NCBI GenBank assembly: GCA_044220725.1
Contig: JBGAQN010000001.1
Location: forward strand, 6,935 to 70,934
Direction: 5' to 3'
Length of the DNA: 64,000 bases
Source: Dermatophilaceae bacterium
Lineage (GTDB): Bacteria; Actinomycetota; Actinomycetes; Actinomycetales; Dermatophilaceae
Each line of letters begins with the position of its first letter. The stretch's first letter is position 1. This document shows positions 1-64,000 of this stretch, piece by piece. The notes below the pieces were generated by a model. It saw only the letters and a program-made list of their open reading frames with translations, had not been told where the DNA came from and made no database searches. The position numbers were made by a program, and so were the translations under genes.

Positions 1-1261
1 GGGTGTCGTGGTCGAGGTCGCACCTGGGTGCGGGGACCTGGCAACCGGGGGCACGGCATACCTGATCTCGGGTGACCACGTGGGCGCGCACCCGTGCGGG
101 CGGGACGTAACGGTGGGTCGACAGTTCGACGAGGGTGCCGGTCAGGGGCTCGGTGACCAGCCGCTGCCAGATGCTGCCAGGGGCGTGGGCCAGATCGCGG
201 GCGTGGTCAGCGTGGATCCACCCGTGGCCCGGCAGTTCGGCCAGGCCGTCGCGGGCGCCGGTGAGCACGTCGAAGGGGACGACGACCTGCACCAGGGCGG
301 CGGGCAGGTCGCCCAGGGCACCCCAGTCGATCCCGCTCGGCCGGCTCGCCGCCACACCCGCCGCCACACCCTGCGAACCCCGCTGCGTCACCTCAGCGTC
401 GGCGGTTGCATTCGCGCTCAAGCCCGCGTTCGGCTGAGCGAGTGTCCCGTTGAGCAGCAGGTCCAGGGCCACGTCGGAGCGCAATTGGGCCAGCGTCCGG
501 TTCGGGTAGCGGCCGGCCGACCGGATCCGACGGGCCATAGCATCGACCCGCTCGATCGCGGCGGCCACCCGACCACCGTCACCGGTGACCCAGAGGCACC
601 CCGACCCATCCGGACGCACTTCGGCATGCGCGTCACGTCGAGCCAACGCCTCGATCCGACCGCGGTCCGGGTCGCCGCCGCGGCGGGTCAGCTCGCGCCG
701 CAGTCGGCGGCGGCGCAGTTGGTGGGAGGGCCGTGACCCATCCCGGCCCGGCGCGGTCACCACCTGAACCACCTCGTCGGCCACCGCCGGGGCCAGGTCA
801 GCGGTGTCCTCATGCAGACCGATCACCTGCCACAGAGCCAGATCACCGACCGCCAGCAGGGCAAGGAGCGTGTCGACCCGAGCCGGGTCCGCGACCGCGA
901 GACTCAGCCGACGGCGACACTCGCTCTCCCCCAGGCCGGTCGCCGCCATCACCTCATCCACCGCACCCGAGTGGGCAACCGACGCCGACCAGTCCCGCTC
1001 ACCCGCCGTCACCACCGGCCGTCCCGGCTCGGCCAGCGCATCCAGGTATGCCGCGTGCAGCATTCGCCACGCCGGCAGGGCCGCCGCGTCGAGCCGGGAC
1101 TTCAACCGTTCGATGAGCTCGATGAGCCCCAACGCCGCAGCCGCCGTTGGGGCGCCCGCTATATCCAGATGGGTCGGCTCGAGCGCATCAAGGATGTCGC
1201 CGGGAGTATGCGGGAGGCTCAACTTGCTCCCGCATGCCGGTCTGACGACGTCCCGATTCAT
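1..1261 (-). CDS. DUF222/HNH endonuclease, 13E12-repeat family (C-terminus runs off left edge)
   Basis: Absent from the ORF track because there is no in-window stop. Hand translation of the minus strand from ATG 1261-1259 stays open to position 2: MNRDVVRPACGSKLSLPHTPGDILDALEPTHLD...ELPGHGWIHADHARDLAHAPGSIWQRLVTEPLTGTLVELSTHRYVPPARVRAHVVTRDQVCRAPGCQVPAPRCDLDHD. This is a DUF222 body followed by the start of the HNH signature. Confidence 0.8.
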   Translation of the reverse strand, partial: MNRDVVRPACGSKLSLPHTPGDILDALEPTHLDIAGAPTAAAALGLIELIERLKSRLDAAALPAWRMLHAAYLDALAEPGRPVVTAGERDWSASVAHSGAVDEVMAATGLGESECRRRLSLAVADPARVDTLLALLAVGDLALWQVIGLHEDTADLAPAVADEVVQVVTAPGRDGSRPSHQLRRRRLRRELTRRGGDPDRGRIEALARRDAHAEVRPDGSGCLWVTGDGGRVAAAIERVDAMARRIRSAGRYPNRTLAQLRSDVALDLLLNGTLAQPNAGLSANATADAEVTQRGSQGVAAGVAASRPSGIDWGALGDLPAALVQVVVPFDVLTGARDGLAELPGHGWIHADHARDLAHAPGSIWQRLVTEPLTGTLVELSTHRYVPPARVRAHVVTRDQVCRAPGCQVPAPRCDLDHDT

Positions 1262-1274
1262 GCTGATATTCTAT

Positions 1275-1290
1275 CCGAACGTACGTTCGA
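1275..1290. promoter_or_regulatory. LexA SOS box (GAAC-N4-GTTC type)
   Basis: CCGAACGTACGTTCGA. The core CGAACGTACGTTCG (1276-1289) is a perfect palindrome matching the TCGAAC-N4-GTTCGA Gram-positive/mycobacterial consensus. It lies 14-29 nt upstream of the ATG at 1261, in an AT-richer spacer. Confidence 0.6.
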
Positions 1291-1381
1291 TTACAAGGCC
1301 AATCTCGTTACAGACCAATGAAATAGCCGACAGGCTAAGGTGTCATTTCAGGCTCAGCACGACAGGCCATGGGCGAGCGCA

Positions 1382-3274
1382 TCAACGGCCCACTGGCGCA
1401 CCTCCGGGAGGCGCGCCACCACCGCTCCCGACACCGGGGACCCGGACACCGCCACCGGTGAGACCGCCCAGCCCGCCGCCGAAGCCTCCGAACCCGCCGT
1501 TGGTCGGCAGTGGTATCGAGGCGTCGCCGATGACGACGATGTCCCCGACCGACAGCCCCGAGCGGATCTGCACCTTTCCTCCGCCGACGGCCCCGATCTG
1601 GACCATCGTCGCGGTGACGACCCCACCTTTCAGTAGCCCCACCGAACCTGTGCCGGTGCCGACCCCCGTGACCGCAGAGGCCGGCACGGTCAGCGCCCCG
1701 TCGACCTTGGTGGTGACGATCGCGACGGCGGCCTTCCCTCCCGTGCCGACCGATTCCGGGGCCTCGGCGACGAGGATGTCGACGGCATTCGTGGGGGTCG
1801 ACGACCCCGTGGTCCCGGTGGACGCCGTGGGCAGTAGGGCCACCTGCGCGACGGCCCCATCCATGGCCGGAACACCGGTCACCGTGACATGTGCAGTCTG
1901 TCCGACGGCGACCGAAGGGATGCTCGCCTGGGGGACCTGGACCGTCACCTTCGCGGCGCCGGAGCCGACGACCTGTATGCCGTTCGCCACCGAGGCCGTA
2001 TCGCCGACCCCCCAGGGGATGGAACCGATCCGTCCGGCCGCCGGAGCCGTCAATGTGGCGCCGTCGAGGTTCGCGGTCGCCTTGGTGAGGGCGGCCTCGG
2101 CACTGGTGACATTGGCCCGATCAGTGATCAACCGCGCCTCCGAAACCGTGCCGGCCTGACCGCTTGCTCCCGTCTGAGCGGCCGACTGGGCCGACGATGG
2201 GGCGGCCGCCTGGGAGGCGGCTTGTGCCGCCGCTGCGGCTTGCGCCGAGGCGGTGAGCGAGGCGGCATACGAGGTCAGGGCCGACCCGGCCGAACGTTGC
2301 GCTGCGGAGAGCGCAGAAAGCGCCGCCACACACTGAGTGACCTGCGCCGTCGTCGGTCCGCTGGCTGTGGTCGACGTTGCCGGGGTCGATGTTGCCGGGG
2401 TCGACGTTGCCGGGGTCGACGACAGTAGCTCGCTTGCCGCCGTGCGCACCGTCGCGCTGACGTTGGCCGACGTCAGGCCAACTGCGCTCGGGGTCGACAG
2501 CGAAGCACTCGCGTTCGACAGCGAAGCACTCGGGCTGGTTTCCGTGGGGTTGGTTTTCGTAGGGTTGGTGCCCGTGGGGTTGGTGCCCGTGGGATTTGCC
2601 GATGTCGTTCCCAGGATCGAGGCACAGGCGGTCGACACGGCGCGTTCCGCGACCGTGACTGCGGCGAGGGCAGCCTGGGTCGACCCTTGCGTCCCAGACC
2701 CCGAGCCAGAACCTGAGCCAGAGCCAGACCCTGCTCCTGTGCCTGTGCCCGTGATCGTTGCCGAGGGGGTCGCAGTCGCGGACGAGCTACCAGCGCCGCC
2801 CGACCCGGAGCCCCCGGTGCCCGTGACAGTGCCCGTCCCACTCGTGCCCGTCCCACTCGTGCCCGAACTCGTCGTGCTCGCCGCGTCGACATCAGCTGCC
2901 AAAGTCGCTTTAGCCTGATCGAGGGTGGCTTGGGCATCGAGCACGGCTTGGCGCAGCGGCGTTGGATCGAGGGTGGCCAAAGGTTGCCCCGCCGACACCA
3001 GATCGCCTACGGCCACAGACAATCCCGCGACCGTGCCGCTGACCGGGAAGCGTGCGGTCAGCTGGCTCACTCGGGTGACCGAGCCCGTCAGCGTGAGTGT
3101 CTGTTCGATCGAACCGGTCGTCACCCGGCTCGTGCGCAGGGCCGTCGGCGCAGCGCCCCCGCCAGCGCCATTGGCGAGGTAACTCCCGCCGACGAGGACC
3201 AGGGCCATCGCCGCGAGGATCGCAGCGAGGTTCAGCCATCGCCGCCGACGAATGGTGATCACCCGGTTGCCCAC
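1382..3274 (-). CDS. HlyD-family periplasmic adaptor (membrane fusion protein) with long low-complexity inserts
   Basis: C-terminal ~630 aa of ORF 1382..3436. TM anchor RRRRWLNLAAILAAMALVLVGG, then SIEQTLTLTGSV...VSGTVAGLSVAVGDLVSAGQPLATLD and the lipoyl/beta-barrel C-terminal part. Start set at GTG 3274 (GTG 3262 is also possible). Confidence 0.75.
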   Translation of the reverse strand: MGNRVITIRRRRWLNLAAILAAMALVLVGGSYLANGAGGGAAPTALRTSRVTTGSIEQTLTLTGSVTRVSQLTARFPVSGTVAGLSVAVGDLVSAGQPLATLDPTPLRQAVLDAQATLDQAKATLAADVDAASTTSSGTSGTGTSGTGTVTGTGGSGSGGAGSSSATATPSATITGTGTGAGSGSGSGSGSGSGTQGSTQAALAAVTVAERAVSTACASILGTTSANPTGTNPTGTNPTKTNPTETSPSASLSNASASLSTPSAVGLTSANVSATVRTAASELLSSTPATSTPATSTPATSTTASGPTTAQVTQCVAALSALSAAQRSAGSALTSYAASLTASAQAAAAAQAASQAAAPSSAQSAAQTGASGQAGTVSEARLITDRANVTSAEAALTKATANLDGATLTAPAAGRIGSIPWGVGDTASVANGIQVVGSGAAKVTVQVPQASIPSVAVGQTAHVTVTGVPAMDGAVAQVALLPTASTGTTGSSTPTNAVDILVAEAPESVGTGGKAAVAIVTTKVDGALTVPASAVTGVGTGTGSVGLLKGGVVTATMVQIGAVGGGKVQIRSGLSVGDIVVIGDASIPLPTNGGFGGFGGGLGGLTGGGVRVPGVGSGGGAPPGGAPVGR

Positions 3275-3290
3275 AGGGGCTGCGACGCGG

Positions 3291-4223
3291 TCACCCACGG
3301 GGGCCGCCCTGGCTCGGGCAGACACCGTCGACCGCGTCGCGCAGAACGATCGAGGTCGCGGTGACCTTGCCGATGTCGTCGGTGGCCCCCACCGCGGTGG
3401 CGCACAACCCGACCGCAATCGCCGATGCCGGCACAACCGTGATCGTCGTCACCGTGGGCCCCGCCGACAACGTCACGGTCACCGGTGTCGTCGACGGCGC
3501 TGCCGATGCGGCCGGATCAGCCCCACCCCCACCGTCCGCGCGAACCGCACTGGCCACAATGACATCTCCGCCTCCGACGCTCATGACCAGACCCGCGACC
3601 CCGGAACCGCCCAGCCCGCGACCCACCGCGCCGGCACCCGGCGGGACCTGGTCGCCCGTGGGTCGGTCGGTCGGCGCGCCGGAGGGGCCACCACCGGCGG
3701 AGCGTATGCCGCCCCCACCGCCGAAGACATCAGCGCAGGCCCCGTTGACTGCCGCAGCGACCTGCACCGTCCCCGCGGTGACCGCCCCGGCCTGCGCGGT
3801 GGCCGCCCCCGGCCCGGCTGTGGCGCTGGCGTCGACGGCGGCACTGCGCACGACGACGCAGACGCCTGGGACAATGTCGGACACGGTGCCAGCAGCACTT
3901 CGGGTGATCCGGGTCGCGGTGGTCCAGCCCACAGCTGTCTGCTTGGTCGCCGATTGGACCTGCATTGTCGTTCCTTCGACTGCGGCAATGAGGCCACTGA
4001 CGCCCGGCATCCGAGGCGTGCCGTTCCCAGGCGCCCCGGTCCGAGTCGAGCCTGCCGCGGGGGTCGTTGCGGCCGTGGTGGATCCGCTTGCACTGCAACC
4101 CGATAGCCACGTCGTAGCCACAGCCAGCGTCGCGAATATGGCGCCCCGTCGGACGGATCCACCGATGGGGAGGCCGCGGTCGGTGAGGCGGCCGCGGACG
4201 GCGCGAAACGGCATACCGGACAT
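3291..4223 (-). CDS. secreted lipoprotein, unknown function
   Basis: Within ORF 3291..4322. ATG at 4223 gives MSGMPFRAV...AIFATLAVATTWLSGCSAS (lipobox). Gly/Ala-rich with two beta-rich modules. It sits 8 nt after the permease stop. Confidence 0.6.
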   Translation of the reverse strand: MSGMPFRAVRGRLTDRGLPIGGSVRRGAIFATLAVATTWLSGCSASGSTTAATTPAAGSTRTGAPGNGTPRMPGVSGLIAAVEGTTMQVQSATKQTAVGWTTATRITRSAAGTVSDIVPGVCVVVRSAAVDASATAGPGAATAQAGAVTAGTVQVAAAVNGACADVFGGGGGIRSAGGGPSGAPTDRPTGDQVPPGAGAVGRGLGGSGVAGLVMSVGGGDVIVASAVRADGGGGADPAASAAPSTTPVTVTLSAGPTVTTITVVPASAIAVGLCATAVGATDDIGKVTATSIVLRDAVDGVCPSQGGPRG

Positions 4224-4230
4224 AGCATTC

Positions 4231-5460
4231 CTATTCACTGCGAAGGGCTTCGATGGGGGCAAGGCGTGCGGCACGGCTGGCCGGATAGACCCCGGCGGTG
4301 ATGCCGATGACGAGGGAGACACCCAGGCCCGCTGCCGCCGCGACCGGCGACATGGCGACGGGGAAGTTCACGAGCTTGGGCAACCCGACGGCCCCGAGCC
4401 AACCCAACGCGAGTCCGGCCAAACCGCCGGCCAGACCGAGCAGGCTCGCTTCGACGAGGAACTGTCGCAGAATGACCCGCGGCGTTGCGCCGAGCGCCTT
4501 GCGCAGGCCGATCTCACGGATCCGCTCGGTCACCGAGACGAGCATGATGTTCATGACCCCAATGCCGCCGACGAGCAACGAGATCGCGGCGATGCTCGAC
4601 AGGAGCACGGTGAGAATGCGGGTGGTGCTCGTGGCGGTCTCGACGATCGCTTGCTGACTGCTGACGGTGAAGTCCTGCGAGGACAGCGTCACCCCGTGAG
4701 CCGAAAGCAGGGCGTTGGTCGTCTCCTGGTATGCCGCGGAGAGGCTTGCCGAGTCCTTGGCTTCGATGTAGATCGTCGAGACGCTGCGCGGATTGACGCT
4801 AGTCGACAGTCGCGCGGCATACGTCGACTGGGGGATGACGACGAGATCGTCTTGGTCGCCGCCGGTCGTCGAACCTTCGGCATTGAGGACGCCGATGACG
4901 GTGACGTTCTGACCGCCGACGGTGATGGTCTGGCCGATCGGGTTGGCCAAGGACAGCAGTTGGGTAGCGGTCGTCTGCCCGAGGACGGCGACGGCGCTCT
5001 CCGAGGTCAACTCGTCGGCCGTGAAGAACCGGCCCTGGCTGACGGTGCGCGCCCGCACCGACGCCCAATCGGGAGTCGTGGCAACAACATTCGCGGTCCA
5101 GGTGGTTGTGCCCGCGACGAGGCTGAGCGATCCGCCCGACACCGGCGCGACCCGAGCGATATCAGGGGCCACGGTTGGATCGGCGAGCATCGCGGCATCG
5201 TCCATCGTGAGCGTGGTCGCCGAACCGCGGCCGCCGCGGACCCCGGAGGCATTCGTCGAACTGCCCGGCGAGACGATGAGCAGGTTCGAACCGAGTTTGT
5301 TGATCTGTTCGGTGACCTGCTGTTGGGCACCCTGCCCAAGCCCGACGGTGAGCATCACCGCGGCGATCCCGATGAGGATTCCGAGCATGGTCAGCGCGGA
5401 CCGCAGGCGACGGGTCCGCAGGGCGTCGTATGCCGTGCGCAGCGTCTCCAGCCACGTCAC
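4231..5460 (-). CDS. MacB-type ABC transporter permease (FtsX-like with periplasmic domain)
   Basis: ORF 4231..5460: RSALTMLGILIGIAAVMLTVGLGQGAQQQVTEQINKLGSNLLIVSPG...REIGLRKALGATPRVILRQFLVEA. Confidence 0.9.
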   Translation of the reverse strand: MTWLETLRTAYDALRTRRLRSALTMLGILIGIAAVMLTVGLGQGAQQQVTEQINKLGSNLLIVSPGSSTNASGVRGGRGSATTLTMDDAAMLADPTVAPDIARVAPVSGGSLSLVAGTTTWTANVVATTPDWASVRARTVSQGRFFTADELTSESAVAVLGQTTATQLLSLANPIGQTITVGGQNVTVIGVLNAEGSTTGGDQDDLVVIPQSTYAARLSTSVNPRSVSTIYIEAKDSASLSAAYQETTNALLSAHGVTLSSQDFTVSSQQAIVETATSTTRILTVLLSSIAAISLLVGGIGVMNIMLVSVTERIREIGLRKALGATPRVILRQFLVEASLLGLAGGLAGLALGWLGAVGLPKLVNFPVAMSPVAAAAGLGVSLVIGITAGVYPASRAARLAPIEALRSE

Positions 5461-6239
5461 CGACGTGCTCCCGTCGACTCGTCCAACTGACCGTCCCGCA
5501 TGACGACCATCCGCCTGGCGGCCTGCGCCACATCGTGTTCATGGGTGATCAGGACGATGGTGCGACCCGCGGCGTTGAGCTCGGCAAAGAGCCCGAGCAT
5601 CTCCGTCGTCGACGCCGAGTCGAGATTGCCGGTCGGCTCGTCGGCGAGGATGAGGTCGGGCTCGGTGACGAGGGCTCGGGCCACCGACACGCGCTGTTGC
5701 TGGCCACCGGACAACTCGCCGGGGCGGTGGTCGACTCGGTCGGCCAGGCCAACCCGAGCGAGGGCGTCCACGGCTCGGCGGCGCCGCTCGGCCCGCGAGA
5801 CCCCCGCGTAGACCAGCGGGAGCTCGACGTTGCGCCAGGCGGACATCGTCGGAAGCAAGTTGAACTGCTGGAAGACGAAGCCGATCCGCTGGTTGCGAAC
5901 CACGGCCAGGTCGCTCTCGCCCATCCCGGCGACGTCGACGCCGGCCAGCCGGTAGCTGCCCGCTGTCGGCACGTCGAGGCAGCCGATGATGTGCATGAGG
6001 GTGGACTTCCCTGAGCCGGACGGGCCCATGATGGCGACGAAGTCCCCTTCGTCAACCACGAGGTCGACGCCTCGGACGGCAGCCACCTCGAGGGACCCAG
6101 ATGCGTAGACCTTGGCGACCCCACGCAATTCCAGAAGGGCACCGGAGCGGCCACCAGGCTGGGGGCCTGACGGTGTGCCCAAGGGTGAGTCACCGGGTGA
6201 GCCCAAGGGTGTCGCCCAATCAGCCGTCGCGGCGGTCAC
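5457..6239 (-). CDS. ABC transporter ATP-binding protein (MacB/LolD type)
   Basis: C-terminal 260 aa of the 1077-aa ORF. Walker [10 protein letters not shown], signature LSGGQQQRV, Walker [15 protein letters not shown] 6239 overlaps the upstream TGA (GTGA). Confidence 0.9.
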
Positions 6240-7459
6240 GGCACGACTCCCGGCGGCGGCCCCTGGAGATTTCCCTGGCCTCCCGGGACCGCTCCGCCGC
6301 CGGTTGCCCCTGCTCCGGCTCCGCTCCCCCGGGTGCGAGTGCCGGTGCTTTGATTGCCCACTCCGCCCACCCCGCCAACACCGGTGACGAGCACCTGGTC
6401 TCCGTCGAGCAGGCCGCTGAGGATCTGCGTGGCGGCGCCCTGGACCATGCCGACCTGCACCGCGGTCGTCACGTTCGCGCCGTCGACGACCTTGGTCACC
6501 ACGGTCTTGCCCGACTCGGTGCGAATGGCCGAGGTCGGCACGGTGAGTGCGTCGGCGACCTCCTTGACGATGATCGCGACGGTGGCCGACGACCCGGCAT
6601 ACAGGCCCTTCGGCGAGCCGGTCACCGCGATGGTGACGGGGAAGGTGGCCACCCCACTCGTCGAGGTCGCGATCACCCCGATGGTCGCGACGGTGCCGAA
6701 GACGAGGGTGCGTGAACCCGATGGCGTGATCTGGGCCTGCATGCCGGGCTTGAGCAGCGGCAGGTCGGCGGAGGTGACCGAGGTCGAGACGAGCCAGGCA
6801 TCGGTGGTGATGACGACGATGGCGGCACTCGATGACGACGACCAGCCGGACCCCGAACCGGCCGCCGAAGCACCAGTCCCACCGGCCGAGGAGGTCCCTC
6901 CGCCGGTGACGGTGTCGCCGGCAGCGACATTGACGATGGCGACGGTGCCGGCCACGGGGCTGGTGAGCACCGCGTTGTCCAGGGTGGCTTGAGCGGTCGT
7001 CAACTTGGCCCGCGCTGCGGTCAGTTGGGACGTGGCCGCGGTGAGTTGGCTGGTGGTCGTCGTGCTGCTGGCTTTGATCGTCGTGAGATTGGCCTGGGCG
7101 GAGGAGACGTTGGCGGCGGCCAGGTCGACAGCCGTGCGCAGATCCGTCGGGTCGATGGCAGCGACTCGCTGGCCGACGGTGACGACATCGCCGACCTTCA
7201 CCTCGACGCTCTTGACCGTGCCGGACGAAGCGAACCGGAGGTTGGACTGGATTTTGGGGTTGATCGTGCCCGTGGCGCTGACCGTCTGGCTGAGGGTCTG
7301 CACAGACGCGGACACGACGACCGAGGGCGCAACCGGCCCGGTCAACGAGGTTGTCCGGGACCTGATCCACCAGCCGGCGCCGCCGACCGCAAGGAGCGTC
7401 ACGACCAGACCGACGACCAGCCTGCGCCGACCCGCGGACGTGAAGGAGAAGCTCGCCAT
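6236..7459 (-). CDS. HlyD-family periplasmic adaptor (membrane fusion protein)
   Basis: ORF 6236..7552. ATG 7459 gives MASFSFTSAGRRRLVVGLVVTLLAVGG (TM), then TGTINPKIQSNLRFASSGTVKSVEVKVGDVVTVGQRVAAID and coiled-coil-like TSQLTAATSQLTAARAKL. Confidence 0.8.
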   Translation of the reverse strand: MASFSFTSAGRRRLVVGLVVTLLAVGGAGWWIRSRTTSLTGPVAPSVVVSASVQTLSQTVSATGTINPKIQSNLRFASSGTVKSVEVKVGDVVTVGQRVAAIDPTDLRTAVDLAAANVSSAQANLTTIKASSTTTTSQLTAATSQLTAARAKLTTAQATLDNAVLTSPVAGTVAIVNVAAGDTVTGGGTSSAGGTGASAAGSGSGWSSSSSAAIVVITTDAWLVSTSVTSADLPLLKPGMQAQITPSGSRTLVFGTVATIGVIATSTSGVATFPVTIAVTGSPKGLYAGSSATVAIIVKEVADALTVPTSAIRTESGKTVVTKVVDGANVTTAVQVGMVQGAATQILSGLLDGDQVLVTGVGGVGGVGNQSTGTRTRGSGAGAGATGGGAVPGGQGNLQGPPPGVVP

Positions 7460-7634
7460 GGTGTCCTTTCCCGGGCGCTGCCCGGCCCCAGGGACGTCCT
7501 GGGTCGACGCGCGAATGGGCAGCATCCGACCACGCCAACCTGGGTCGAACACTGGGGAAACCTGTGAACCGGCTGTGCGTCAGGGTGCGCGACCACGCCC
7601 CAGCGACACCCCTGGACGCGAGAGAATCACCCAT

Positions 7635-8297
7635 ATGGACGCGCACTCCTGGGACGAGAGGTATGCCGCTGCCGACCTCGTGTGGTCGGCCGGCCCCAAC
7701 GCGACGGTCGCCGAACTCGTGGCCGAGCTGCCCGCCGGGCAGGCGCTCGATGTCGGCGCTGGAGAGGGTCGCAACGCGATCTGGCTGGCCGAATTGGGCT
7801 GGAACGCCGACGCGCTCGACTTCTCTCGAGTTGCCTTGGAGCGCGCGGAGCAGATCTCCGCCGGGCGGCTCCAGCCCGGGTCCGGCGCAGGCAGCCTGCG
7901 CACCATCGTGGCCGATGTCCTCGCCTGGCATCCGGTTGCCAACCACTACGACCTGGTCCTCGTGGTGTTCCTCCACCTGCCCGCCGCCGACCGAGCCCGG
8001 GTGCATCGTCAGGTCGCTGCGGGGGTGGCCCCGGGCGGGCAGCTGATCGTCCTCGCCCACGACCGGTCGAACCTCACCGAGGGTGTCGGCGGGCCGCAAG
8101 ACCCCGCCATCCTGCCGACTCCGGCCGACGTGGTCGCCGACCTCGCCGACAGCGGGCTCACCATCGAACGGGCCGAGATCGTGCTGCGCCCGGTCGACGG
8201 GGCGGATCGGCCCGCTCGAGACTGCCTCGTCCTGGCCACTCGCCCATCGACCGCCGCGACCACTTCGACCACTTCGACCGGCCCGACGGGAGCCTGA
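7635..8297 (+). CDS. class I SAM-dependent methyltransferase
   Basis: C-terminal 220 aa of ORF 7005..8297: MDAHSWDERYAAADLVW...LDVGAGEGRNAIWLAELGW (motif I). Confidence 0.8.
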   Translation: MDAHSWDERYAAADLVWSAGPNATVAELVAELPAGQALDVGAGEGRNAIWLAELGWNADALDFSRVALERAEQISAGRLQPGSGAGSLRTIVADVLAWHPVANHYDLVLVVFLHLPAADRARVHRQVAAGVAPGGQLIVLAHDRSNLTEGVGGPQDPAILPTPADVVADLADSGLTIERAEIVLRPVDGADRPARDCLVLATRPSTAATTSTTSTGPTGA

Positions 8298-8299
8298 CC

Positions 8300-8998
8300 A
8301 TGGCCAGGCCCATCGGGTGGTTGCCTGTGCGCGGGGTGATCTTCGACTTCCACAGCACCCTCGGGCACGGCGGTGACCCGGCCGACTGGCTGGACGGCGC
8401 CTGGGCGGACCTCCGACGCCCCAGCTCCCCCCAGAACCTCGAGACCGAGACTCGGTATGCCGCTCTCCTGGACTTCCTCGACCGGATCTGGGAGCACGCC
8501 GCGGTGGTCGACCCACGCAGCGAGCGCGATCTGGACCCGGCCCGGCACCGCGAGGTGTTCGACGCCACCGTGGGCCCACGCACCGATCTCGGCCTGGATC
8601 CGGAGCTCGCCGACGCTCTCTACCGGACGATGCTCGACCGGTGGGCAGCCTATCCGGACGCGGTGCCGACCCTGCAAGAGGTGCGGGCACACGGCATACG
8701 GACGACGATCCTGTCCAATATGGGAGTTGACCTGCACCCTGTTCTCACCCGCGAAGGCCTAGCCGCGCACCTGGACGCTGTCGTCCTGTCGTGGGAGTGC
8801 GGGGTGGTCAAGCCCGCGGCCGCAGCATTCGAGGCGGCGCTCGAGGCGCTCGAGCTGCCCGCCGCCGAGGTGCTCATGGTCGGCGACAACGCGATCGACG
8901 ATGCCGGAGCGGCTGCGGTGGGGATCCGCACCCTCCTGCTGCCGCGCTCGACCGGCGTCGGTGCACGCGGACTGGGCATCGTCTCCCGGCTGGTCTGA
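8300..8998 (+). CDS. HAD-superfamily hydrolase
   Basis: C-terminal 232 aa of ORF 7682..8998: VRGVIFDFHSTL...ILSNMG...VVKPAAAAFEAAL...LMVGDNAIDD. The start is 2 nt after the methyltransferase stop. Confidence 0.8.
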   Translation: MARPIGWLPVRGVIFDFHSTLGHGGDPADWLDGAWADLRRPSSPQNLETETRYAALLDFLDRIWEHAAVVDPRSERDLDPARHREVFDATVGPRTDLGLDPELADALYRTMLDRWAAYPDAVPTLQEVRAHGIRTTILSNMGVDLHPVLTREGLAAHLDAVVLSWECGVVKPAAAAFEAALEALELPAAEVLMVGDNAIDDAGAAAVGIRTLLLPRSTGVGARGLGIVSRLV

Positions 8999-9129
8999 GG
9001 ACCCCCGGGACAGCCCAGAAAGAATTTTGGAAAGTTTTCGAAACTCCTGTCATGACCACAGGGGGTACTCGTCCTATATCCGACTCGAAGCACTGAGGCC
9101 GGGGGGCTCGGAGGCGGGAGCGAGTCAGC

Positions 9130-9235
9130 GTGGTTCGCCCTTCCGGAGGGTTCGGAGGGGACCAGCCGGAAGGGCGAACCACGAACACCACAAACGTGGT
9201 GGGTGGGCCAGAAGGGAGAGCTGGCCCACCCACCA
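9130..9235. other. two long perfect hairpins in a convergent spacer
   Basis: GTGGTTCGCCCTTCCGG (9130-9146) pairs with CCGGAAGGGCGAACCAC (9166-9182), a 17-bp stem. TGGTGGGTGGGCCAG (9197-9211) pairs with CTGGCCCACCCACCA (9221-9235), a 15-bp stem. Confidence 0.6.
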
Positions 9236-9284
9236 TGCCCAACGGGGGCGCACGACGCCTGGGGGCTTGAAGCCAGGGCGGATG

Positions 9285-9314
9285 GGACGGCGGGGGAGCC
9301 GACCCATCCGCCCT
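9285..9314. terminator. hairpin, probable (bidirectional) intrinsic terminator
   Basis: AGGGCGGATGGG / CCCATCCGCCCT is a 12-bp perfect stem. It is followed on the + strand by the T-rich GCTTCTGTTTCGGCTT and lies 19 nt from the SDR stop on the minus strand. Confidence 0.5.
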
Positions 9315-9332
9315 GCTTCTGTTTCGGCTTCG

Positions 9333-10202
9333 TCAGGTCGGACCCGTCTGATCGGCAGCGGCGAGACGCCGGCCCTCCCTCACCAACACCCAGTGATACA
9401 TCGGGCTGGCCAGCCGCTTGGCCCAGTGAGCACACGCGCCGATCGGCTCGGTGAAGACGAGATACCGGCCCGCATCGACGCCCCGCATCAGACGGGCAGC
9501 CACCACCTCGGGAGTGCGTCGAGCTTGGTTGAGGTGGCGCTCTTTACCCGACTCTGCCAGGGCGTCGGCCCCCCGAAGTGAGACTGCCAGATTGGTCCTC
9601 AGGAACGACGGGCACACCACGCTGATCTGGACGCCGTGCGGGCCGAGCTCGTGCAGCAGAGTCTCCGAAAGCGCCACAACCCCGGCCTTCGTGGCGTTGT
9701 ATGCCGCCATCGCCGGGGCCTGGGCAAGCCCGGCCAGCGAGGCGATGTTGACGATGGTGCCCGACCCTTGGCCTTTGAAGACCGGGGCGAAAGTCCGGCA
9801 CCCCCGAGCCACTCCGAGCAGGTTGACCGCGACCATGGCCTCCCACTCGGACATCTCGGCGACGTCAATCCGCCCACCTGCTGCGACACCGGCGTTGTTG
9901 ACCAACAGGTCAAGTCCTCCCCAGTCCCGCTCGACCACCTCGCGGGCGGCCGCCCAGTCGGCGTCCGAGCGGACATCCAGGCGGCGATAGCGGACACCGT
10001 CGGGCAGCACCGCGGGCGGCGGCCGTTCAGCGAGATCGGTGGCCATGACCTGGTCTCCGCGGGCAGCCAAAGCGCGGACCAGCGCGAGCCCAAGACCTGA
10101 AAGCCCACCGGTGACCAGGCATCGGCGGGGCGAGGCAGGCGACCGCCGGTCACGGCGCTCACGGCCCTGCTGGCGGTGCTGGCGGTGCTGGGCGGACGGC
10201 AT
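9333..10202 (-). CDS. SDR-family oxidoreductase
   Basis: ORF 9333..10202: VTGGLSGLGLA (TGxxxGxG), NNAG, YNATKAG (YxxxK). GGAGGA lies upstream of the ATG. Confidence 0.85.
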   Translation of the reverse strand: MPSAQHRQHRQQGRERRDRRSPASPRRCLVTGGLSGLGLALVRALAARGDQVMATDLAERPPPAVLPDGVRYRRLDVRSDADWAAAREVVERDWGGLDLLVNNAGVAAGGRIDVAEMSEWEAMVAVNLLGVARGCRTFAPVFKGQGSGTIVNIASLAGLAQAPAMAAYNATKAGVVALSETLLHELGPHGVQISVVCPSFLRTNLAVSLRGADALAESGKERHLNQARRTPEVVAARLMRGVDAGRYLVFTEPIGACAHWAKRLASPMYHWVLVREGRRLAAADQTGPT

Positions 10203-10249
10203 ACCGAGTCCTCCTGGGTGACGGCACCGGGGCTGGCGGGCCAGGCCCG

Positions 10250-11659
10250 ATGAGACGAACCTACCGGCGCTACCGTTGGGGGGTGAGCACGAGCGCGGGC
10301 CGGGACCTGGACATCTTCGTCTTCGGAGCGACGGGCTTCGTCGGGCAGCTCACCGCGGCATACCTGGCCGAGCACGCGCCCGCCGATCTGCGGATCGGGC
10401 TGGCTGGGCGGCGTCGCTCGCGATTGGAACAGGTGCGAAGCGAACTGCCGGTGCCCGCCGCGAAATGGGAGCTCCTCGTCGCCGACGCCACCGATGCCGC
10501 GTCGATGGCCGCGCTCGCTTCACGCACTCGGGTCATCGCGACGACGGTGGGTCCCTACTCGCGTTGGGGTCTGCCGCTCGTCGAAGCGTGCGCAGTCGCC
10601 GGGACGCACTACTGCGACCTCACCGGCGAAGTGCTCTTCGTGCGACAGAGCGCCGACGCGTGGCACGAGATCGCTCGGGAGACCGGCGCTCGGATCATTC
10701 ACTCGTGCGGCTTCGACTCGATCCCGTCGGATCTCGGGGTGCTGGTGACCGCTGACCGGGCGGCGGCTGATGGAGCCGGCGAACTGACCGAGACGGTCTT
10801 GTCGGTCGTGTCCATGCGTGGCGGAGTCAGCGGCGGCACCGTCGATTCGATGCGCCAGCAGGCGATCCTCATGCGGGCCGACGCCGCCTCGCGCGCAATC
10901 GTCGCCGACCCCTATGCCTTGAGCCCCGATCGGGCCAGCGAACCGCAGGCGCCGCGGAGCGACAGGTCACTCAGCAGGTCAGGCTCGGCTGGGGCGGACG
11001 ACGAGGTGAGCGCATCCGGTATGCCGAGTGGCTGGGCAGGCGGGTTGCGTACACTGCGCGGCGTGGTCGCCGGGGCGGGGCGTCGGTTGCCGGTGCGGCG
11101 CGATCCGGTGACCGGCCATTGGACCGGGCCATTCGTCATGGCGGGGTTCAACACGCGAATCGTGCGGCGCAGCAACGCGTTACTGGGCTGGCGTTATGGC
11201 CGGGCCTTCCGCTATCGCGAGGTCGTCGACTTCGGCCCCGGGCTCAAGGCTCCCGTCCTGGCGACCGGGATGTCGGCCGGGTTGCTCGGGGTGGTCGGGG
11301 CGATGGCCTTCGAGCCGACCCGGGCCCTGGTCGGGCGGTTCCTGCCCAAGCCCGGCGAGGGCCCGTCGGAGGAGGCGCAGGCCAACGGCCGATTTCGGAT
11401 GGTGATCCGGACGACGACGACGACAGGGGCGGCATACCGGACGAAGGTGGGGGCCGATCGGGACCCGGGCTACAGCGGGACGGCCGTCATGCTTGGCGAG
11501 TCGGCGCTCGCGCTGGCGCTGGACGGTGCTGCGCTGCCGGCGGCGGCTGGGGTGCTGACACCCGCGACGGCTCTTGGGCACATCCTGGTCGAGCGACTCG
11601 TGGCCCAGGGCTTCACCTTCGACTGCCAGCGCGTCGACGACCACCGCCACCGCGCCTGA
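10250..11659 (+). CDS. saccharopine dehydrogenase-family NAD(P)-binding protein (enoyl-reductase-like)
   Basis: ORF 10250..11659: IFVFGATGFVGQLTAAYLAEH...TVGPYSRWGLPLVEACAVAGTHYCDLTGE. The true start may be GTG 10283. Confidence 0.8.
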   Translation: MRRTYRRYRWGVSTSAGRDLDIFVFGATGFVGQLTAAYLAEHAPADLRIGLAGRRRSRLEQVRSELPVPAAKWELLVADATDAASMAALASRTRVIATTVGPYSRWGLPLVEACAVAGTHYCDLTGEVLFVRQSADAWHEIARETGARIIHSCGFDSIPSDLGVLVTADRAAADGAGELTETVLSVVSMRGGVSGGTVDSMRQQAILMRADAASRAIVADPYALSPDRASEPQAPRSDRSLSRSGSAGADDEVSASGMPSGWAGGLRTLRGVVAGAGRRLPVRRDPVTGHWTGPFVMAGFNTRIVRRSNALLGWRYGRAFRYREVVDFGPGLKAPVLATGMSAGLLGVVGAMAFEPTRALVGRFLPKPGEGPSEEAQANGRFRMVIRTTTTTGAAYRTKVGADRDPGYSGTAVMLGESALALALDGAALPAAAGVLTPATALGHILVERLVAQGFTFDCQRVDDHRHRA

Positions 11660-11751
11660 ACCGCACCCGAAAACCTCACACCCGCCGACGAACTCGAACC
11701 CCCGGGCCCCAGATCAACCCGAAATCCTCACACTCGTCGACAATTTCTGAC
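11655..11751 (-). repeat. 52-bp-period tandem repeat, GTGTGAGGWWTTCGGG family (reverse orientation)
   Basis: CCCGAAAACCTCACAC ends at 11681 and CCCGAAATCCTCACAC ends at 11733, exactly 52 bp apart. It lies in the convergent spacer between 11659 and 11769. Confidence 0.7.
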
Positions 11752-11768
11752 GGTGGGCCCGACGCGCC

Positions 11769-13472
11769 TCACCTTCTTCGCCGTCGCACCCACGCTTGCC
11801 AGGGGGCGAGCACGCCGAGGTGCGCGGGCGGCATACCGGAGGCGTCGCGGTCTCCCGACGAGATGACCACGTCGGCACCCTCCCAGTCCGACGGCAGTTC
11901 GACCACGACACTCTCCCCGCACAGGTTCGCGACGACGAGCAACTCCTCATCGACGCCGTGCCGCAGGAACGCATACACACTCGGATGCTCAGGCAACAAC
12001 AGCTCGAACCGCCCGTCGACGATGACCGGCAGCTCACGCCGCAGCCGGATCAACCGCTGGTAGTGGGCGAACACCGACCCCGGGTCGCCCACCTGCGTGG
12101 CCGCGTTGATCTCCCGGTATGCCGGGTGGACGGGCAGCCACGGCGTCCCCGTCGTGAAGCCCGCGTGCTCGGACGCGTCCCACTGCATCGGCGTGCGCGC
12201 GTGGTCGCGGCTGCGGGCGTTGACCGCGGCGAGCACCACGTCAGGTGCCACTCCTCGAGCCAACGCCGCCGCCGACCAGTTGCGCGACTCGACGTCGTCG
12301 AGCTGCTCGACCGAAGTGAAGGGGAAGTTGACCATCCCCAGCTCCTCGCCTTGGTAGACGTAGGGCGTCCCCCGGTGCAGGTGCAGCACCGTCGCCAGGG
12401 CCTTCGCCGACACCTCCCGGTATGCCGTGTGGCCGGCTCCGTAGCGCGACACCGGTCGGGGCTGGTCGTGGTTGCACCAATAGAGGCTGTTCCACCCGAC
12501 GTCGGCCAGGCCCTCCTGCCAGCGGGCCAGGACCGACTTCATCCGCACCCAATCGACCGGGCGGACGTCGTAACGCCCGCCCATCCCGTGGTCGACCCCC
12601 ATGTGCTCGAACTGGAACACCATGTCGAACTCGCCCCGAGCCGGGTCGGTGAACCGCGCCGCCTCGTCGACGGTCACCCCGGGGCATTCGCCTACCGTGA
12701 TGAGTTGCCGCTCACCCCAAGCGTTTTCATGCATCTCGTGGACGAACTCGTGGATCCTCGGTCCGTTGAAGAACCAGCCGGTGCCGTCGGGGTTGAGCTG
12801 CTTGGAGACCAGGTTGACGACGTCGAACCGGAACCCATCGACACCCCGATCCAGCCACCAGCGCAGCATCGCGTGGACGGCGGCGCGCACGTCGGGGTTC
12901 TCCCAGTTGAGGTCGGGCTGCCGCCGGTCGAACAGGTGCAGGTAGTAGTCGCCACTCACCTTGTCCAGCTCCCACACCGGCCCGCCAAAGAACGACTGCC
13001 AGCCGGTCGGCTCCGCGCCCGCCTCGCCGATCACGTGCCCGTCGCGCGGCGGCCGCCACCAATACCAGTCTCGTTTCGGGCCCTCCCGCGAGACCCGTGA
13101 CTCGATGAACCACGGGTGGGCGTCGCTGGTGTGGTTGACGACGATGTCGATGACGAGTTTCATTCCGCGCGAATGCAGTTCGGCGATGAGCCGATCGAGG
13201 TCCGCCAACGTCCCGAACAACGGATCGACATCCTCGTAATCGCTGATGTCATACCCGTTGTCCGCCTGGGGCGACGGATAGAACGGCGACACCCACACCA
13301 CGTCAGCCCCGAGAGTCTGAATATGGTCCAGCCGACCAATGAGCCCGGGCAAGTCGCCGATGCCGTCGCCGTCGCTGTCGGCAAAGCTGCGCGGATAGAC
13401 CTGATAGACGACGCTGGTGCGCCACCAGGGCTGCGACACGGTCCCTCCCTCGACGGTTACGCTGGCGAGCAT
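11769..13472 (-). CDS. GH13 alpha-glucosidase / oligo-1,6-glucosidase-like
   Basis: C-terminal 567 aa of ORF 11769..13787: WWRTSVVYQVYPRSFADSDGDGIGDL, KLVIDIVVNHTSD, GFRFDVVN, NHDQPR. ATG at 13472. Confidence 0.85.
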   Translation of the reverse strand: MLASVTVEGGTVSQPWWRTSVVYQVYPRSFADSDGDGIGDLPGLIGRLDHIQTLGADVVWVSPFYPSPQADNGYDISDYEDVDPLFGTLADLDRLIAELHSRGMKLVIDIVVNHTSDAHPWFIESRVSREGPKRDWYWWRPPRDGHVIGEAGAEPTGWQSFFGGPVWELDKVSGDYYLHLFDRRQPDLNWENPDVRAAVHAMLRWWLDRGVDGFRFDVVNLVSKQLNPDGTGWFFNGPRIHEFVHEMHENAWGERQLITVGECPGVTVDEAARFTDPARGEFDMVFQFEHMGVDHGMGGRYDVRPVDWVRMKSVLARWQEGLADVGWNSLYWCNHDQPRPVSRYGAGHTAYREVSAKALATVLHLHRGTPYVYQGEELGMVNFPFTSVEQLDDVESRNWSAAALARGVAPDVVLAAVNARSRDHARTPMQWDASEHAGFTTGTPWLPVHPAYREINAATQVGDPGSVFAHYQRLIRLRRELPVIVDGRFELLLPEHPSVYAFLRHGVDEELLVVANLCGESVVVELPSDWEGADVVISSGDRDASGMPPAHLGVLAPWQAWVRRRRR

Positions 13473-14355
13473 GACCACAGCGGGCCGCGCGCCGCGTCGC
13501 CGACGGGGGGCACGGCATACCCTCGCGTATGCCGTGTGCGCGGCACTCACGCTACTCGCCGGTGGGTGCGCCCTGGCCCCTCCGACGACCGGGCCGATGA
13601 CGGCAGCCCCATCGGACGCAGCCAGCCCCACGGACACCGCGACCGGCATGGCGACCGGCATGGCGACTGGCACTGCGACGGGCGACGTGCCGAGCCCGAC
13701 CGCAACGGCCTCGGGTGTCCCGACGTCGACGGTCACATCGACTCGGCAACCCGCCGCCTCGGGAGCGCCGACCCGCACCGCAGGCACAGGCGGACCGCCG
13801 ATCGTCGAGGCGTGGATCCCCTACTCGCAGAGCCGAAAAGACCAAATGGCGGCATACGCAAAGCGACACTATGGGGTCGCGACCTCGACGTTGACGCCCA
13901 AGGTCATCGTCCTGCACTTCACCGAGACCGACACGTGGGAGCCGGTGCGTTCGACCTTCGTGGCCAACGTGCCCAACCGGGGTGAGCTGCCCGGAGTGTG
14001 CGCGCACTTCGTCGTCGACCAGAAGGGCGTGATCCGTGCCCTGGTGCCGACCAACGTCATGTGTCGACACGCCATCGGGGTCAACCATGTGGCCATCGGC
14101 ATCGAGATCGTCCAGGCCACGCATGGGCACACCTCGCTGTGGGCCGACCAGCAGATCCTCGGTCGGCCGGCGCAGATCCAGGCGGTCCTCGGGTTGGTCC
14201 GACAGTTGCAGACCCAGTTCGGCATCGCCGCTGAGGACATCGTCGGCCATGCGACGGCCAACCGTCACCGGCTTTTCCTCGACAAGCAGGGGTGGCGCAA
14301 CGACCACACCGACTGGCAGGCGCCGAGCGTCGCCGAGTTCCGCTCCCGGCTCTAG
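13471..14355 (+). CDS. N-acetylmuramoyl-L-alanine amidase (Amidase_2/PGRP) lipoprotein
   Basis: Within ORF 13417..14355. MTTAGRAPRRRRGARHTLAYAVCAALTLLAGGCA (signal plus lipobox), then KVIVLHFTE...CAHFVVDQKGVI...NHVAIGIEIV...IVGHA. Confidence 0.8.
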   Translation: MTTAGRAPRRRRGARHTLAYAVCAALTLLAGGCALAPPTTGPMTAAPSDAASPTDTATGMATGMATGTATGDVPSPTATASGVPTSTVTSTRQPAASGAPTRTAGTGGPPIVEAWIPYSQSRKDQMAAYAKRHYGVATSTLTPKVIVLHFTETDTWEPVRSTFVANVPNRGELPGVCAHFVVDQKGVIRALVPTNVMCRHAIGVNHVAIGIEIVQATHGHTSLWADQQILGRPAQIQAVLGLVRQLQTQFGIAAEDIVGHATANRHRLFLDKQGWRNDHTDWQAPSVAEFRSRL

Positions 14356-14464
14356 CTTCGGACTGTCGCTCTCGGCCGTGGTTCCCCGCAGGAGCCCCCG
14401 GCTCTCGCTTCCCTGCTATGGCGCTCCACCGTGGTCCCCGACGGCAGGGCTGGCCGCCGCCGCC

Positions 14465-14514
14465 GGTCAGGGGGTCAGGGGTCAGGGGGTCAGGGGGTCA
14501 CGGGTCAGGGGGTC
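14465..14514 (+). repeat. G-rich heptamer/octamer tandem repeat (GGTCAGGG)n, G-quadruplex-capable
   Basis: GGTCAGGGGGTCAGGGGTCAGGGGGTCAGGGGGTCACGGGTCAGGGGGTC: six G3-5 runs separated by TCA. It overlaps the vapC stop codon (14505-14507). Confidence 0.8.
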
Positions 14515-14915
14515 GCTTCTGGGCGAGGCCCGATCACCCGAACGCCGCGCGCAGCCGCGACCGTCGACAGGCGGACATCGAAGGTCGCAAGGGTCGCACG
14601 CTGGGATTCGGCCGCCAGCAGGACGACGCAGTCCGGAAGATTCACCCCGGTCTCAGCGCGCAACCGGGCCAGCGACGGTGCTCGATCTGCCGGAAGCGGG
14701 AGCTCCACCACGTCCAAGCGAGACAACGCGGCGACCGCACGGGCGAGCACCTGGCCCCCCGCCCGAGCTGGCCCGACGAGGAACTCGGCCAACGTCAGCG
14801 TCGGGACCCCGAGGTCCTCACCTGCATGATCCGCCAGCAGCGCGACCGCGTCGGCATGCCAGCGATCGGATGGCTCGAAGAAGGCCACCACGACGCTGGC
14901 GTCCAGGACAATCAC
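14505..14915 (-). CDS. vapC: PIN-domain toxin VapC
   Basis: ORF 14505..14915: MIVLDASVVVAFFEPSD...LPDCVVLLAAESQRATLATFD. ATGA overlap with the upstream antitoxin. Confidence 0.85.
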   Translation of the reverse strand: MIVLDASVVVAFFEPSDRWHADAVALLADHAGEDLGVPTLTLAEFLVGPARAGGQVLARAVAALSRLDVVELPLPADRAPSLARLRAETGVNLPDCVVLLAAESQRATLATFDVRLSTVAAARGVRVIGPRPEATP

Positions 14916-15181
14916 GCGGGCCAGTCCTCGCGCAGCGACTCAAGATAGCCCTGCGGGAAGCACCCAGCGAGCGAGCCTTGGGTCTCCAGGATGGCCTCCA
15001 ACCGCTGTTCGAGGAGTGACTCTTGCGCCTCACGCAGTCGCAGATGACCCTCCAACACCAGATTGACCACGAGCCGCGAGCGCGAGGCAGCCGCCGCCGG
15101 CCACCGGTGAGCGGCGGCATCCAGGGCAGCAGCAACCTCGTCGGTCTCGGTGATCACGTGACGGGCGCGCGTCGTCGGCAT
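14912..15181 (-). CDS. vapB: VapB-type antitoxin
   Basis: ORF 14912..15196. The likely start is MPTTRARHVITETDEVAAALD. Small, immediately upstream of vapC and overlapping it. Confidence 0.6.
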   Translation of the reverse strand: MPTTRARHVITETDEVAAALDAAAHRWPAAAASRSRLVVNLVLEGHLRLREAQESLLEQRLEAILETQGSLAGCFPQGYLESLREDWPA

Positions 15182-15358
15182 CCCTGAGTGTAACACTGAC
15201 CGGATAAGTGCTGCACCTGTCGCTCTCGCCTCATGCCTCGGCGCCGGAGAATCCGTCCGAGTTCGGCGGGCGCGCAGGGATGACCTGTGCCACAGTGGTC
15301 CGGTCGACGTGTGGGGCGCGCCGGCGACTCATCTCATCAGCGTCGATCGGGAGTCCTC

Positions 15359-16645
15359 ATGACCCTGCACACCCTCTCCTCGTCACGTCGCGCGCGCGAC
15401 AGCCGCGCCCGCGGCACCACGCCAGCACGCGGCATACGGCGGCTTCGGTATGCCGCCACCCTCCTGACCGCGCTCGGGCTCGCCACCGCTGGCCTGGCAA
15501 CCGCGAGCACGGCCGCAGCCGACGGACCCGGCGTCGGCACGCCGTGGGTCGCTAGCCTGGGCGACAGTTACATCTCGGGCGAGGCCGGCCGTTGGGCCGG
15601 CAACTCCAACAGCAGTTCGGCCTCGGTCGACGCGTTGGGCGGGGGCGCCTACTACGACAACGCGAGCCGCACCGCCGAGCAGATCAACCGGTGCCACCGC
15701 AGTTGGGCTGCCTCGGTCTATATCTCCAGCGGCACCCAGGGCATCGACCTGGCCTGTTCGGGCGCCAAGACGAGCACGTACACGACCTCGGACGGCTACT
15801 TCAAGCCGGGCCTGGACTTCTACGACAACGGCGCGGGTAAGCAGGGCCAGGCCAAGATGCTGCAGGCCTTCGCAACGACACATAACGTCAAGATGGTCGT
15901 CGTCAGCATCGGCGGCAACGACTTCAATTTCGCGAGCATCGTCCAGTCCTGCGTGACCGACTTCCTGCTCTCGCCCTCGTGGTGGCCGGACTACTGCTAC
16001 GACGACTCGTCGGTCAAGGCGAACTTCACCTCGACCAACATCGCGGCGGTCAAGGCCAAGGTCACGACCGCGCTGCTCAACGTCCGCCAGGCGATGCGCA
16101 ACGCCGGGTATGCCGATTCGGCCTGGACCATGGTCGTCCAGGACTACCCGTCGCCGATCCCGAGCGGTGCTGGGTTCCGATACAGCCAATCCGGCTACAC
16201 CCGCCAGAACACCGGCGGCTGCGGCTTCTGGAACAAGGACGCCGACTGGGCCAATGCCACCGCTTTGCCAACCATCAACAACACCGTCAAGGGAGCGGTC
16301 ACCGCATCGGGCATCGCGGGGGCCAAGATCCTCGAACTGCAGTCGGCGTTCAACGGCCGCCGCCTGTGCGAGAACACCGTCGGTCTGCTCGAGGAGAAGG
16401 GCCTGTCGTCCTGGACCCAGGCCGGCGCTGTCGACAAGACCGAGTGGATCGCCCAGATCCGCACCGTCTCCACGGTCACCGGCCCCTACTACGTCCAAGA
16501 GTCGCTGCACCCCAACTATTGGGGTGAGCTCGCCGAGCGCTCGTGTGTGCGGCAGGCCTGGAACGGCGGCGCCGTCCGCGGCGGCACCTGCTCGATCGCG
16601 GGCACCGGACTGCTCAACGGAGAACCGAGGATGACTCTTAGCTGA
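15359..16645 (+). CDS. secreted SGNH/GDSL-family hydrolase (lipase/esterase)
   Basis: Within ORF 15287..16645. MTLHTLSSSRRARDSRARG...signal peptide, then SLGDSYISGEAG (block I GDS), SIGGNDF (block III). Confidence 0.75.
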   Translation: MTLHTLSSSRRARDSRARGTTPARGIRRLRYAATLLTALGLATAGLATASTAAADGPGVGTPWVASLGDSYISGEAGRWAGNSNSSSASVDALGGGAYYDNASRTAEQINRCHRSWAASVYISSGTQGIDLACSGAKTSTYTTSDGYFKPGLDFYDNGAGKQGQAKMLQAFATTHNVKMVVVSIGGNDFNFASIVQSCVTDFLLSPSWWPDYCYDDSSVKANFTSTNIAAVKAKVTTALLNVRQAMRNAGYADSAWTMVVQDYPSPIPSGAGFRYSQSGYTRQNTGGCGFWNKDADWANATALPTINNTVKGAVTASGIAGAKILELQSAFNGRRLCENTVGLLEEKGLSSWTQAGAVDKTEWIAQIRTVSTVTGPYYVQESLHPNYWGELAERSCVRQAWNGGAVRGGTCSIAGTGLLNGEPRMTLS

Positions 16646-16675
16646 GCACGGCCCCCTCCTCCCGCACCCCCCGGC

Positions 16676-16760
16676 GGAGTAACCGCTTCAGTGTTGGCGA
16701 TTCTTCGGTGCAGGGGCCCGAACGCGTAGAGAAACCCGTCGAGTGTTGGCGATTCGACAG
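16676..16760 (+). repeat. 52-bp-period tandem repeat, GTGTTGGCGATTC family, copy downstream of gdhA
   Basis: Leader GGAGTAACCGCTTCA, then GTGTTGGCGATTC at 16691 and 16743 (52 bp apart). It abuts the gdhA stop. Confidence 0.8.
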
Positions 16761-18365
<1,605 letters not shown>

Positions 18366-19835
18366 TCAGCCCGAGGGCATCTGGTGCGCGGCGCCCATCA
18401 GGTCGGCCCACGAGTCGAGTTTGGTCCGCTCCCGGCCGAGCGCGGCGCCGCGAGCGATCTCGGCCGCATCGATAGCTCGCCAGCCGTCGAGGCTGACGAC
18501 GTCATGGCCCCGCGAAGCGAGCGCCGCAGCCAGGTCGAGTCGACCCGTGCCACCTGAACCACCAGTCCTGTCCGAAACGCCGGTCCCGTCCGAAACGCCA
18601 GTCTCGTCGAAAGCACCAGTCCCGTCCGAAACCCCGGCCTTAGTCGCGTCTGCCCCCGCAGCAGAGCGCTCGGCCCCCGCAGCCACCAGGTCCGCCACGA
18701 GATGCCGGACTGTCTGTGCGGCATCGGACTTGTTCGTCCCGATGACACCAGTCGGGCCACGCTTGATCCACCCGACGACATACTCCCGCGGTTGCACGAC
18801 CCCGGCCGAGTCGACAACCCGTCCCTCGACATTGGAGATCAGCGCAGCCCGCTCATCGAACGGCACCCCGGGCAGCGCCACCGACCGATAGCCGATCGAA
18901 CGCAGCACCAACTGCGTCTCCAAGCGCTGCGTCTCGCCAGTCCCGACGACCTTCCCCGTCTCGTCCAGCCGGGTCCGTTCCAGGACGAGCGCCTCCACCC
19001 GCCCGTCGCCCTCCACGGCAATCGGCTTGCGCCAGAACGAGAAATGCAGCCGACGCCGCGGGTTTTCGACAACCTTCGCCGCCGCCTCGCGCAGGATCTC
19101 GACGTTCGCCTTGGGCCGGCGCTCCAGATCATCCGGTATGCCGTCGAACGCGTCCTCGTTGACCGTCACCTGCAATCCGGGCGTGTGCACCAACTCGCGA
19201 AGCTCGACCGTCGTGAAGGCAGCGTGGTGCGGCCCACGCCGGGCGATGACGTGGATGTCGTCGGCCCGGTGTCGATGCAACTCGGCCAACACCCCCGGAG
19301 GCATGTCGGTCACTTCGAGCGACTCTGCCGTCTTGGCCAACACCCGTGCCACGTCAACCGCGACGTTGCCAACCCCGATCACTGCGGCCACCCGCACCCC
19401 CGACAGGTCCTGCTCAGGGGCGTCGGGGTGCCCGGAATACCAGGCCACGAACTCGCGAGCGGAACGGCTGCCGGGAAGGCCCTCACCAGGCACCCCGAGC
19501 TGCGCGTCCTCGCTGGCGCCGGCGGCATACACAACGGCGTCGTAAGCAGCCAACAGGTCAGCCCGTGAGACATCCCGCCCGAACTCGACGTTGCCCAAGA
19601 AGCGGACCCCGGCGTTGTCGAAGGTGCGGGCTAGCGCGTTGGCGACCGACTTGATGCTCGTGTGGTCGGGGGCGACGCCGTAACGCAACAGGCCGTATGG
19701 GCAAGGCAGCCGGTCGATGAAGTCGACCTGGACGGGCACCTCGCTCTGGCCCACCAATGCCTGCGCGGCGAAGAGCCCAGACGGGCCAGCCCCGACAATC
19801 GCCACCCTGGTGGCGTCCCGATCCACACTGCCCAT
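18366..19835 (-). CDS. fprA: ferredoxin-NADP+ reductase, FprA/adrenodoxin-reductase type
   Basis: ORF 18366..19835: VAIVGAGPSGLFAAQAL...YGLLRYGVAPDH...VIGVGNVAVDVARVL...GWIKRGPTGVIGTNK. Confidence 0.85.
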   Translation of the reverse strand: MGSVDRDATRVAIVGAGPSGLFAAQALVGQSEVPVQVDFIDRLPCPYGLLRYGVAPDHTSIKSVANALARTFDNAGVRFLGNVEFGRDVSRADLLAAYDAVVYAAGASEDAQLGVPGEGLPGSRSAREFVAWYSGHPDAPEQDLSGVRVAAVIGVGNVAVDVARVLAKTAESLEVTDMPPGVLAELHRHRADDIHVIARRGPHHAAFTTVELRELVHTPGLQVTVNEDAFDGIPDDLERRPKANVEILREAAAKVVENPRRRLHFSFWRKPIAVEGDGRVEALVLERTRLDETGKVVGTGETQRLETQLVLRSIGYRSVALPGVPFDERAALISNVEGRVVDSAGVVQPREYVVGWIKRGPTGVIGTNKSDAAQTVRHLVADLVAAGAERSAAGADATKAGVSDGTGAFDETGVSDGTGVSDRTGGSGGTGRLDLAAALASRGHDVVSLDGWRAIDAAEIARGAALGRERTKLDSWADLMGAAHQMPSG

Positions 19836-19934
19836 CGCGCACCTCCGGTGACACGAGCGTCCACATTGACGGGCCTGAGCCTAATGGGCGCCGGCTCGCC
19901 CGTCGCGTGACGGAGGTCCCGGCCCCACTGGCGG

Positions 19935-21098
19935 TCAGACAGGCGGGGCCGGAAACAGCCGCTGCCCAAGCGCATCGGCGAACTTCGCCAGCACCGGTCC
20001 CACCACCGCAAGGATGAGCACGTATGCCGTCGCGATCAGCCCGACCCTTGGGTGCCCGCCCGCCACGGCCAGCCCCGCGATGACGACCGAAAACTCTCCG
20101 CGTGGGGCGAGGGTCAGCCCTGCGCGAAGGCGGCCACGACGCTGGACGCCGTCTCGGCGCGCGGCATACCAGCCGGTCGCCAGCTTGGTGAACACCCCGA
20201 CGACAGCCAGGACCAACGCGAGCGGCAGTTGACCCAGCAGCTCGCGAGGATCGGTGGACAAGCCGAAGGACACGAAGAAGATCGCCGCGAAGAGGTCTCG
20301 TTGGGGGCCCAAAATATCCCGGGCGCGTTCGGCCAGCGTGCCGGGGATGGCGATGCCGACGAGGAACGCACCGACCGCGGCACTGGCTCCGAGCAGGTGC
20401 GTGGCGGCAGCGACGAGCATGGTGAGCCCGAGCACGCGTAGCATCACCTGCTCGTCCTGCTCGTGGGACAGGATCGCCCCGATGCGGTGGCTGGCTCGGG
20501 TGGCGGCCAGCAGCGCGAGCGACACCGCCCCGACGGCTAGGGCGATTCCGCCGAGGGCCTGGGCCAGGCCCCCGCCGACCAAGACGACGAGCAGAATCGG
20601 CAGATAGACCGCCATGGCGAGGTCTTCGAGCACGAGGACGGACAGGAGGGAGGGGGTCTCCCGGTTGCCGAGTCGGTCGAGGTCACGCAGGAGCTGGGCG
20701 ACGATGCCCGAGGAGGAGATCCAGGTCAGCCCACCCATCGCGAAGGCCGCCGGCCAGGGCAGTCCAAACGCCAGCGCGATGGCGAACCCCGGCAGGGCGT
20801 TAAAGAGTAGGTCGACCACACCCGACGCCCGATGCCTGGCCAAGCTCGCGGACAACTCGGCCGGGGCGAATTCCAACCCGAGGGTGAGCAGAAGCAGCAG
20901 GACGCCGACTTCGGCGGCGATCGTCACGAACTCGCCCGAGGCCGCCACCGGCGCGACACCGCCCTCGCCGAAAGCAAGACCGGCCAACAGATAGAAGGGA
21001 ATTGGCGACAGGCCGAACCGGCGAGCGACCACGCCGAGCAACGAGACTCCAACGAAGATGAAGCCCAACTCGACGAAGACGAGCCCTAAGTGGTCCAT
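19935..21098 (-). CDS. CPA2-family cation:proton antiporter
   Basis: ORF 19935..21098, polytopic: MDHLGLVFVELGFIFVGVSLLGVVARRFGLSPIPFYLLAGLAFG. Confidence 0.85.
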   Translation of the reverse strand: MDHLGLVFVELGFIFVGVSLLGVVARRFGLSPIPFYLLAGLAFGEGGVAPVAASGEFVTIAAEVGVLLLLLTLGLEFAPAELSASLARHRASGVVDLLFNALPGFAIALAFGLPWPAAFAMGGLTWISSSGIVAQLLRDLDRLGNRETPSLLSVLVLEDLAMAVYLPILLVVLVGGGLAQALGGIALAVGAVSLALLAATRASHRIGAILSHEQDEQVMLRVLGLTMLVAAATHLLGASAAVGAFLVGIAIPGTLAERARDILGPQRDLFAAIFFVSFGLSTDPRELLGQLPLALVLAVVGVFTKLATGWYAARRDGVQRRGRLRAGLTLAPRGEFSVVIAGLAVAGGHPRVGLIATAYVLILAVVGPVLAKFADALGQRLFPAPPV

Positions 21099-21138
21099 GT
21101 GTCAGTGGTGGTCCATCAGTCAGTGGTGACTCATGGCG

Positions 21139-21660
21139 TCAGTCGAGCTCGTCGGGCAGCGGGAACGGCTCGTCCTCCGGCGACATCGCCAGGATGGTGG
21201 CCAGATCGGCCAGACCCGAATCCGACCCGATCGCGACGACGGTATCGCCGGCCATGAGCACCGTTCGGGGTCCGGGTGCGGCATACACCTGCGCGCCTCG
21301 GACGACGGCAACGATGGAGCAGCCCGTTCGGGTGCGCGCCTTGCTGTCGCCGAGGCGGCGCCCGTCATAGCGGCTCCCCGGGGCGATGCCAAAGCGGGCG
21401 GAGGACAGGCCGGGCACCTCCTTGGTGAGGTCGGCGACCCGAGCCGAGACCCGGGGCGAGCCGAGGATTTCGGCGAGCGCGGCGACCTCGGTGGGCCCCA
21501 AGCGCAGCGAATGGGCGACCGAGTCGGGGTCGTCGCGCTTGTAGGCGACCAACTCGGCGTCTCCGTCGCGTCCGATGACCACGGAGATCGGGGAGCCGGA
21601 GCGGGTCGTCGCGTCGTAACGCACGCCGACGCCGGGAAGGAGGGTCTGGTGGAACTCCAT
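21139..21660 (-). CDS. TrkA-C/RCK_C regulatory subunit for the antiporter (KhtT-like)
   Basis: Within ORF 21139..21738. MEFHQTLLPGVGVRYDATTRSG...GRRLGDSKARTRTGCSIVAVVRGAQV...GDTVVAIGS. Confidence 0.75.
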   Translation of the reverse strand: MEFHQTLLPGVGVRYDATTRSGSPISVVIGRDGDAELVAYKRDDPDSVAHSLRLGPTEVAALAEILGSPRVSARVADLTKEVPGLSSARFGIAPGSRYDGRRLGDSKARTRTGCSIVAVVRGAQVYAAPGPRTVLMAGDTVVAIGSDSGLADLATILAMSPEDEPFPLPDELD

Positions 21661-21746
21661 GCCATGATCCAAGCAGAGCATCGCCGTGTGGTGGCCGCTG
21701 GCCGCCGCACTGTCGGGATGACGGCAGACAGGGTTCAATAGCGCCC

Positions 21747-22811
21747 GTGAGCATCGTCCGCCGCCTCGTCATCGCGATCGGGTCGTTGCTCGCTGTCACG
21801 GTCTACGGGGTCATCGGGTATCTCATCCTCGGGTACACCCTGTTAGACGCCATGTACCAAGCGGTCATGACGCTCACCACGGTCGGCTATGGCGAGCCCA
21901 TGGACCCGACACCGGTGCGCAAGGCGTTCTCGATCAGTCTGATGATCCTCGGCGTCGGCATCGCGCTCTACAACCTCACCGTCATGGTCGGGACGATCAC
22001 CGAGGGTGAGGTCCGCACGTATTTCGAAAGGCGTCGGATGGACAAGCGCATCTCCGGCATGAGTGGCCACGTCATCATCTGTGGCCACGGAAGGGTCGGC
22101 AAGTCGGCCCGCGAGCACCTCAAGAACATCGGCTCCCAAGTGGTCGTCGTCGATACCGTTCCCGAGCGGGTGATCCACCTGGAGGACCCCCACCTGGTCG
22201 GTGACTGCACCCGTGACGACGTGCTCAAGGCGGCCGGCATCGAGCGGGCCCGGGCCCTCATCGCGACCCTGGAGACCGACGCGGACACGGTTTACCTCAC
22301 CCTGTCCGCCCGGGCCTTGCGACCCGACCTGGTCATCATCTCGCGGGCTCGGACCGTGGACTCCAAAGAGAAGCTCGTCCTGGCCGGAGCCACCCGGGCG
22401 GTCAACCCGCAACTCATCGGGGGCCGCCGGATGGCCGCCTTCGCGCTCAACGCGCACGTGGCGGAGTTCCTCGACGTCGTCATGCACGACGAGGAGTTGG
22501 ACTTCCGCATCGAGCAGATTCGCATCCCCGTCGACTCGCCTCTGCGCGACCGCACCCTGGGCGAACTGGACCTCGAGGAAGCCTCGGGTGTGCGGTTGCT
22601 CGCCTACCGACCAGGCCCCCGTATGCCGTTCGCTCCCCACCCGTCAGCCGACACTGTGCTCGGCCCCGGGTCGGTGCTCATCGCGTTCGGGACGATGGTC
22701 CAGATCGAACAACTCATCGCACTCGCTGCGCCCGAGGCAGCGACCCTCGGCCCGGGCCCGGCGGCCCCGGGTGGCCCGACCTCGCCGTTGATCGCCCGTT
22801 CGCCGGCCTGA
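21747..22811 (+). CDS. RCK-gated potassium channel (2-TM pore + TrkA-N/TrkA-C)
   Basis: ORF 21747..22811: selectivity filter TLTTVGYGE; HVIICGHGRVGKSA (Rossmann); C-terminal RCK_C. Confidence 0.85.
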   Translation: MSIVRRLVIAIGSLLAVTVYGVIGYLILGYTLLDAMYQAVMTLTTVGYGEPMDPTPVRKAFSISLMILGVGIALYNLTVMVGTITEGEVRTYFERRRMDKRISGMSGHVIICGHGRVGKSAREHLKNIGSQVVVVDTVPERVIHLEDPHLVGDCTRDDVLKAAGIERARALIATLETDADTVYLTLSARALRPDLVIISRARTVDSKEKLVLAGATRAVNPQLIGGRRMAAFALNAHVAEFLDVVMHDEELDFRIEQIRIPVDSPLRDRTLGELDLEEASGVRLLAYRPGPRMPFAPHPSADTVLGPGSVLIAFGTMVQIEQLIALAAPEAATLGPGPAAPGGPTSPLIARSPA

Positions 22812-22863
22812 GCTCGACAGGCCCCTGCCGCACTGAGATCACGCCCCTGTGCCTGGCCTCAGC

Positions 22864-24093
22864 TTAGGCGTCGCTCGGCTCGTCGAGCAGCCGCACGACC
22901 AGGCCGGTGCGCAGCTTTGGGGTGAAGAACGTCGACTTGGGTGGCATAAGCAGACCCGCACGGGCGGTCTGCTGGATCTGCTCCATGCTGGGCGGGCGGA
23001 TGAGGATCGCCGCTGTCTCCGGCTCTCGGCTCAGCACGTCGAGCACCTCAGGAACGCCGTGCTGGTAGTCCACCACGAGGTCCACTCCGGCCAGGGTGTG
23101 CTCCAACCAGGCCCCATCCAGAGCCCGGACCCCGTCGAAGGCACCCGGGCGAGGACGCAGCCACGTCAACTCGCCGTCGGATTCCAGGAGCGCGAGACAT
23201 TCGCGGCGGGCCAGCTCGATCACCACTCTCGACGTGTTTCCCCTGTCGATGGCACCTGCCGGGACAAGGTCAAAATCACGCCCCAACAGCTCACGCAGTC
23301 GCCGGCTTGGCAGACCGCGGACGATCCGGTGGATCGCTTCGATGGCCAGCTGGTCCGGGGCGAGTTCGCCGACGAAGGCGAGGGTCGAGCGGGCCGGAGC
23401 GGACGGCATACCGGCCGCTGTCAGCTCGTCGCGGTAGTGGCGAGCGACCCCGTAGCGGTGATGCCCGTCGGCGATGAGGACGTCGTCGCTGCCGATGATG
23501 GCTGCGATCGCAGCGATCCGAACCGGGTCGGTGACTCGTTCGACGAGGTGCTCGACGCCGTCGACGGTGACCGCACCCATCGGTTCGCCCTCCGCGGCCA
23601 GCGCCGCCGTCAGCCCGGCAGCCAAGGACAGTCCCCACACGGGCGAGAGATTTGCTCGGGTCGCGCGGGTGAGGTCCAGCCGGTCCGTCGAGGCCTTCGC
23701 CGTGGTGCGCTCGTGCGGCAGCACCCGCCCCGCACCAGCGTCGACCACCTCCAGCCCCCCAAGCACTCCGACGAGTTCGCGGGCTGTTCCGGTGGCGTCG
23801 ACGAAACGCATCCGGTAGATGGTGACGGTGGGCGCTTCGTCGCGGATCAGCACCCCGTTGGCCTGCCAGTCCACCAGCAGTCGCGCCGCGGCGGCATACC
23901 GACCCGTTTCCCGACCCGCGGGGATGTCGACGTGGACGATGTTGTGCGGGCTACGGGCCCGCAGTGCTGCCACGTCGGCGTCGGAGAGCACGTCGTAGGG
24001 CGGCGCGATGACCGCCGACCAGTCCGCTGTCGCGGGGTAACGCAAGGCCCGGAACGGCTCGAACCGCGGCCCGGTCAAGTCTGGGTGCGGCAT
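22864..24093 (-). CDS. DUF1015 domain protein
   Basis: ORF 22864..24093: FEPFRALRYP...VIAPPYDVLSDAD...LIADGHHRY. Confidence 0.8.
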   Translation of the reverse strand: MPHPDLTGPRFEPFRALRYPATADWSAVIAPPYDVLSDADVAALRARSPHNIVHVDIPAGRETGRYAAAARLLVDWQANGVLIRDEAPTVTIYRMRFVDATGTARELVGVLGGLEVVDAGAGRVLPHERTTAKASTDRLDLTRATRANLSPVWGLSLAAGLTAALAAEGEPMGAVTVDGVEHLVERVTDPVRIAAIAAIIGSDDVLIADGHHRYGVARHYRDELTAAGMPSAPARSTLAFVGELAPDQLAIEAIHRIVRGLPSRRLRELLGRDFDLVPAGAIDRGNTSRVVIELARRECLALLESDGELTWLRPRPGAFDGVRALDGAWLEHTLAGVDLVVDYQHGVPEVLDVLSREPETAAILIRPPSMEQIQQTARAGLLMPPKSTFFTPKLRTGLVVRLLDEPSDA

Positions 24094-24360
24094 ACCCCAA
24101 GTCTAGGTGGGCAGGGTCAGCGCCCGTTGCGCACGTTTCGAGATGCGCAACCTTCCCGACTGGTCCACAATGATTCGCGTATGCCGCGTGTCGGCGAACG
24201 GTGGCGCCCCCCCTCGCGCCCATCGCTCGGGCCATGCCCCTGGCTCTCCCTACACGCGGCATACTCATGTCCGGCATCGGTGGCGGGGGCGACCGGCGTG
24301 GGACACTCTGGGTGAGCTCCGACCCGGGGCCGCCGGACCAGGGAGGCACGCGGGCACCGC

Positions 24361-26496
24361 ATGAACTTCTACTCCATCTATGACCATGGCTTCGCGAGGG
24401 TCGCGGCCTGCACGCTGCCAGTGCGGCTGGTCGACCCGGCGGCCAACGTCGCGGCCACGCTGCAGGTGGCGCGCGAGTGCCACGCCGAGGGTGTGGCCGT
24501 CGCGGTCTTCCCCGAGTTGGGGCTGACGGGCTATTCCCTCGACGACCTCGTGTTGTCCGATCCCTTGCTTGATGCGGTCGAGATCGCTCTCGGCGAATTG
24601 GTGCGCTCCTCAAGAGAATTGCTGCCGGTCCTGGTCGTCGGCGCGCCGCTGCGGGCGCGGGGTCGGGTCTACAACTGCGCGGTGGTGGTGCACCGCGGGC
24701 AGATCCTCGGCGTGACTCCGAAGTCCTATCTGCCGACCTATCGCGAGTTCTACGAGTCGCGAACCATCGCGGCCGGCCACGACGCCCGTGGGACGATCCG
24801 GGTCGAGCTGGGGTCGGGCGGGTCCGGCGAGTCGGGCGGGTCCGGCGAGTCGGGCCGGTCCGGCGGGTCCGGCGAGTTGGGCGAGTCCGACGGGTCCGGC
24901 GAGTCCGTGGAGGTGCCGTTCGGGCCGGACCTGCTGTTCCGGGCCGTCGATGTGCCCGACCTCGTCGTCCACGTCGAGATCTGCGAGGACATGTGGGTGC
25001 CGATCCCGCCGTCGGCCGAGGCGGCGCTCGCGGGCGCCACCGTCCTGGTCAACGTGTCCGGCTCCCCAATCACCGTCGCCAAGGCGCGCGACCGAGCGAT
25101 GCTCGCCGAGTCCGCCTCCTCGCGGTGCCTCGCGGCATACGTGTATGCCGCTGCAGGAGAAGGCGAGTCGAGCACCGACCTCGCGTGGGACGGCCAGACG
25201 ATGGTGTGGGAGAACGGCACCCTCCTGGCGGAGAGCGAGCGCTTCCCGGCCGGGCCGCGCAGGTCGGTCGCTGACGTCCACCTGGCCCGGTTGCGGCAGG
25301 AGCGGATGCGGCAAGGGACCTTCGACGACAACCGCCGCACCCACGCGGCCCGGGTCGGGACCTTCCGCGAGGTGACCTTCCGGCTCGACCCGCCGCGCTC
25401 GGACCTCGGGTTGCGCCGGGCGGTCGACCGCTATCCGTTCGTGCCGGACGACCCGGCGCGGCTGGCGCAGGACTGTTACGAGGCGTATTCAATCCAGGTG
25501 GCCGGGCTGGAGCAGCGGCTGCGCGCGATCGGGCGACCGACCGTCGTCATCGGGGTGTCCGGTGGGCTGGACTCGACACATGCGCTCATCGTCGCCTGCC
25601 GGGCGATGGACCGGCTGGACCGGCCGCGCTCGGACGTGCTGGCCTTCACCATGCCCGGGTTCGCCACGTCCGACCACACCAAGGGCAACGCGATCCGGCT
25701 CATGGAGGCGCTCGGGGTGACCTGGGAGGAGTTGGACATCCGACCCGCCGCGACCCAACTGCTGCGCGACCTGGGACACCCCGCCGGGCGGGGCGAGCCG
25801 GTCTATGACGTGACTTTCGAGAACGTCCAGGCCGGCTTGCGCACCGACTACCTGTTCCGAATCGCCAACCAGCGCAAGGGGATTGTCCTCGGCACGGGGG
25901 ATCTGTCCGAGCTGGCCTTGGGCTGGTGCACCTATGGTGTGGGCGACCAGATGTCGCATTACGGCGTCAACACCGGCGTCCCCAAGACACTCATCCAGCA
26001 CCTCATCCGCTGGGTCATCGCCTCTGGGCAGTTCTCCGAGGACGTGGGGGCGACCCTGCACTCGATCCTCGACACGACCATTTCGCCGGAGCTCGTCCCG
26101 ACCCGAGAGGGTGAGGCGGCGCAGTCGACCGAGGCGTCGATCGGGCCCTATGCCCTGCAGGACTTCGCCCTCTTCTACGTCCTGCGCCACGGGTTGCGCC
26201 CGTCGACCATCGCCTTCCTCGCGTGGCACGCCTGGCATGACGCGGCGAGCGGGCAGTGGCCGGAAGGTTTCCCCGAGGGCGCGCGGACGGCATACACCGT
26301 GGGCGAGATCCGGCACTGGCTGGACGTCTTCCTCCAGCGGTTCTTCGCCAACCAGTTCAAGCGGTCGGCGCTGCCCAACGGCCCCAAGGTGGTCCGCGGC
26401 GGGTCGCTGTCCCCCCGCGGCGACTGGCGTATGCCGTCCGACGCGTCCGCCCGGGTCTGGCTCGACGAGCTGCGCGGCGCGGTCCCCGAGGGCTGA
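24361..26496 (+). CDS. nadE: glutamine-dependent NAD+ synthetase (large form)
   Basis: ORF 24361..26496: nitrilase-like FPELGLTGYSLDDL, EICEDMW; PP-loop GVSGGLDSTHAL. Confidence 0.9.
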   Translation: MNFYSIYDHGFARVAACTLPVRLVDPAANVAATLQVARECHAEGVAVAVFPELGLTGYSLDDLVLSDPLLDAVEIALGELVRSSRELLPVLVVGAPLRARGRVYNCAVVVHRGQILGVTPKSYLPTYREFYESRTIAAGHDARGTIRVELGSGGSGESGGSGESGRSGGSGELGESDGSGESVEVPFGPDLLFRAVDVPDLVVHVEICEDMWVPIPPSAEAALAGATVLVNVSGSPITVAKARDRAMLAESASSRCLAAYVYAAAGEGESSTDLAWDGQTMVWENGTLLAESERFPAGPRRSVADVHLARLRQERMRQGTFDDNRRTHAARVGTFREVTFRLDPPRSDLGLRRAVDRYPFVPDDPARLAQDCYEAYSIQVAGLEQRLRAIGRPTVVIGVSGGLDSTHALIVACRAMDRLDRPRSDVLAFTMPGFATSDHTKGNAIRLMEALGVTWEELDIRPAATQLLRDLGHPAGRGEPVYDVTFENVQAGLRTDYLFRIANQRKGIVLGTGDLSELALGWCTYGVGDQMSHYGVNTGVPKTLIQHLIRWVIASGQFSEDVGATLHSILDTTISPELVPTREGEAAQSTEASIGPYALQDFALFYVLRHGLRPSTIAFLAWHAWHDAASGQWPEGFPEGARTAYTVGEIRHWLDVFLQRFFANQFKRSALPNGPKVVRGGSLSPRGDWRMPSDASARVWLDELRGAVPEG

Positions 26497-26559
26497 CCAC
26501 CGCCGAGTCTTTTGTTGACTGATCGTTCTTGACTGATCGGTCATCTATTTGACACGATC

Positions 26560-26943
26560 ATGCACATGGGCAGGAATCGGACTTTCGACGAGGACGACGT
26601 CGTGGCCCGGGCAGCCGCCATCTTCCTCCGGCAGGGCTACGAGGGGACCTCGATCGACACCCTCTTGGCGGCCACGGGACTGCACCGCGGCAGCCTCTAC
26701 CAGGCCTTCGCGAGCAAACGCGGGCTGTTCCTCGCGGCGCTGCGTCGGACCAGTGCCGATGCTGCGACCAGCCGCGACGACGACGCCATCGATCTGCTGC
26801 TCGTCGCCCTCGTCGAACTCGCCCCACGCGACGCCGAGGTGCGGGCCCTCTGCGCCACCGCACTGGCTCCGCTGACCCAGCCGGAAGCCGTCCAGCTCTT
26901 GGGGACTCGGTTGCTCGCCCGGGCCCATCTCATCGAGCAGTGA
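26560..26943 (+). CDS. TetR-family transcriptional regulator (short)
   Basis: ORF 26560..26943: HTH GYEGTSIDTLLAATGLHRGSLYQAFASKRGLF. Confidence 0.7.
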   Translation: MHMGRNRTFDEDDVVARAAAIFLRQGYEGTSIDTLLAATGLHRGSLYQAFASKRGLFLAALRRTSADAATSRDDDAIDLLLVALVELAPRDAEVRALCATALAPLTQPEAVQLLGTRLLARAHLIEQ

Positions 26944-26956
26944 AAGGAGCGTCATC

Positions 26957-27313
26957 GTGAACCTCGTGACCGTGAGCGACGGCTACCTCATCGTCGAGCC
27001 CAAAGGTCTGGACAAGGTCTGGGCTCTGACTCGCCAACTGCGCATCCCCCTGGCCCATGTCCGGGGCGCGACGGCCGACCCCGGTGCGGCGCGTGGCTAC
27101 AAGGGCCTGCGCAATCCGGGGTTGGGGGTCCCCGGCCTCAAGTGGGCCGGGACCTTCACCCGCGATGGCGAACGGCACTTCTGGAACGTCACCGGTTCGG
27201 CGTTGACGATCGTCGTGCAACTGGCCGACGAGGATTTCGATCGGCTCTACCTCACCGTTCGCGAGCCAGGCCCGACCGTGGACGCGATCAACGCCGCCAT
27301 CGCGGCTGCCTGA
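26957..27313 (+). CDS. hypothetical protein
   Basis: ORF 26957..27313. GTG start preceded by AAAGGAG, 13 nt after the TetR stop. High GC3. Confidence 0.5.
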   Translation: MNLVTVSDGYLIVEPKGLDKVWALTRQLRIPLAHVRGATADPGAARGYKGLRNPGLGVPGLKWAGTFTRDGERHFWNVTGSALTIVVQLADEDFDRLYLTVREPGPTVDAINAAIAAA

Positions 27314-27440
27314 GTGCGGTGAGACGCGGTCCGCGCCGTTGAGTGCGGCGCATCGCGGTCCGCGTTCGGTTGAGTGCGGCGCATCGCGGCCCGCGTTCGG
27401 TTGAGTGCGGTGAAACGCGGTCCGCGTCACGCGTTCGACC
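27312..27440 (+). repeat. ~31-bp tandem repeat (GAGTGCGGCGCATCGCGGTCCGCGTTCGGTT), 4 units
   Basis: Units start at 27312, 27341, 27372 and 27403. Each contains the near-palindrome CGCGGTCCGCG. Convergent spacer. Confidence 0.8.
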
Positions 27441-27492
27441 ACACGCAATGGACGGTGCGGGGTGGCCGAACGCCCGGCGGCATACCTCAGCC

Positions 27493-28665
27493 TCAGGCGA
27501 GTGGGTTCCATCGGACGGCCAAGACCAGCGCACCGGCCACGACGAGGGCGGCCAGGAGGGCGAGGTATGCCGTGAGCTCGACGTTCTCGCGCTGCAGGAC
27601 CACCTCACGGGGGATCCCGCGCAGGACCTCTCCGAGTTGGGCAGCATCGCTGGCCCGATGGTAGGAACCGCCCGTGGCCGTGGCGACAGCCTGCAGGGTG
27701 GGCTCGTCGACGAGGAGGAAGTTGCCCCGGCCACCACCGCCACCTGCACCGCCTCCGCCACCTGCACCGCCTCCCCCACCACCTGCACCGCCACCGGGGA
27801 ACTGGTCGACCCCGTTGCGCGGCCCGAACTCGCCGAAGGCGTCGCCACCCAACTGCTCTGCGGTGCAAACCATTTGCGACGGAGTCGTGGTCCCGAAGCC
27901 GATGGGATAGACCCGGATCCGCCGCTCCGCCGCCAGCTTGGCAGCCGCAAACGGCAGCACGCCGCGCGTGTTCGCACCGTCGGTGAGCAAGACCACGATG
28001 TCCGAGACGAAGCCCCCGGTCGCTCCTGGAGGCGGGTCGATCACGCTCGGCACGGGGGCCTGGACCCCACGCTGCTGGGTGTTCTCCGGACCTGAGGGCA
28101 CCTCGCCGACCGGTTCGACCTGGCCGTTGATCGCCGCGATGGCATCGACCGAGGTGAGGATCGCCGACCCGATCGCCGTGCCCCGACCCGTGCTCAGCCC
28201 GTCGAGGGAGGTGAGCAGGGACTCCGAGTCGGTCGTCGGCGGGACGACGAGAGCCGCCGACCCGGAGAAGGCGACCAAGCCCATCCGAGTGTCGTCCGGC
28301 TGCGCCTGCACGAAGGCTCGAACCGCTTCGCGCGCCGCCGTCAGCCGGTTGGGCACGACGTCGGTGGCGCACATCGAGCGCGAGACGTCCACGGCCAGGA
28401 TGATGGCGGTCCGCTGCGCAGGCACCTCAACCGAGGCCTGCGGGCGGGCCACTGCCAGACCTAACAGACCCACGCCCAGCACCACGAGGGCCACCGGCAA
28501 ATGGGGGCGCCACCTCGACCGGGGCGGGAGTGCGGCCCGGACGAGCGCGAGATCCGGATGGCGGACGGCATACCGGCGCCGTCGCCGCAACGACCAGAGG
28601 TATGCCGCGAGCAGCGCCGGCGCGAGCAACACCGCGAGCACGGCGAGGGGCCAGGCGAACGACAT
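27493..28665 (-). CDS. VWA-domain membrane protein (BatA/BatB-like)
   Basis: ORF 27493..28665: N-terminal TM, MIDAS ILAVDVSRSM, poly-Gly insert, C-terminal TM. Confidence 0.85.
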   Translation of the reverse strand: MSFAWPLAVLAVLLAPALLAAYLWSLRRRRRYAVRHPDLALVRAALPPRSRWRPHLPVALVVLGVGLLGLAVARPQASVEVPAQRTAIILAVDVSRSMCATDVVPNRLTAAREAVRAFVQAQPDDTRMGLVAFSGSAALVVPPTTDSESLLTSLDGLSTGRGTAIGSAILTSVDAIAAINGQVEPVGEVPSGPENTQQRGVQAPVPSVIDPPPGATGGFVSDIVVLLTDGANTRGVLPFAAAKLAAERRIRVYPIGFGTTTPSQMVCTAEQLGGDAFGEFGPRNGVDQFPGGGAGGGGGGAGGGGGAGGGGGRGNFLLVDEPTLQAVATATGGSYHRASDAAQLGEVLRGIPREVVLQRENVELTAYLALLAALVVAGALVLAVRWNPLA

Positions 28666-29700
28666 TCAGATCACCCTCCCGGTGCGCAGGATCGAGGTGG
28701 CGACTGCGGCGACGAGGACGAGCAGAGCGACAGCGGCGAACAGCGCGGAGATCTCGGCACGCACGGGTGTGCTCGTCATGGCCAGGTCGATCGACCCATA
28801 GACATCGGTCAGGGTTTGCGCGTCCGGCGCGGCGAGATAGCGGCCCCCCGTCGCATCAGCCACCGCCGTGAGCATGGCCTCGTCCAGCCGGGTGGCGGCG
28901 GTGAAGCCGTCGACGGTGACCGTCGTGCCAGCCGGATCCCCGAGCCCGACGGTGTGGATCTTCACCCCGGCGACGGCGGCGAGTTCAGCCAGTGGCATCG
29001 GGTCGAGCCGCGAGGTGTCCTGCCCGTCCGAGAGCAGCACGATCGCCGACGACCCGTAATAGCCGATGTCGAGTTCCTCGATGTTCCCCTTGAGCTGCTC
29101 CTCGGTGATCGCCAGTTTGCCTCCGGCAATTGCCTTGAGGGAGGCGAAGATTCCCTGTCCGAGCGAGGTGCCGCCTTGCGGGGTGAGCCGATCGATCGCC
29201 CTGAGGACGTCGGCTTGGACGACGGTCGGCGCCTGCAGCACGACCCCGTTGTCGCCGAAGGACACCACGCCGATCCGGATGGTCGGCGGCTGCTGGGCCA
29301 CGAACGCCTTGGCCGCCTCGCGCGCCGCTGCCATCCGAGTCGGTCCCACGTCGATGGCCGTCATGCTCGCGGACGTGTCGACGGCCAGGATCACCGTCCC
29401 CTCGCGCCGCAGGTCGGGCACGGTCGCCTGCGGGCGGGCCGCAGCCACCACGAGAAGGGCGAGGGCGAGCGCCAGCGCGGCGGGCACCAGACGAGCTCCC
29501 CAACGGCGCCTGCGGGTGGGAGCGTCGGCCCCCGATCCGGTCGGCGCCGCTGGACCGACCGGGGCAAACCCCAAGGCCGCCAGCTCGTCCCGTCGCGCGC
29601 GGCGCCGGGCTCGCACCATCCCGTATGCCGCGGCGAGACCGGGCACGAGCAGCAGGCCGAGCAGCGCCCACGGAGCCGCGAAGGTCACCGGCCAGGTCAT
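28666..29700 (-). CDS. VWA-domain membrane protein (BatA/BatB-like)
   Basis: ORF 28666..29709: MIDAS ILAVDTSASM. ATG 29700 forms an ATGA overlap with the DUF58 stop. Confidence 0.85.
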   Translation of the reverse strand: MTWPVTFAAPWALLGLLLVPGLAAAYGMVRARRRARRDELAALGFAPVGPAAPTGSGADAPTRRRRWGARLVPAALALALALLVVAAARPQATVPDLRREGTVILAVDTSASMTAIDVGPTRMAAAREAAKAFVAQQPPTIRIGVVSFGDNGVVLQAPTVVQADVLRAIDRLTPQGGTSLGQGIFASLKAIAGGKLAITEEQLKGNIEELDIGYYGSSAIVLLSDGQDTSRLDPMPLAELAAVAGVKIHTVGLGDPAGTTVTVDGFTAATRLDEAMLTAVADATGGRYLAAPDAQTLTDVYGSIDLAMTSTPVRAEISALFAAVALLVLVAAVATSILRTGRVI

Positions 29701-30593
29701 CGACGCCACCTCCCGCGCAAGCGAGCCATTCGCAGCAGCGCCCCGACGAGGTCCTCATCGGTCGACACCGGATGCAGGGCGATCCCGGCATGAGCCACGA
29801 CAGCCTCCAATTGCCGCTGCCGCTGTGCCGCCAGATCCCGCAGACGAGAACGGAATTCGGGGTCGCCCGTGTCAACCAGCACGTGCTGACCTGTCTCCGG
29901 GTCGGTCAGCGAGATGAGGCCGGCGTCGGGCAGGTTGTGCTCGCGAGGATCGACAAGCTGAACGGCCACGACATCGTGCCGACGAGCGAGCAGGCCGAGC
30001 GGACCCTCCCACCCAGGCGTCGTGACGAAATCGGAGACGATGACGACGAGGGAGCGTTGGCGAGCCATGCCACCCGCGGCGCGCAGGAGCGCACCGAGAT
30101 CGGTCGGTTGGCCGGCCGACGGCGGGGCGGCGAGCACATGCCGGGCGATGCGCAGCACCTGGTCTCGACCCTGGCGGGGCGGCACGAGCCGATCGACGCC
30201 GTCGCCGTAGAGAACCGCGCCGACCCGGTTGCCCCCGCGGGCCAGCAGGAGCGCAAGGGTGGTCGCCAACTCGACGAGGACGGTGTGTTTGGGCCGGTCG
30301 GTCGGTCCGAACCCCATCGACGCCGACCGGTCCAGCAGCAGCCAGGCGGTGAGCTCACGGTCCTCGGTGTATTGCCGCACAAACGGGAGATCGGTGCGAG
30401 CCGTGACGTTCCAGTCGATGTGCCGCAGGTCATCGCCCGGCTCGTATTCCCGCAGGTCGCGGAAGTCGACCCCGGTGCCGCGGAAGATGGTCCTGTAGTC
30501 GCCCTGCAACCGCCCGTCCAGCCGCCGCACCACCGTCCACTCCAGGCGGCGCAGCAACCGTTCGGGGGCGCCTACTCCGGTCGTCGGTACCAT
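29697..30593 (-). CDS. DUF58 domain protein
   Basis: ORF 29697..30593: GTGVDFRDLREYEPGDDLRHIDWNVTAR. Confidence 0.85.
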   Translation of the reverse strand: MVPTTGVGAPERLLRRLEWTVVRRLDGRLQGDYRTIFRGTGVDFRDLREYEPGDDLRHIDWNVTARTDLPFVRQYTEDRELTAWLLLDRSASMGFGPTDRPKHTVLVELATTLALLLARGGNRVGAVLYGDGVDRLVPPRQGRDQVLRIARHVLAAPPSAGQPTDLGALLRAAGGMARQRSLVVIVSDFVTTPGWEGPLGLLARRHDVVAVQLVDPREHNLPDAGLISLTDPETGQHVLVDTGDPEFRSRLRDLAAQRQRQLEAVVAHAGIALHPVSTDEDLVGALLRMARLRGRWRR

Positions 30594-31711
30594 GCCGGGT
30601 CCACGTTGGCCGGGATCGGGTCACCGCTCGCTGCGGTATGCCGCCCTGCCGGACTTTCCGGCAACGGCACCGCCGCGAGGATCGGCCCGAGCAGGTCGTC
30701 GGCGCTGACATCGTCGGCCAGCGCCTCATAGCTGAGCACCATCCGATGCCGCAGCACGTCAGGCGCCAGTTCGCGCGCGTCGGTCGGGATGACGTAGTCA
30801 CGGCCGCGCAGATAGGCCAAGGCTCGGGACGCGAGGATGAGGTTGATCGAGGCCCGGGGGCTGGCTCCAAAGGACAGATAGCGACCCAGCTCGGGCAGCC
30901 CCACGCTCGCCGGGTCACGGGTGGCGCCGGCGAGGGCGACGGCATACTGGATCACTCCCGGGTCGACGTAGACGGTGTCGACGGCGGCCTGCAACCCCCG
31001 CAGCCCGGCCGCGTCCAGGACGGCGTCGATCCGCTCAGCCGCGCGAATCATCCGCTCGACGACCACGTATTCCTCTGTGGCGGAGGGATATCCGACGAGA
31101 ACTTTGAGCATGAACCGGTCGACCTGGGCCTCGGGGAGCGGGTAGGTGCCCTCGGACTCGATGGGATTCTGGGTGGCCATGACGAGGAACGGGTCAGGGG
31201 CGCTGAACGTCTCGCGGCCGATGGTGACCTGACGCTCCTGCATGACCTCGAGCAAGGCGCTCTGCACCTTGGCAGGCGCCCGGTTGATCTCGTCGGCAAG
31301 CACGAGGTTGGCGAAGACCGGGCCGAGCGAGACCTGGAAATCGCCGGTCTGCTGGTTGTAGATCCGCGTGCCGATGAGGTCGGCGGGCACGAGGTCCGGG
31401 GTGAACTGGATCCGCTTGAAGTCCACCCCGATCGCTTCGGCCAGGGTCTTGATCGCCATCGTCTTGGCCAGGCCGGGGACGCCCTCGACGAGCAGGTGGC
31501 CGCGGGCCAAGAGGGCGACGAGCATGCGCTCGAGCAACTGGTCTTGGCCGACGATGGTCCGCTTGACCTGATAGAGCATCTGCTCCAGCGGGTGCGATCC
31601 CGGCGCGGGTGGCATGGGTCCTGGGGCGGGCGCGGCCGTGGGCGCTGGCCCGGGCACCTGCAGCGGCGGGTCAGGGATCGGTGCCGGCGAGGCGGCATAC
31701 GGAGTCGACAT
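30572..31711 (-). CDS. MoxR-family AAA+ ATPase
   Basis: ORF 30572..31711: LLVEGVPGLAKT (Walker A), VLADEINRA (Walker B). GAAGGAG lies before the ATG. Confidence 0.9.
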   Translation of the reverse strand: MSTPYAASPAPIPDPPLQVPGPAPTAAPAPGPMPPAPGSHPLEQMLYQVKRTIVGQDQLLERMLVALLARGHLLVEGVPGLAKTMAIKTLAEAIGVDFKRIQFTPDLVPADLIGTRIYNQQTGDFQVSLGPVFANLVLADEINRAPAKVQSALLEVMQERQVTIGRETFSAPDPFLVMATQNPIESEGTYPLPEAQVDRFMLKVLVGYPSATEEYVVVERMIRAAERIDAVLDAAGLRGLQAAVDTVYVDPGVIQYAVALAGATRDPASVGLPELGRYLSFGASPRASINLILASRALAYLRGRDYVIPTDARELAPDVLRHRMVLSYEALADDVSADDLLGPILAAVPLPESPAGRHTAASGDPIPANVDPAWYRRPE

Positions 31712-31720
31712 GTGGCTCCT

Positions 31721-32593
31721 TCAGATGGACGGGCCGCCGGCAGCGCCGCCGGCTGTGGCGATGGGCACGGCGAAGCCGATGCCGACGAAGAACGGCTGCT
31801 TGGACGGGTTGGCGAGCGCCGTGACGATGCCGACGACTTGTCCACCGGAATTCACCAGCGGCCCACCGGAATTGCCTGGGTTGACCGCCGCGTCGAACTG
31901 GATGAGGTCGGCGAGTTTGAGCCCCTCGGCCTCGATGGTCCGGCCGGTCGCGGACACCACACCCGCCGAGAAGGACGCGGTGAGACCGAGCGGGTGGCCC
32001 ACGGCATACACGGGGTCGCCGACGCGCACCCCGCCGCCCAGGACCGCGGGGACGACCACTTCGGGGAGCGTGTCGGCGGCCAGGACGGCGATGTCGTTCT
32101 CCGGTTGGGCCGTGTCGATGCGGGCGGCCGAGCGGGTTCCGTCGGCGAAGGTAACCGTGATCGTGCCGCCGCCGGCGACGACGTGGTGAGCCGTGAGGAT
32201 CGCGCCTTCCTGGCTGACGATGACCCCGGTGCCCAGCCCCTGCGCCTTCGGGTCGCCGCCGGAGCCGGCTGTCTCGATGACCACCAGGCTGGGGATGATC
32301 CCCCGGTATGCCGTGCTGGCCTCCGACGGCGCGCGCGCCGCATCTTCACGTGCCTTGGTGACTACCTTGCCGGCGGCCTTCTCGATCTCGGCGGCGGTGG
32401 GGGGCGGGGTGGCCCGCAGGTCGCGGACGAGCAGGGTGACGGTGAGTCCCGCGACCGCGGCGAGAACGAGCGTCAGCGCCCACCAGCGGCGACTCCACGA
32501 CAGGGCGCGCTCGGCGACTAACCGGCCAGGCGAGAGCGGCGCTGGTTCCGGAGCGGGCGGCGGGGGCGCCGGTCGGGGTGGCAACGGGGCCAT
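31721..32593 (-). CDS. membrane-anchored S1C (trypsin/HtrA-like) serine protease, no PDZ
   Basis: ORF 31721..32593: TM WWALTLVLAAVAGLTVTLLV; LTAHHVV, NDIAVL, GNSGGPL triad contexts. Confidence 0.8.
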   Translation of the reverse strand: MAPLPPRPAPPPPAPEPAPLSPGRLVAERALSWSRRWWALTLVLAAVAGLTVTLLVRDLRATPPPTAAEIEKAAGKVVTKAREDAARAPSEASTAYRGIIPSLVVIETAGSGGDPKAQGLGTGVIVSQEGAILTAHHVVAGGGTITVTFADGTRSAARIDTAQPENDIAVLAADTLPEVVVPAVLGGGVRVGDPVYAVGHPLGLTASFSAGVVSATGRTIEAEGLKLADLIQFDAAVNPGNSGGPLVNSGGQVVGIVTALANPSKQPFFVGIGFAVPIATAGGAAGGPSI

Positions 32594-32666
32594 GCCTGAG
32601 GGTATGCCGCCGGGCCGCCCCTGTCGCCAGGTCGTTGCAGATTCACTGACTTTTCACAGGTAGGCG

Positions 32667-33638
32667 TCACTCGTCGGGTTCGGGCGGCGTGCCGGCTCCG
32701 GCCCGCTCGTCCCGGTCGGCCCACTCCAGCAAGGTGTCAAGCCGGTATGCCGTGTCGTCGATACCCGCGTGCAGGTCACCGAGGGCGGCATACCTCGCGG
32801 GAACCGTTGCCAGAGTGAGGGATCGGGGTTCGACGTCGGCAATCTCGTCCCACCGGATGGGCGTCGAGACGGTGCCGTCGGGGACGCCACGGACCGAGTA
32901 TGCCGCCGCGATGGTGTGGTCTCGCGCGTTCTGGTTGTAGTCGATGAAGACATGTCGCGGGTCGCGGTCCTTGCGCCACCAGGTGGTCGTTGCGTCACCG
33001 GGCAACCGCCGCTCCACCTCCCGAGCGAAGGCCAGCGCCGCCCGGCGCACGTCGGCGAACTCCCACTCCGGCACAATCCGGACGTAGACGTGCAGCCCGT
33101 TGCCGCCCGAGGTCTTGGGGTAGCCGACGATCCCGAGCTCGTCGAGCACCTCGCGAACGACCCCCGCGACGACCCGAACCCGATCGAAGCCCGCCTCGGG
33201 CATCGGGTCGAGGTCGATCCGCCACTCGTCGGGGCGGTCGACGTCGGCCCGCCGGACGTTCCAGGGATGGAACTCCACGGTCGACATCTGGACCGCCCAG
33301 ATCACCGAGGCCAGCTCGGTGACGCACAGTTCGTCTGCGGTGCGGTTCCACCTCGGGAAGTGCAGCCGCACCGTCTGTAGCCATGGCGGGGCTCCGTGCG
33401 GGATCCGCTTCTGGTGGACTTTCTCGCCGGCCAGGCCCTCGGGGAACCGGTGCAGCATGCACGGCCGCTCCCGCAGCGCGCGGACGATGCCGTCGCCGAC
33501 GGCGAGGTAGTAGGTCGCCAGATCGAGCTTGGTCCACCCGTGCGCCGGGAAATAGACCCGGTCCGGGTTGCTCACCCGGACCGTCCGCTCGCCCACCGCG
33601 AGGTCGATCGCCGGAGTGCTCGCCTTCGCGCCCATCAC
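32667..33638 (-). CDS. LigD-type NHEJ polymerase/primase domain protein (stand-alone PolDom)
   Basis: ORF 32667..33638: VSNPDRVYFP...VEFHPW...KTSGGNGLHVYV...IDYNQNARDHTIAAAYSVR. Confidence 0.85.
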   Translation of the reverse strand: MMGAKASTPAIDLAVGERTVRVSNPDRVYFPAHGWTKLDLATYYLAVGDGIVRALRERPCMLHRFPEGLAGEKVHQKRIPHGAPPWLQTVRLHFPRWNRTADELCVTELASVIWAVQMSTVEFHPWNVRRADVDRPDEWRIDLDPMPEAGFDRVRVVAGVVREVLDELGIVGYPKTSGGNGLHVYVRIVPEWEFADVRRAALAFAREVERRLPGDATTTWWRKDRDPRHVFIDYNQNARDHTIAAAYSVRGVPDGTVSTPIRWDEIADVEPRSLTLATVPARYAALGDLHAGIDDTAYRLDTLLEWADRDERAGAGTPPEPDE

Positions 33639-33699
33639 CGCACGCTATCCGGTATGCCGCTCGCCCGCGTGCCACCAAGCGACCGCCAGTGCGCACTAG

Positions 33700-33751
33700 C
33701 CCCGAAAACACAAACACGAGCGGCCGCCAGCAGGGGGTCCGGCAGCCGCTC
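33700..33751 (-). terminator. intrinsic terminator
   Basis: Minus strand: GAGCGGCTGCC-loop-GGCGGCCGCTC followed by GTGTTTGTGTTTTCGG. It lies 43 nt after the stop at 33794. Confidence 0.55.
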
Positions 33752-33793
33752 GTGGGTCTGTGGGTGTTACGTGAAGACTGTACTACACGCAGT

Positions 33794-34018
33794 TCACTGA
33801 AGTGAAGTGACCTCGTCGGTAATCGCCGACACTGCGTCGTTGCCGATCATTCCGCCCGCCATGGCGACCGCCTGGGCGGCCGGCATACCCGCTGCCATGC
33901 CGATCATCGGGTTGCTGGTGATCCCCGGCGCGTGCTTCTCCATGATGGCCACGACGTCGGGGTCCTCCAGAAGAGTGCCGAGCGTCGTCGTGGTGATGTC
34001 ATACCTAGCCATCGTCAT
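33794..34018 (-). CDS. small hypothetical protein (74 aa)
   Basis: C-terminal 74 aa of ORF 33794..34771: MTMARYDITTTTLGTLLEDPDVVAIMEKHAPGITSNPMIGMAAGMPAAQAV... GGAAGG lies 2 nt before the ATG. Confidence 0.5.
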   Translation of the reverse strand: MTMARYDITTTTLGTLLEDPDVVAIMEKHAPGITSNPMIGMAAGMPAAQAVAMAGGMIGNDAVSAITDEVTSLQ

Positions 34019-34251
34019 GCCTTCCGCGGGTGGGTGGCCGAGCGGGTTACTCGTGGGTAAATCCTCTCTCACGGTTGTACGCCATGCAAACTCACCGAAG
34101 GATGCCTGGGGCCTGCCCCATCGCGTCGGACTGCGAGGGCAGCCAAGATCACGAGGACCGCAGCCACTGCGGCAGCGACGGCGACAGCGCCCGAGCGCGG
34201 AGCGCCGAGGAGCGGGTCGAGCAGTCCTCGGCCTGGCTGTGGATCCAGGCG

Positions 34252-36342
34252 CTATCCCTGGAGTTGGACCGTCTGCCATGCGGCCGGTCTCACCTGGTTG
34301 GCCCCGGTCCGGCTGCGGTTGCTGGAATACATCGCCGCGAACTCCTTCGCCGTGGCGCCGGCGTCGCTGACGTTGAGGTTGATCCCGAAGACCTGGCCCG
34401 AACTCACGCCGCTGGGGGCCAGGCCGGTGACCGCCCAGGGCAGCCGCGCCTCGACCCGGTATCCGCCCGGGATCAGGGTGACGACGGCGTCCGTCTCGCC
34501 GTGGGCGCGGCCGGCTTCGATGGTGTTCTTCGTAACGTTTGCCCGGTTGATAACGATCTTCACCCGCGCAGGAGTGCTCGGTGGGAGCCCGACGATGTAG
34601 TGCGCGTCGGTCCCACGCAAGCCCGCATCGGCAGGTATGCCGCGCGGGTCCGCACCCAGCTCGAAGCTCGCGGAATCGCCACGCCACTGCTGATCTGGGG
34701 CGGCCTGGTCTGCGGGGACCAACACGGGGTCCGCGACGTCGGCGAGGACAAAGAGCGCCTGGGAGTCCCACATGACGCTCCAGGTCGCCTTGATCTTGGT
34801 CGACTTCCCGGCCACGAGCACGTCCGAGACATAGGGGACCGCCGCAGCCCAGTCGTTGCCCTGTCCATCGATGACCGGGGTCCCGCGCTGGGCGACGAAG
34901 GTGGTGCGCGCCGCAGGCTGGGAGGCCCCCGGGTCAGGCAAGGGCTGCGGGTCGCCCGGTCGGAGGAGCACGATGCCGAGAACACCGAGCATGACGATCA
35001 CGGCTGCTGCGATGGCAGGGACGAGCGCCGGATGCCGCCGAGCGACCCGAGCCGGGGTCGGCGTCGGAACCTGCGTCGGAACCGGGGTGGGAACCGGGGT
35101 GGGAACCGGCGTCGGGGAGGGTGGCGGCTGTGACGGCTGTGGCGAAAGCGGAGCCGGGGTCGGAGCCGGGGTAGGAGCTGAGGTCGGGGTTTGAACCGAA
35201 GTCCCGTCCGACAGCGGCCCCGTCGCAGCCGAGCCGGCGACCTCGAAAATTCGGCCGTCCCGGGCCCGCAAATAGAGGACGGGCGTCCCCCACTCGACAT
35301 CGTTGTCCGATGCGAAGACCCCCATCCGGGCCTTGGCCAGGGCTGCGTCGATGGGCAGCCCCTCGGCCAGCGCGGCATAGAACTCGGCCGACAGACTCGT
35401 CGCCGCGTCGTCGGTGATCTCGAACTGCATGGCCACTACGGCCGGCATACCTTGACGGACCAAGCACTGTGCGACCCCGGAGAAGGGGTCGGTCGGCGAC
35501 TGGCGGGCGCCTTCGCACGCGTTGAGCACCGCAAGGCGGAGGGTCCGCACATCATGAAGCAGGGTGCCCAAGTCCTGGCCCGCGACCAAGTGCGCCTGTT
35601 GGGCAGCGTCCTCGAAGGCCAGCACTCCGTCACCGGCCGCCGGATCGAAACCTCCGTGGCCGATGAAGTGCAGCACGTGGTAATCGTGATCGTTGAGGGC
35701 TTGGCGCAGCCGTGCCAGGGTCGCGTGCGGGAGCGGGTCGACGATGACGATGCCCCGGTCGACCAGGTCGCGCAACGAGCCGGTGACTTTGGCGACCTCG
35801 GCATCAGTGTCCAACTGCGCGAGGGTAGTTGGGCTGCTGACCGCCAAGAGGATTCGCAGCGGCGGGCTCACCGTGAGCGGCGGCACCTCCCGGGGCAGAT
35901 CGAGGTAGCGAATGACCGGGGTCGACTCGGACAGAACGAGAAAGCGACCCAGCCCTGCGGCATACAGGTATTCCCAGGGGACGTCGGCGAGCGCGGGCAC
36001 GTCGGTGAGGCGGAGTTTGACTCTCAGCCCCTTGCCGTGCTCTTCGGCTTCGTCGAGGCTACGCCGGAAGCAGGTTCCCACCTCGCCGCCGAAGACGGCG
36101 TCATAGAGGCGTCCGCCGAAGGTCCGGGCCAGCTCTTGTTGCGGGGAGCCCAGGGCCCGAACCCCCGATCGAGTTCGGCCGAGCTTGAGGATGACGTTCT
36201 CCAAGTCGGCGCCCACGAACGGCATACGGAAGTCTGTGGTCGCCTCGCCTTTGGGGGAGGCAAGCACGCGCGCGGTGTAGCCCCCGCCGCCGGCGTCGGT
36301 GAGCTCCAGGTCGAAGTCGAGGTATTCGCGCACGCGGGACAT
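34252..36342 (-). CDS. CHAT (caspase-like) domain protein with TM helix and C-terminal CBM9-like domain
   Basis: Within ORF 34252..36396; ATG 36342 is preceded by GGAGG. Has the CHAT His/Cys contexts VLHFIGHGG and LAVLNACEG, a Pro-rich linker, the TM ALVPAIAAAVIVMLGVLGIVLL, then VIDGQGNDWAAAVPY...ATWSVMWDSQALFVLADVAD...WRGDSASFELG...GYRVEARLPW...FGINLNVSD. Confidence 0.8.
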   Translation of the reverse strand: MSRVREYLDFDLELTDAGGGGYTARVLASPKGEATTDFRMPFVGADLENVILKLGRTRSGVRALGSPQQELARTFGGRLYDAVFGGEVGTCFRRSLDEAEEHGKGLRVKLRLTDVPALADVPWEYLYAAGLGRFLVLSESTPVIRYLDLPREVPPLTVSPPLRILLAVSSPTTLAQLDTDAEVAKVTGSLRDLVDRGIVIVDPLPHATLARLRQALNDHDYHVLHFIGHGGFDPAAGDGVLAFEDAAQQAHLVAGQDLGTLLHDVRTLRLAVLNACEGARQSPTDPFSGVAQCLVRQGMPAVVAMQFEITDDAATSLSAEFYAALAEGLPIDAALAKARMGVFASDNDVEWGTPVLYLRARDGRIFEVAGSAATGPLSDGTSVQTPTSAPTPAPTPAPLSPQPSQPPPSPTPVPTPVPTPVPTQVPTPTPARVARRHPALVPAIAAAVIVMLGVLGIVLLRPGDPQPLPDPGASQPAARTTFVAQRGTPVIDGQGNDWAAAVPYVSDVLVAGKSTKIKATWSVMWDSQALFVLADVADPVLVPADQAAPDQQWRGDSASFELGADPRGIPADAGLRGTDAHYIVGLPPSTPARVKIVINRANVTKNTIEAGRAHGETDAVVTLIPGGYRVEARLPWAVTGLAPSGVSSGQVFGINLNVSDAGATAKEFAAMYSSNRSRTGANQVRPAAWQTVQLQG

Positions 36343-36502
36343 CAGCGCAGCCTCCGGACGACGCGGTGTATGCCGTGCCGGCGGGCACGCGGCCACGAGA
36401 TCGGTGCGAGCATGGGAGAGACGCTCCTTGCGAGGGACACCTCACAGGAGGTGCCCGGCATACCGAGAGATACCTGCCGAGGGTATCGCTGCGGGAGGCG
36501 CG

Positions 36503-37831
36503 TCAGGCGAACTTTGCGGCAGCCTTTGCGGCGCGCTTGGCCCGGCGAGCCGCCACCGCGTCCTTGACTGCGCTGCCGATGATCTGGGCCCGCGACCGGT
36601 CGGGTTCCTTGTCCGGCAGCGAGAAGTAGAAGACCTTTGCCCAGGCCGAGGCGAGCTGGCGGGGATACGAGCCGGTCACGTAGTGCAGGCCGTAGCGTTC
36701 GCAGATCTGACGAACCTTCGGTGCCACCTCGGCATACCGGTTGCTCGGCAGGTCCGGGAAGAGGTGGTGTTCGATTTGGTGGCTGAGGTTGCCAGACATG
36801 AAGTGGACGAGCCAACCGCCGGAGATGTTGGCCGAGCCGAGCATCTGCCGCACGTACCACTCCCCACGGGTCTCGCCCTCGATCGAGTCGTAGGCAAAGG
36901 TGTCGACTCCGAAGGGGAAGTGCCCGCAGAGGATGACGCCGTTGGACCACAGGTTGCGGATGATGGTCGCGACGAAGTTGGCGCCCATCGTCGGCAGGAA
37001 CGACGGCCCGGACAGCAGCGGGTGGATCAGATAGTCCTTGAGAACCTGGCGCCGCATCTTGGTGAGCAACAGGTCGACCCGAGCTTTGGCTTCGTCCTTG
37101 GGCAACTTGCCGGTGAGAACGTCGTGCAGCTTGAGGTCGTAGCTGGCGATCCCCCACTCGAAGAACAGCGCGTTGATGAAGCTGTACAACGGCTGCCCGA
37201 GGTTGGCCAACGTCCATGGCTGGTCGGCATCGACCCGCATGATGCCGTAGCCGAGGTCGTTGTCACGCCCGAGGACGTTCGTGTAGGTGTGGTGAGTCTC
37301 GTTGTGCGACTCCTTCCACTGCGCCTCTGGGGAGACGTGGTCCCAGGTCCAGGTCGTCGAGTGGATCTTCGGGTCACGCATCCAGTCCCATTGGCCGTGC
37401 AGGATGTTGTGACCGAGCTCCATGTTGTCGATGATCTTCGCGACCGACAGCCCGGCGGTGCCGACGAACCACGCGGGCGGGAAGAGCGAGAAGAGCAGGA
37501 CCGCGCGGCTCGCTACCTCGAGGTAGCGGTTGAACGCGATGACCTTGCGGATGTATGCCGCGTCGTCGGCTCCCCGGGAATCCATGACCTCTTGGCGCAA
37601 GGCGTCCAACTCGCGGCCCAGGGCCTCGATGTCGGCGGCGCTCAGGTGAGCGGTCGGGTCCGGGCGCCCCGACGGCTTGGGATGCAGCACTCGCTCCTTG
37701 CCGTCGGCCAGCCGCAGATGCGGATTGACCCGCGCATCGACCGGTGGGGCTGGGGGCGCGAAGGCGGCCCCCAGCGGGTGAGTGGCTGCCGGTTCGGTCG
37801 CAACGGGGTGCGGCTCGGCGACGAGGGTCAT
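36503..37831 (-). CDS. desA3: membrane acyl-CoA (stearoyl) desaturase, DesA3-like
   Basis: C-terminal 442 aa of ORF 36503..38191. His boxes HNILHG, HNETHH, HQIEHH. GAGGAG lies before ATG 37831. Confidence 0.85.
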   Translation of the reverse strand: MTLVAEPHPVATEPAATHPLGAAFAPPAPPVDARVNPHLRLADGKERVLHPKPSGRPDPTAHLSAADIEALGRELDALRQEVMDSRGADDAAYIRKVIAFNRYLEVASRAVLLFSLFPPAWFVGTAGLSVAKIIDNMELGHNILHGQWDWMRDPKIHSTTWTWDHVSPEAQWKESHNETHHTYTNVLGRDNDLGYGIMRVDADQPWTLANLGQPLYSFINALFFEWGIASYDLKLHDVLTGKLPKDEAKARVDLLLTKMRRQVLKDYLIHPLLSGPSFLPTMGANFVATIIRNLWSNGVILCGHFPFGVDTFAYDSIEGETRGEWYVRQMLGSANISGGWLVHFMSGNLSHQIEHHLFPDLPSNRYAEVAPKVRQICERYGLHYVTGSYPRQLASAWAKVFYFSLPDKEPDRSRAQIIGSAVKDAVAARRAKRAAKAAAKFA

Positions 37832-37842
37832 ACCCTGGCTCC

Positions 37843-38937
37843 TCAGTGCTCGATCTCGCACGCGCCGGCGGCCGCCGACACGCAAGTCTGGACGACGACG
37901 CCGTCGCCGGGGGCGGCATACGTGAGGTCGCCGGTGCGCAGATCGCGGACCGCGCCGTCGCGCAGCGGCAACACGCACTGATAGCAGATGCCCATCCGGC
38001 AGCCGTGGGGCATGAGCACACCGGCCTCCTCGGCCACCTCGAGGATGGGGCGGGCGCCGTCGGCGTCGACGATCGTGCCGGTCTTGGTGAAGGTGACCGT
38101 GCCGCCCTCGCCCGCCACGTGCAGGTGCGGGCGGAAGCGCTCGACGTGCAGTCGCTCGGTGAGAGCGGCGGCCGACCAGTGGGCCTCGCACGCGTCGAGC
38201 AGCCCGGACGGGCCGCAGGCCCAGACCTCGCGCTCGCGCCAGTCGGGCACCAACGCGTCAAGGTCGGCGGACACGTCGAGCATCCCGTCGGTGTCGGTGT
38301 GCAGTTCGACGAGACGAAGCAGCCCGGACGTGGCCAGCTCGCGCAGCTCGGAGGCGAAGATGACATCGCGGGCTGTCGGTGCCGAGTGGATCATCACGAC
38401 GTCGGGCAGCTCGGCGATCTGGTTGCGCAGCATGCCCATGACGGGGGTGATGCCGCTGCCGCCAGTGAGGAAGAGGACTTTGGCGGGGCGAACGGTCGGC
38501 AGGACGAAGTCACCCTCGGCCTGGCCAAGGTGCACGAGGGCTCCGGGGCGAAGAGCGTTGACCACATGTCGGCTCACCCGGCCATCGGGAAGGGCTTTGG
38601 TCGTGATCGAGATGAGCCCGTCGGGGCGATCCGTCCGACTCGTCAGCGAATAGGTCCGCCAGTGTCGAACGCCGTCGATGTCAACACCGAAGCGCACGTA
38701 TTGGCCGGGGATGTGCCCCGCCCAATCGGCCCCCGGTTTGATGAACACCGTCGCCGCGTCCGGGGTTTCCAGACGGATCTGCTCGATCCGTCCGGCGAGC
38801 TGGCCGGCTCCCGGACGCAGCGGGCTGAAGACATCGAGGGTGTCGGCCGGCATGAGGACTCCAGTGAGCGCCTCAGCGGCGCGCCAGGCGCGCCGCCGAA
38901 GACTGCGGCCTCGCGGCGGGGTGACCGTGGCAGACAT
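37843..38937 (-). CDS. FAD/NAD(P)-binding + 2Fe-2S oxidoreductase (desaturase reductase partner, Rv3230c-like)
   Basis: ORF 37843..38937: RTYSLTS, LTGGSGITPVMGML, C-terminal CRMGICYQC. Confidence 0.85.
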   Translation of the reverse strand: MSATVTPPRGRSLRRRAWRAAEALTGVLMPADTLDVFSPLRPGAGQLAGRIEQIRLETPDAATVFIKPGADWAGHIPGQYVRFGVDIDGVRHWRTYSLTSRTDRPDGLISITTKALPDGRVSRHVVNALRPGALVHLGQAEGDFVLPTVRPAKVLFLTGGSGITPVMGMLRNQIAELPDVVMIHSAPTARDVIFASELRELATSGLLRLVELHTDTDGMLDVSADLDALVPDWREREVWACGPSGLLDACEAHWSAAALTERLHVERFRPHLHVAGEGGTVTFTKTGTIVDADGARPILEVAEEAGVLMPHGCRMGICYQCVLPLRDGAVRDLRTGDLTYAAPGDGVVVQTCVSAAAGACEIEH

Positions 38938-39030
38938 GGGTCCATTGTTCCGGGTTTCTGCGCTAGATTTCTGGCGACTCGACGTGAAGCGGGCCTAAAC
39001 TTTTGTTCTTCAGAGACAAAGGGGTATGCC

Positions 39031-40389
39031 GTGCCACCCACCTCCCGTCCCCTGCGCCGGCCGCGCTCCGCGGAGGGACCACCCGGGGGTATGCCGTCGC
39101 CGTCGCCGGCGACGTCGGCGCTGGCCCTGGACCAAGAGACCTTCGAACGGTTGCACGCCGCCGTTCCCAGGGTTGCCGCCGAGGCCGTCGAGACAATCAT
39201 GCGCGAAGTGCCCAGTTATGCCCGGCCCTTCTCCGACGCCATGGGCGTGCGGATCCGGACCGCGGTCGAGTTGGCTTTGGTCAACTTCCTCGAGTTGGCC
39301 CGACGCGGCGCCGGGACCGATCCGGCCGAGCCCATCGCGCCGAGCACGGCCGCTGCCTATGAGCTGGGCCGAGGGGAAGCCCGAAGTGGCCGGTCCATGG
39401 ATGCGCTGCAGGCGGCATACCGGGTCGGTGCGCGGGTGTGTTGGCGCGGACTGTCGCGTGAAGCGGTTGCCTGTGACGTGCCGGCGGCAACGCTGGGCCC
39501 GTTCGCGGAGCTAGTCTTCGCCTACATTGATGCGCTCTCCTCGGCGAGCATCGCTGGTCACGCCGATGAACTCGCCACCGCTGGGCGCGCCCGCGAGCGA
39601 TACCGGGAGCGCCTAGCCGCCCTCCTCGTTGCCGGGGGCGAGGAGGCGGACCTGGTCGCCGCGGCCCGTCGTGCGGAGTGGCACCCGCCTCGGACTCTGA
39701 CGGCCGTCCTGCTCCCCGAGGGTCAACTGCGAGCCGTCCTCGGGCTCCTGGACTCGCGGACCCTGGCCGTCGGGGCCGACCCGGCCACCACTGACGACGA
39801 CGACATCGGGGTCCTGCTCGTCCCGGATGCCACCGGGCGCGATCGGGATCGGCTGCTGCGCCAACTGGACGGGCGGGCCGCGATCGTGGGACCGGAGCGG
39901 GCGTGGTTGCAGGCGCACGGGTCCTTCCGGCGTGCGCTGCGAGCCAGAGACCTGAGCTCATGGGTGGCGATCGGGGCCGGTCCGGCGAGCAACGCCACGA
40001 CCAGCAGGGTCGCTCCGGCAAGCAACGCCACGGCCAGCGGCGTCGTGGACACCGACAATCACCTCGTCGAGATCATCTTGGGCGCCGATCGAGAGGCTCT
40101 GGCCGACCTGCGTGCGTGGGCCCTGGCCCCGTTGGCGGGCGTCCGGCCCACCGCTCGGGTCCGGCTGGCCGAGACCCTGCGGTCCTGGCTCCTGCATCAC
40201 GGCCGACGCGAACTCATCGCTGGGCACCTCTATGTCCACCCACAGACGGTGCGCTATCGGATGGGACAGCTACGCGAGCTGTTCGGAGAACGGTTGGACG
40301 ACCCGGAAGAGATCCTGCGCCTCACCGTGGCCTTGGCGCTGCTGCCCGCCGACGCGGCCGCCCGCGTCCCGGGGATGGTGGAGCGTTAG
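39031..40389 (+). CDS. PucR-family transcriptional regulator
   Basis: C-terminal part of ORF 37744..40389, with C-terminal HTH HGRRELIAGHLYVHPQTVRYRMGQLRELFG. GTG 39031 follows AAAGGGG; ATG 39091 is an alternative. Confidence 0.75.
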   Translation: MPPTSRPLRRPRSAEGPPGGMPSPSPATSALALDQETFERLHAAVPRVAAEAVETIMREVPSYARPFSDAMGVRIRTAVELALVNFLELARRGAGTDPAEPIAPSTAAAYELGRGEARSGRSMDALQAAYRVGARVCWRGLSREAVACDVPAATLGPFAELVFAYIDALSSASIAGHADELATAGRARERYRERLAALLVAGGEEADLVAAARRAEWHPPRTLTAVLLPEGQLRAVLGLLDSRTLAVGADPATTDDDDIGVLLVPDATGRDRDRLLRQLDGRAAIVGPERAWLQAHGSFRRALRARDLSSWVAIGAGPASNATTSRVAPASNATASGVVDTDNHLVEIILGADREALADLRAWALAPLAGVRPTARVRLAETLRSWLLHHGRRELIAGHLYVHPQTVRYRMGQLRELFGERLDDPEEILRLTVALALLPADAAARVPGMVER

Positions 40390-40415
40390 CCACACTCTGG
40401 CGTGGCTAACGCTCC
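40380..40415. terminator. perfect 14-bp hairpin between convergent genes
   Basis: GGAGCGTTAGCCAC-actctggc-GTGGCTAACGCTCC. It overlaps the PucR stop. Confidence 0.55.
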
Positions 40416-40474
40416 ACAGATCGGCACCGCGGAACGAGTCCCCGGGCACCGGGAGAGGGCGTCGGCGATGCCGG

Positions 40475-41452
40475 TCAGTCCCGACCAGACCCGCCCAGGC
40501 CGGCGACGGCATCGAGGACTTCGGCGACGATGGCCGGGGTCACCGGTTCGTGCAGCAGCCACTCGACCCAGGCCGCCGACAGGTGCCGGTCGGCTTCGTC
40601 AGTGGCCGACAGCCACCGTCGGCAGCCCTCCTCCGCCAAGTGCTCGCTGGATGCCCCCAGCATCGTCAGGTCCCCAGCGCGTGAGATCCGGCCGGGACCG
40701 CCGGCGATGAGATAGGCGGCATACAGGTCGAGCATCCGGGCCGGATCGCCGAGGCCGTACTCGAAGATGACCATCCCCAACTCGTGCGAGGGGCTCTCCG
40801 GGCCGGCGCTCTCCCAGTCGAGCAGCACGATGCCGCCGTCAGGGGTCGCGCGAACGTTGTCGGCCCAGAGGTCGCAGTGACAGGTGCGCACGTCGTCGGG
40901 GCTCTCGAAGGTTCGTTCCAGGGCGACGAGTTGCGGCACGAGCGCTGCCAGATCCGTGGCAAAGGGGGCGTGTTCGGCGCGCAACTGGGCGACCAACTCG
41001 GCCCAGACCGCCGAACCGACCGGCTCGCGATACCACGCGTCGACCGGGCCGGAGGCAGGGGCTTCGACGTTGTGCACCCGCGCCAGCAACGCGCCGATCT
41101 CTCGTGGGTCCAGGTCTCGGCGTGGCTCCAGGACGTCGACCCACTCGTAAACCCGCACCGTGGCCGTCGGCGGCGGTCCGCCGACATCAGCCAGGACGGC
41201 GCCGTCGAGCGTCCGCACGACGGCGGGCATCGGCACTCCCGTGGCGCGGACCATGTCTTGGTATGCCGCGTCCCGCTCCGCCCGCTCGCGGAAGACGGCG
41301 CCGAAGAGCGCCTTGACGGCATACCGGCCCTGATGGGTGACCAACCGCCACACCTGACCCTTGCGGCCGTGAGCGATGGGCCCTTCCAGGCGCGCGCCAT
41401 CGCCGAGCCCGAAGAGTCGAGCGATCTCCCCTGCCACTCTCGGATCCAACAT
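40475..41452 (-). CDS. aminoglycoside-phosphotransferase-family kinase (APH/ChoK-like)
   Basis: ORF 40475..41452: YAVKALF (Lys), catalytic loop CHCDLWADNV, LLDWESAG. Confidence 0.75.
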   Translation of the reverse strand: MLDPRVAGEIARLFGLGDGARLEGPIAHGRKGQVWRLVTHQGRYAVKALFGAVFRERAERDAAYQDMVRATGVPMPAVVRTLDGAVLADVGGPPPTATVRVYEWVDVLEPRRDLDPREIGALLARVHNVEAPASGPVDAWYREPVGSAVWAELVAQLRAEHAPFATDLAALVPQLVALERTFESPDDVRTCHCDLWADNVRATPDGGIVLLDWESAGPESPSHELGMVIFEYGLGDPARMLDLYAAYLIAGGPGRISRAGDLTMLGASSEHLAEEGCRRWLSATDEADRHLSAAWVEWLLHEPVTPAIVAEVLDAVAGLGGSGRD

Positions 41453-41645
41453 GTGTCGCCTCCAACGCCGTGGATGCGGGTATTACTGACCAGTAACAGT
41501 GTCGCACTGGCGTGCTGGCGACGCTTCCCTGTGTGACGTGGCGCCCACGAGACCTCCATCACGCCACTCGGGTTCCGCTGCGTGGAACACTTTTTCCGCA
41601 GTCAGAAAGATCCGCCTGACGACGGCGACCGCCTCTCGCGAGCAG

Positions 41646-42491
41646 TCAGCTCAGGACGTCCTTGCGGTGGAAGAGCCCAAACGCCAGCGCCACGGTGCTG
41701 ATCGTGAACAGCACCGACCAGAGCACCCCGTGGCGCATCGCCGTCCAGTCCACCTGAGGGCTCAACAAGTCCAGCCAGGCTCGCTGGTAGTGCAACGGCA
41801 ACCCGTTGCGCAGATCGCCGAGGCTGTCGATCTGGCCGAGGATCGAGGACACGATGGCCACGAGTACGGCGACACCGACCGCTCCCAGGGGGGCATCGGT
41901 GCGCACCCCGAGCAGGAACGCGATCCCCGCAACCTGCCATAGCGACACCCACAGATATGCCGCCGCGATCATCAACCGCAGCCCCAGATCCCCCCAATCC
42001 AGGACTCCCCCAGCCGGATTGGTGAAGGGTGCGGACCCATAAGCGATGAGGCCGACGACCAGGCCCCAGGCGAGGTAGGCCAGAATCGCCACACCGAGCG
42101 TGGTGATCGCCACGGCCCACTTGGCCGCCAGCAGGCGCGCCCGAGGGACCGGAGCGACCAAGAGATAACGCAACGAGGACCACGACGCCTCCGCCGGCAC
42201 GGCGTCCCCGGCAAACAGCGCCGCAAGCACGACGAGCAGGAAGTCCGACGCGGCAGAAAGCGCGAAGACCGCGAAGTTGGCGCCGCCCTGCTGGGCCAGA
42301 TCGGACAGCCGCAGCCCACCCGGTGGCCCACTGGTGCGCCCGATGGCGAACGCCCCGACGAGGACGACCGGCAGCGCCAGGAGCGCGAGGAACCCCCAGA
42401 AGGTGCGCCGCCGCCGAACTTGTCGGCTCGCCTCCGCCCGGAAGGACAACGGGCGTCCGGTATGCCGCCCCTCGCGCTCAAGCGTCGTCAT
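41646..42491 (-). CDS. ABC-2-type transporter permease
   Basis: C-terminal 281 aa of ORF 41646..43205, six predicted TM segments. ATG 42491 forms an ATGA overlap with the upstream stop. Confidence 0.7.
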   Translation of the reverse strand: MTTLEREGRHTGRPLSFRAEASRQVRRRRTFWGFLALLALPVVLVGAFAIGRTSGPPGGLRLSDLAQQGGANFAVFALSAASDFLLVVLAALFAGDAVPAEASWSSLRYLLVAPVPRARLLAAKWAVAITTLGVAILAYLAWGLVVGLIAYGSAPFTNPAGGVLDWGDLGLRLMIAAAYLWVSLWQVAGIAFLLGVRTDAPLGAVGVAVLVAIVSSILGQIDSLGDLRNGLPLHYQRAWLDLLSPQVDWTAMRHGVLWSVLFTISTVALAFGLFHRKDVLS

Positions 42492-45232
42492 CGGGCTCGG
42501 ACCTGACGCAGGTTCTCGGCGGTGGAATCCGCGGGACCGGGCAACGGCGCCCCGGTCTGGGCGGCCGCGATGGCGCGCAAGAAGGCCTCCTCGAGATGGG
42601 CAGTGCTTGTCGCGCCGACGATGTCGGCGACCGGGCCGGCCGTGACAACCCGGCCGGCGTGCATGACGACGACATGCGAACAGGTCTGCTCGACTTCGCC
42701 GAGCAGGTGGCTGGAGACGACGACGGTGCGGCCTGCGGCGGCATACTGCTGAAGGATCGGGCGCATCGCGGCGATCTGGGGCGGGTCCAGCCCGTTGGTG
42801 GGCTCGTCGAGGACGAGCAGGTCCGGCAGCCCGAGCATGGCCTGGGCGATGCCCAGCCGTTGACGCATCCCGTGACTGTAGGCGCGGACCGGCCGGTCGA
42901 CGGCGTTCCCCAGGGCCGCGACCTCGAGGGCCTCGTCGACGTGAGCCTCGTGCGTCGGCCGTCCCGTGGCGGCCCAGTAAGCGTGGAGGTTCTGCCGACC
43001 GGTCAGATGCGGCAGGAATCCCGGGCCCTCGACCAGGGCGCCAACCCCGGCCAGCGCTGGGGCGCCGGGAAAGACCGGACGTCCCCCCAGGTAGACCACT
43101 CCCGAGTCGGGGGTGATCAGCCCGAGGGCCATCCGCAGCGTCGTCGTCTTGCCGGCACCATTGGGCCCCAAGAGACCGACGACCTGACCACGTTCGGCCC
43201 GCCATGACACTCCGGCGACCGCGCGATGGCCGTCGGCGAACGTCTTGACCAGGCCCTCGACCGCCAGCGGCACCGGGGCCAGGTCAGGGCGATCGGCCAG
43301 CCGACGCCGCCGACGCATCGTCGCCACGACGGCCACGGCGACGCCGGCCAGCACCACGGCGATGGCCACGGCCACCCCGACCGACTCCGTGTCGACCTCG
43401 CTCTCGGCGGCAACGACAGTGCCCTCCACCCGGGGCAGCCGCAGGCCGGCCGGATGCACGGCCACGGAGTCGACGCGGGCGGCCCGCGGGGCGGCATACC
43501 CCGCATCGGTGGACGTGAGGAGTAGACGGAGCGCCCCGCCGGCCTCGATCGTCCAGGTGGCCGCAGGCAGCGACATGTCGATGGTGGTCGGCTGCCCTGG
43601 GACCGTCAGCAGCCGAATCGGCGCAACCAACCGTCGAGGCAGGCTCGCTTGGCCACCGGTCACCTGCCACAACGACCCAAAGAGCACTACCTCCCGACCG
43701 GAGGAGGTCACCGTGAGGGTCACCCGGGGCGACCCCACGACGGTGGTCCGTTCGGCAAATGCGGGCGTGTCGAAGGCCACGGATTGCCCTGGGAGCGCAG
43801 CCAGTTGGTATGCCGCCAGGCCAGCACCGAGCCCACTGACCGCCGGGATCGAGGTCATCGAGGCCGGCTGCCCGCCGGGCGGAGAAACGATCCTGGCCTC
43901 GGGGGGCCCGGTGAGCGGGACGTTGACCATCGACGTGGTCGGCGGGTAGGCGAGTGTGCCCAGCAGCGGGGCCACGGTGCGACGCCGCGGGATCGGAGCG
44001 GCATACACGAAGCCCGGCGGGCCGGCGGGGAACGCGGCGGCGGGTGACCCGGTCGAACTCGCCGGGCCCCGGCTCGAGGCGGCGTCCGGACCCGTGAGGG
44101 TGTCGGCGAGCCAGTCCCGAAGGGCCTGTTCGTCGGCCTCCACCGTGCTGGACGGACCGTCGTGGCCGCCGTCGATCCAACGAACCCCCAGCCGGGGCAC
44201 CTGCCCGGCGATGGCCCGAGCAGTCGCGTCGGCGTGCTCGATCCCGAAGATCGAATCGGCCATGCCCTGAACGAGCAGCGTCGACGCGCGCAGATCGGTC
44301 AGCAACGGTCGGGGGCTGTGTTCCCGCAATACCGAGAGCAGGGCGGGGCTGGGCCGCCCGGTTTCGGCGGCATCGAGAAAGAGCTCACACACCACCGGGT
44401 CGAATCGCCCACACACGGGGGCTCCGGGGCCACTCGCCCCCGCGAGCGTCGAGCCGAAGAACCGGGAGAGCCACAACGACGTGAGCGGGCCGGGCTCCAC
44501 CGCCACCGGGTCAGCGAAGGCGCCGTCGGGTCTGATCGGCCCGGCCACCGCGTCGGTCGGGCTCGTGGTGCTGTTGGGCCCGATTCCGTCGTTGGCAGTC
44601 GGTGTCCGCGCGGCCTGTGGGAAGAACGCCTCGGCCAGGTCGTGCCACGTGACCGCCGCGACGACGCTATCCACCTTCGGGTCGGTCGCGGCGAGCATGA
44701 GCGCCAGGGCGCCGCCGTAGGACGCCCCGACCACCCCCACCCGCGGGTTTTGCGCCAGGTCCTGGCGGACGTCCGCACGGGTGGCCAAGAGATCGACCAG
44801 AGCTCGCCCGTCGGCGATCTCGTATGCCGGGTCGTTGAGGTGGATCCGCCCGCCCGACTGGCCGAACCCCCGCGCGGAATAGCCGAGCACGAGGAAACCA
44901 CGTTCGGCGAGGTCGCGGCCACGCTCGGCCAGGTCAGCCTTGCTGCCGCCGAACCCGTGCGCGAGCACGACGGCAGGCCATGGACCAGACCCGGACGCGG
45001 GCCGATAGACGGTCGTGTCCAGGCTGACCGCCGTCCCGTCCGGCTCGCTGCCCACCGGGACCTGCAGGTCCTCTTGCGCGACCGAGGTCCCGGCCGCGGA
45101 ATCCGTCGACCGGCCCGAGACCGCCTCCCACGACCGCGGCGTGGCCAGCGCGGCACTGCTGCCAGACACCCAGACGACCCCGAGGGCCAGCCCGGCGACC
45201 AGCATCGCGACGGTGCGGCGCGCGGCATACAT
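42488..45232 (-). CDS. fusion: secreted alpha/beta hydrolase (S15/CocE-NonD-like) - TM - ABC ATP-binding domain
   Basis: Single ORF 42488..45232. Signal MLVAGLALGVVWVSGSSAALA; AVVLAHGFGGSK, nucleophile elbow GASYGG; TM VAVAIAVVLAGVAVAVVA; then GPNGAGKTT, YSHGMRQRL, LVLDEPTNGLD. Confidence 0.8.
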   Translation of the reverse strand: MYAARRTVAMLVAGLALGVVWVSGSSAALATPRSWEAVSGRSTDSAAGTSVAQEDLQVPVGSEPDGTAVSLDTTVYRPASGSGPWPAVVLAHGFGGSKADLAERGRDLAERGFLVLGYSARGFGQSGGRIHLNDPAYEIADGRALVDLLATRADVRQDLAQNPRVGVVGASYGGALALMLAATDPKVDSVVAAVTWHDLAEAFFPQAARTPTANDGIGPNSTTSPTDAVAGPIRPDGAFADPVAVEPGPLTSLWLSRFFGSTLAGASGPGAPVCGRFDPVVCELFLDAAETGRPSPALLSVLREHSPRPLLTDLRASTLLVQGMADSIFGIEHADATARAIAGQVPRLGVRWIDGGHDGPSSTVEADEQALRDWLADTLTGPDAASSRGPASSTGSPAAAFPAGPPGFVYAAPIPRRRTVAPLLGTLAYPPTTSMVNVPLTGPPEARIVSPPGGQPASMTSIPAVSGLGAGLAAYQLAALPGQSVAFDTPAFAERTTVVGSPRVTLTVTSSGREVVLFGSLWQVTGGQASLPRRLVAPIRLLTVPGQPTTIDMSLPAATWTIEAGGALRLLLTSTDAGYAAPRAARVDSVAVHPAGLRLPRVEGTVVAAESEVDTESVGVAVAIAVVLAGVAVAVVATMRRRRRLADRPDLAPVPLAVEGLVKTFADGHRAVAGVSWRAERGQVVGLLGPNGAGKTTTLRMALGLITPDSGVVYLGGRPVFPGAPALAGVGALVEGPGFLPHLTGRQNLHAYWAATGRPTHEAHVDEALEVAALGNAVDRPVRAYSHGMRQRLGIAQAMLGLPDLLVLDEPTNGLDPPQIAAMRPILQQYAAAGRTVVVSSHLLGEVEQTCSHVVVMHAGRVVTAGPVADIVGATSTAHLEEAFLRAIAAAQTGAPLPGPADSTAENLRQVRAR

Positions 45233-45282
45233 GCACGGAGGGTAGCCCGGCCCGCCGCGCTGGCGAGCCGGCCCGGCCCGGC

Positions 45283-45966
45283 TCAGGACAGCTCGAGCAC
45301 CTCGGCGATCCGACGATTGCGGTGTTCCTGAGCCCGCTGGAGCACCTCAAGGATCTCGCGCAGCTCGGCGAACGGCTGGCGGTTGAGCTGGGCGTTGAAC
45401 AATTCCCCCTCGGTCTCCATAACCCACAAGCGCGCGTAGTAGAGCCGATCCTCGGCGAGGTGTGCCAACACGACCATGCCGGTGAGTAGGGGGTGGTTGT
45501 TGGTGACGTTCGTGCCGTGATAGCGACCGTGTTCGAGCTCGACGGCCAGCGCATAACGCCACTCCCACAGGTGTCCCAGGCATTTACGACCGCGGTAGCG
45601 GGTGCCGGCCGGAAGGAAGTCGTTGAGGACATGCGGGGATGGGGTGCCTTCGTCGGACGGGGCAAGAGCGCCCCTGGAGAGCATCACCTTGAGCGCCGCC
45701 AGCACCTTGCTCGCCTCGTCCTCCGGGACGACCCGCGCGCCGGTCTGGTCCTCTGGGGCGATGGCGTCGATCGACAACGTCGCCCAGTTGCGCTCCTCAG
45801 CGAAGCCCAGACTCTGACAGAAGGCACCCACCGAACTCCTGCTGACGAAGTCAAGATCGACGTCGTCGCCGTCCTGCAGGCTCGCGAGGACACTGACGAC
45901 ATAGCGCAGCAGCCCGTCGGCGCTCGCCTTCTTGGCAATCGCCTGCTCGTACGTTGCGTAAGCCAT
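45283..45966 (-). CDS. hypothetical protein
   Basis: C-terminal 227 aa of ORF 45283..46077. ATG 45966 follows GAAAGGGA. Conserved-looking HLWEWRYALAVELEHGRYHGTNVTNNHPLLTG. Confidence 0.55.
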   Translation of the reverse strand: MAYATYEQAIAKKASADGLLRYVVSVLASLQDGDDVDLDFVSRSSVGAFCQSLGFAEERNWATLSIDAIAPEDQTGARVVPEDEASKVLAALKVMLSRGALAPSDEGTPSPHVLNDFLPAGTRYRGRKCLGHLWEWRYALAVELEHGRYHGTNVTNNHPLLTGMVVLAHLAEDRLYYARLWVMETEGELFNAQLNRQPFAELREILEVLQRAQEHRNRRIAEVLELS

Positions 45967-46075
45967 CTGGGTCCCTTTCGTCCCTCGGTATGCCGTTCCG
46001 CCTCCACTCTGCCCGATCTGCGGCTCGCCGGGGGTCCTGGCCGAGATCCTGAGGCCGCGCGGCATACTGACCGGC

Positions 46076-47836
46076 ATGTCAGCATCCTCCGGTGCGGCGG
46101 GTTCGACCGCACGGCGCGTCCTGGCGGGCGTGCTCTGCCTCGGTGTGGCCGCGGCGGCCTACCTCGGGGCTACCGCACTGCTTGGCTCGCTCTACGACTT
46201 CCGCTCACCGATGCGGGCGGTCGCGGCTCCGGCAGGCACCGCCATGCCGACGTCCGGACCGACCGCCGCTCTCTCCCGCCGGGTCGTGGCGGTCCTCGTC
46301 GACGGGCTGCGGGTCGACACGGCGGCCGACGCCACGGTTATGCCGTTCCTCGGTCAACTTCGGGCCCGGGGCGCGAGCGCGACGATGGGTGTGCGCACTC
46401 CGTCGTATTCGGTCCCGGGATGGACGGTGCTCATGACCGGCGCCTGGACCGAGGTCCACGGTGGCCTGGCGATGAATCCGCCGGTGGTCGCGCAGGCCCC
46501 TGCCTGGACCGAGGACAGCATCTTCCGGGCCGCTCACGACGCCGGCCTGCGCACCGGCGTGGCCGGGACCGACTGGTTCGCCCCGCTCATCCCTGGGCCC
46601 GATCTGGACAGCTCGTTCTTCGTCCACGAGGAGACCGACGCGGCCGACCAGGCCAGCACCGACGCGGCCATCGGGATGCTCACTGGTGATCAACTGCGCT
46701 TCCTACTCGTGCATCTCAACGAGGTGGACCATGCCGGACACCACAGCGGTGGCGGGGGCGCGCCGGCCACCCGGACGGCCGCGACCAAAGCAGACGCTCG
46801 GCTGCAGGCCATCGCGGACACCCTCGACCTCACCCAGGACACCCTCGTCGTCTTCTCCGACCACGGCCACCTCGACCAGGGCGGGCACGGTGGGCCCGAG
46901 GACATCGTCGTCCGGTCCCCGCTGGTGATGGTCGGTGCCGGGGTGCAACCCGGCGGCACGGTCACGGGGACACCGGCCGCGGACCGCAACCCGATGCACA
47001 TCGACGCTCACCAGGCCGACCTAGCCCCGACGCTCGCCGCCCTGCTGGGCACTCGAGTTCTCGGCGCGGCCCAAGGGCAGGCATTGACCGGGTTGCTCAC
47101 CCTGGACGCCCCATCGATCACCGCGCTGCGCGCTGCTCAGGCAGCCCAACAGGGTGTCCTGAGCGCCCGCTACGCCCAAAGCCTCGGTCGTGCCATGCCT
47201 TCGTGGGCGTCCGAAGACGCCAACCCCACCGCGGCCGGGCAGGCGGCGTTGGACGCCCTGCGCGCCGAGCGGCTCGCCAGCGAGCGCACGGCCCGGCTCG
47301 TCCCAGCGGCCCTGGTCGGCCTCGCCCTGACCGTCACTCTGGTGCTGTGGTGGCGCCGTCACGCGCGGCGAGTGGTCGGTGCCTTGGCCGGCGCGGCGGC
47401 ATACCTCATGGTGTTCCACGGCCTGTGGTGGGGGGTGCTGCGGCGCACCTACTCGCTGAGTTCGGTGACGAGTGCGACCGACGTCATCCTCGCCATCGCC
47501 CTGGCGACCGGGCTGGGAATGGTGGCCGCGTGGCTGGTCGCCTTGGCGATCGAGCGCCCCGGCCGCCGGGGAACCCTCGGCACCCTCGGGGGGGTGGGGT
47601 ATGCCGTGGTGCTCACCCTCATGGTCCCAATTCTCGTCGGGGTGGTCACCGGTGGATGGACGGTCACGTGGATGCTTCCCGATGCCCTGCCGATGTTCCT
47701 GCAGTTCTTCTCCGAGATTCAGGCGCTCGTCGTTGCCGTGCTCACCCTCGTGGCGGGCCTGGTTGCAGCTGCCCTGGTGCGACGGCCGCTTAGCCGTCCA
47801 GCAGGTGTGCGTGCAGATCGTCGGCAAGCTGCCTGA
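46076..47836 (+). CDS. membrane alkaline-phosphatase-superfamily protein (nucleotide pyrophosphatase/phosphodiesterase-like)
   Basis: ORF 46076..47836: N-terminal TM, VLVDGLR, PSYSVPGW, NEVDHAGHH, FSDHGH. Several C-terminal TM helices. Confidence 0.7.
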   Translation: MSASSGAAGSTARRVLAGVLCLGVAAAAYLGATALLGSLYDFRSPMRAVAAPAGTAMPTSGPTAALSRRVVAVLVDGLRVDTAADATVMPFLGQLRARGASATMGVRTPSYSVPGWTVLMTGAWTEVHGGLAMNPPVVAQAPAWTEDSIFRAAHDAGLRTGVAGTDWFAPLIPGPDLDSSFFVHEETDAADQASTDAAIGMLTGDQLRFLLVHLNEVDHAGHHSGGGGAPATRTAATKADARLQAIADTLDLTQDTLVVFSDHGHLDQGGHGGPEDIVVRSPLVMVGAGVQPGGTVTGTPAADRNPMHIDAHQADLAPTLAALLGTRVLGAAQGQALTGLLTLDAPSITALRAAQAAQQGVLSARYAQSLGRAMPSWASEDANPTAAGQAALDALRAERLASERTARLVPAALVGLALTVTLVLWWRRHARRVVGALAGAAAYLMVFHGLWWGVLRRTYSLSSVTSATDVILAIALATGLGMVAAWLVALAIERPGRRGTLGTLGGVGYAVVLTLMVPILVGVVTGGWTVTWMLPDALPMFLQFFSEIQALVVAVLTLVAGLVAAALVRRPLSRPAGVRADRRQAA

Positions 47837-48137
47837 CGACGGCTGCGTGGTGCGGATCGGCGAAGGCGACGGGGTCCGTGGCCCGGAGGGTGTCCACGGC
47901 GGCGGTCACCAAGCAGGACTGCTCATCCACGTCCATCGTGACCTCAGGGCGGGCACCCAGGTCGGTGAGCACGGTGAGTGCGTCGGTGCAGGCACCGATC
48001 CGGATGAAGTCCGCTCTGTTGGTGCTCATCAGCGCGGCGAACGCGGCCATCTCCAACAGTCCCGCAGCCTCATCCAACTGGCGCCGGGCCCGCCGGGTCG
48101 TGACGACCGACCCCTGCCGCTCGCGCGTCATGATCAC
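47790..48137 (-). CDS. hypothetical protein (115 aa)
   Basis: ORF 47790..48137, strongly G/C-biased third positions. The 3' end overlaps the convergent gene by 47 nt. Confidence 0.45.
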   Translation of the reverse strand: MIMTRERQGSVVTTRRARRQLDEAAGLLEMAAFAALMSTNRADFIRIGACTDALTVLTDLGARPEVTMDVDEQSCLVTAAVDTLRATDPVAFADPHHAAVVRQLADDLHAHLLDG

Positions 48138-48277
48138 CGTGGCTCCTCAGGCTCGTTGCCCCCGAGCGCGCCGCAACAGCGCGTCGAAGAGGAGACGCAG
48201 CACCTGCTCAGTTATGACAGGTAGCACACGGGGAGATTGCGGCGACGCCCTAGGACCCGCCGCGGTCGCGCGCTTGG

Positions 48278-49528
48278 TCAGGCTCGCTGGCGAGCGCCCT
48301 CGTCGACGACCCAGAGGTCGACCAGACCGTGGAAGTGGTCGAGGAACTCGTGCTGCTCGTGGGCCGGATAGGTCGCCTTGACGGCGTCCTTGAGCATCCG
48401 GTCGAAGTCGGTCGAGGTGACCCAGTCGAGCACTTGCTCGTCCAGGTAGGGCAGGTGCTTGGCGCACCATTCCCAGTAGCGCTCGGTCTCGAAGTGCTCG
48501 TCCGCCAGCGCCAGGTATGCCGCGAGCTTGCCGTCCGCATCCAGGGCCGGGTCGTCGGCGATGGCGAAGTAGCGCTCGGTCTGCAGGTCGACCTGGGCCT
48601 TGCGACCGGTGGCCAGGCAATAGACCGACCACCGCACGAGTGCCTTGATGGCCCACGGGAAGTAGTAGTGCAACGAGGTGACCGCGACATCGGGGCAGGC
48701 GTTGGCGTAGTCGATGGGATAGACCGCGTCACCGTTGACCAACAACTCGGCGGAGTTGAACTCCCACCCGAAGAAGGCGTTGACGATCCGGCTGATAGCC
48801 ACGGTGCGCTCCCCGGCCAGCGGCGAGAGGAAGTCGTGGGAGACGGCATACCGGCTGTGCATGGGCCGTTCGGGCCGAAAGTCCATGACCATGGTCTCCG
48901 GGCCGATGGACAGGGCCCGCGCGAACTTCTCGTGCGGCACGGTCGCCTGCAAATGCATGAGCATCTCGCCGGACTCGTCATAGGCCCGGTGCAACTGGGC
49001 CTCATTCTCGATCCGGGTGACCCCCCGCCAGCCGCCACCGTCGAAGGGCTTCATGTAGAGGGGGTAGCCCAGGTCGGCGGCGATGGCCGACAGGTCGAAG
49101 GGGAGGTTGTATTTGGCCGACGTCGGCGCCCACCGGTCGTTGTCGACAGGGTTCTTGTAGGGGACCAGGACGGTGCGCGGCACATCAAGGCCCAGCCGCA
49201 GCATGGCGCAGTAGGCGCTGTGCTTCTCCATCGATTGGAAGGTGAACGGGCTGTTGAGCAGGTAGGTGCGGTTGACGAGGGCAGCCTTCTTGAGCCACTC
49301 GCGCGGGTGGTAGTACCAGTGCGCGAGCCGGTCGATGACCAGTTCGGAGCGCACCGGGTCAACAAGGTCGAACGGCTCGATGGTCAGGCGCTCACTGGTG
49401 AAGCTGTGGCGGACCCCGTCCGCGGTCACCACCTGCCCGACACGTCGCAGGATCGCCTCGAAGGCGTGGGGCCAGTCCTCCTCGGCACCGAGCAAGAGCC
49501 CGATGGGGTGAACGTGTGCCAGGTCCAC
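48278..49528 (-). CDS. ATP-grasp-fold protein, unknown ligase
   Basis: Within ORF 48278..49576. GTG 49528 is preceded by AGGAGG. IGLLLGAEEDWPHAFE...YPLYMKPFDGGGWRGV...VYPIDYANACPD. Confidence 0.7.
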   Translation of the reverse strand: MDLAHVHPIGLLLGAEEDWPHAFEAILRRVGQVVTADGVRHSFTSERLTIEPFDLVDPVRSELVIDRLAHWYYHPREWLKKAALVNRTYLLNSPFTFQSMEKHSAYCAMLRLGLDVPRTVLVPYKNPVDNDRWAPTSAKYNLPFDLSAIAADLGYPLYMKPFDGGGWRGVTRIENEAQLHRAYDESGEMLMHLQATVPHEKFARALSIGPETMVMDFRPERPMHSRYAVSHDFLSPLAGERTVAISRIVNAFFGWEFNSAELLVNGDAVYPIDYANACPDVAVTSLHYYFPWAIKALVRWSVYCLATGRKAQVDLQTERYFAIADDPALDADGKLAAYLALADEHFETERYWEWCAKHLPYLDEQVLDWVTSTDFDRMLKDAVKATYPAHEQHEFLDHFHGLVDLWVVDEGARQRA

Positions 49529-49657
49529 GGGGACCCTCCTCTTGACCGGACGGCGGAGTCCGTTGGGCCCGAGCATGCCAGCAGTGCTGCACCCGTGCCA
49601 GGGAAGAAGGTCACCCCGGGGTCACCCGACGCTTGTCCGCCGTTAGCCCGGCGTTGA

Positions 49658-50404
49658 CTAGCACCACCTGGGCAAATGATGGGCGAACTGGCGCTGCCAC
49701 CAAGGCCAGTCATGCGCCACGTCGTCGCCCCACTCGTCGAGCTCGGCTCGGATGCCCTTCTCCTGCAGCAGTCCTGCCAAGTAACGGCTGGATGGGAGGG
49801 CTTGGGTCGGCTCGGTCTCGAACGGTCCGCGGCCGACCACCATGAGCACGTCCAGTCGCGAGCGCAGCCACTCCAGGTGCCCGCCCGTCAGGTCCGGGAC
49901 ATACCACGAGGGGTTGGTCGCGTATGCCGCGTCACCCGGTTCTCCCCAGGCATGCCACCGCGACGGGTCGTAGCTGCCGGACAGGGCCAGCGCCTGCGGG
50001 AACAGGTCGGCCCGGCGCAGCGCGAACTGCACGGCGTGGAAGGCCCCCATGCTCACCCCCGTCGTCACCGGGTCACCGGCCCCTGGCGAATCGGCCCGCA
50101 GCCAGTCCAGCACCGGCCCGGTGATCCACCGCTCGTAGGCCAGGTGGCCCCGCGCTCGATCCTCGATCGATAGAGACCGATTCGACCAGGTGGCCTCGTC
50201 GAAGGCATCGACGCAGTAGAGCTTGACCCGCCCGGCGTCGATGAGGGGGGCCACGGCTTGGATCATCCCTCGGTCGGCGTAATCCCACGCCCGACCCGCC
50301 TCGCAGGGGAACACCAGCACCGGCCTGCCCCAATGGCCATAGCGCAAGACCGTTCCGGGACGGTCGAATCCGGGGGCAGCAAGTTCGGCGCGGGCAGTGT
50401 CCAT
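49658..50404 (-). CDS. esterase-family protein (PF00756-like 'putative esterase')
   Basis: ORF 49658..50404: GHWGRPVLVFPCE...GVSMGAFHA (GxSxG). Confidence 0.75.
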   Translation of the reverse strand: MDTARAELAAPGFDRPGTVLRYGHWGRPVLVFPCEAGRAWDYADRGMIQAVAPLIDAGRVKLYCVDAFDEATWSNRSLSIEDRARGHLAYERWITGPVLDWLRADSPGAGDPVTTGVSMGAFHAVQFALRRADLFPQALALSGSYDPSRWHAWGEPGDAAYATNPSWYVPDLTGGHLEWLRSRLDVLMVVGRGPFETEPTQALPSSRYLAGLLQEKGIRAELDEWGDDVAHDWPWWQRQFAHHLPRWC

Positions 50405-50407
50405 GGG

Positions 50408-51478
50408 TCAGGTCCTCGGGGTCCAGGTGCGATCGAGCAGGTCGGGGAGCAGTGGGTCGAGCAAGTTTCGCCAGCAGGTGAAGTTGTGTCCGTCGCGGAC
50501 CTGGGCAGTGCGGACCGACAGGCCCTGTGCACCCAGCCGTGCCGCCATGAGCGCGTTGTTGTGTCGGTTCTCCTCGACCGTGCCCCAGCCGAGGGCAACC
50601 AACGGTCGGGACGGCGCCGGCTCGGTGTGGACCGCCGCGACGAACTCGACAAGGCGTCGCCAGAACTCGAATCCGCTTTCCTGACTGTCGAATTCGGCCG
50701 TGAAGAACGATCCGGACAGCAGCAGCAGGCCACCGAATGTGCCCGGGTGAGTCCATTCGGTGTGCAGGGCGGCCAGAGCCCCGAGACTGGGCCCGACCAG
50801 CACCGGCGGGACTGGTGACGGGTGGGCATCGAGCAGAGCCGGCACGAGGTGCTCGGCCAGGGCATCGGCGTATGCCGCGGACGCGGCATACCGAGGGTTG
50901 CGGTCGCCGGGGACGAGCAGGCACACCCGCATCCGCGGCAGCCGACCCGCAGCGACCTGATGCCCGACGAATTGGGTCAGCATGGCGAACCGATCCATCT
51001 CCGGGCCGTCGTGTGCGAGCAGGAGCGGGAGGGGCTCGTCGACGAGTGCGTCGGCGGGTGACCACGTGAGGGTGTCCACCGAGCCGACCGGGGTCTGGCT
51101 CACTGTGGCAATGACGCGATGGGCAGGGATGCCCGGTCCGTCGAGCCAAACGGGCGGCCGGTATCCGGGCAGCGCGAGCCACGCGAGGGTGCCGTAGGCG
51201 CCGTCGACCCGACACGGGTTTCGCGGGTCTGCGAGATAAGCCCGCTCATCGCCCAGGATCGGGTGAGAGGCGGTGAACTGGTATTCGATGCGGTCGACGG
51301 GTGGCAGCGGCCAGCGCAGTTCCCAGCCGCCGGGCACGGCCGTGAGGTCGACAGGCAGGCCAGGCAGGTCCAGGTCGTGCGCGAGCCGCACGTCGCGCAG
51401 ATCGTGGTCGGGGTCAGCCAGTCGGAACGTCACCTCGGTTGCGGTGACGCCGGTCGTCAGCTCACCATCCCCGGACAC
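50408..51478 (-). CDS. enterochelin-esterase-like alpha/beta hydrolase with N-terminal beta-sandwich domain
   Basis: ORF 50408..51478: EVTFRL...EYQF N-terminal domain; LLLAHDG...GPSLGALAAL (GxSxG). Confidence 0.75.
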   Translation of the reverse strand: MSGDGELTTGVTATEVTFRLADPDHDLRDVRLAHDLDLPGLPVDLTAVPGGWELRWPLPPVDRIEYQFTASHPILGDERAYLADPRNPCRVDGAYGTLAWLALPGYRPPVWLDGPGIPAHRVIATVSQTPVGSVDTLTWSPADALVDEPLPLLLAHDGPEMDRFAMLTQFVGHQVAAGRLPRMRVCLLVPGDRNPRYAASAAYADALAEHLVPALLDAHPSPVPPVLVGPSLGALAALHTEWTHPGTFGGLLLLSGSFFTAEFDSQESGFEFWRRLVEFVAAVHTEPAPSRPLVALGWGTVEENRHNNALMAARLGAQGLSVRTAQVRDGHNFTCWRNLLDPLLPDLLDRTWTPRT

Positions 51479-51488
51479 GGGTTCGACG

Positions 51489-52766
51489 CTACCGGTTGGA
51501 TGCGAGCGAGTCCGGGTCGTTGGTCCGGGCGGGAGTCAGGCGTTCGAGGCGGCGAACCGACGGGAAGGTGAGGGCGAACAGGATCGACACGAGCACGACG
51601 CCCGTGACCACCCAGAGCCACTGCGCGTAGCCGACCGACTCGGCCAGCGGCCCGGTGATGGCCAGCCCGACGGGCCGCGCCACCAACGAGCCCAGGGTGT
51701 CGAATCCATACACGCGGGCCAGTTTGTCGGGGTCGACGTTCTCCTGAATGGACAGGTCCCAGGCGACGCTGAACATCTCCAGGCCGAAGCCGTGCAGGAA
51801 GGCGCCCAAGAGGACCAGGCCGAGGTTGACGTTGGCCGCAAGCGCCGCAGGGAAGCAGGCTGCGAGGGTGAGGAAGACGGTGCCGATGAAGAGGGCGCGC
51901 CGCGGCTGCCACACGAGCGTGACGACGCCGCCGGCCATAAACCCGATCATGAGCACGGCCAGCGCCCAGCCCCAGGCCGCCTCCCCATAGCCCATTTGAA
52001 CGACGATGGGTCCCAAGACTCCTTGCGCACTGGCATAGAACAGGTGATAGACGAGAGCGACCGCGATGAGCACCCACAACCAGGTATGCCGCAGCACCTC
52101 CCGAGCACCGTCGACGGCATCCTCGAAGAGGGAACGACCTGGTTCGGCGTGCGGCCTGGGCAGCGCAACGAACGAGAGGAGGACACCCGCGACGAGCAGG
52201 GTGATCGCGTCGATGATGATCGCCCATCCCGGGCCGACGATCGCCACGAGCATCCCGCCGGCGCTGAACCCAAGCACGCTCGCGGTGTTGCCGGACAGCC
52301 GGCGGATCGTGATCGCTCGTTGCAAGAGATAGCCGGGCACCGATTGCTGGGTCATCGCCGACGAGCTCGGCCCCGACAGCGATCCGAAGATCCCGGTCAG
52401 CGCGCTGACCACGGCGATGAGCACCAAACTCGACCAGCCTTGGACGAGGCTGATGCCGATGATGGCCTGGGTCACCGCAGACGCGAAGGCGGCACCCTGG
52501 ACGAGGGCCGCACGGGGTAGCCGGTCGCCGAGGACCCCGCCCAGCAGCGCCGTGCCGACCTCGGCGACGGCATACACCGCGACGACGAGACCGAGTTGGG
52601 TGGCCGTCCCGCCGAGGGAAAGCACCGCGAAAGCCAACGCCACCGGCGTGACCGAACTGCCGAAGGCGCTGACCAGCATCCCGAGGGTGAGCCAGCGGAA
52701 GGGCGGAGATTGCCACGGAGAGCGCAGGGGCGGGTCCCCACTGATCTCGCCGGACATGGGTCCCAC
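51489..52766 (-). CDS. MFS transporter (EntS/DHA3-like)
   Basis: ORF 51489..52766, about 12 TM. FRWLTLGMLVSAFGSSVTPVALAFAVL...GVLGDRLPR. ATG 52757 is an alternative start. Confidence 0.85.
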   Translation of the reverse strand: MGPMSGEISGDPPLRSPWQSPPFRWLTLGMLVSAFGSSVTPVALAFAVLSLGGTATQLGLVVAVYAVAEVGTALLGGVLGDRLPRAALVQGAAFASAVTQAIIGISLVQGWSSLVLIAVVSALTGIFGSLSGPSSSAMTQQSVPGYLLQRAITIRRLSGNTASVLGFSAGGMLVAIVGPGWAIIIDAITLLVAGVLLSFVALPRPHAEPGRSLFEDAVDGAREVLRHTWLWVLIAVALVYHLFYASAQGVLGPIVVQMGYGEAAWGWALAVLMIGFMAGGVVTLVWQPRRALFIGTVFLTLAACFPAALAANVNLGLVLLGAFLHGFGLEMFSVAWDLSIQENVDPDKLARVYGFDTLGSLVARPVGLAITGPLAESVGYAQWLWVVTGVVLVSILFALTFPSVRRLERLTPARTNDPDSLASNR

Positions 52767-52858
52767 CGTAAACGTTGGGAGTTGGCCGTGACGTTAGGAG
52801 ACGTTCAAGAATTGGTAGGAATTGTCGGCGCGGCGGCCTGAGGCGCCGCCCGGAGTGC

Positions 52859-53347
52859 TCATGACGGGTCAGACCCGGTTGCGGTCACGAGGGTCTCGAT
52901 CTGCTCCAGGGTCCGGGCCATGTTGACCCGGGTCTGGGCAGCCATGAGCCGGCGGATCAGCGGACGGGAGAGCGGGGCCTCGCGGGAGATGTCCCACGTC
53001 TCGCGGACGATGGTGGCGCCCTCGACGGGCTCGAGCTCGTAGCGCCAGACCCGGCCGGTGACGACCTTGTCCAGGGGTGCGGCCGCCAGGGTCTGCCAGG
53101 CGATGCGCCGGTCGGGCTCGAACTCGATGACGACATTGCGGGTGGAATAGCCCACGCCCAGCTTCATCGACATCCCGAACGTGTCACCGAGACCCAAGCG
53201 GCGCGAACCGGCGCTGGTGGGCGCGACGACCGTTCCCGAGCCGTCGATCTGCGGGTGACGGGACGGGTCGGCGAGCAGGTCGAAGATCGCCGCCGCCGGG
53301 GCCGGGATCCGGCGCTGGACGGTGACGAGGTTGCGGGCGTCGGTCAT
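52859..53347 (-). CDS. SRPBCC-superfamily (polyketide cyclase/START-like) protein
   Basis: ORF 52859..53347: VTVQRRIPAPAAAIFDLLADPSRHPQIDGSG. Confidence 0.75.
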   Translation of the reverse strand: MTDARNLVTVQRRIPAPAAAIFDLLADPSRHPQIDGSGTVVAPTSAGSRRLGLGDTFGMSMKLGVGYSTRNVVIEFEPDRRIAWQTLAAAPLDKVVTGRVWRYELEPVEGATIVRETWDISREAPLSRPLIRRLMAAQTRVNMARTLEQIETLVTATGSDPS

Positions 53348-53467
53348 GGCCTGACGCTAACAGCCGGTATGCCGTGCGCCTCACCATCCGCGCGGAGGGA
53401 GCGGAGGGAGGCACCCGGCATACCGGCTGCTGGGGCGATCGGCCCGCGCTGGGGCGATCGGCCCGCG

Positions 53468-53507
53468 CTGGGCGTCGGTGTGGTCGAGCGCGGGACGCTG
53501 CCCCCGT
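53468..53507 (-). terminator. 10-bp perfect hairpin downstream of 53537 stop
   Basis: GTGTGGTCGA (53468-53477) pairs with TCGACCACAC (53498-53507). Confidence 0.4.
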
Positions 53508-53536
53508 TCGACCACACACTCCGACGCGGCGAGAGG

Positions 53537-53941
53537 TCAGACCTCGTCGGTGTGCGACGCCCACGTGGTGGGGGCGTCCTGCGGGGTCGAGGCGTGAGCG
53601 GCCGAAGCCTCGGGAGCGGCTGTCGACTCGGACTCGGCCGTCTCGAACGGGGTGTGGTGGGTCGTGGGGCGCTTGGTGGCCAGCTTGTCGACCCCGGAGA
53701 CGACCTGGGCGCGGACCTTGCCGACGGTGTCGTGGTACTTGCCCTCGGTGCGCTGGTCGATGGCCGTGCCGGCCTTGTCCAGGAGCGTGGCGACCTTGTC
53801 GCGGTTGTCGTGGGCGAGCTCGCCAGCGTGCTCAATGGCCCGCTTGACGGCCTTCTCGGTGGCGACGGTCAGTTCGTCGATGCGGCGCTCGACCTGAAAC
53901 TCGTCGAGCTTGGCCTTGAGGGTGTCGGTGATCGTGGGCAT
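53537..53941 (-). CDS. small helical stress/antitoxin-like protein (MT0933/CsbD-like)
   Basis: C-terminal 134 aa of ORF 53537..54121: MPTITDTLKAKLDEFQVERRIDELTVATEKAVKRAIEHAGELAHDNRDKVATLLDKAGTAIDQRTEGKYHDTVGKV. Confidence 0.55.
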   Translation of the reverse strand: MPTITDTLKAKLDEFQVERRIDELTVATEKAVKRAIEHAGELAHDNRDKVATLLDKAGTAIDQRTEGKYHDTVGKVRAQVVSGVDKLATKRPTTHHTPFETAESESTAAPEASAAHASTPQDAPTTWASHTDEV

Positions 53942-54104
53942 GTGGGGATCTCCCCTTGCGGTGCGTGGGTGTCTGGCGCCGGACGGTTCCGGAGCCGCCC
54001 AGGTCAACGGGCCTGGGCGTGGCGCTGTTCCCTTGGCCGGGTCGGGGATTCCCCTGACTCCCCCCTGGCAGGTCAGTCGTCCCCGGCCCCAGCGGTGGCT
54101 CGGA

Positions 54105-54317
54105 CTACTCGGGGAGGTCAACGAGCCCCAGGTGCAGGTGCCGCATCATCTCGATCAGGCCAAGGACGGTGGTCCCGCCCGGCCCTTGGTATGCCGCCTG
54201 CCCCGTCTCGGGGTGGACCACCACCGACCGTGGTTCCCCGTGCCGAGGGATCACGTGTGCAGATCTCACATCAGGTGAAAGATTTGCACGCATGGGCGAT
54301 AGGGCGACCTCGCTCAT
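54105..54317 (-). pseudogene. degenerate Phd/YefM-like antitoxin remnant
   Basis: ORF 54105..54317: SPMRANLSPDV...VIPRHGEPRSVVVHPE resembles the EARxNLSxL...ITRHGKPVAVLV core but is shortened. The first 20 codons use A/T-ending codons, and there is no room for a partner toxin. Confidence 0.35.
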
Positions 54318-54371
54318 GATCGAGCACTCGGACGACCCCTCCCGCGTGCCTGAGGAGAAAACTGCTGTTCG

Positions 54372-56873
54372 TCAGTCGGTCACCCGGGCGCTCGTGGGGT
54401 CGTAGAGCGGGCGGAGGGAGACGGTCGCGGCATACCTGATGCCGGCGATGTCGACCTCCCACGTGCCGGTCGCGAGCCAGTCCGCGGTCGCCGGGCCGTC
54501 CGGGTTGGTGACCAGCGCGAGGCCGACCGCGCCGCCGAGGGTCCAGCCGTAGGAGCCGGAGCGGACATCGCCGACCGGCACCCCGTCGCGGAGCAGCACT
54601 TCGGCGTGGAAGAGCAGCGGCTGCGGGTCGCGCAGGAGCACCTGGACCAGGCGGCTCGACGGCGGCCCGGCCGCCAGCGCCGCGAGGGTCGGCCCGCGGC
54701 CGATCCAGTCGACCGGCCTGTCCTTGGCCACCGCGAACCCGAGCCCGACCATGGCGAGGGTGTCGGTGTTGTCGATGTCGTGGCCGTAGTCGCGGTAGGC
54801 CTTCTCCAGCCGCAAACTGCCCAGCGCCTTGAGCCCGACATGGCGCATCCCGACCGGCTCACCAGCCGAGACGAGCGTCTCGTAGACGTGGCCCGCGTGT
54901 TCGACGGGAATGTAGAGCTCCCAGCCCAACTCGCCGACGTAGGTGATCCGGATCGCGAGGACAGGTGCGTTTCCCACGTGCACCCAGCGCGCGTCCCGGA
55001 ACGCGAACCCCTCGGGAGAGAAGTCGTCGTCGCTCACCGCCGTCATCACCTCGCGGGCGCGCGGCCCCTGGACGTTGACCTGCGCATAGCTCGCCGTCAC
55101 GTCGCTGACGCGGACGTCCGCCCCCTCGGTATGCCGTCCGAGCCAGTTCGCGACGTGCCCGTGCGCCGTGTCGGAGGCGACAACGAGGAAACGCTCGTCG
55201 GCCAGGCGGGTGACGGTGAGGTCGGCTTCGGTCCCGCCGACGTCGTTGACCCATTGCGTGTAGACGATCCGACCTGATTCTCCCGCAACGGGGCCCGCGC
55301 TGATCCGGTCGAGAACCGTTGCGGCATCGGGGCCTTCGACGAGGAACTTGGCCATGAACGACATGTCGATGAGCCCGACGCCGGTGCGGACGGCCTCGTG
55401 CTCGGCCCGCCACTGCTCGAACCAGTCCTGCCGCTCCCAGGAGGGGACGGCGCTCGGGGAGGTGCCGGGGGCGGCATACCAGTCGGGCGACTCCCAGCCC
55501 GAGACGTCCTTCATAGAGGCGCCGTGGGCAATGAGCTTGTCGTGCAACGGGCTTCGCTTGACGCCACGACCGGTGCGCAGCTGGGTGCCGGGGGCGTGGG
55601 CGGCATACACAGTGCCGAGGATCTCGCTCGTGCGGGCGGCCCGCAGGCGGGGGGCGAGCTGCCACGACTGGAACCGGTCGACGTTGAACGCGGTGACGTC
55701 GGCGTCCGGGTGACCCGACGTGATCCATTGCGCGACAAGGCGACCCATGCCGCCGCTGGAGAGGATGCCGATCGAGTTGAGGCCCGCGCAGACGAAGTAG
55801 CCGCGGATGCCCGGCGCCTCGCCGACCGCGGGCAGCAGGTCGGGCGTGAACGACTCGGGCCCGCAGAAGAAGGTCCGGATGCCCGCATCGAGGGTGGCCG
55901 GCACGCGCTCCATCGCGGTGCGCAAGAACGGCTCCATCCGCTCCCAGTCCGGTTCCAGCGTCCCGAACGAAAAGTCGCGCGGTATGCCGTCCACCCGCCA
56001 GGCCGCGGCGCGTGGCTCGAACAGCCCGACCATGAGGCCGCCGCCCTCCTCGCGGTAGTAGCCGTATGCCGCAGGGTCCTCGAAGACCGGGGCGTCGGGG
56101 CTGACCCCGTCGATGGGTTCGGTGATGAGGTAGTAGTGCTCGGCGGCCTGGTTGGGGATGACCACCCCGTTGCGCTGACCGAGCTCGCGGGCCCACATGC
56201 CGGCGGCGTTGACGGCATACTCGCACTCGATGTCGACTGTCTCGCCGCTGTCGCCCTGGGCCACGCGGACGGCGGTGACCCGATTGCCTTGAGTGACAAC
56301 GGATTCCGCGGACACACCCTCGATGATGCGGACGCCGAGTTGTTTGGCGCCCCGGGCCAGGGACATGGTGAGGTCGACTGGGTTGACCCGGCCGTCGCCG
56401 GGCACATAGAAGCCCGCAAGGAGGTCGTCGGTCTTGGCCAGCGGGAAGAGGCCGGCGATCTCGCGGGGGGTGATCTCGTGGATCTCCAGGCCCTGGGTGC
56501 GTTGGAATGCGGCGATCCGGCGGTATTCGTGCAGCCGGCCCGGGTCGGCGGCGGCTTCGATGAGCCCGACCGGCTTGAACCCGGTGGCCAGGCCGGTCTC
56601 GGCTTCCAGCCGGGCGTAGAGGTCGCGGCCGTAGAGCCGGATCGCCGTCGAGGTGTGTGACGTCGAGCCGAAACACGTCATCAGCCCGGCGGCGTGCCAG
56701 GTCGTGCCCGAGGTGAGCCGGCTGCGTTCCAGGACGACGACGTCGGTCCAACCCAGGTGGGCCAGGTGGTAGGCGATCGAGGTGCCGATGACTCCCCCGC
56801 CGATGACGACGACGCGGGCCCGGGCGGGCAGCTCGACGGGCCGGGCAGGTTCCACAGGTGCAGCAGCGCTCAC
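54372..56873 (-). CDS. FAD-dependent oxidoreductase fused to GcvT-like aminomethyltransferase domain (dimethylglycine/sarcosine dehydrogenase-like)
   Basis: ORF 54372..56873: VVVIGGGVIGTSIAYHLA...TWHAAGL; C-terminal folate-binding GcvT-like half. Confidence 0.85.
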   Translation of the reverse strand: MSAAAPVEPARPVELPARARVVVIGGGVIGTSIAYHLAHLGWTDVVVLERSRLTSGTTWHAAGLMTCFGSTSHTSTAIRLYGRDLYARLEAETGLATGFKPVGLIEAAADPGRLHEYRRIAAFQRTQGLEIHEITPREIAGLFPLAKTDDLLAGFYVPGDGRVNPVDLTMSLARGAKQLGVRIIEGVSAESVVTQGNRVTAVRVAQGDSGETVDIECEYAVNAAGMWARELGQRNGVVIPNQAAEHYYLITEPIDGVSPDAPVFEDPAAYGYYREEGGGLMVGLFEPRAAAWRVDGIPRDFSFGTLEPDWERMEPFLRTAMERVPATLDAGIRTFFCGPESFTPDLLPAVGEAPGIRGYFVCAGLNSIGILSSGGMGRLVAQWITSGHPDADVTAFNVDRFQSWQLAPRLRAARTSEILGTVYAAHAPGTQLRTGRGVKRSPLHDKLIAHGASMKDVSGWESPDWYAAPGTSPSAVPSWERQDWFEQWRAEHEAVRTGVGLIDMSFMAKFLVEGPDAATVLDRISAGPVAGESGRIVYTQWVNDVGGTEADLTVTRLADERFLVVASDTAHGHVANWLGRHTEGADVRVSDVTASYAQVNVQGPRAREVMTAVSDDDFSPEGFAFRDARWVHVGNAPVLAIRITYVGELGWELYIPVEHAGHVYETLVSAGEPVGMRHVGLKALGSLRLEKAYRDYGHDIDNTDTLAMVGLGFAVAKDRPVDWIGRGPTLAALAAGPPSSRLVQVLLRDPQPLLFHAEVLLRDGVPVGDVRSGSYGWTLGGAVGLALVTNPDGPATADWLATGTWEVDIAGIRYAATVSLRPLYDPTSARVTD

Positions 56874-56951
56874 CCCCGCAACCTATCGCTGTGCTCCGTC
56901 GGCTCGATCCGCCGCTGCCCGTGCCATGCTGCCGCCCCGCCCGAGCAGGCT

Positions 56952-57284
56952 ATGCCATGTCGAGCCACGAACACTGATCCCTTCGAGCCGCCCCGGGTCT
57001 CTCAGGAGGTGAGCGACGGGATCGACGCCAACGTCCAAACCGACGGGTCATGGTGGTCCCCAATCACCTGGTTCCTCGTCGAGTCACGCGGTGCTGGGTC
57101 GGTTGACGCGCGGCATGGAACCGTCGTGGGCAAGAGTGAGCCCACCACTCGCGGGCTGCTCGACTGCCTCATCGCGGCGGTCGCCTGGCGCCACGAGGCT
57201 GCGCTGCTCGCCTACGATGTCGATCTCGCCCGGATGGCGGCGGTCGGCGGCGCGCCGCTGGATCCGGCCTCGATCGGCCCGTGA
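56952..57284 (+). pseudogene. PIN-domain (VapC-like) remnant
   Basis: Tail of ORF 56694..57284. GIDANV...LLDCLIAAVAWRHEAALLAYDVDLARMA matches the PIN N- and C-terminal acidic motifs, but only ~88 aa separate GIDANV from the stop. No antitoxin is adjacent. Confidence 0.35.
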
Positions 57285-57463
57285 CTGCGGCGTTGCGTGT
57301 GGTCGGACGCGGAGTATGCCGCGCGAGCGACCGCACGCTGTCAGCGAGTCCGCACCTCACGGTCCGTTGGTGCCGGTACGGTCGGCCCGCCTGTGGATAG
57401 CGTGGGGCGGGTGTCGGCGGGACGGCATACAGTGCCTGGGTCCCCACCCGACCGGGAGTTGAG

Positions 57464-60400
57464 ATGAGAGCCGACGTTGCCGCACTGGGCGCCCGGCTGC
57501 GGCTGATCACCGACGCACAGGTGCGCGGGGTCGCCGGCCCGACGACATTCAGCCGCGGCCAGGCGTATGCCGCCCAGCGCCGGGTCACCGGGCTGACCAT
57601 CGAAGACCAGTGGAGGCTGACCGCCTCGGTGCGGGGGACGGGCCGGACCTACCTCACCCAGGTCGAGCTCTTCCTCGTTCGGGGCGAACTGACCTGGACG
57701 GGTGAATGCAGCTGCCCGATGGGCGTCGACTGTAAGCACTCGGTGGCGGTGCTCCTGGTCGCTCGGGGGATCTACGGGCTGGCGCACGGGGCAGGTGATC
57801 CCACTGGGGCGGTTCCGGTCCCGGTGCCCGCCTGGGAGCGGATGGTCCGGGATGTCGTCGGCGACTCGGCGGCGACGCAGTATTCCGCGGTCGGCCTGCT
57901 CTTCGAAGTCCAACGGTCGGCCCCGCATCGGTTCGGCGCGCCGGAGCCGCCCGACGCGCGGATCGCCATCCGGCCCGTCGTGCCGGGCAAGACCGGGTGG
58001 GTGCGGACCGGCTTGACCTGGAGCAACCTCGACTACCTCACGCCCTATGGGCCGTTGAAGATCGACCCGGCCCACCAAGGCGCGCTGCGCAGTCTCGTCG
58101 CGGCGGCCCGACAGCCCTATGGCTATCGCCCCGTCGCCGACCGGATCGACCTGGCCGGCCTCGGGCGGGGCTGGCTGCTCGGGCTCCGGGAGTGTCGCCG
58201 GGCGGGCATCCGCCTGCTCACCGATGTCAAGAACAGTGGCGAGGTGGTGCTTGCGCAGGAGTCGGCTCGGGTTGCCCTGCACCTGGCCCGGGCGGGCGAC
58301 GGGGGTGTGGTCGTGCATCCGACCGTCGTCCCTCCGCCCGAGATCGTCGCCGCAGGCGTGCCCTGGCTGCCAATCGGGAATCCTCCCGCCGGGATGTGGC
58401 TGATGTCCGGCCACGATCTCGTGCTGGCCGCGTTCGACACGCCAGTCGACGTCCCCACCCAACGCTGGATGGCCCAGGGCGGCTCGCGGGTGCCGGTCGC
58501 CGACGTCCCGCGCTTCTTCGCCGGACTCCTGCCGGCGTTGGCCAAGCGATTCGAGGTCTCGTCCCCAGATGGGAGCGTGGAGATTCCCTCGATCGGGGCG
58601 CCGAGGGTATTGCTGCGGCTGACCCACGACCCGGGCCTGCGGATCTCGCTCGGGTGGTCGTTCACGTATGCCGTGGGGTCCGATCGCGTGGAGGTCCCCG
58701 TCGGCCCGGGCGGTGACCCGTCGCTGCGCGACCGAACCGCCGAGCAGGCCATCGTCGCGAGCCTCGACGACCTGGATCGACTCCCGGGGCTGCGGGCGCA
58801 GGGGCCCACGGGGGAGTGGTCCCTGCCCCCTCGACCGGGGCTCGAAGGCACCCCGATGCTGCGCTTCCTCAACCTCGTGCTGCCCCGGCTCGAGGACCAC
58901 CCCGACGTCGACGTCGAGATCCTCGGCGAGCCAGTCCCCTATGCCGAGGCTGAGGACGCCCCCGTCGTGCGCCTGGCCGTCACCGAGTCGAGCGATTCCA
59001 CCGACTGGTTCGACCTCGATGTGCAGGTCCGGGTCGGGGAGCAGGATGTCCCGATCCGCAGCCTGGTCACCGCGCTGACTCTCGGTGAGGAGCACGTCAT
59101 CCTGCCCAGCGGCACGTGGTTCCGGGTCGACCGGCCCGAGTTGGTCGAGTTGCGTCGGCTCATCGACGAGGCCCGGGCCATGTCCGATGATCCCAAGGGG
59201 CCGCTGCGCCTGTCGGCCTATCAGGCCGACCTCTGGGCCGAGCTTGAGGAGCTCGGCATCGTCCACGAGCAGAGCGAGCGATGGCGCACGCTCGTCGCCG
59301 GGTTGGCGGGGGCCGCCGAGGGAGCGCCGCTCGAACCGGTCGAGGCCCCTGTCGGGTTGGCGGCGCAGTTGCGGCACTACCAGCACAGTGGCTATGAGTG
59401 GCTGACCTTCCTGCACCGCACCGGGCTCGGCGGGATCCTCGCCGACGACATGGGCCTGGGCAAGACCATGCAGACCCTGGCGATGATCCTGCGCGCGGTC
59501 CAGGACCGCGTGGTTGCAGGCTCAGAGAGTCGGTCCGGCACGGGCTCCGGCGACTCCCGTGCCTCGGTTGGACCGGGACGGGATGTGCCAGGTCCGGCTG
59601 GGATGGACCCTGCCTCCGCGGGAGGTGAACCCGTGGCGGCAGGTGAGATCGGCACGGGAGGTGAGATCGGCACGGGAGGTGAGCGGGCGGCATACCCCCC
59701 GTTCCTCGTCGTCGCCCCCACGTCGGTGCTGCCCGTCTGGCTCGCGGAAGCGGCGCGGTTCGCGCCATCGCTGCGGGTGGTCGCGCTCGGCGAGACGACC
59801 CGGCGCCGCGGCGACTCGATCGCCGCGACGGTCGCGGGGGCCGACCTGGTCGTGACGACGTATGCCGTGTTCCGGATCGACGCCGAAGCGTTCCGGGAGT
59901 GCGCGTGGTCGGGGCTCATCCTCGACGAGGCGCAGTTCGTCAAGAACCATCAGTCTCAGGTCTATCAATGCGCCCGCCTGCTGCCCGCGCCGACCAAGCT
60001 CGCCATCACCGGCACGCCCATGGAAAACAACCTCATGGAGCTGTGGGCGCTGCTGTCGATCGTCGCGCCCGGGCTGTTCCCGCGGCCGAGTGCCTTCCAG
60101 GAGCACTTCCGGCGGCCCATCGAGAGCGGCGCGGAGCCGGAGCGGCTCGACACGCTGCGCCGGCGCATCAGGCCGGTCATGCTGCGCCGGACCAAGGAGG
60201 CGGTCGCCAGCGAGCTGCCGCCCAAGCAGGAGCAGGTCATCGAGGTGACGCTGTCACCCAAGCATCGACGTATCTATGACCGGGTGCTCGCTCATGAACG
60301 GCAGCGGATCCTCGGGTTGCTCGATGACGCGCAGCGCAACCGGATCGCCATCCTTCGCTCGCTCACCCGGATGCGGCGACTGTGCCTCGATCCGGTGCTC

Positions 60401-60928
60401 GACGACCCGGCCCACGCGGGGATCGGATCGGCCAAGGTCGACGCTCTGCTGGACTTGCTGGCGCCCGTGCTCGCCGAGGGGCATCAGGCGCTGGTGTTCA
60501 GTCAGTTCACCGGGTTTCTTGCGACCGTCCGGCAGCGGCTGGACGCCGAGGGGATCTCCTATGCCTACCTCGACGGGCGGACCCGCAAACGCGACGAGGC
60601 GATCGCCTCGTTCCGGTCGGGCGAGAGGTCGCTGTTCCTGGTGTCGCTCAAGGCCGGCGGCTTTGGGCTGACCCTCACCGAGGCGGACTACGTCTTCCTG
60701 CTCGACCCCTGGTGGAACCCGGCCACCGAAGCTCAGGCCATCGACCGCACCCACCGGATCGGACAGGACAAGCACGTCTTCGTCTATCGGCTGGTCGCCG
60801 CCGACACCATCGAGGACAAGGTGCTCGCGTTGCAGGCCCGCAAACGCGAGTTGTTCGCTCGGGTCGTCGACGAGGGGGCCCTGGCCAGCGGCGTGCTGTC
60901 CGCTGACGACATCCGCGGTCTGCTCTGA
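57464..60928 (+). CDS. helZ: SWIM zinc-finger + SNF2-family helicase
   Basis: ORF 57464..60928: SWIM CSCPMGVDCKHSVAV; LRHYQHSGYEWL, ILADDMGLGKT, LILDEAQFVKN, helicase-C QAIDRTHRIGQ. Confidence 0.9.
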   Translation: MRADVAALGARLRLITDAQVRGVAGPTTFSRGQAYAAQRRVTGLTIEDQWRLTASVRGTGRTYLTQVELFLVRGELTWTGECSCPMGVDCKHSVAVLLVARGIYGLAHGAGDPTGAVPVPVPAWERMVRDVVGDSAATQYSAVGLLFEVQRSAPHRFGAPEPPDARIAIRPVVPGKTGWVRTGLTWSNLDYLTPYGPLKIDPAHQGALRSLVAAARQPYGYRPVADRIDLAGLGRGWLLGLRECRRAGIRLLTDVKNSGEVVLAQESARVALHLARAGDGGVVVHPTVVPPPEIVAAGVPWLPIGNPPAGMWLMSGHDLVLAAFDTPVDVPTQRWMAQGGSRVPVADVPRFFAGLLPALAKRFEVSSPDGSVEIPSIGAPRVLLRLTHDPGLRISLGWSFTYAVGSDRVEVPVGPGGDPSLRDRTAEQAIVASLDDLDRLPGLRAQGPTGEWSLPPRPGLEGTPMLRFLNLVLPRLEDHPDVDVEILGEPVPYAEAEDAPVVRLAVTESSDSTDWFDLDVQVRVGEQDVPIRSLVTALTLGEEHVILPSGTWFRVDRPELVELRRLIDEARAMSDDPKGPLRLSAYQADLWAELEELGIVHEQSERWRTLVAGLAGAAEGAPLEPVEAPVGLAAQLRHYQHSGYEWLTFLHRTGLGGILADDMGLGKTMQTLAMILRAVQDRVVAGSESRSGTGSGDSRASVGPGRDVPGPAGMDPASAGGEPVAAGEIGTGGEIGTGGERAAYPPFLVVAPTSVLPVWLAEAARFAPSLRVVALGETTRRRGDSIAATVAGADLVVTTYAVFRIDAEAFRECAWSGLILDEAQFVKNHQSQVYQCARLLPAPTKLAITGTPMENNLMELWALLSIVAPGLFPRPSAFQEHFRRPIESGAEPERLDTLRRRIRPVMLRRTKEAVASELPPKQEQVIEVTLSPKHRRIYDRVLAHERQRILGLLDDAQRNRIAILRSLTRMRRLCLDPVLDDPAHAGIGSAKVDALLDLLAPVLAEGHQALVFSQFTGFLATVRQRLDAEGISYAYLDGRTRKRDEAIASFRSGERSLFLVSLKAGGFGLTLTEADYVFLLDPWWNPATEAQAIDRTHRIGQDKHVFVYRLVAADTIEDKVLALQARKRELFARVVDEGALASGVLSADDIRGLL

Positions 60929-61002
60929 CGACCCCGCGGCAGTCCGCGTTGCGCCTCCCCAAGGACGACCAAGTCTCTCGCGCCTCCCTGTCGTGACGTT
61001 GA

Positions 61003-61180
61003 GCGAAAACATCAGCCAGTGTGAGGAATTCGGGCCCCAGGGCCAATGGCTGACCCGAAAACACCCGCGAGTGTGAGGAATTCGGGCCCCAAGGCCAATG
61101 GCTGACCCGAAAACACCCGTGAGTGTGAGGAATTCGGGCACCAGGGGGGCTCGGGATCAACCCGAGGCCCAGGCTCACAC
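61003..61180 (+). repeat. 52-bp tandem repeat, GTGTGAGGAATTCGGG family (~2.7 units + inverted terminus)
   Basis: Units start at 61019, 61071 and 61123 (exact 52-bp spacing). Unit: GTGTGAGGAATTCGGGCCCCAGGGCCAATGGCTGACCCGAAAACACCCGCGA. CTCACAC is inverted at ~61174. Confidence 0.85.
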
Positions 61181-61182
61181 TG

Positions 61183-62187
61183 TCAGGGCACCGACCGGTA
61201 GAACTCCCCGATGATCTCCACCGGCTGGAAGCCCAACGCCTCGTTGACCGCGACCATCGGGAGGTTCGCACCGTTGTTGCCGGTGAAGATCTCCCGCACC
61301 TTCGGCCGAGCCATCTGCAGCGCGGCCAGGTTGGCCAGCTTGAGACCCAGGCCCAAGCGTCGTCCCCGGTGCTCACCGACGACGAAGGTGCCCGACTGCA
61401 TCGCCCTCGTCATTGCCCCGGTCACGAAGAGGTCGGTGTACCCCACCACTGCACCAGTCGCCACCCCCCGGGCGATCGACGTGAAGCGCAACCGGCCAGA
61501 CTGACGGTCCAATGCGGCATACCCCCGAAGCCGCTCGGGAGTGAGCGACTCCTCCTCCCACTCAATCTCGCCGGTCGGTGCCTCAACCTCGACCCGATTG
61601 ATGCACCGACACAGCGGGGCCAGCAGCTCGTCGGGGATCTCGGTGAACGTGTCGATCCGATAGTCGCCCTCGTATGCCGCCCGCGCCTGTTCGAGCAAGG
61701 CCGCCGCCCGAGCGGGTGGCACCGGCAACGCCAATCGACGGTTGATGTCAACGCTGCCCAGCCGGAACCCGTGACGTTCGGCAAACCGTCGGTTCGGGTG
61801 GTCTTCGGATCGACTCTCGGGATAACGCGCCGAGCCCACGATCCGGGTGCGACCGAGGCTGGCGCAGTGGGCCAGCACCGCCGGGATGGCCGCCGCACCG
61901 GCGCCACGCCGGCGATGGTCGGGATGAACGTCCAGCTGCATCCACATGGTGTCGACGTTGTCGGTCAGCCCCATCCACAGGGTGACCACGCCAATGAGCT
62001 CGTCAGCGTCGAAGACACCGAGCAGGTCGTAGCGCTCCCCCGGGTCGTCGTGTCGCAGATCGGAGATCGCTGACTCTCGCGGTTGCGGCGCGAAGAACGG
62101 GCGCTCGAAGCTCTGGCTGGCGGTGACGACGGCATACACCCGGGCCATGAGGTCATCGTCGGCCTTGTCGATCTCCCGAATGTCCAC
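61183..62187 (-). CDS. two-domain GNAT N-acetyltransferase
   Basis: Within ORF 61183..62334. GTG 62187 (VDIREIDKADDDL...). QLDVHPDHRRRGAGAA and VVGEHRGRRLGLGLK acetyl-CoA motifs. Confidence 0.75.
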   Translation of the reverse strand: MDIREIDKADDDLMARVYAVVTASQSFERPFFAPQPRESAISDLRHDDPGERYDLLGVFDADELIGVVTLWMGLTDNVDTMWMQLDVHPDHRRRGAGAAAIPAVLAHCASLGRTRIVGSARYPESRSEDHPNRRFAERHGFRLGSVDINRRLALPVPPARAAALLEQARAAYEGDYRIDTFTEIPDELLAPLCRCINRVEVEAPTGEIEWEEESLTPERLRGYAALDRQSGRLRFTSIARGVATGAVVGYTDLFVTGAMTRAMQSGTFVVGEHRGRRLGLGLKLANLAALQMARPKVREIFTGNNGANLPMVAVNEALGFQPVEIIGEFYRSVP

Positions 62188-62240
62188 GGGCCTCAGGCTA
62201 GCCCGGGGGCCGAGTCGCTCCCCGCTTGCGTGCCGGGCTT

Positions 62241-62957
62241 CTAGACGGTCGCGGCACGGCACGCGGCATACGAACCTGCCGTGCTGACCACCACGAGACC
62301 CGAGCCGACAGCGACTCCAGCCCACGCCCCCCATTGAGCGAGCAACGACCCGACGGCCGCGCGCTGCCAGACCCCGAACGCGATGGCGACCAGCACAGCG
62401 AGGATCACACCGATCGCCAACAGTGCAGTTGCCTTCGGGCCGAACGCGCGGAACACCGTCCCGAACGCAGCTCCGGTCGTCGTGGCGAGCAGCGCCAGGA
62501 CGAACGTGACGCAGAAGGTGAGGGCGATGTTGCCGTCACCGAGGACGGCGACATCCAGCGCCCGGGCACCGATGAACCAATGATTGGTCAGCCGTTCCAG
62601 ACCGAGAAGTAGGACGGCGGCAATCCCCGTGACCAGCGACGTCAGCACGAAGCCGGCCGTCGTGCCGAGCCAGAAGTGCCGACGCGTCGACCCGAACGCC
62701 AAGGCCATGGCGAAGTTGCGGGTCGTAGCCAACACCCCGAGCGAGACGAGGAACCCAGGGATGCACCACACCGCACCGGAGTTCAACCGGAAGCCGTCCT
62801 GAGCCTGAGCCGAGAGCGGCAGACCCGTGGAGATGCCCATGATGATGGCGATGAGGATGCTGAACACGACCATGAGGCCCAGGGTGTAGACCGGCACGCC
62901 GAGCACGTACTGCCGGTTGGCCAGGTAAAGCCGCAGCGAACGGCGAATGTAGGTCAT
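62241..62957 (-). CDS. polytopic membrane protein, probable ABC-2 permease partner
   Basis: ORF 62241..62957, six predicted TM segments. The start overlaps the upstream ATPase stop by 4 nt. Confidence 0.6.
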   Translation of the reverse strand: MTYIRRSLRLYLANRQYVLGVPVYTLGLMVVFSILIAIIMGISTGLPLSAQAQDGFRLNSGAVWCIPGFLVSLGVLATTRNFAMALAFGSTRRHFWLGTTAGFVLTSLVTGIAAVLLLGLERLTNHWFIGARALDVAVLGDGNIALTFCVTFVLALLATTTGAAFGTVFRAFGPKATALLAIGVILAVLVAIAFGVWQRAAVGSLLAQWGAWAGVAVGSGLVVVSTAGSYAACRAATV

Positions 62958-64000
62958 CGGGAGCTCACTCCTGCGTCAGTCACGGCGTCGTCTGGGTCAG
63001 CGCTGTCTGGGTCAGCGTCGTGTGGGTCAGCGTCGTGTGGGTCAGCGTCGTCTGGGTCGGCGCCGTCTGGGTCGGCGCCGCGGGCGGTCGGGGGCGTGGG
63101 CCGGCTGACCCCCGGGTGGGGCGCGAGCTCGGCCGTCCCCCCATGCAGGCCGATGGCGGCGACGAGGTCTTGGAGCCCGACCGGCTCGACCGTCACCCGC
63201 GACGACTCGGCGTGAGCCCGCTCCTGGGGCGTCAGGTCTCCGCGGATCACCGCTGACACGATGCCGCCCAACCGGCGCGTTGCAAGCGTCTCCCGGCCTC
63301 GGCCGAGCGCCCGCACATCCGACTCGAAACCCCTTGCCACAAAAGCCATTTGCCGCGCCCGGTCAACATCGGCTTGTAGCACGATTCGACCCGAGTCCAG
63401 GACGAGGATCTCCTCCATGAGCTCCGCCGCCTCGTCGACCAAATGGGTCGACATGACGAAAGTGCGCGGGGCAGCCAACGCCGCGCCGACCGGAAGGTGC
63501 TCGTTGGCGCGGTCGTGGCTCGCGGCATACTCGGCGAGCAACTCGTCGTAGAAGATGCCGCGCGCGGTCGCGTCCAGTCCCAGATAGGGCTCGTCCAGGA
63601 AGGTGTATGCCGCTCCGCTGGCGAGCCCGATGGTGATCGCCAAGGCCGATCGCTGCCCACGCGAGAGTTTGTTGGAGCGAGTGCGCCAAGGGATGCGGAA
63701 CCGCCTCACGAGTCGGGTCGCGATCTCGAGGTCCCACGTGGGGTAGAAGGCTGGCATGACGGCGAGGATGTCGGCGACCGAGAAGGCGTCGTTGTAGGCC
63801 TGGTCCTCGCGGACAAAGCAAAGCCGCGCCAAGGTTGGGGCGTGCTCGAGCGGCTCGTGGCCGTCGATCCGGATAGAGCCCCCGTTGCGGAAGGTGTGCC
63901 CGGCGATGCAGGCCAACAGGGTGGTCTTGCCGGTGCCATTGGCGCCGAGCAGCCCATAGATGCGACCGGGGCTAAGCCTTGCCGAGACGTCCAGCAGCAC
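62954..64000 (-). CDS. ABC transporter ATP-binding protein with acidic Asp-Pro repeat tail (N-terminus off right edge)
   Basis: ORF 62954..64000: GANGTGKTT, LSRGQRSAL, FLDEPYLGLD. The C-terminus is ADPDGADPDDADPHDADPHDADPDSADPDD. Confidence 0.85.
   Translation of the reverse strand: MLLDVSARLSPGRIYGLLGANGTGKTTLLACIAGHTFRNGGSIRIDGHEPLEHAPTLARLCFVREDQAYNDAFSVADILAVMPAFYPTWDLEIATRLVRRFRIPWRTRSNKLSRGQRSALAITIGLASGAAYTFLDEPYLGLDATARGIFYDELLAEYAASHDRANEHLPVGAALAAPRTFVMSTHLVDEAAELMEEILVLDSGRIVLQADVDRARQMAFVARGFESDVRALGRGRETLATRRLGGIVSAVIRGDLTPQERAHAESSRVTVEPVGLQDLVAAIGLHGGTAELAPHPGVSRPTPPTARGADPDGADPDDADPHDADPHDADPDSADPDDAVTDAGVSSR

Follow-up and report, generated by a model that had tools for sequence, protein, structure and literature searches.

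Chi sites are 5-8 nt long, are read as single-stranded DNA and, in the known cases, are over-represented only a few-fold; to our knowledge, all characterized Chi sites are skewed toward the leading strand. We know of no Chi to which AdnAB, the actinobacterial end-processing enzyme, responds, nor of sequence-specific DNA uptake in any Gram-positive bacterium or actinobacterium. Uptake sequences (USS) combine abundance, equal representation on both strands, presence in genes as well as spacers, and use of inexpensive reading frames (PMC2817400, PMC1939737), and competent Haemophilus influenzae cells import USS-bearing DNA regardless of its orientation (PMC1939737). Here, we describe an exact, non-palindromic 8-mer, CGGCATAC, that behaves like a self-DNA signal yet matches no described one. 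It was found in a window of 64,000 nt (the whole stretch of DNA analyzed) from the chromosome of a Dermatophilaceae bacterium near 'Ca. Phosphoribacter'. A literature search returned no published description of the word, in keeping with the initial annotation, which had not recognized it.

The initial annotation, read by eye, had tallied about 115 copies (about 60 and 55 in the two spellings); the exact count is 116, with 60 plus-strand copies (CGGCATAC) and 56 minus-strand copies (spelled GTATGCCG on the plus strand). CGGCATAC is the most frequent 8-mer of the window, with a mean spacing of 553 bp for both orientations and ∼1.1 kb per orientation, and its density is ∼1 per kb on each strand in this chromosome and its relatives. 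Only a few copies had been thought attributable to chance, and the null models agree: a dinucleotide shuffle predicts 1.2 copies, Markov models of order 1 and 3 predict 1.0 and 5.8, and 1.24 Mb of other actinobacterial DNA (66-73% GC) contains 1.66 per 64 kb. The enrichment is thus 70-100-fold, and it persists under amino-acid-preserving shuffles. A fifth-order Markov model trained on the window predicts 81 copies. Of the 129 GGCATA hexamers in the window, 116 are part of the word; the null is therefore circular, and its 81 copies do not refute the excess. All 116 GGCATAC heptamers are directly preceded by C, and the flanks proposed earlier (R-core-S) are borne out by R at −1 in 105 of 116 copies and C or G at +1 in 87 of 116; beyond the 8-nt core, information is present only at positions −1 to +1. 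The longest copy-free gaps, 13857-15430 and 59867-61515, are those noted before, and the positions checked (54, 7661, 8692, 10197, 10356, and 13513) were accurate, although Pfam gives no support for the "HNH gene" label at 54-61.

Copies lacking the particular features discussed below lie on the plus strand at 54-61, 2263-2270, 4815-4822, 6595-6602, 11430-11437, 11829-11836, 13850-13857, 17219-17226, 17736-17743, 20162-20169, 21279-21286, 23404-23411, 30940-30947, 32002-32009, 33881-33888, 35443-35450, 35958-35965, 36220-36227, 36730-36737, 37914-37921, 39413-39420, 40717-40724, 41317-41324, 43492-43499, 43999-44006, 45223-45230, 47397-47404, 48844-48851, 52568-52575, 54428-54435, 55472-55479, 55601-55608, 56213-56220, 59688-59695, 61515-61522, 62130-62137, 62264-62271, and 63523-63530, and on the minus strand at 1046-1053, 1975-1982, 3704-3711, 4729-4736, 5428-5435, 7661-7668, 8455-8462, 9699-9706, 11019-11026, 12117-12124, 17882-17889, 20022-20029, 27565-27572, 29623-29630, 30636-30643, 32306-32313, 32898-32905, 34635-34642, 37553-37560, 39024-39031, 39089-39096, 41261-41268, 42460-42467, 44822-44829, 47599-47606, 48515-48522, 49922-49929, 52084-52091, 54189-54196, 55129-55136, 55982-55989, 56064-56071, 57565-57572, 58666-58673, 59860-59867, 61672-61679, and 63605-63612.

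The excess is a DNA-level signal and neither a peptide nor a codon effect, as had been claimed. Shuffling synonymous codons inside genes leaves 8.5 ± 2.7 copies compared with the 100 observed there, and non-coding DNA is ∼2-fold denser in the word than coding DNA. The motif had been said to occur in every reading frame; all six are indeed used, but very unevenly, with the two cheapest strongly preferred. Once gene models are revised, 73 of the 96 copies in coding sequence fall into xCG-GCA-TAC (Ala-Tyr; for example, 10356-10363, plus strand) and xxG-TAT-GCC-G (Tyr-Ala), which together account for 76% of coding copies. Other frames include xxC-GGC-ATA-C at 8692-8699 (plus strand; Gly-Ile with the rare ATA codon), and two plus-strand copies hold the ATG start of minus-strand genes: 10197-10204 for a short-chain dehydrogenase (9333-10202) and 24088-24095 for a DUF1015 protein (22864-24093). 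Most sites where the word is synonymously possible carry it (97-99 of ∼120, ∼82%), and the compatible sites that lack it do not lie significantly nearer to same-strand copies (P = 0.2). The word is imposed against codon preference. Outgroups use other codons for the same peptides, and the proteome itself is slightly bent, with Ala-Tyr and Tyr-Ala dipeptides at 1.4 times the outgroup level. Across the window, copies are placed without regard to the direction of genes or to where in a gene they fall.

NadE illustrates this recoding. Its universally conserved peptide LAAYVYAAA carries two copies, one by synonymous recoding at 25133-25140 (plus strand, GCG-GCA-TAC) and one at 25143-25150 (minus strand, GTG-TAT-GCC-GCT), and is recoded only in this lineage. 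In at least one case, an amino acid was changed to create a copy: at 26288-26295 (plus strand), the residue before the site is Val in outgroups but Thr or Pro (xCG) here, which identifies the change as non-synonymous. A fourth NadE copy, at 26429-26436 (minus strand), reads CGT-ATG-CCG (Arg-Met-Pro).

Copies are preferentially conserved, and their near-matches are scarce. Sites are conserved 2.6-3 times more often than average 8-mers in three comparisons (22 of 28, 9 of 23, and 10 of 22). Locus L082 shares 16108-16115, 19136-19143, and 22621-22628 (minus strand), 19523-19530 (plus strand), and the intergenic copies 24179-24186 (minus strand) and 24257-24264 (plus strand); locus L083 shares 12420-12427 and 43808-43815 (minus strand) and 42739-42746 (plus strand); and 23892-23899 (plus strand) is conserved in both. 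One-mismatch forms are depleted (27 vs. 56 expected, P = 1.4e-5), most severely CGGCGTAC (0 vs. 10.8 expected), which is one CpG transition (complementary strand) away from the core.

Each orientation, taken separately, is evenly spaced. Gap coefficients of variation are 0.58 and 0.47 compared with ∼0.98 under random placement (under-dispersion against shuffled strand labels, P < 0.0002), and otherwise the plus and minus sets show almost no dependence on one another. Counts in 2-kb bins have a variance/mean of 0.53, and the longest gap measures 1655 bp, where the null gives a median of 2786 bp. Neighboring copies switch strand in 81 of 115 pairs in the window (P = 1.4e-5), in 47 of 61 pairs in independent relatives (P = 2.7e-5), and in 134 of 200 pairs at gaps over 150 bp (P = 1.7e-6). 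These two regularities, even spacing per orientation and strand alternation, are new here, and they are what orientation-dependent reading, needed from both directions, predicts. The 60:56 balance, which the initial annotation took as evidence against a polar signal, does not carry that conclusion, since the orientations are evenly spaced and neighbors alternate.

Pairs within 150 bp are mostly inverted (23 of 28). Such pairs lie at 13513-13520 (plus strand) and 13527-13534 (minus strand), with a 6-nt spacer; 15430-15437 (plus) and 15448-15455 (minus); 28566-28573 (plus) and 28600-28607 (minus); 32745-32752 (minus) and 32786-32793 (plus), both conserved in L083; and 50870-50877 (minus) and 50884-50891 (plus). 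Further minus/plus pairs are intergenic, at 36368-36375/36456-36463, 53367-53374/53416-53423, and 57314-57321/57423-57430, or lie at a divergent gene junction, at 45988-45995/46060-46067. The spacer copies reported earlier (24088, 24179, 24257, 45988, 46060, 53367, 53416, 57314, and 57423) were all correctly placed; single intergenic copies occur at 4209-4216, 27478-27485, and 31693-31700 (plus strand) and at 32602-32609 and 33652-33659 (minus strand). A role as terminators was ruled out for the close inverted pairs, because none precedes a T-run. Folded as RNA, the 53367/53416 pair closes a long hairpin of −50 kcal/mol, likewise without a T-run.

The enrichment extends beyond the window: related MAGs and isolates of Intrasporangium, Terrabacter, and Knoellia carry the word at 0.4-1.6 per kb, and independent Illumina-type assemblies show the same copies as the window. 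Flanks are genus specific (A-core-G in Terrabacter, AG-core-G in Intrasporangium, and R-core-C/G in the window's clade). The word is absent as an enriched motif from Arsenicicoccus and 75 other actinobacterial loci. Tetrasphaera phage TJE1 (host T. jenkinsii) has it at chance level, and one relative carries an inserted 3-kb gene (n = 1 gene) that lacks any copy and has lower GC3.

An ordinary cause is barely credible. That 76% of coding copies encode two dipeptides might suggest codon or peptide bias, which is refuted by the synonymous shuffle and by the different outgroup codons; a mobile repeat (REP/MITE) is refuted by the lack of conservation beyond ±1 of the core and by copies at orthologous positions in conserved genes; and an assembly or basecalling artifact is refuted by the independent assemblies and cultured isolates. 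It is also very unlikely, contrary to one earlier suggestion, that the word is a functionless by-product of repair or modification, in which near-matches are converted by some biased correction, such as that of a methyltransferase coupled to Vsr-like short-patch repair. The loss of one-mismatch forms, above all CGGCGTAC, and the occurrence of the word independently of frame and in spacers fit such a process. However, the depleted forms would require G-to-A, C-to-A, C-to-T, and other conversions at positions 4-8, running toward A/T in a 70% GC genome, so no single mismatch-specific enzyme suffices. Moreover, a neutral bias predicts neither even per-strand spacing nor alternation, the 116 copies outnumber the reservoir of one-step neighbors (∼56 per 64 kb), and the phage of the family is unaffected. 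The linked orphan methyltransferase, Vsr, or competence gene that the initial annotation proposed to look for does not occur in the 64-kb window, whose genes are ordinary housekeeping only and include no candidate reader of CGGCATAC. Improbable, but less so, is a binding site for an abundant nucleoid-associated or chromosome-organizing protein, with selection keeping one site per strand per kb so that the protein spaces, bridges, or orients the DNA, as has also been proposed for cyanobacterial HIP1. The very even spacing, the alternation, the independence from gene orientation and position, and site conservation beyond neutral, argued likewise for HIP1 (PMC5861425), would all suit it. Nevertheless, a redundant array should impose weak selection per site, yet ∼82% of possible sites carry the word and near-matches have been removed; architectural proteins seldom insist on an exact 8-mer to the exclusion of every variant; the copy-free insert in the same chromosome is unexplained unless its insertion was very recent; and no candidate protein was identified.

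A possible, if rather doubtful, explanation is an uptake or transfer sequence of the DUS/USS type. A competence surface receptor, or in actinomycetes a conjugative FtsK/TraB-like translocase that could be equivalent, would preferentially import CGGCATAC-bearing DNA, and recombination of imported conspecific DNA would drive the word to high density. In likening the word to USS, DUS, and HIP1, the initial annotation chose comparators that share its abundance, its symmetry between strands, its preference for certain frames, and its lineage specificity. The degree of enrichment, the equal strand numbers, the presence in genes and more densely in spacers, and the least costly frames all match uptake sequences, as do the raised Ala-Tyr and Tyr-Ala frequencies. 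One core with genus-specific flanks recalls DUS dialects, close copies are mostly inverted, the inserted gene and the phage lack the enrichment, and a member of the same order, Micrococcus luteus, is naturally transformable (PMC8467076). Against it, the same scripts find neighbor orientation of the canonical Haemophilus-type USS to be random (218 of 439, 0.50, vs. 0.67 here), and USS show a 2-fold excess of one-mismatch forms (299 vs. 142 expected), opposite to the 2-fold deficit here (27 vs. 56-60). The orientation independence of H. influenzae uptake, the absence of competence genes from the window, and the lack of a terminator role for the close inverted pairs also speak against it.

Our tentative preference is for a lineage-specific self-DNA signal, read on one strand or in one direction, that serves recombination or DNA exchange. 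An enzyme that tracks along DNA or binds one strand would recognize the exact 8-mer, the likeliest reader being a helicase-nuclease that processes double-strand ends, and recognition may end degradation of the DNA and commit it to RecA-dependent recombination. Both a break and an incoming homologous fragment would present two ends read in opposite directions, so that every stretch of chromosome would need, close by on each strand, a copy in the correct orientation. Copy-bearing DNA would survive and recombine preferentially, and perfect copies would consequently spread and be restored by gene conversion. We infer that a USS-like molecular drive and selection may act together, the drive converting near-matches and recoding Ala-Tyr and Tyr-Ala dipeptides in defiance of codon preference, with newly acquired DNA and phage left free of the word. 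As an exact 8-mer, CGGCATAC falls within the Chi size class. In contrast to the leading-strand skew of Chi, its orientations are near parity both in the window (60:56) and across ten loci (127:131), and its 70-100-fold enrichment far exceeds the few-fold over-representation of Chi. The word may work like Chi or like an uptake sequence while being a demonstrable member of neither family.

An exact search of the window returned 116 copies of CGGCATAC, 60 on the + strand and 56 on the − strand, which makes it the most frequent 8-mer of this stretch; it is also the top 8-mer of the related loci L082, L207, and L210. The initial annotation had claimed such an over-representation, and the coordinates it listed were all correct, with 116 exact copies found against 1.2–1.7 expected. 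Dinucleotide-preserving shuffles of the window contained 1.2 copies (maximum 6), a first-order Markov model predicted 1.0, and 1.24 Mb of other actinobacterial DNA of 66–73% GC contained the word at a rate of 1.66 copies per 64 kb. A third-order model gave 5.8 copies. Of the two nulls that the initial annotation had named as possible refutations, shuffling synonymous codons within genes, with every protein and the codon usage of each gene held constant, gave 8.5 ± 2.7 (maximum 18) compared with 100 observed in genes. The other, a fifth-order model trained on the window, predicted 81 copies, but we dropped it as a refutation because it is circular, 116 of the 129 GGCATA hexamers coming from CGGCATAC itself. 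The excess at the DNA level is ∼70- to 100-fold, and it is still ∼12-fold with proteins and codon usage fixed, both of which are themselves inflated by the motif. The word is sharply bounded: a C precedes GGCATAC in 116 of 116 heptamers, and information outside the core is found only at −1 (G 67, A 38) and, weakly, at +1 (C 61, G 26). GC content is uniform across the window at ∼69–70%.

The octamer is neither an artefact nor a local feature. In a Logan assembly made independently from run SRR14932659, the NadE region is identical, and its 16 copies occupy the same positions; a second run has 6 copies in 2.2 kb. Confinement to this stretch, which the initial annotation had considered, does not hold, since the word is dense at loci of relatives too. 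Densities (octamers per kb) were 1.81 in the window, 1.55 in the ENA contig L082 (NadE 91%), 1.36 in L209/L210 (SNF2 78%), 1.27 in the Dermatophilaceae MAG L207, 1.09 in GCA_963852755 (L083), 0.75 in Knoellia flava TL1, 0.63 in Intrasporangium oryzae NRRL B-24470, and 0.41–0.47 in four Terrabacter genomes at two unrelated loci. Outgroups were taken from a NadE-based scan of a genome collection, in which the matches listed were all relatives at ≤71% identity. Arsenicicoccus piscis had no octamer in 22 kb, an unidentified actinobacterium (L212) had one in 23 kb, and 75 loci from Mycobacterium, Streptomyces, Micropruina, Nocardioides, and Pseudonocardia had about 0.03 per kb. One locus otherwise grouped with the outgroups (L034, uncultured Actinomycetota MFD09671.bin.1.159) had 4 octamers in 22 kb with ∼0.6 expected; these copies could be due to chance or could reflect a distant lineage with weak enrichment. 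The core is constant across genera, and the favored flanks depend on the genus: R-core-C/G in the clade of the window, A-core-G in Terrabacter (22/29, and 8/11 at the second locus), and AG-core-G in Intrasporangium. We also considered CGGCAAGGG as a second “dialect” in A. piscis and rejected it, as it is really part of a 15-bp tandem repeat within one gene (L205 7158–7330), in which 12 units contain GGCAAGGG.

With corrected gene models, 83% of the copies lie inside genes, the 96 coding copies amounting to 1.66 per kb and the 20 non-coding or gene-boundary copies to 3.2 per kb. The claim that the octamer occurs in every frame held in that all six were seen, but their use is strongly uneven: Tyr-Ala-x (frame xxG-TAT-GCC-G) accounts for 40 copies and [A/T/P]-Ala-Tyr (xCG-GCA-TAC) for 33, followed by x-Met-Pro (xGT-ATG-CCG) with 10, Gly-Ile (xxC-GGC-ATA-C) with 8, Arg-His-Thr (CGG-CAT-ACx) with 4, and Val-Cys-Arg (GTA-TGC-CGx) with 1. 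These statistics were nearly the same after revision of the gene models at 1382–3436, 13400–13850, and 37843–40389. Coding copies showed no sense/antisense bias (46 vs. 52) and were distributed uniformly along genes; their number per gene scales with gene length and is under-dispersed (chi-square/df 0.48). Some 120 peptide sites could encode CGGCATAC synonymously, and 97–99 of them are occupied; the unfilled ones are mostly Gly-Ile, which would require the rare ATA codon. Unused compatible sites did not lie significantly nearer to a same-strand copy (248 vs. 311 bp, P = 0.2).

This occupancy is visible in codon usage and in individual peptides. Copies of CGGCATAC contain 9 of the 13 ATA, 40 of the 145 TAT, and 34 of the 204 GCA codons, and 41% of all Tyr residues in the window are encoded by TAT, compared with 7–14% in relatives without high density. 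Ala-Tyr and Tyr-Ala dipeptides together are 1.4-fold commoner than in outgroups, and more than half of them are recoded by the octamer. The NadE peptide LAAYVYAAA is invariant across Actinobacteria and is coded outside the clade, including in Terrabacter, by GCC/GCG-TAC-GTC-TAC-GCC/GCG; the window, L082, and L083 instead use GCG-GCA-TAC-GTG-TAT-GCC-GCT, creating two octamers. At the copy at 26288, the outgroup Arg-Val-Ala-Tyr has become Arg-Thr/Pro-Ala-Tyr, an amino acid having been swapped so that xCG is supplied. The octamer is imposed on the DNA and not on the proteins, and the earlier judgment that peptide or codon bias is insufficient is borne out by the synonymous shuffle and by the recoded NadE peptide.

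Copies are kept between relatives. In L082 (82% nucleotide identity), 22 of 28 aligned copies were intact (79%) vs. 30% of all 8-mers (P = 2e-7); the corresponding values were 9 of 23 (39%) vs. 14% in L083 (75% identity, P = 0.003) and 10 of 22 (45%) vs. 15% in L207 (P = 7e-4). Lineage-specific octamers exist as well, and there is, therefore, turnover. Near-matches are depleted: the window has 27 one-mismatch forms of CGGCATAC where outgroup rates predict 55.9 (P = 1.4e-5), including none of CGGCGTAC (10.8 expected), one of CGGCCTAC (4.2 expected), and none of CGGCACAC (3.8 expected).

Orientation is patterned. Adjacent octamers in the window switch strand in 81 of 115 cases (P = 1.4e-5), and alternation was also seen in L083, L207, and L206 combined (47/61, P = 2.7e-5) and in L209 (21/31). 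Among neighbors ≤150 bp apart, 23 of 28 pairs are inverted, both inverted arrangements being equally common. The coefficient of variation (CV) of gaps is 0.58 on the + strand and 0.47 on the − strand, compared with ∼0.98 for randomly placed copies; permuting the strand labels among the actual positions gives 0.83 (P < 0.0002). Per-strand gaps have a median of ∼1.1 kb and a maximum of 2.4–2.6 kb. Regularity drops when the strands are pooled (CV 0.77) and, therefore, belongs to each strand. The + and − sets are otherwise near-independent (35% vs. 25% within 150 bp, P = 0.03).

As for foreign DNA, the 49-kb Tetrasphaera phage TJE1 has 2 octamers, which is chance level, and a scan of viral contigs for inverted motif pairs gave chance-like matches of 33–66% GC with no motif-rich phage among the matches listed. 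At L209 16423–19389, a 3-kb subtilase (Peptidase_S8) gene that is missing at that place in the synteny of the window has a GC3 of 0.82 vs. ∼0.89 in its neighbors; this candidate recent acquisition, a single example, has no octamer over a 3.3-kb gap despite four Ala-Tyr/Tyr-Ala dipeptides.

The window itself carries ordinary chromosomal genes: NAD synthetase, glutamate dehydrogenase, alpha-amylase, ABC/MacB/HlyD transporters, a LigD primase-polymerase domain, a fatty-acid desaturase, a GcvT-type oxidase, and a PIN toxin. Its NadE shares 91% identity with proteins of “Candidatus Phosphoribacter baldrii” and of Dermatophilaceae MAGs, which places the source among Dermatophilaceae actinobacteria of the Phosphoribacter/Tetrasphaera-like group. 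tRNA and Rfam scans of the window gave no matches, and no competence gene was seen in it. The gene at 2–1222 (minus strand), initially called HNH, matched no Pfam family at thresholds up to E = 0.1; the neighboring ORF at 1382–3436 is HlyD-like. A CHAT-domain protein with a CBM9 domain (34252–36342) and an SNF2/SWIM helicase of 1154 aa (57464–60928) may be defense-related, and L207 has two CHAT proteins side by side, one with a TCAD7 domain; no link between the CHAT or SNF2/SWIM genes and the octamer was evident.

The longest gap between octamers, 13857–15430, spans the PIN-toxin pair, and gaps of this size are not unusual in themselves. At 14465–14514 and 14505–15157, a GGTCAGGG repeat of 6.5 copies adjoins the 3′ end of the PIN-domain (VapC-like) toxin gene, which has a small partner ORF upstream; the entire toxin–antitoxin region lacks the octamer. 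Other repeats were noted. The ∼52-bp GTTGGCGATTCGACGGTGCTTAGCGCCCAACGCGTCAAGAGGTCCGTCGAGC flanks the glutamate dehydrogenase gene at 16646–16760 and 18117–18365 (tandem part 18234–18351), with 2.3 tandem copies upstream, partial copies downstream, and the octamer in neither array. A distinct 52-bp unit (2.8 copies, 92% identity) occupies 61004–61146, in the spacer that follows the gene for the SNF2 helicase, within one of the two longest octamer-free stretches. A 31-bp tandem repeat (27311–27427, 3.8 copies) lies between convergent genes just upstream of the copy at 27478, and an in-frame 9-bp repeat, GGGTCCGGC, present in about 11 copies at 24811–24907 inside the NAD synthetase gene, probably explains the NadE length of 711 aa vs. 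679–690 aa in relatives. At 53367–53423, an octamer pair closes a long and very stable inverted repeat in a spacer (−50 kcal/mol when folded as RNA), followed by a 19-bp tandem repeat at 53429–53472; it has no T-run and is, therefore, not a classical terminator. We rejected terminators as a general role for close inverted pairs, as a T-run follows none and one pair lies inside NadE.

These observations show that the signal belongs to the DNA, is specific to a clade, is actively maintained, and has an orientation that matters. The filling of nearly all available sites, the removal of near-matches, the recoding against codon preference, and the lack of copies in new DNA appear to be hallmarks of a drive coupled to recombination, which would resemble the one proposed for uptake sequences. 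A signal that is read directionally yet met from both sides would need to be evenly spaced on each strand. One such reader could be a Chi-like regulator of double-strand-end processing, which would fit because a correctly oriented copy has to be reached from each end of a break or of an incoming fragment. We, therefore, tentatively favor a polar self-DNA signal that is Chi-like in its working and amplified by a USS-like drive, although our confidence in this particular combination is limited. In Actinobacteria, NucS/EndoMS cuts both strands at mismatches; speculatively, the resulting two-ended breaks everywhere behind the fork would explain why replichore skew is lacking.

That the word is a genuine specificity sequence for uptake or transfer is possible but somewhat doubtful. 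Micrococcus luteus, a member of the order, is transformable (PMC8467076), and uptake sequences and the octamer have much in common. As a control, we ran the same scripts on 120 Pasteurellaceae-type metagenome loci (0.9 Mb, 727 USS cores), comparing only gaps >150 bp because these loci had been picked via a close inverted pair. Opposite-strand neighbors made up 218 of 439 USS pairs (0.50) vs. 134 of 200 for CGGCATAC (0.67, P = 1.7e-6), and one-mismatch forms were in 2-fold excess for USS (299 vs. 142 expected) and in 2-fold deficit for CGGCATAC (27 vs. 56–60). In Haemophilus influenzae, there are 764 one-mismatch forms per 1471 perfect copies, and USS orientation is without effect on uptake (PMC1939737). 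We think a nucleoid-protein site, as proposed for HIP1, unlikely. We regard a by-product of repair or modification as improbable; the changes from near-match to CGGCATAC are of several chemical kinds and run towards A/T in a 70% GC genome, and the linked methyltransferase or Vsr-like gene that the initial annotation had proposed to look for was not seen among the window genes. Trivial causes are next to negligible beside the null models and the independent assembly. The remaining probability belongs to mechanisms outside these readings.

More broadly, we consider it on balance probable that an actinobacterial clade has an undescribed genome-wide signaling system based on an exact 8-nt word, placed ∼1 per kb per strand, alternating, and read directionally. 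If so, and if it controls uptake, transfer, or end-processing, it would be the first uptake sequence-like system outside Proteobacteria or the first actinobacterial Chi-like signal; either way, its spacing rule, strand-symmetric and even on each strand, would be one shown by no known signal. To our knowledge, very few short words of such abundance have been described in genomes (USS, DUS, HIP1, and Chi). Each opened a field, be it uptake specificity, self/non-self discrimination in recombination, or molecular drive, and the octamer is as extreme, yet in a different phylum. Octamers as frequent as HIP1 occur in very few bacterial genomes, according to Elhai (PMC3497702). The motif had not been recognized initially, and our full-text literature searches, which covered the word itself, over-represented actinobacterial octamers, and competence within the family, found nothing relevant. 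Its hosts include cultured, tractable Terrabacter, Intrasporangium, and Knoellia as well as dominant phosphate-removing bacteria of wastewater plants. Per-strand regularity and alternation, lacking in the other known words, offer a direct handle on the directionality of the reader. It becomes testable whether sequence-specific uptake of DNA, or a Chi-like signal, exists in Actinobacteria and, given the Ala-Tyr/Tyr-Ala recoding, how strong a recombination-coupled drive can be. In practice, the octamer is a sharp marker of native vs. acquired DNA, useful in activated-sludge metagenomics for binning and for assigning hosts.

Among known systems, Chi (E. coli GCTGGTGG and the AddAB/RecBCD Chi of other bacteria) is likewise a short asymmetric word (5–8 nt) among the most frequent oligomers of its genome, mostly inside genes and with a proposed role as a self-DNA marker, and orientation-dependent reading of this type would account for the octamer’s regular per-strand spacing. 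Unlike Chi, whose strand skew is co-oriented with replication, the octamer has no strand skew at any sampled locus (60:56 in 64 kb, 127:131 over ten loci), and its enrichment is >10 times that of any known Chi. We know of no Chi for the actinobacterial AdnAB. FtsK KOPS, SpoIIIE SRS, and the TraB recognition sequences (TRS) of Streptomyces are also asymmetric words of 8 bp that a DNA pump reads directionally, and TraB-type pumps are actinomycete-specific. KOPS and SRS, however, are >80% skewed towards dif at the terminus, whereas the octamer is unskewed, and TRS are grouped in plasmid clt loci and, unlike the octamer, are not hyper-abundant in the chromosome. REP and MITE elements are longer, largely intergenic copied units; the octamer carries no information beyond ±1, and its copies in genes lie at orthologous codons and were created by point changes. 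HIP1 (GCGATCGC, cyanobacteria) is, like our word, a hyper-abundant octamer, 15- to 300-fold over-represented, with up to >1 copy per gene and sites kept between species beyond neutral expectation (PMC5861425, PMC4390886). The octamer shares this site conservation; HIP1, however, is a palindrome containing methyltransferase sites, whereas CGGCATAC is not its own reverse complement, so that its strand and orientation are defined, and both are patterned.

The Pasteurellaceae USS (AAGTGCGGT core) and the Neisseriaceae DUS (GCCGTCTGAA, with dialects) resemble the octamer in being short exact words at ∼1 per kb, ∼100-fold or more over expectation and equal on both strands, in genes in the frames that cost least and at higher density in spacers, evenly spaced, rare in foreign DNA, and arising by point substitutions in pre-existing sequence. 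They also share family-wide conservation with lineage-specific flank dialects, seen here across the Phosphoribacter-like clade, Intrasporangium, Terrabacter, and Knoellia. In contrast, the octamer resides in a high-GC Gram-positive family without known competence, reaches 1.8 per kb (twice the density of USS/DUS), and has neither extended AT-rich flanks nor terminator pairs. Its neighbors alternate strand with each strand evenly spaced, where USS neighbors are random, and its one-mismatch variants are depleted, where those of USS are enriched as graded receptor specificity would have it. The octamer, therefore, cannot be filed in any known family: it stands outside Chi and KOPS because it has no skew, outside HIP1 because it is not a palindrome, outside REP/MITE because it has no extended unit, and apart from USS/DUS because neighbor orientation and the one-mismatch spectrum differ. 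There is a real chance that it is a new kind among the hyper-abundant short genomic signals.
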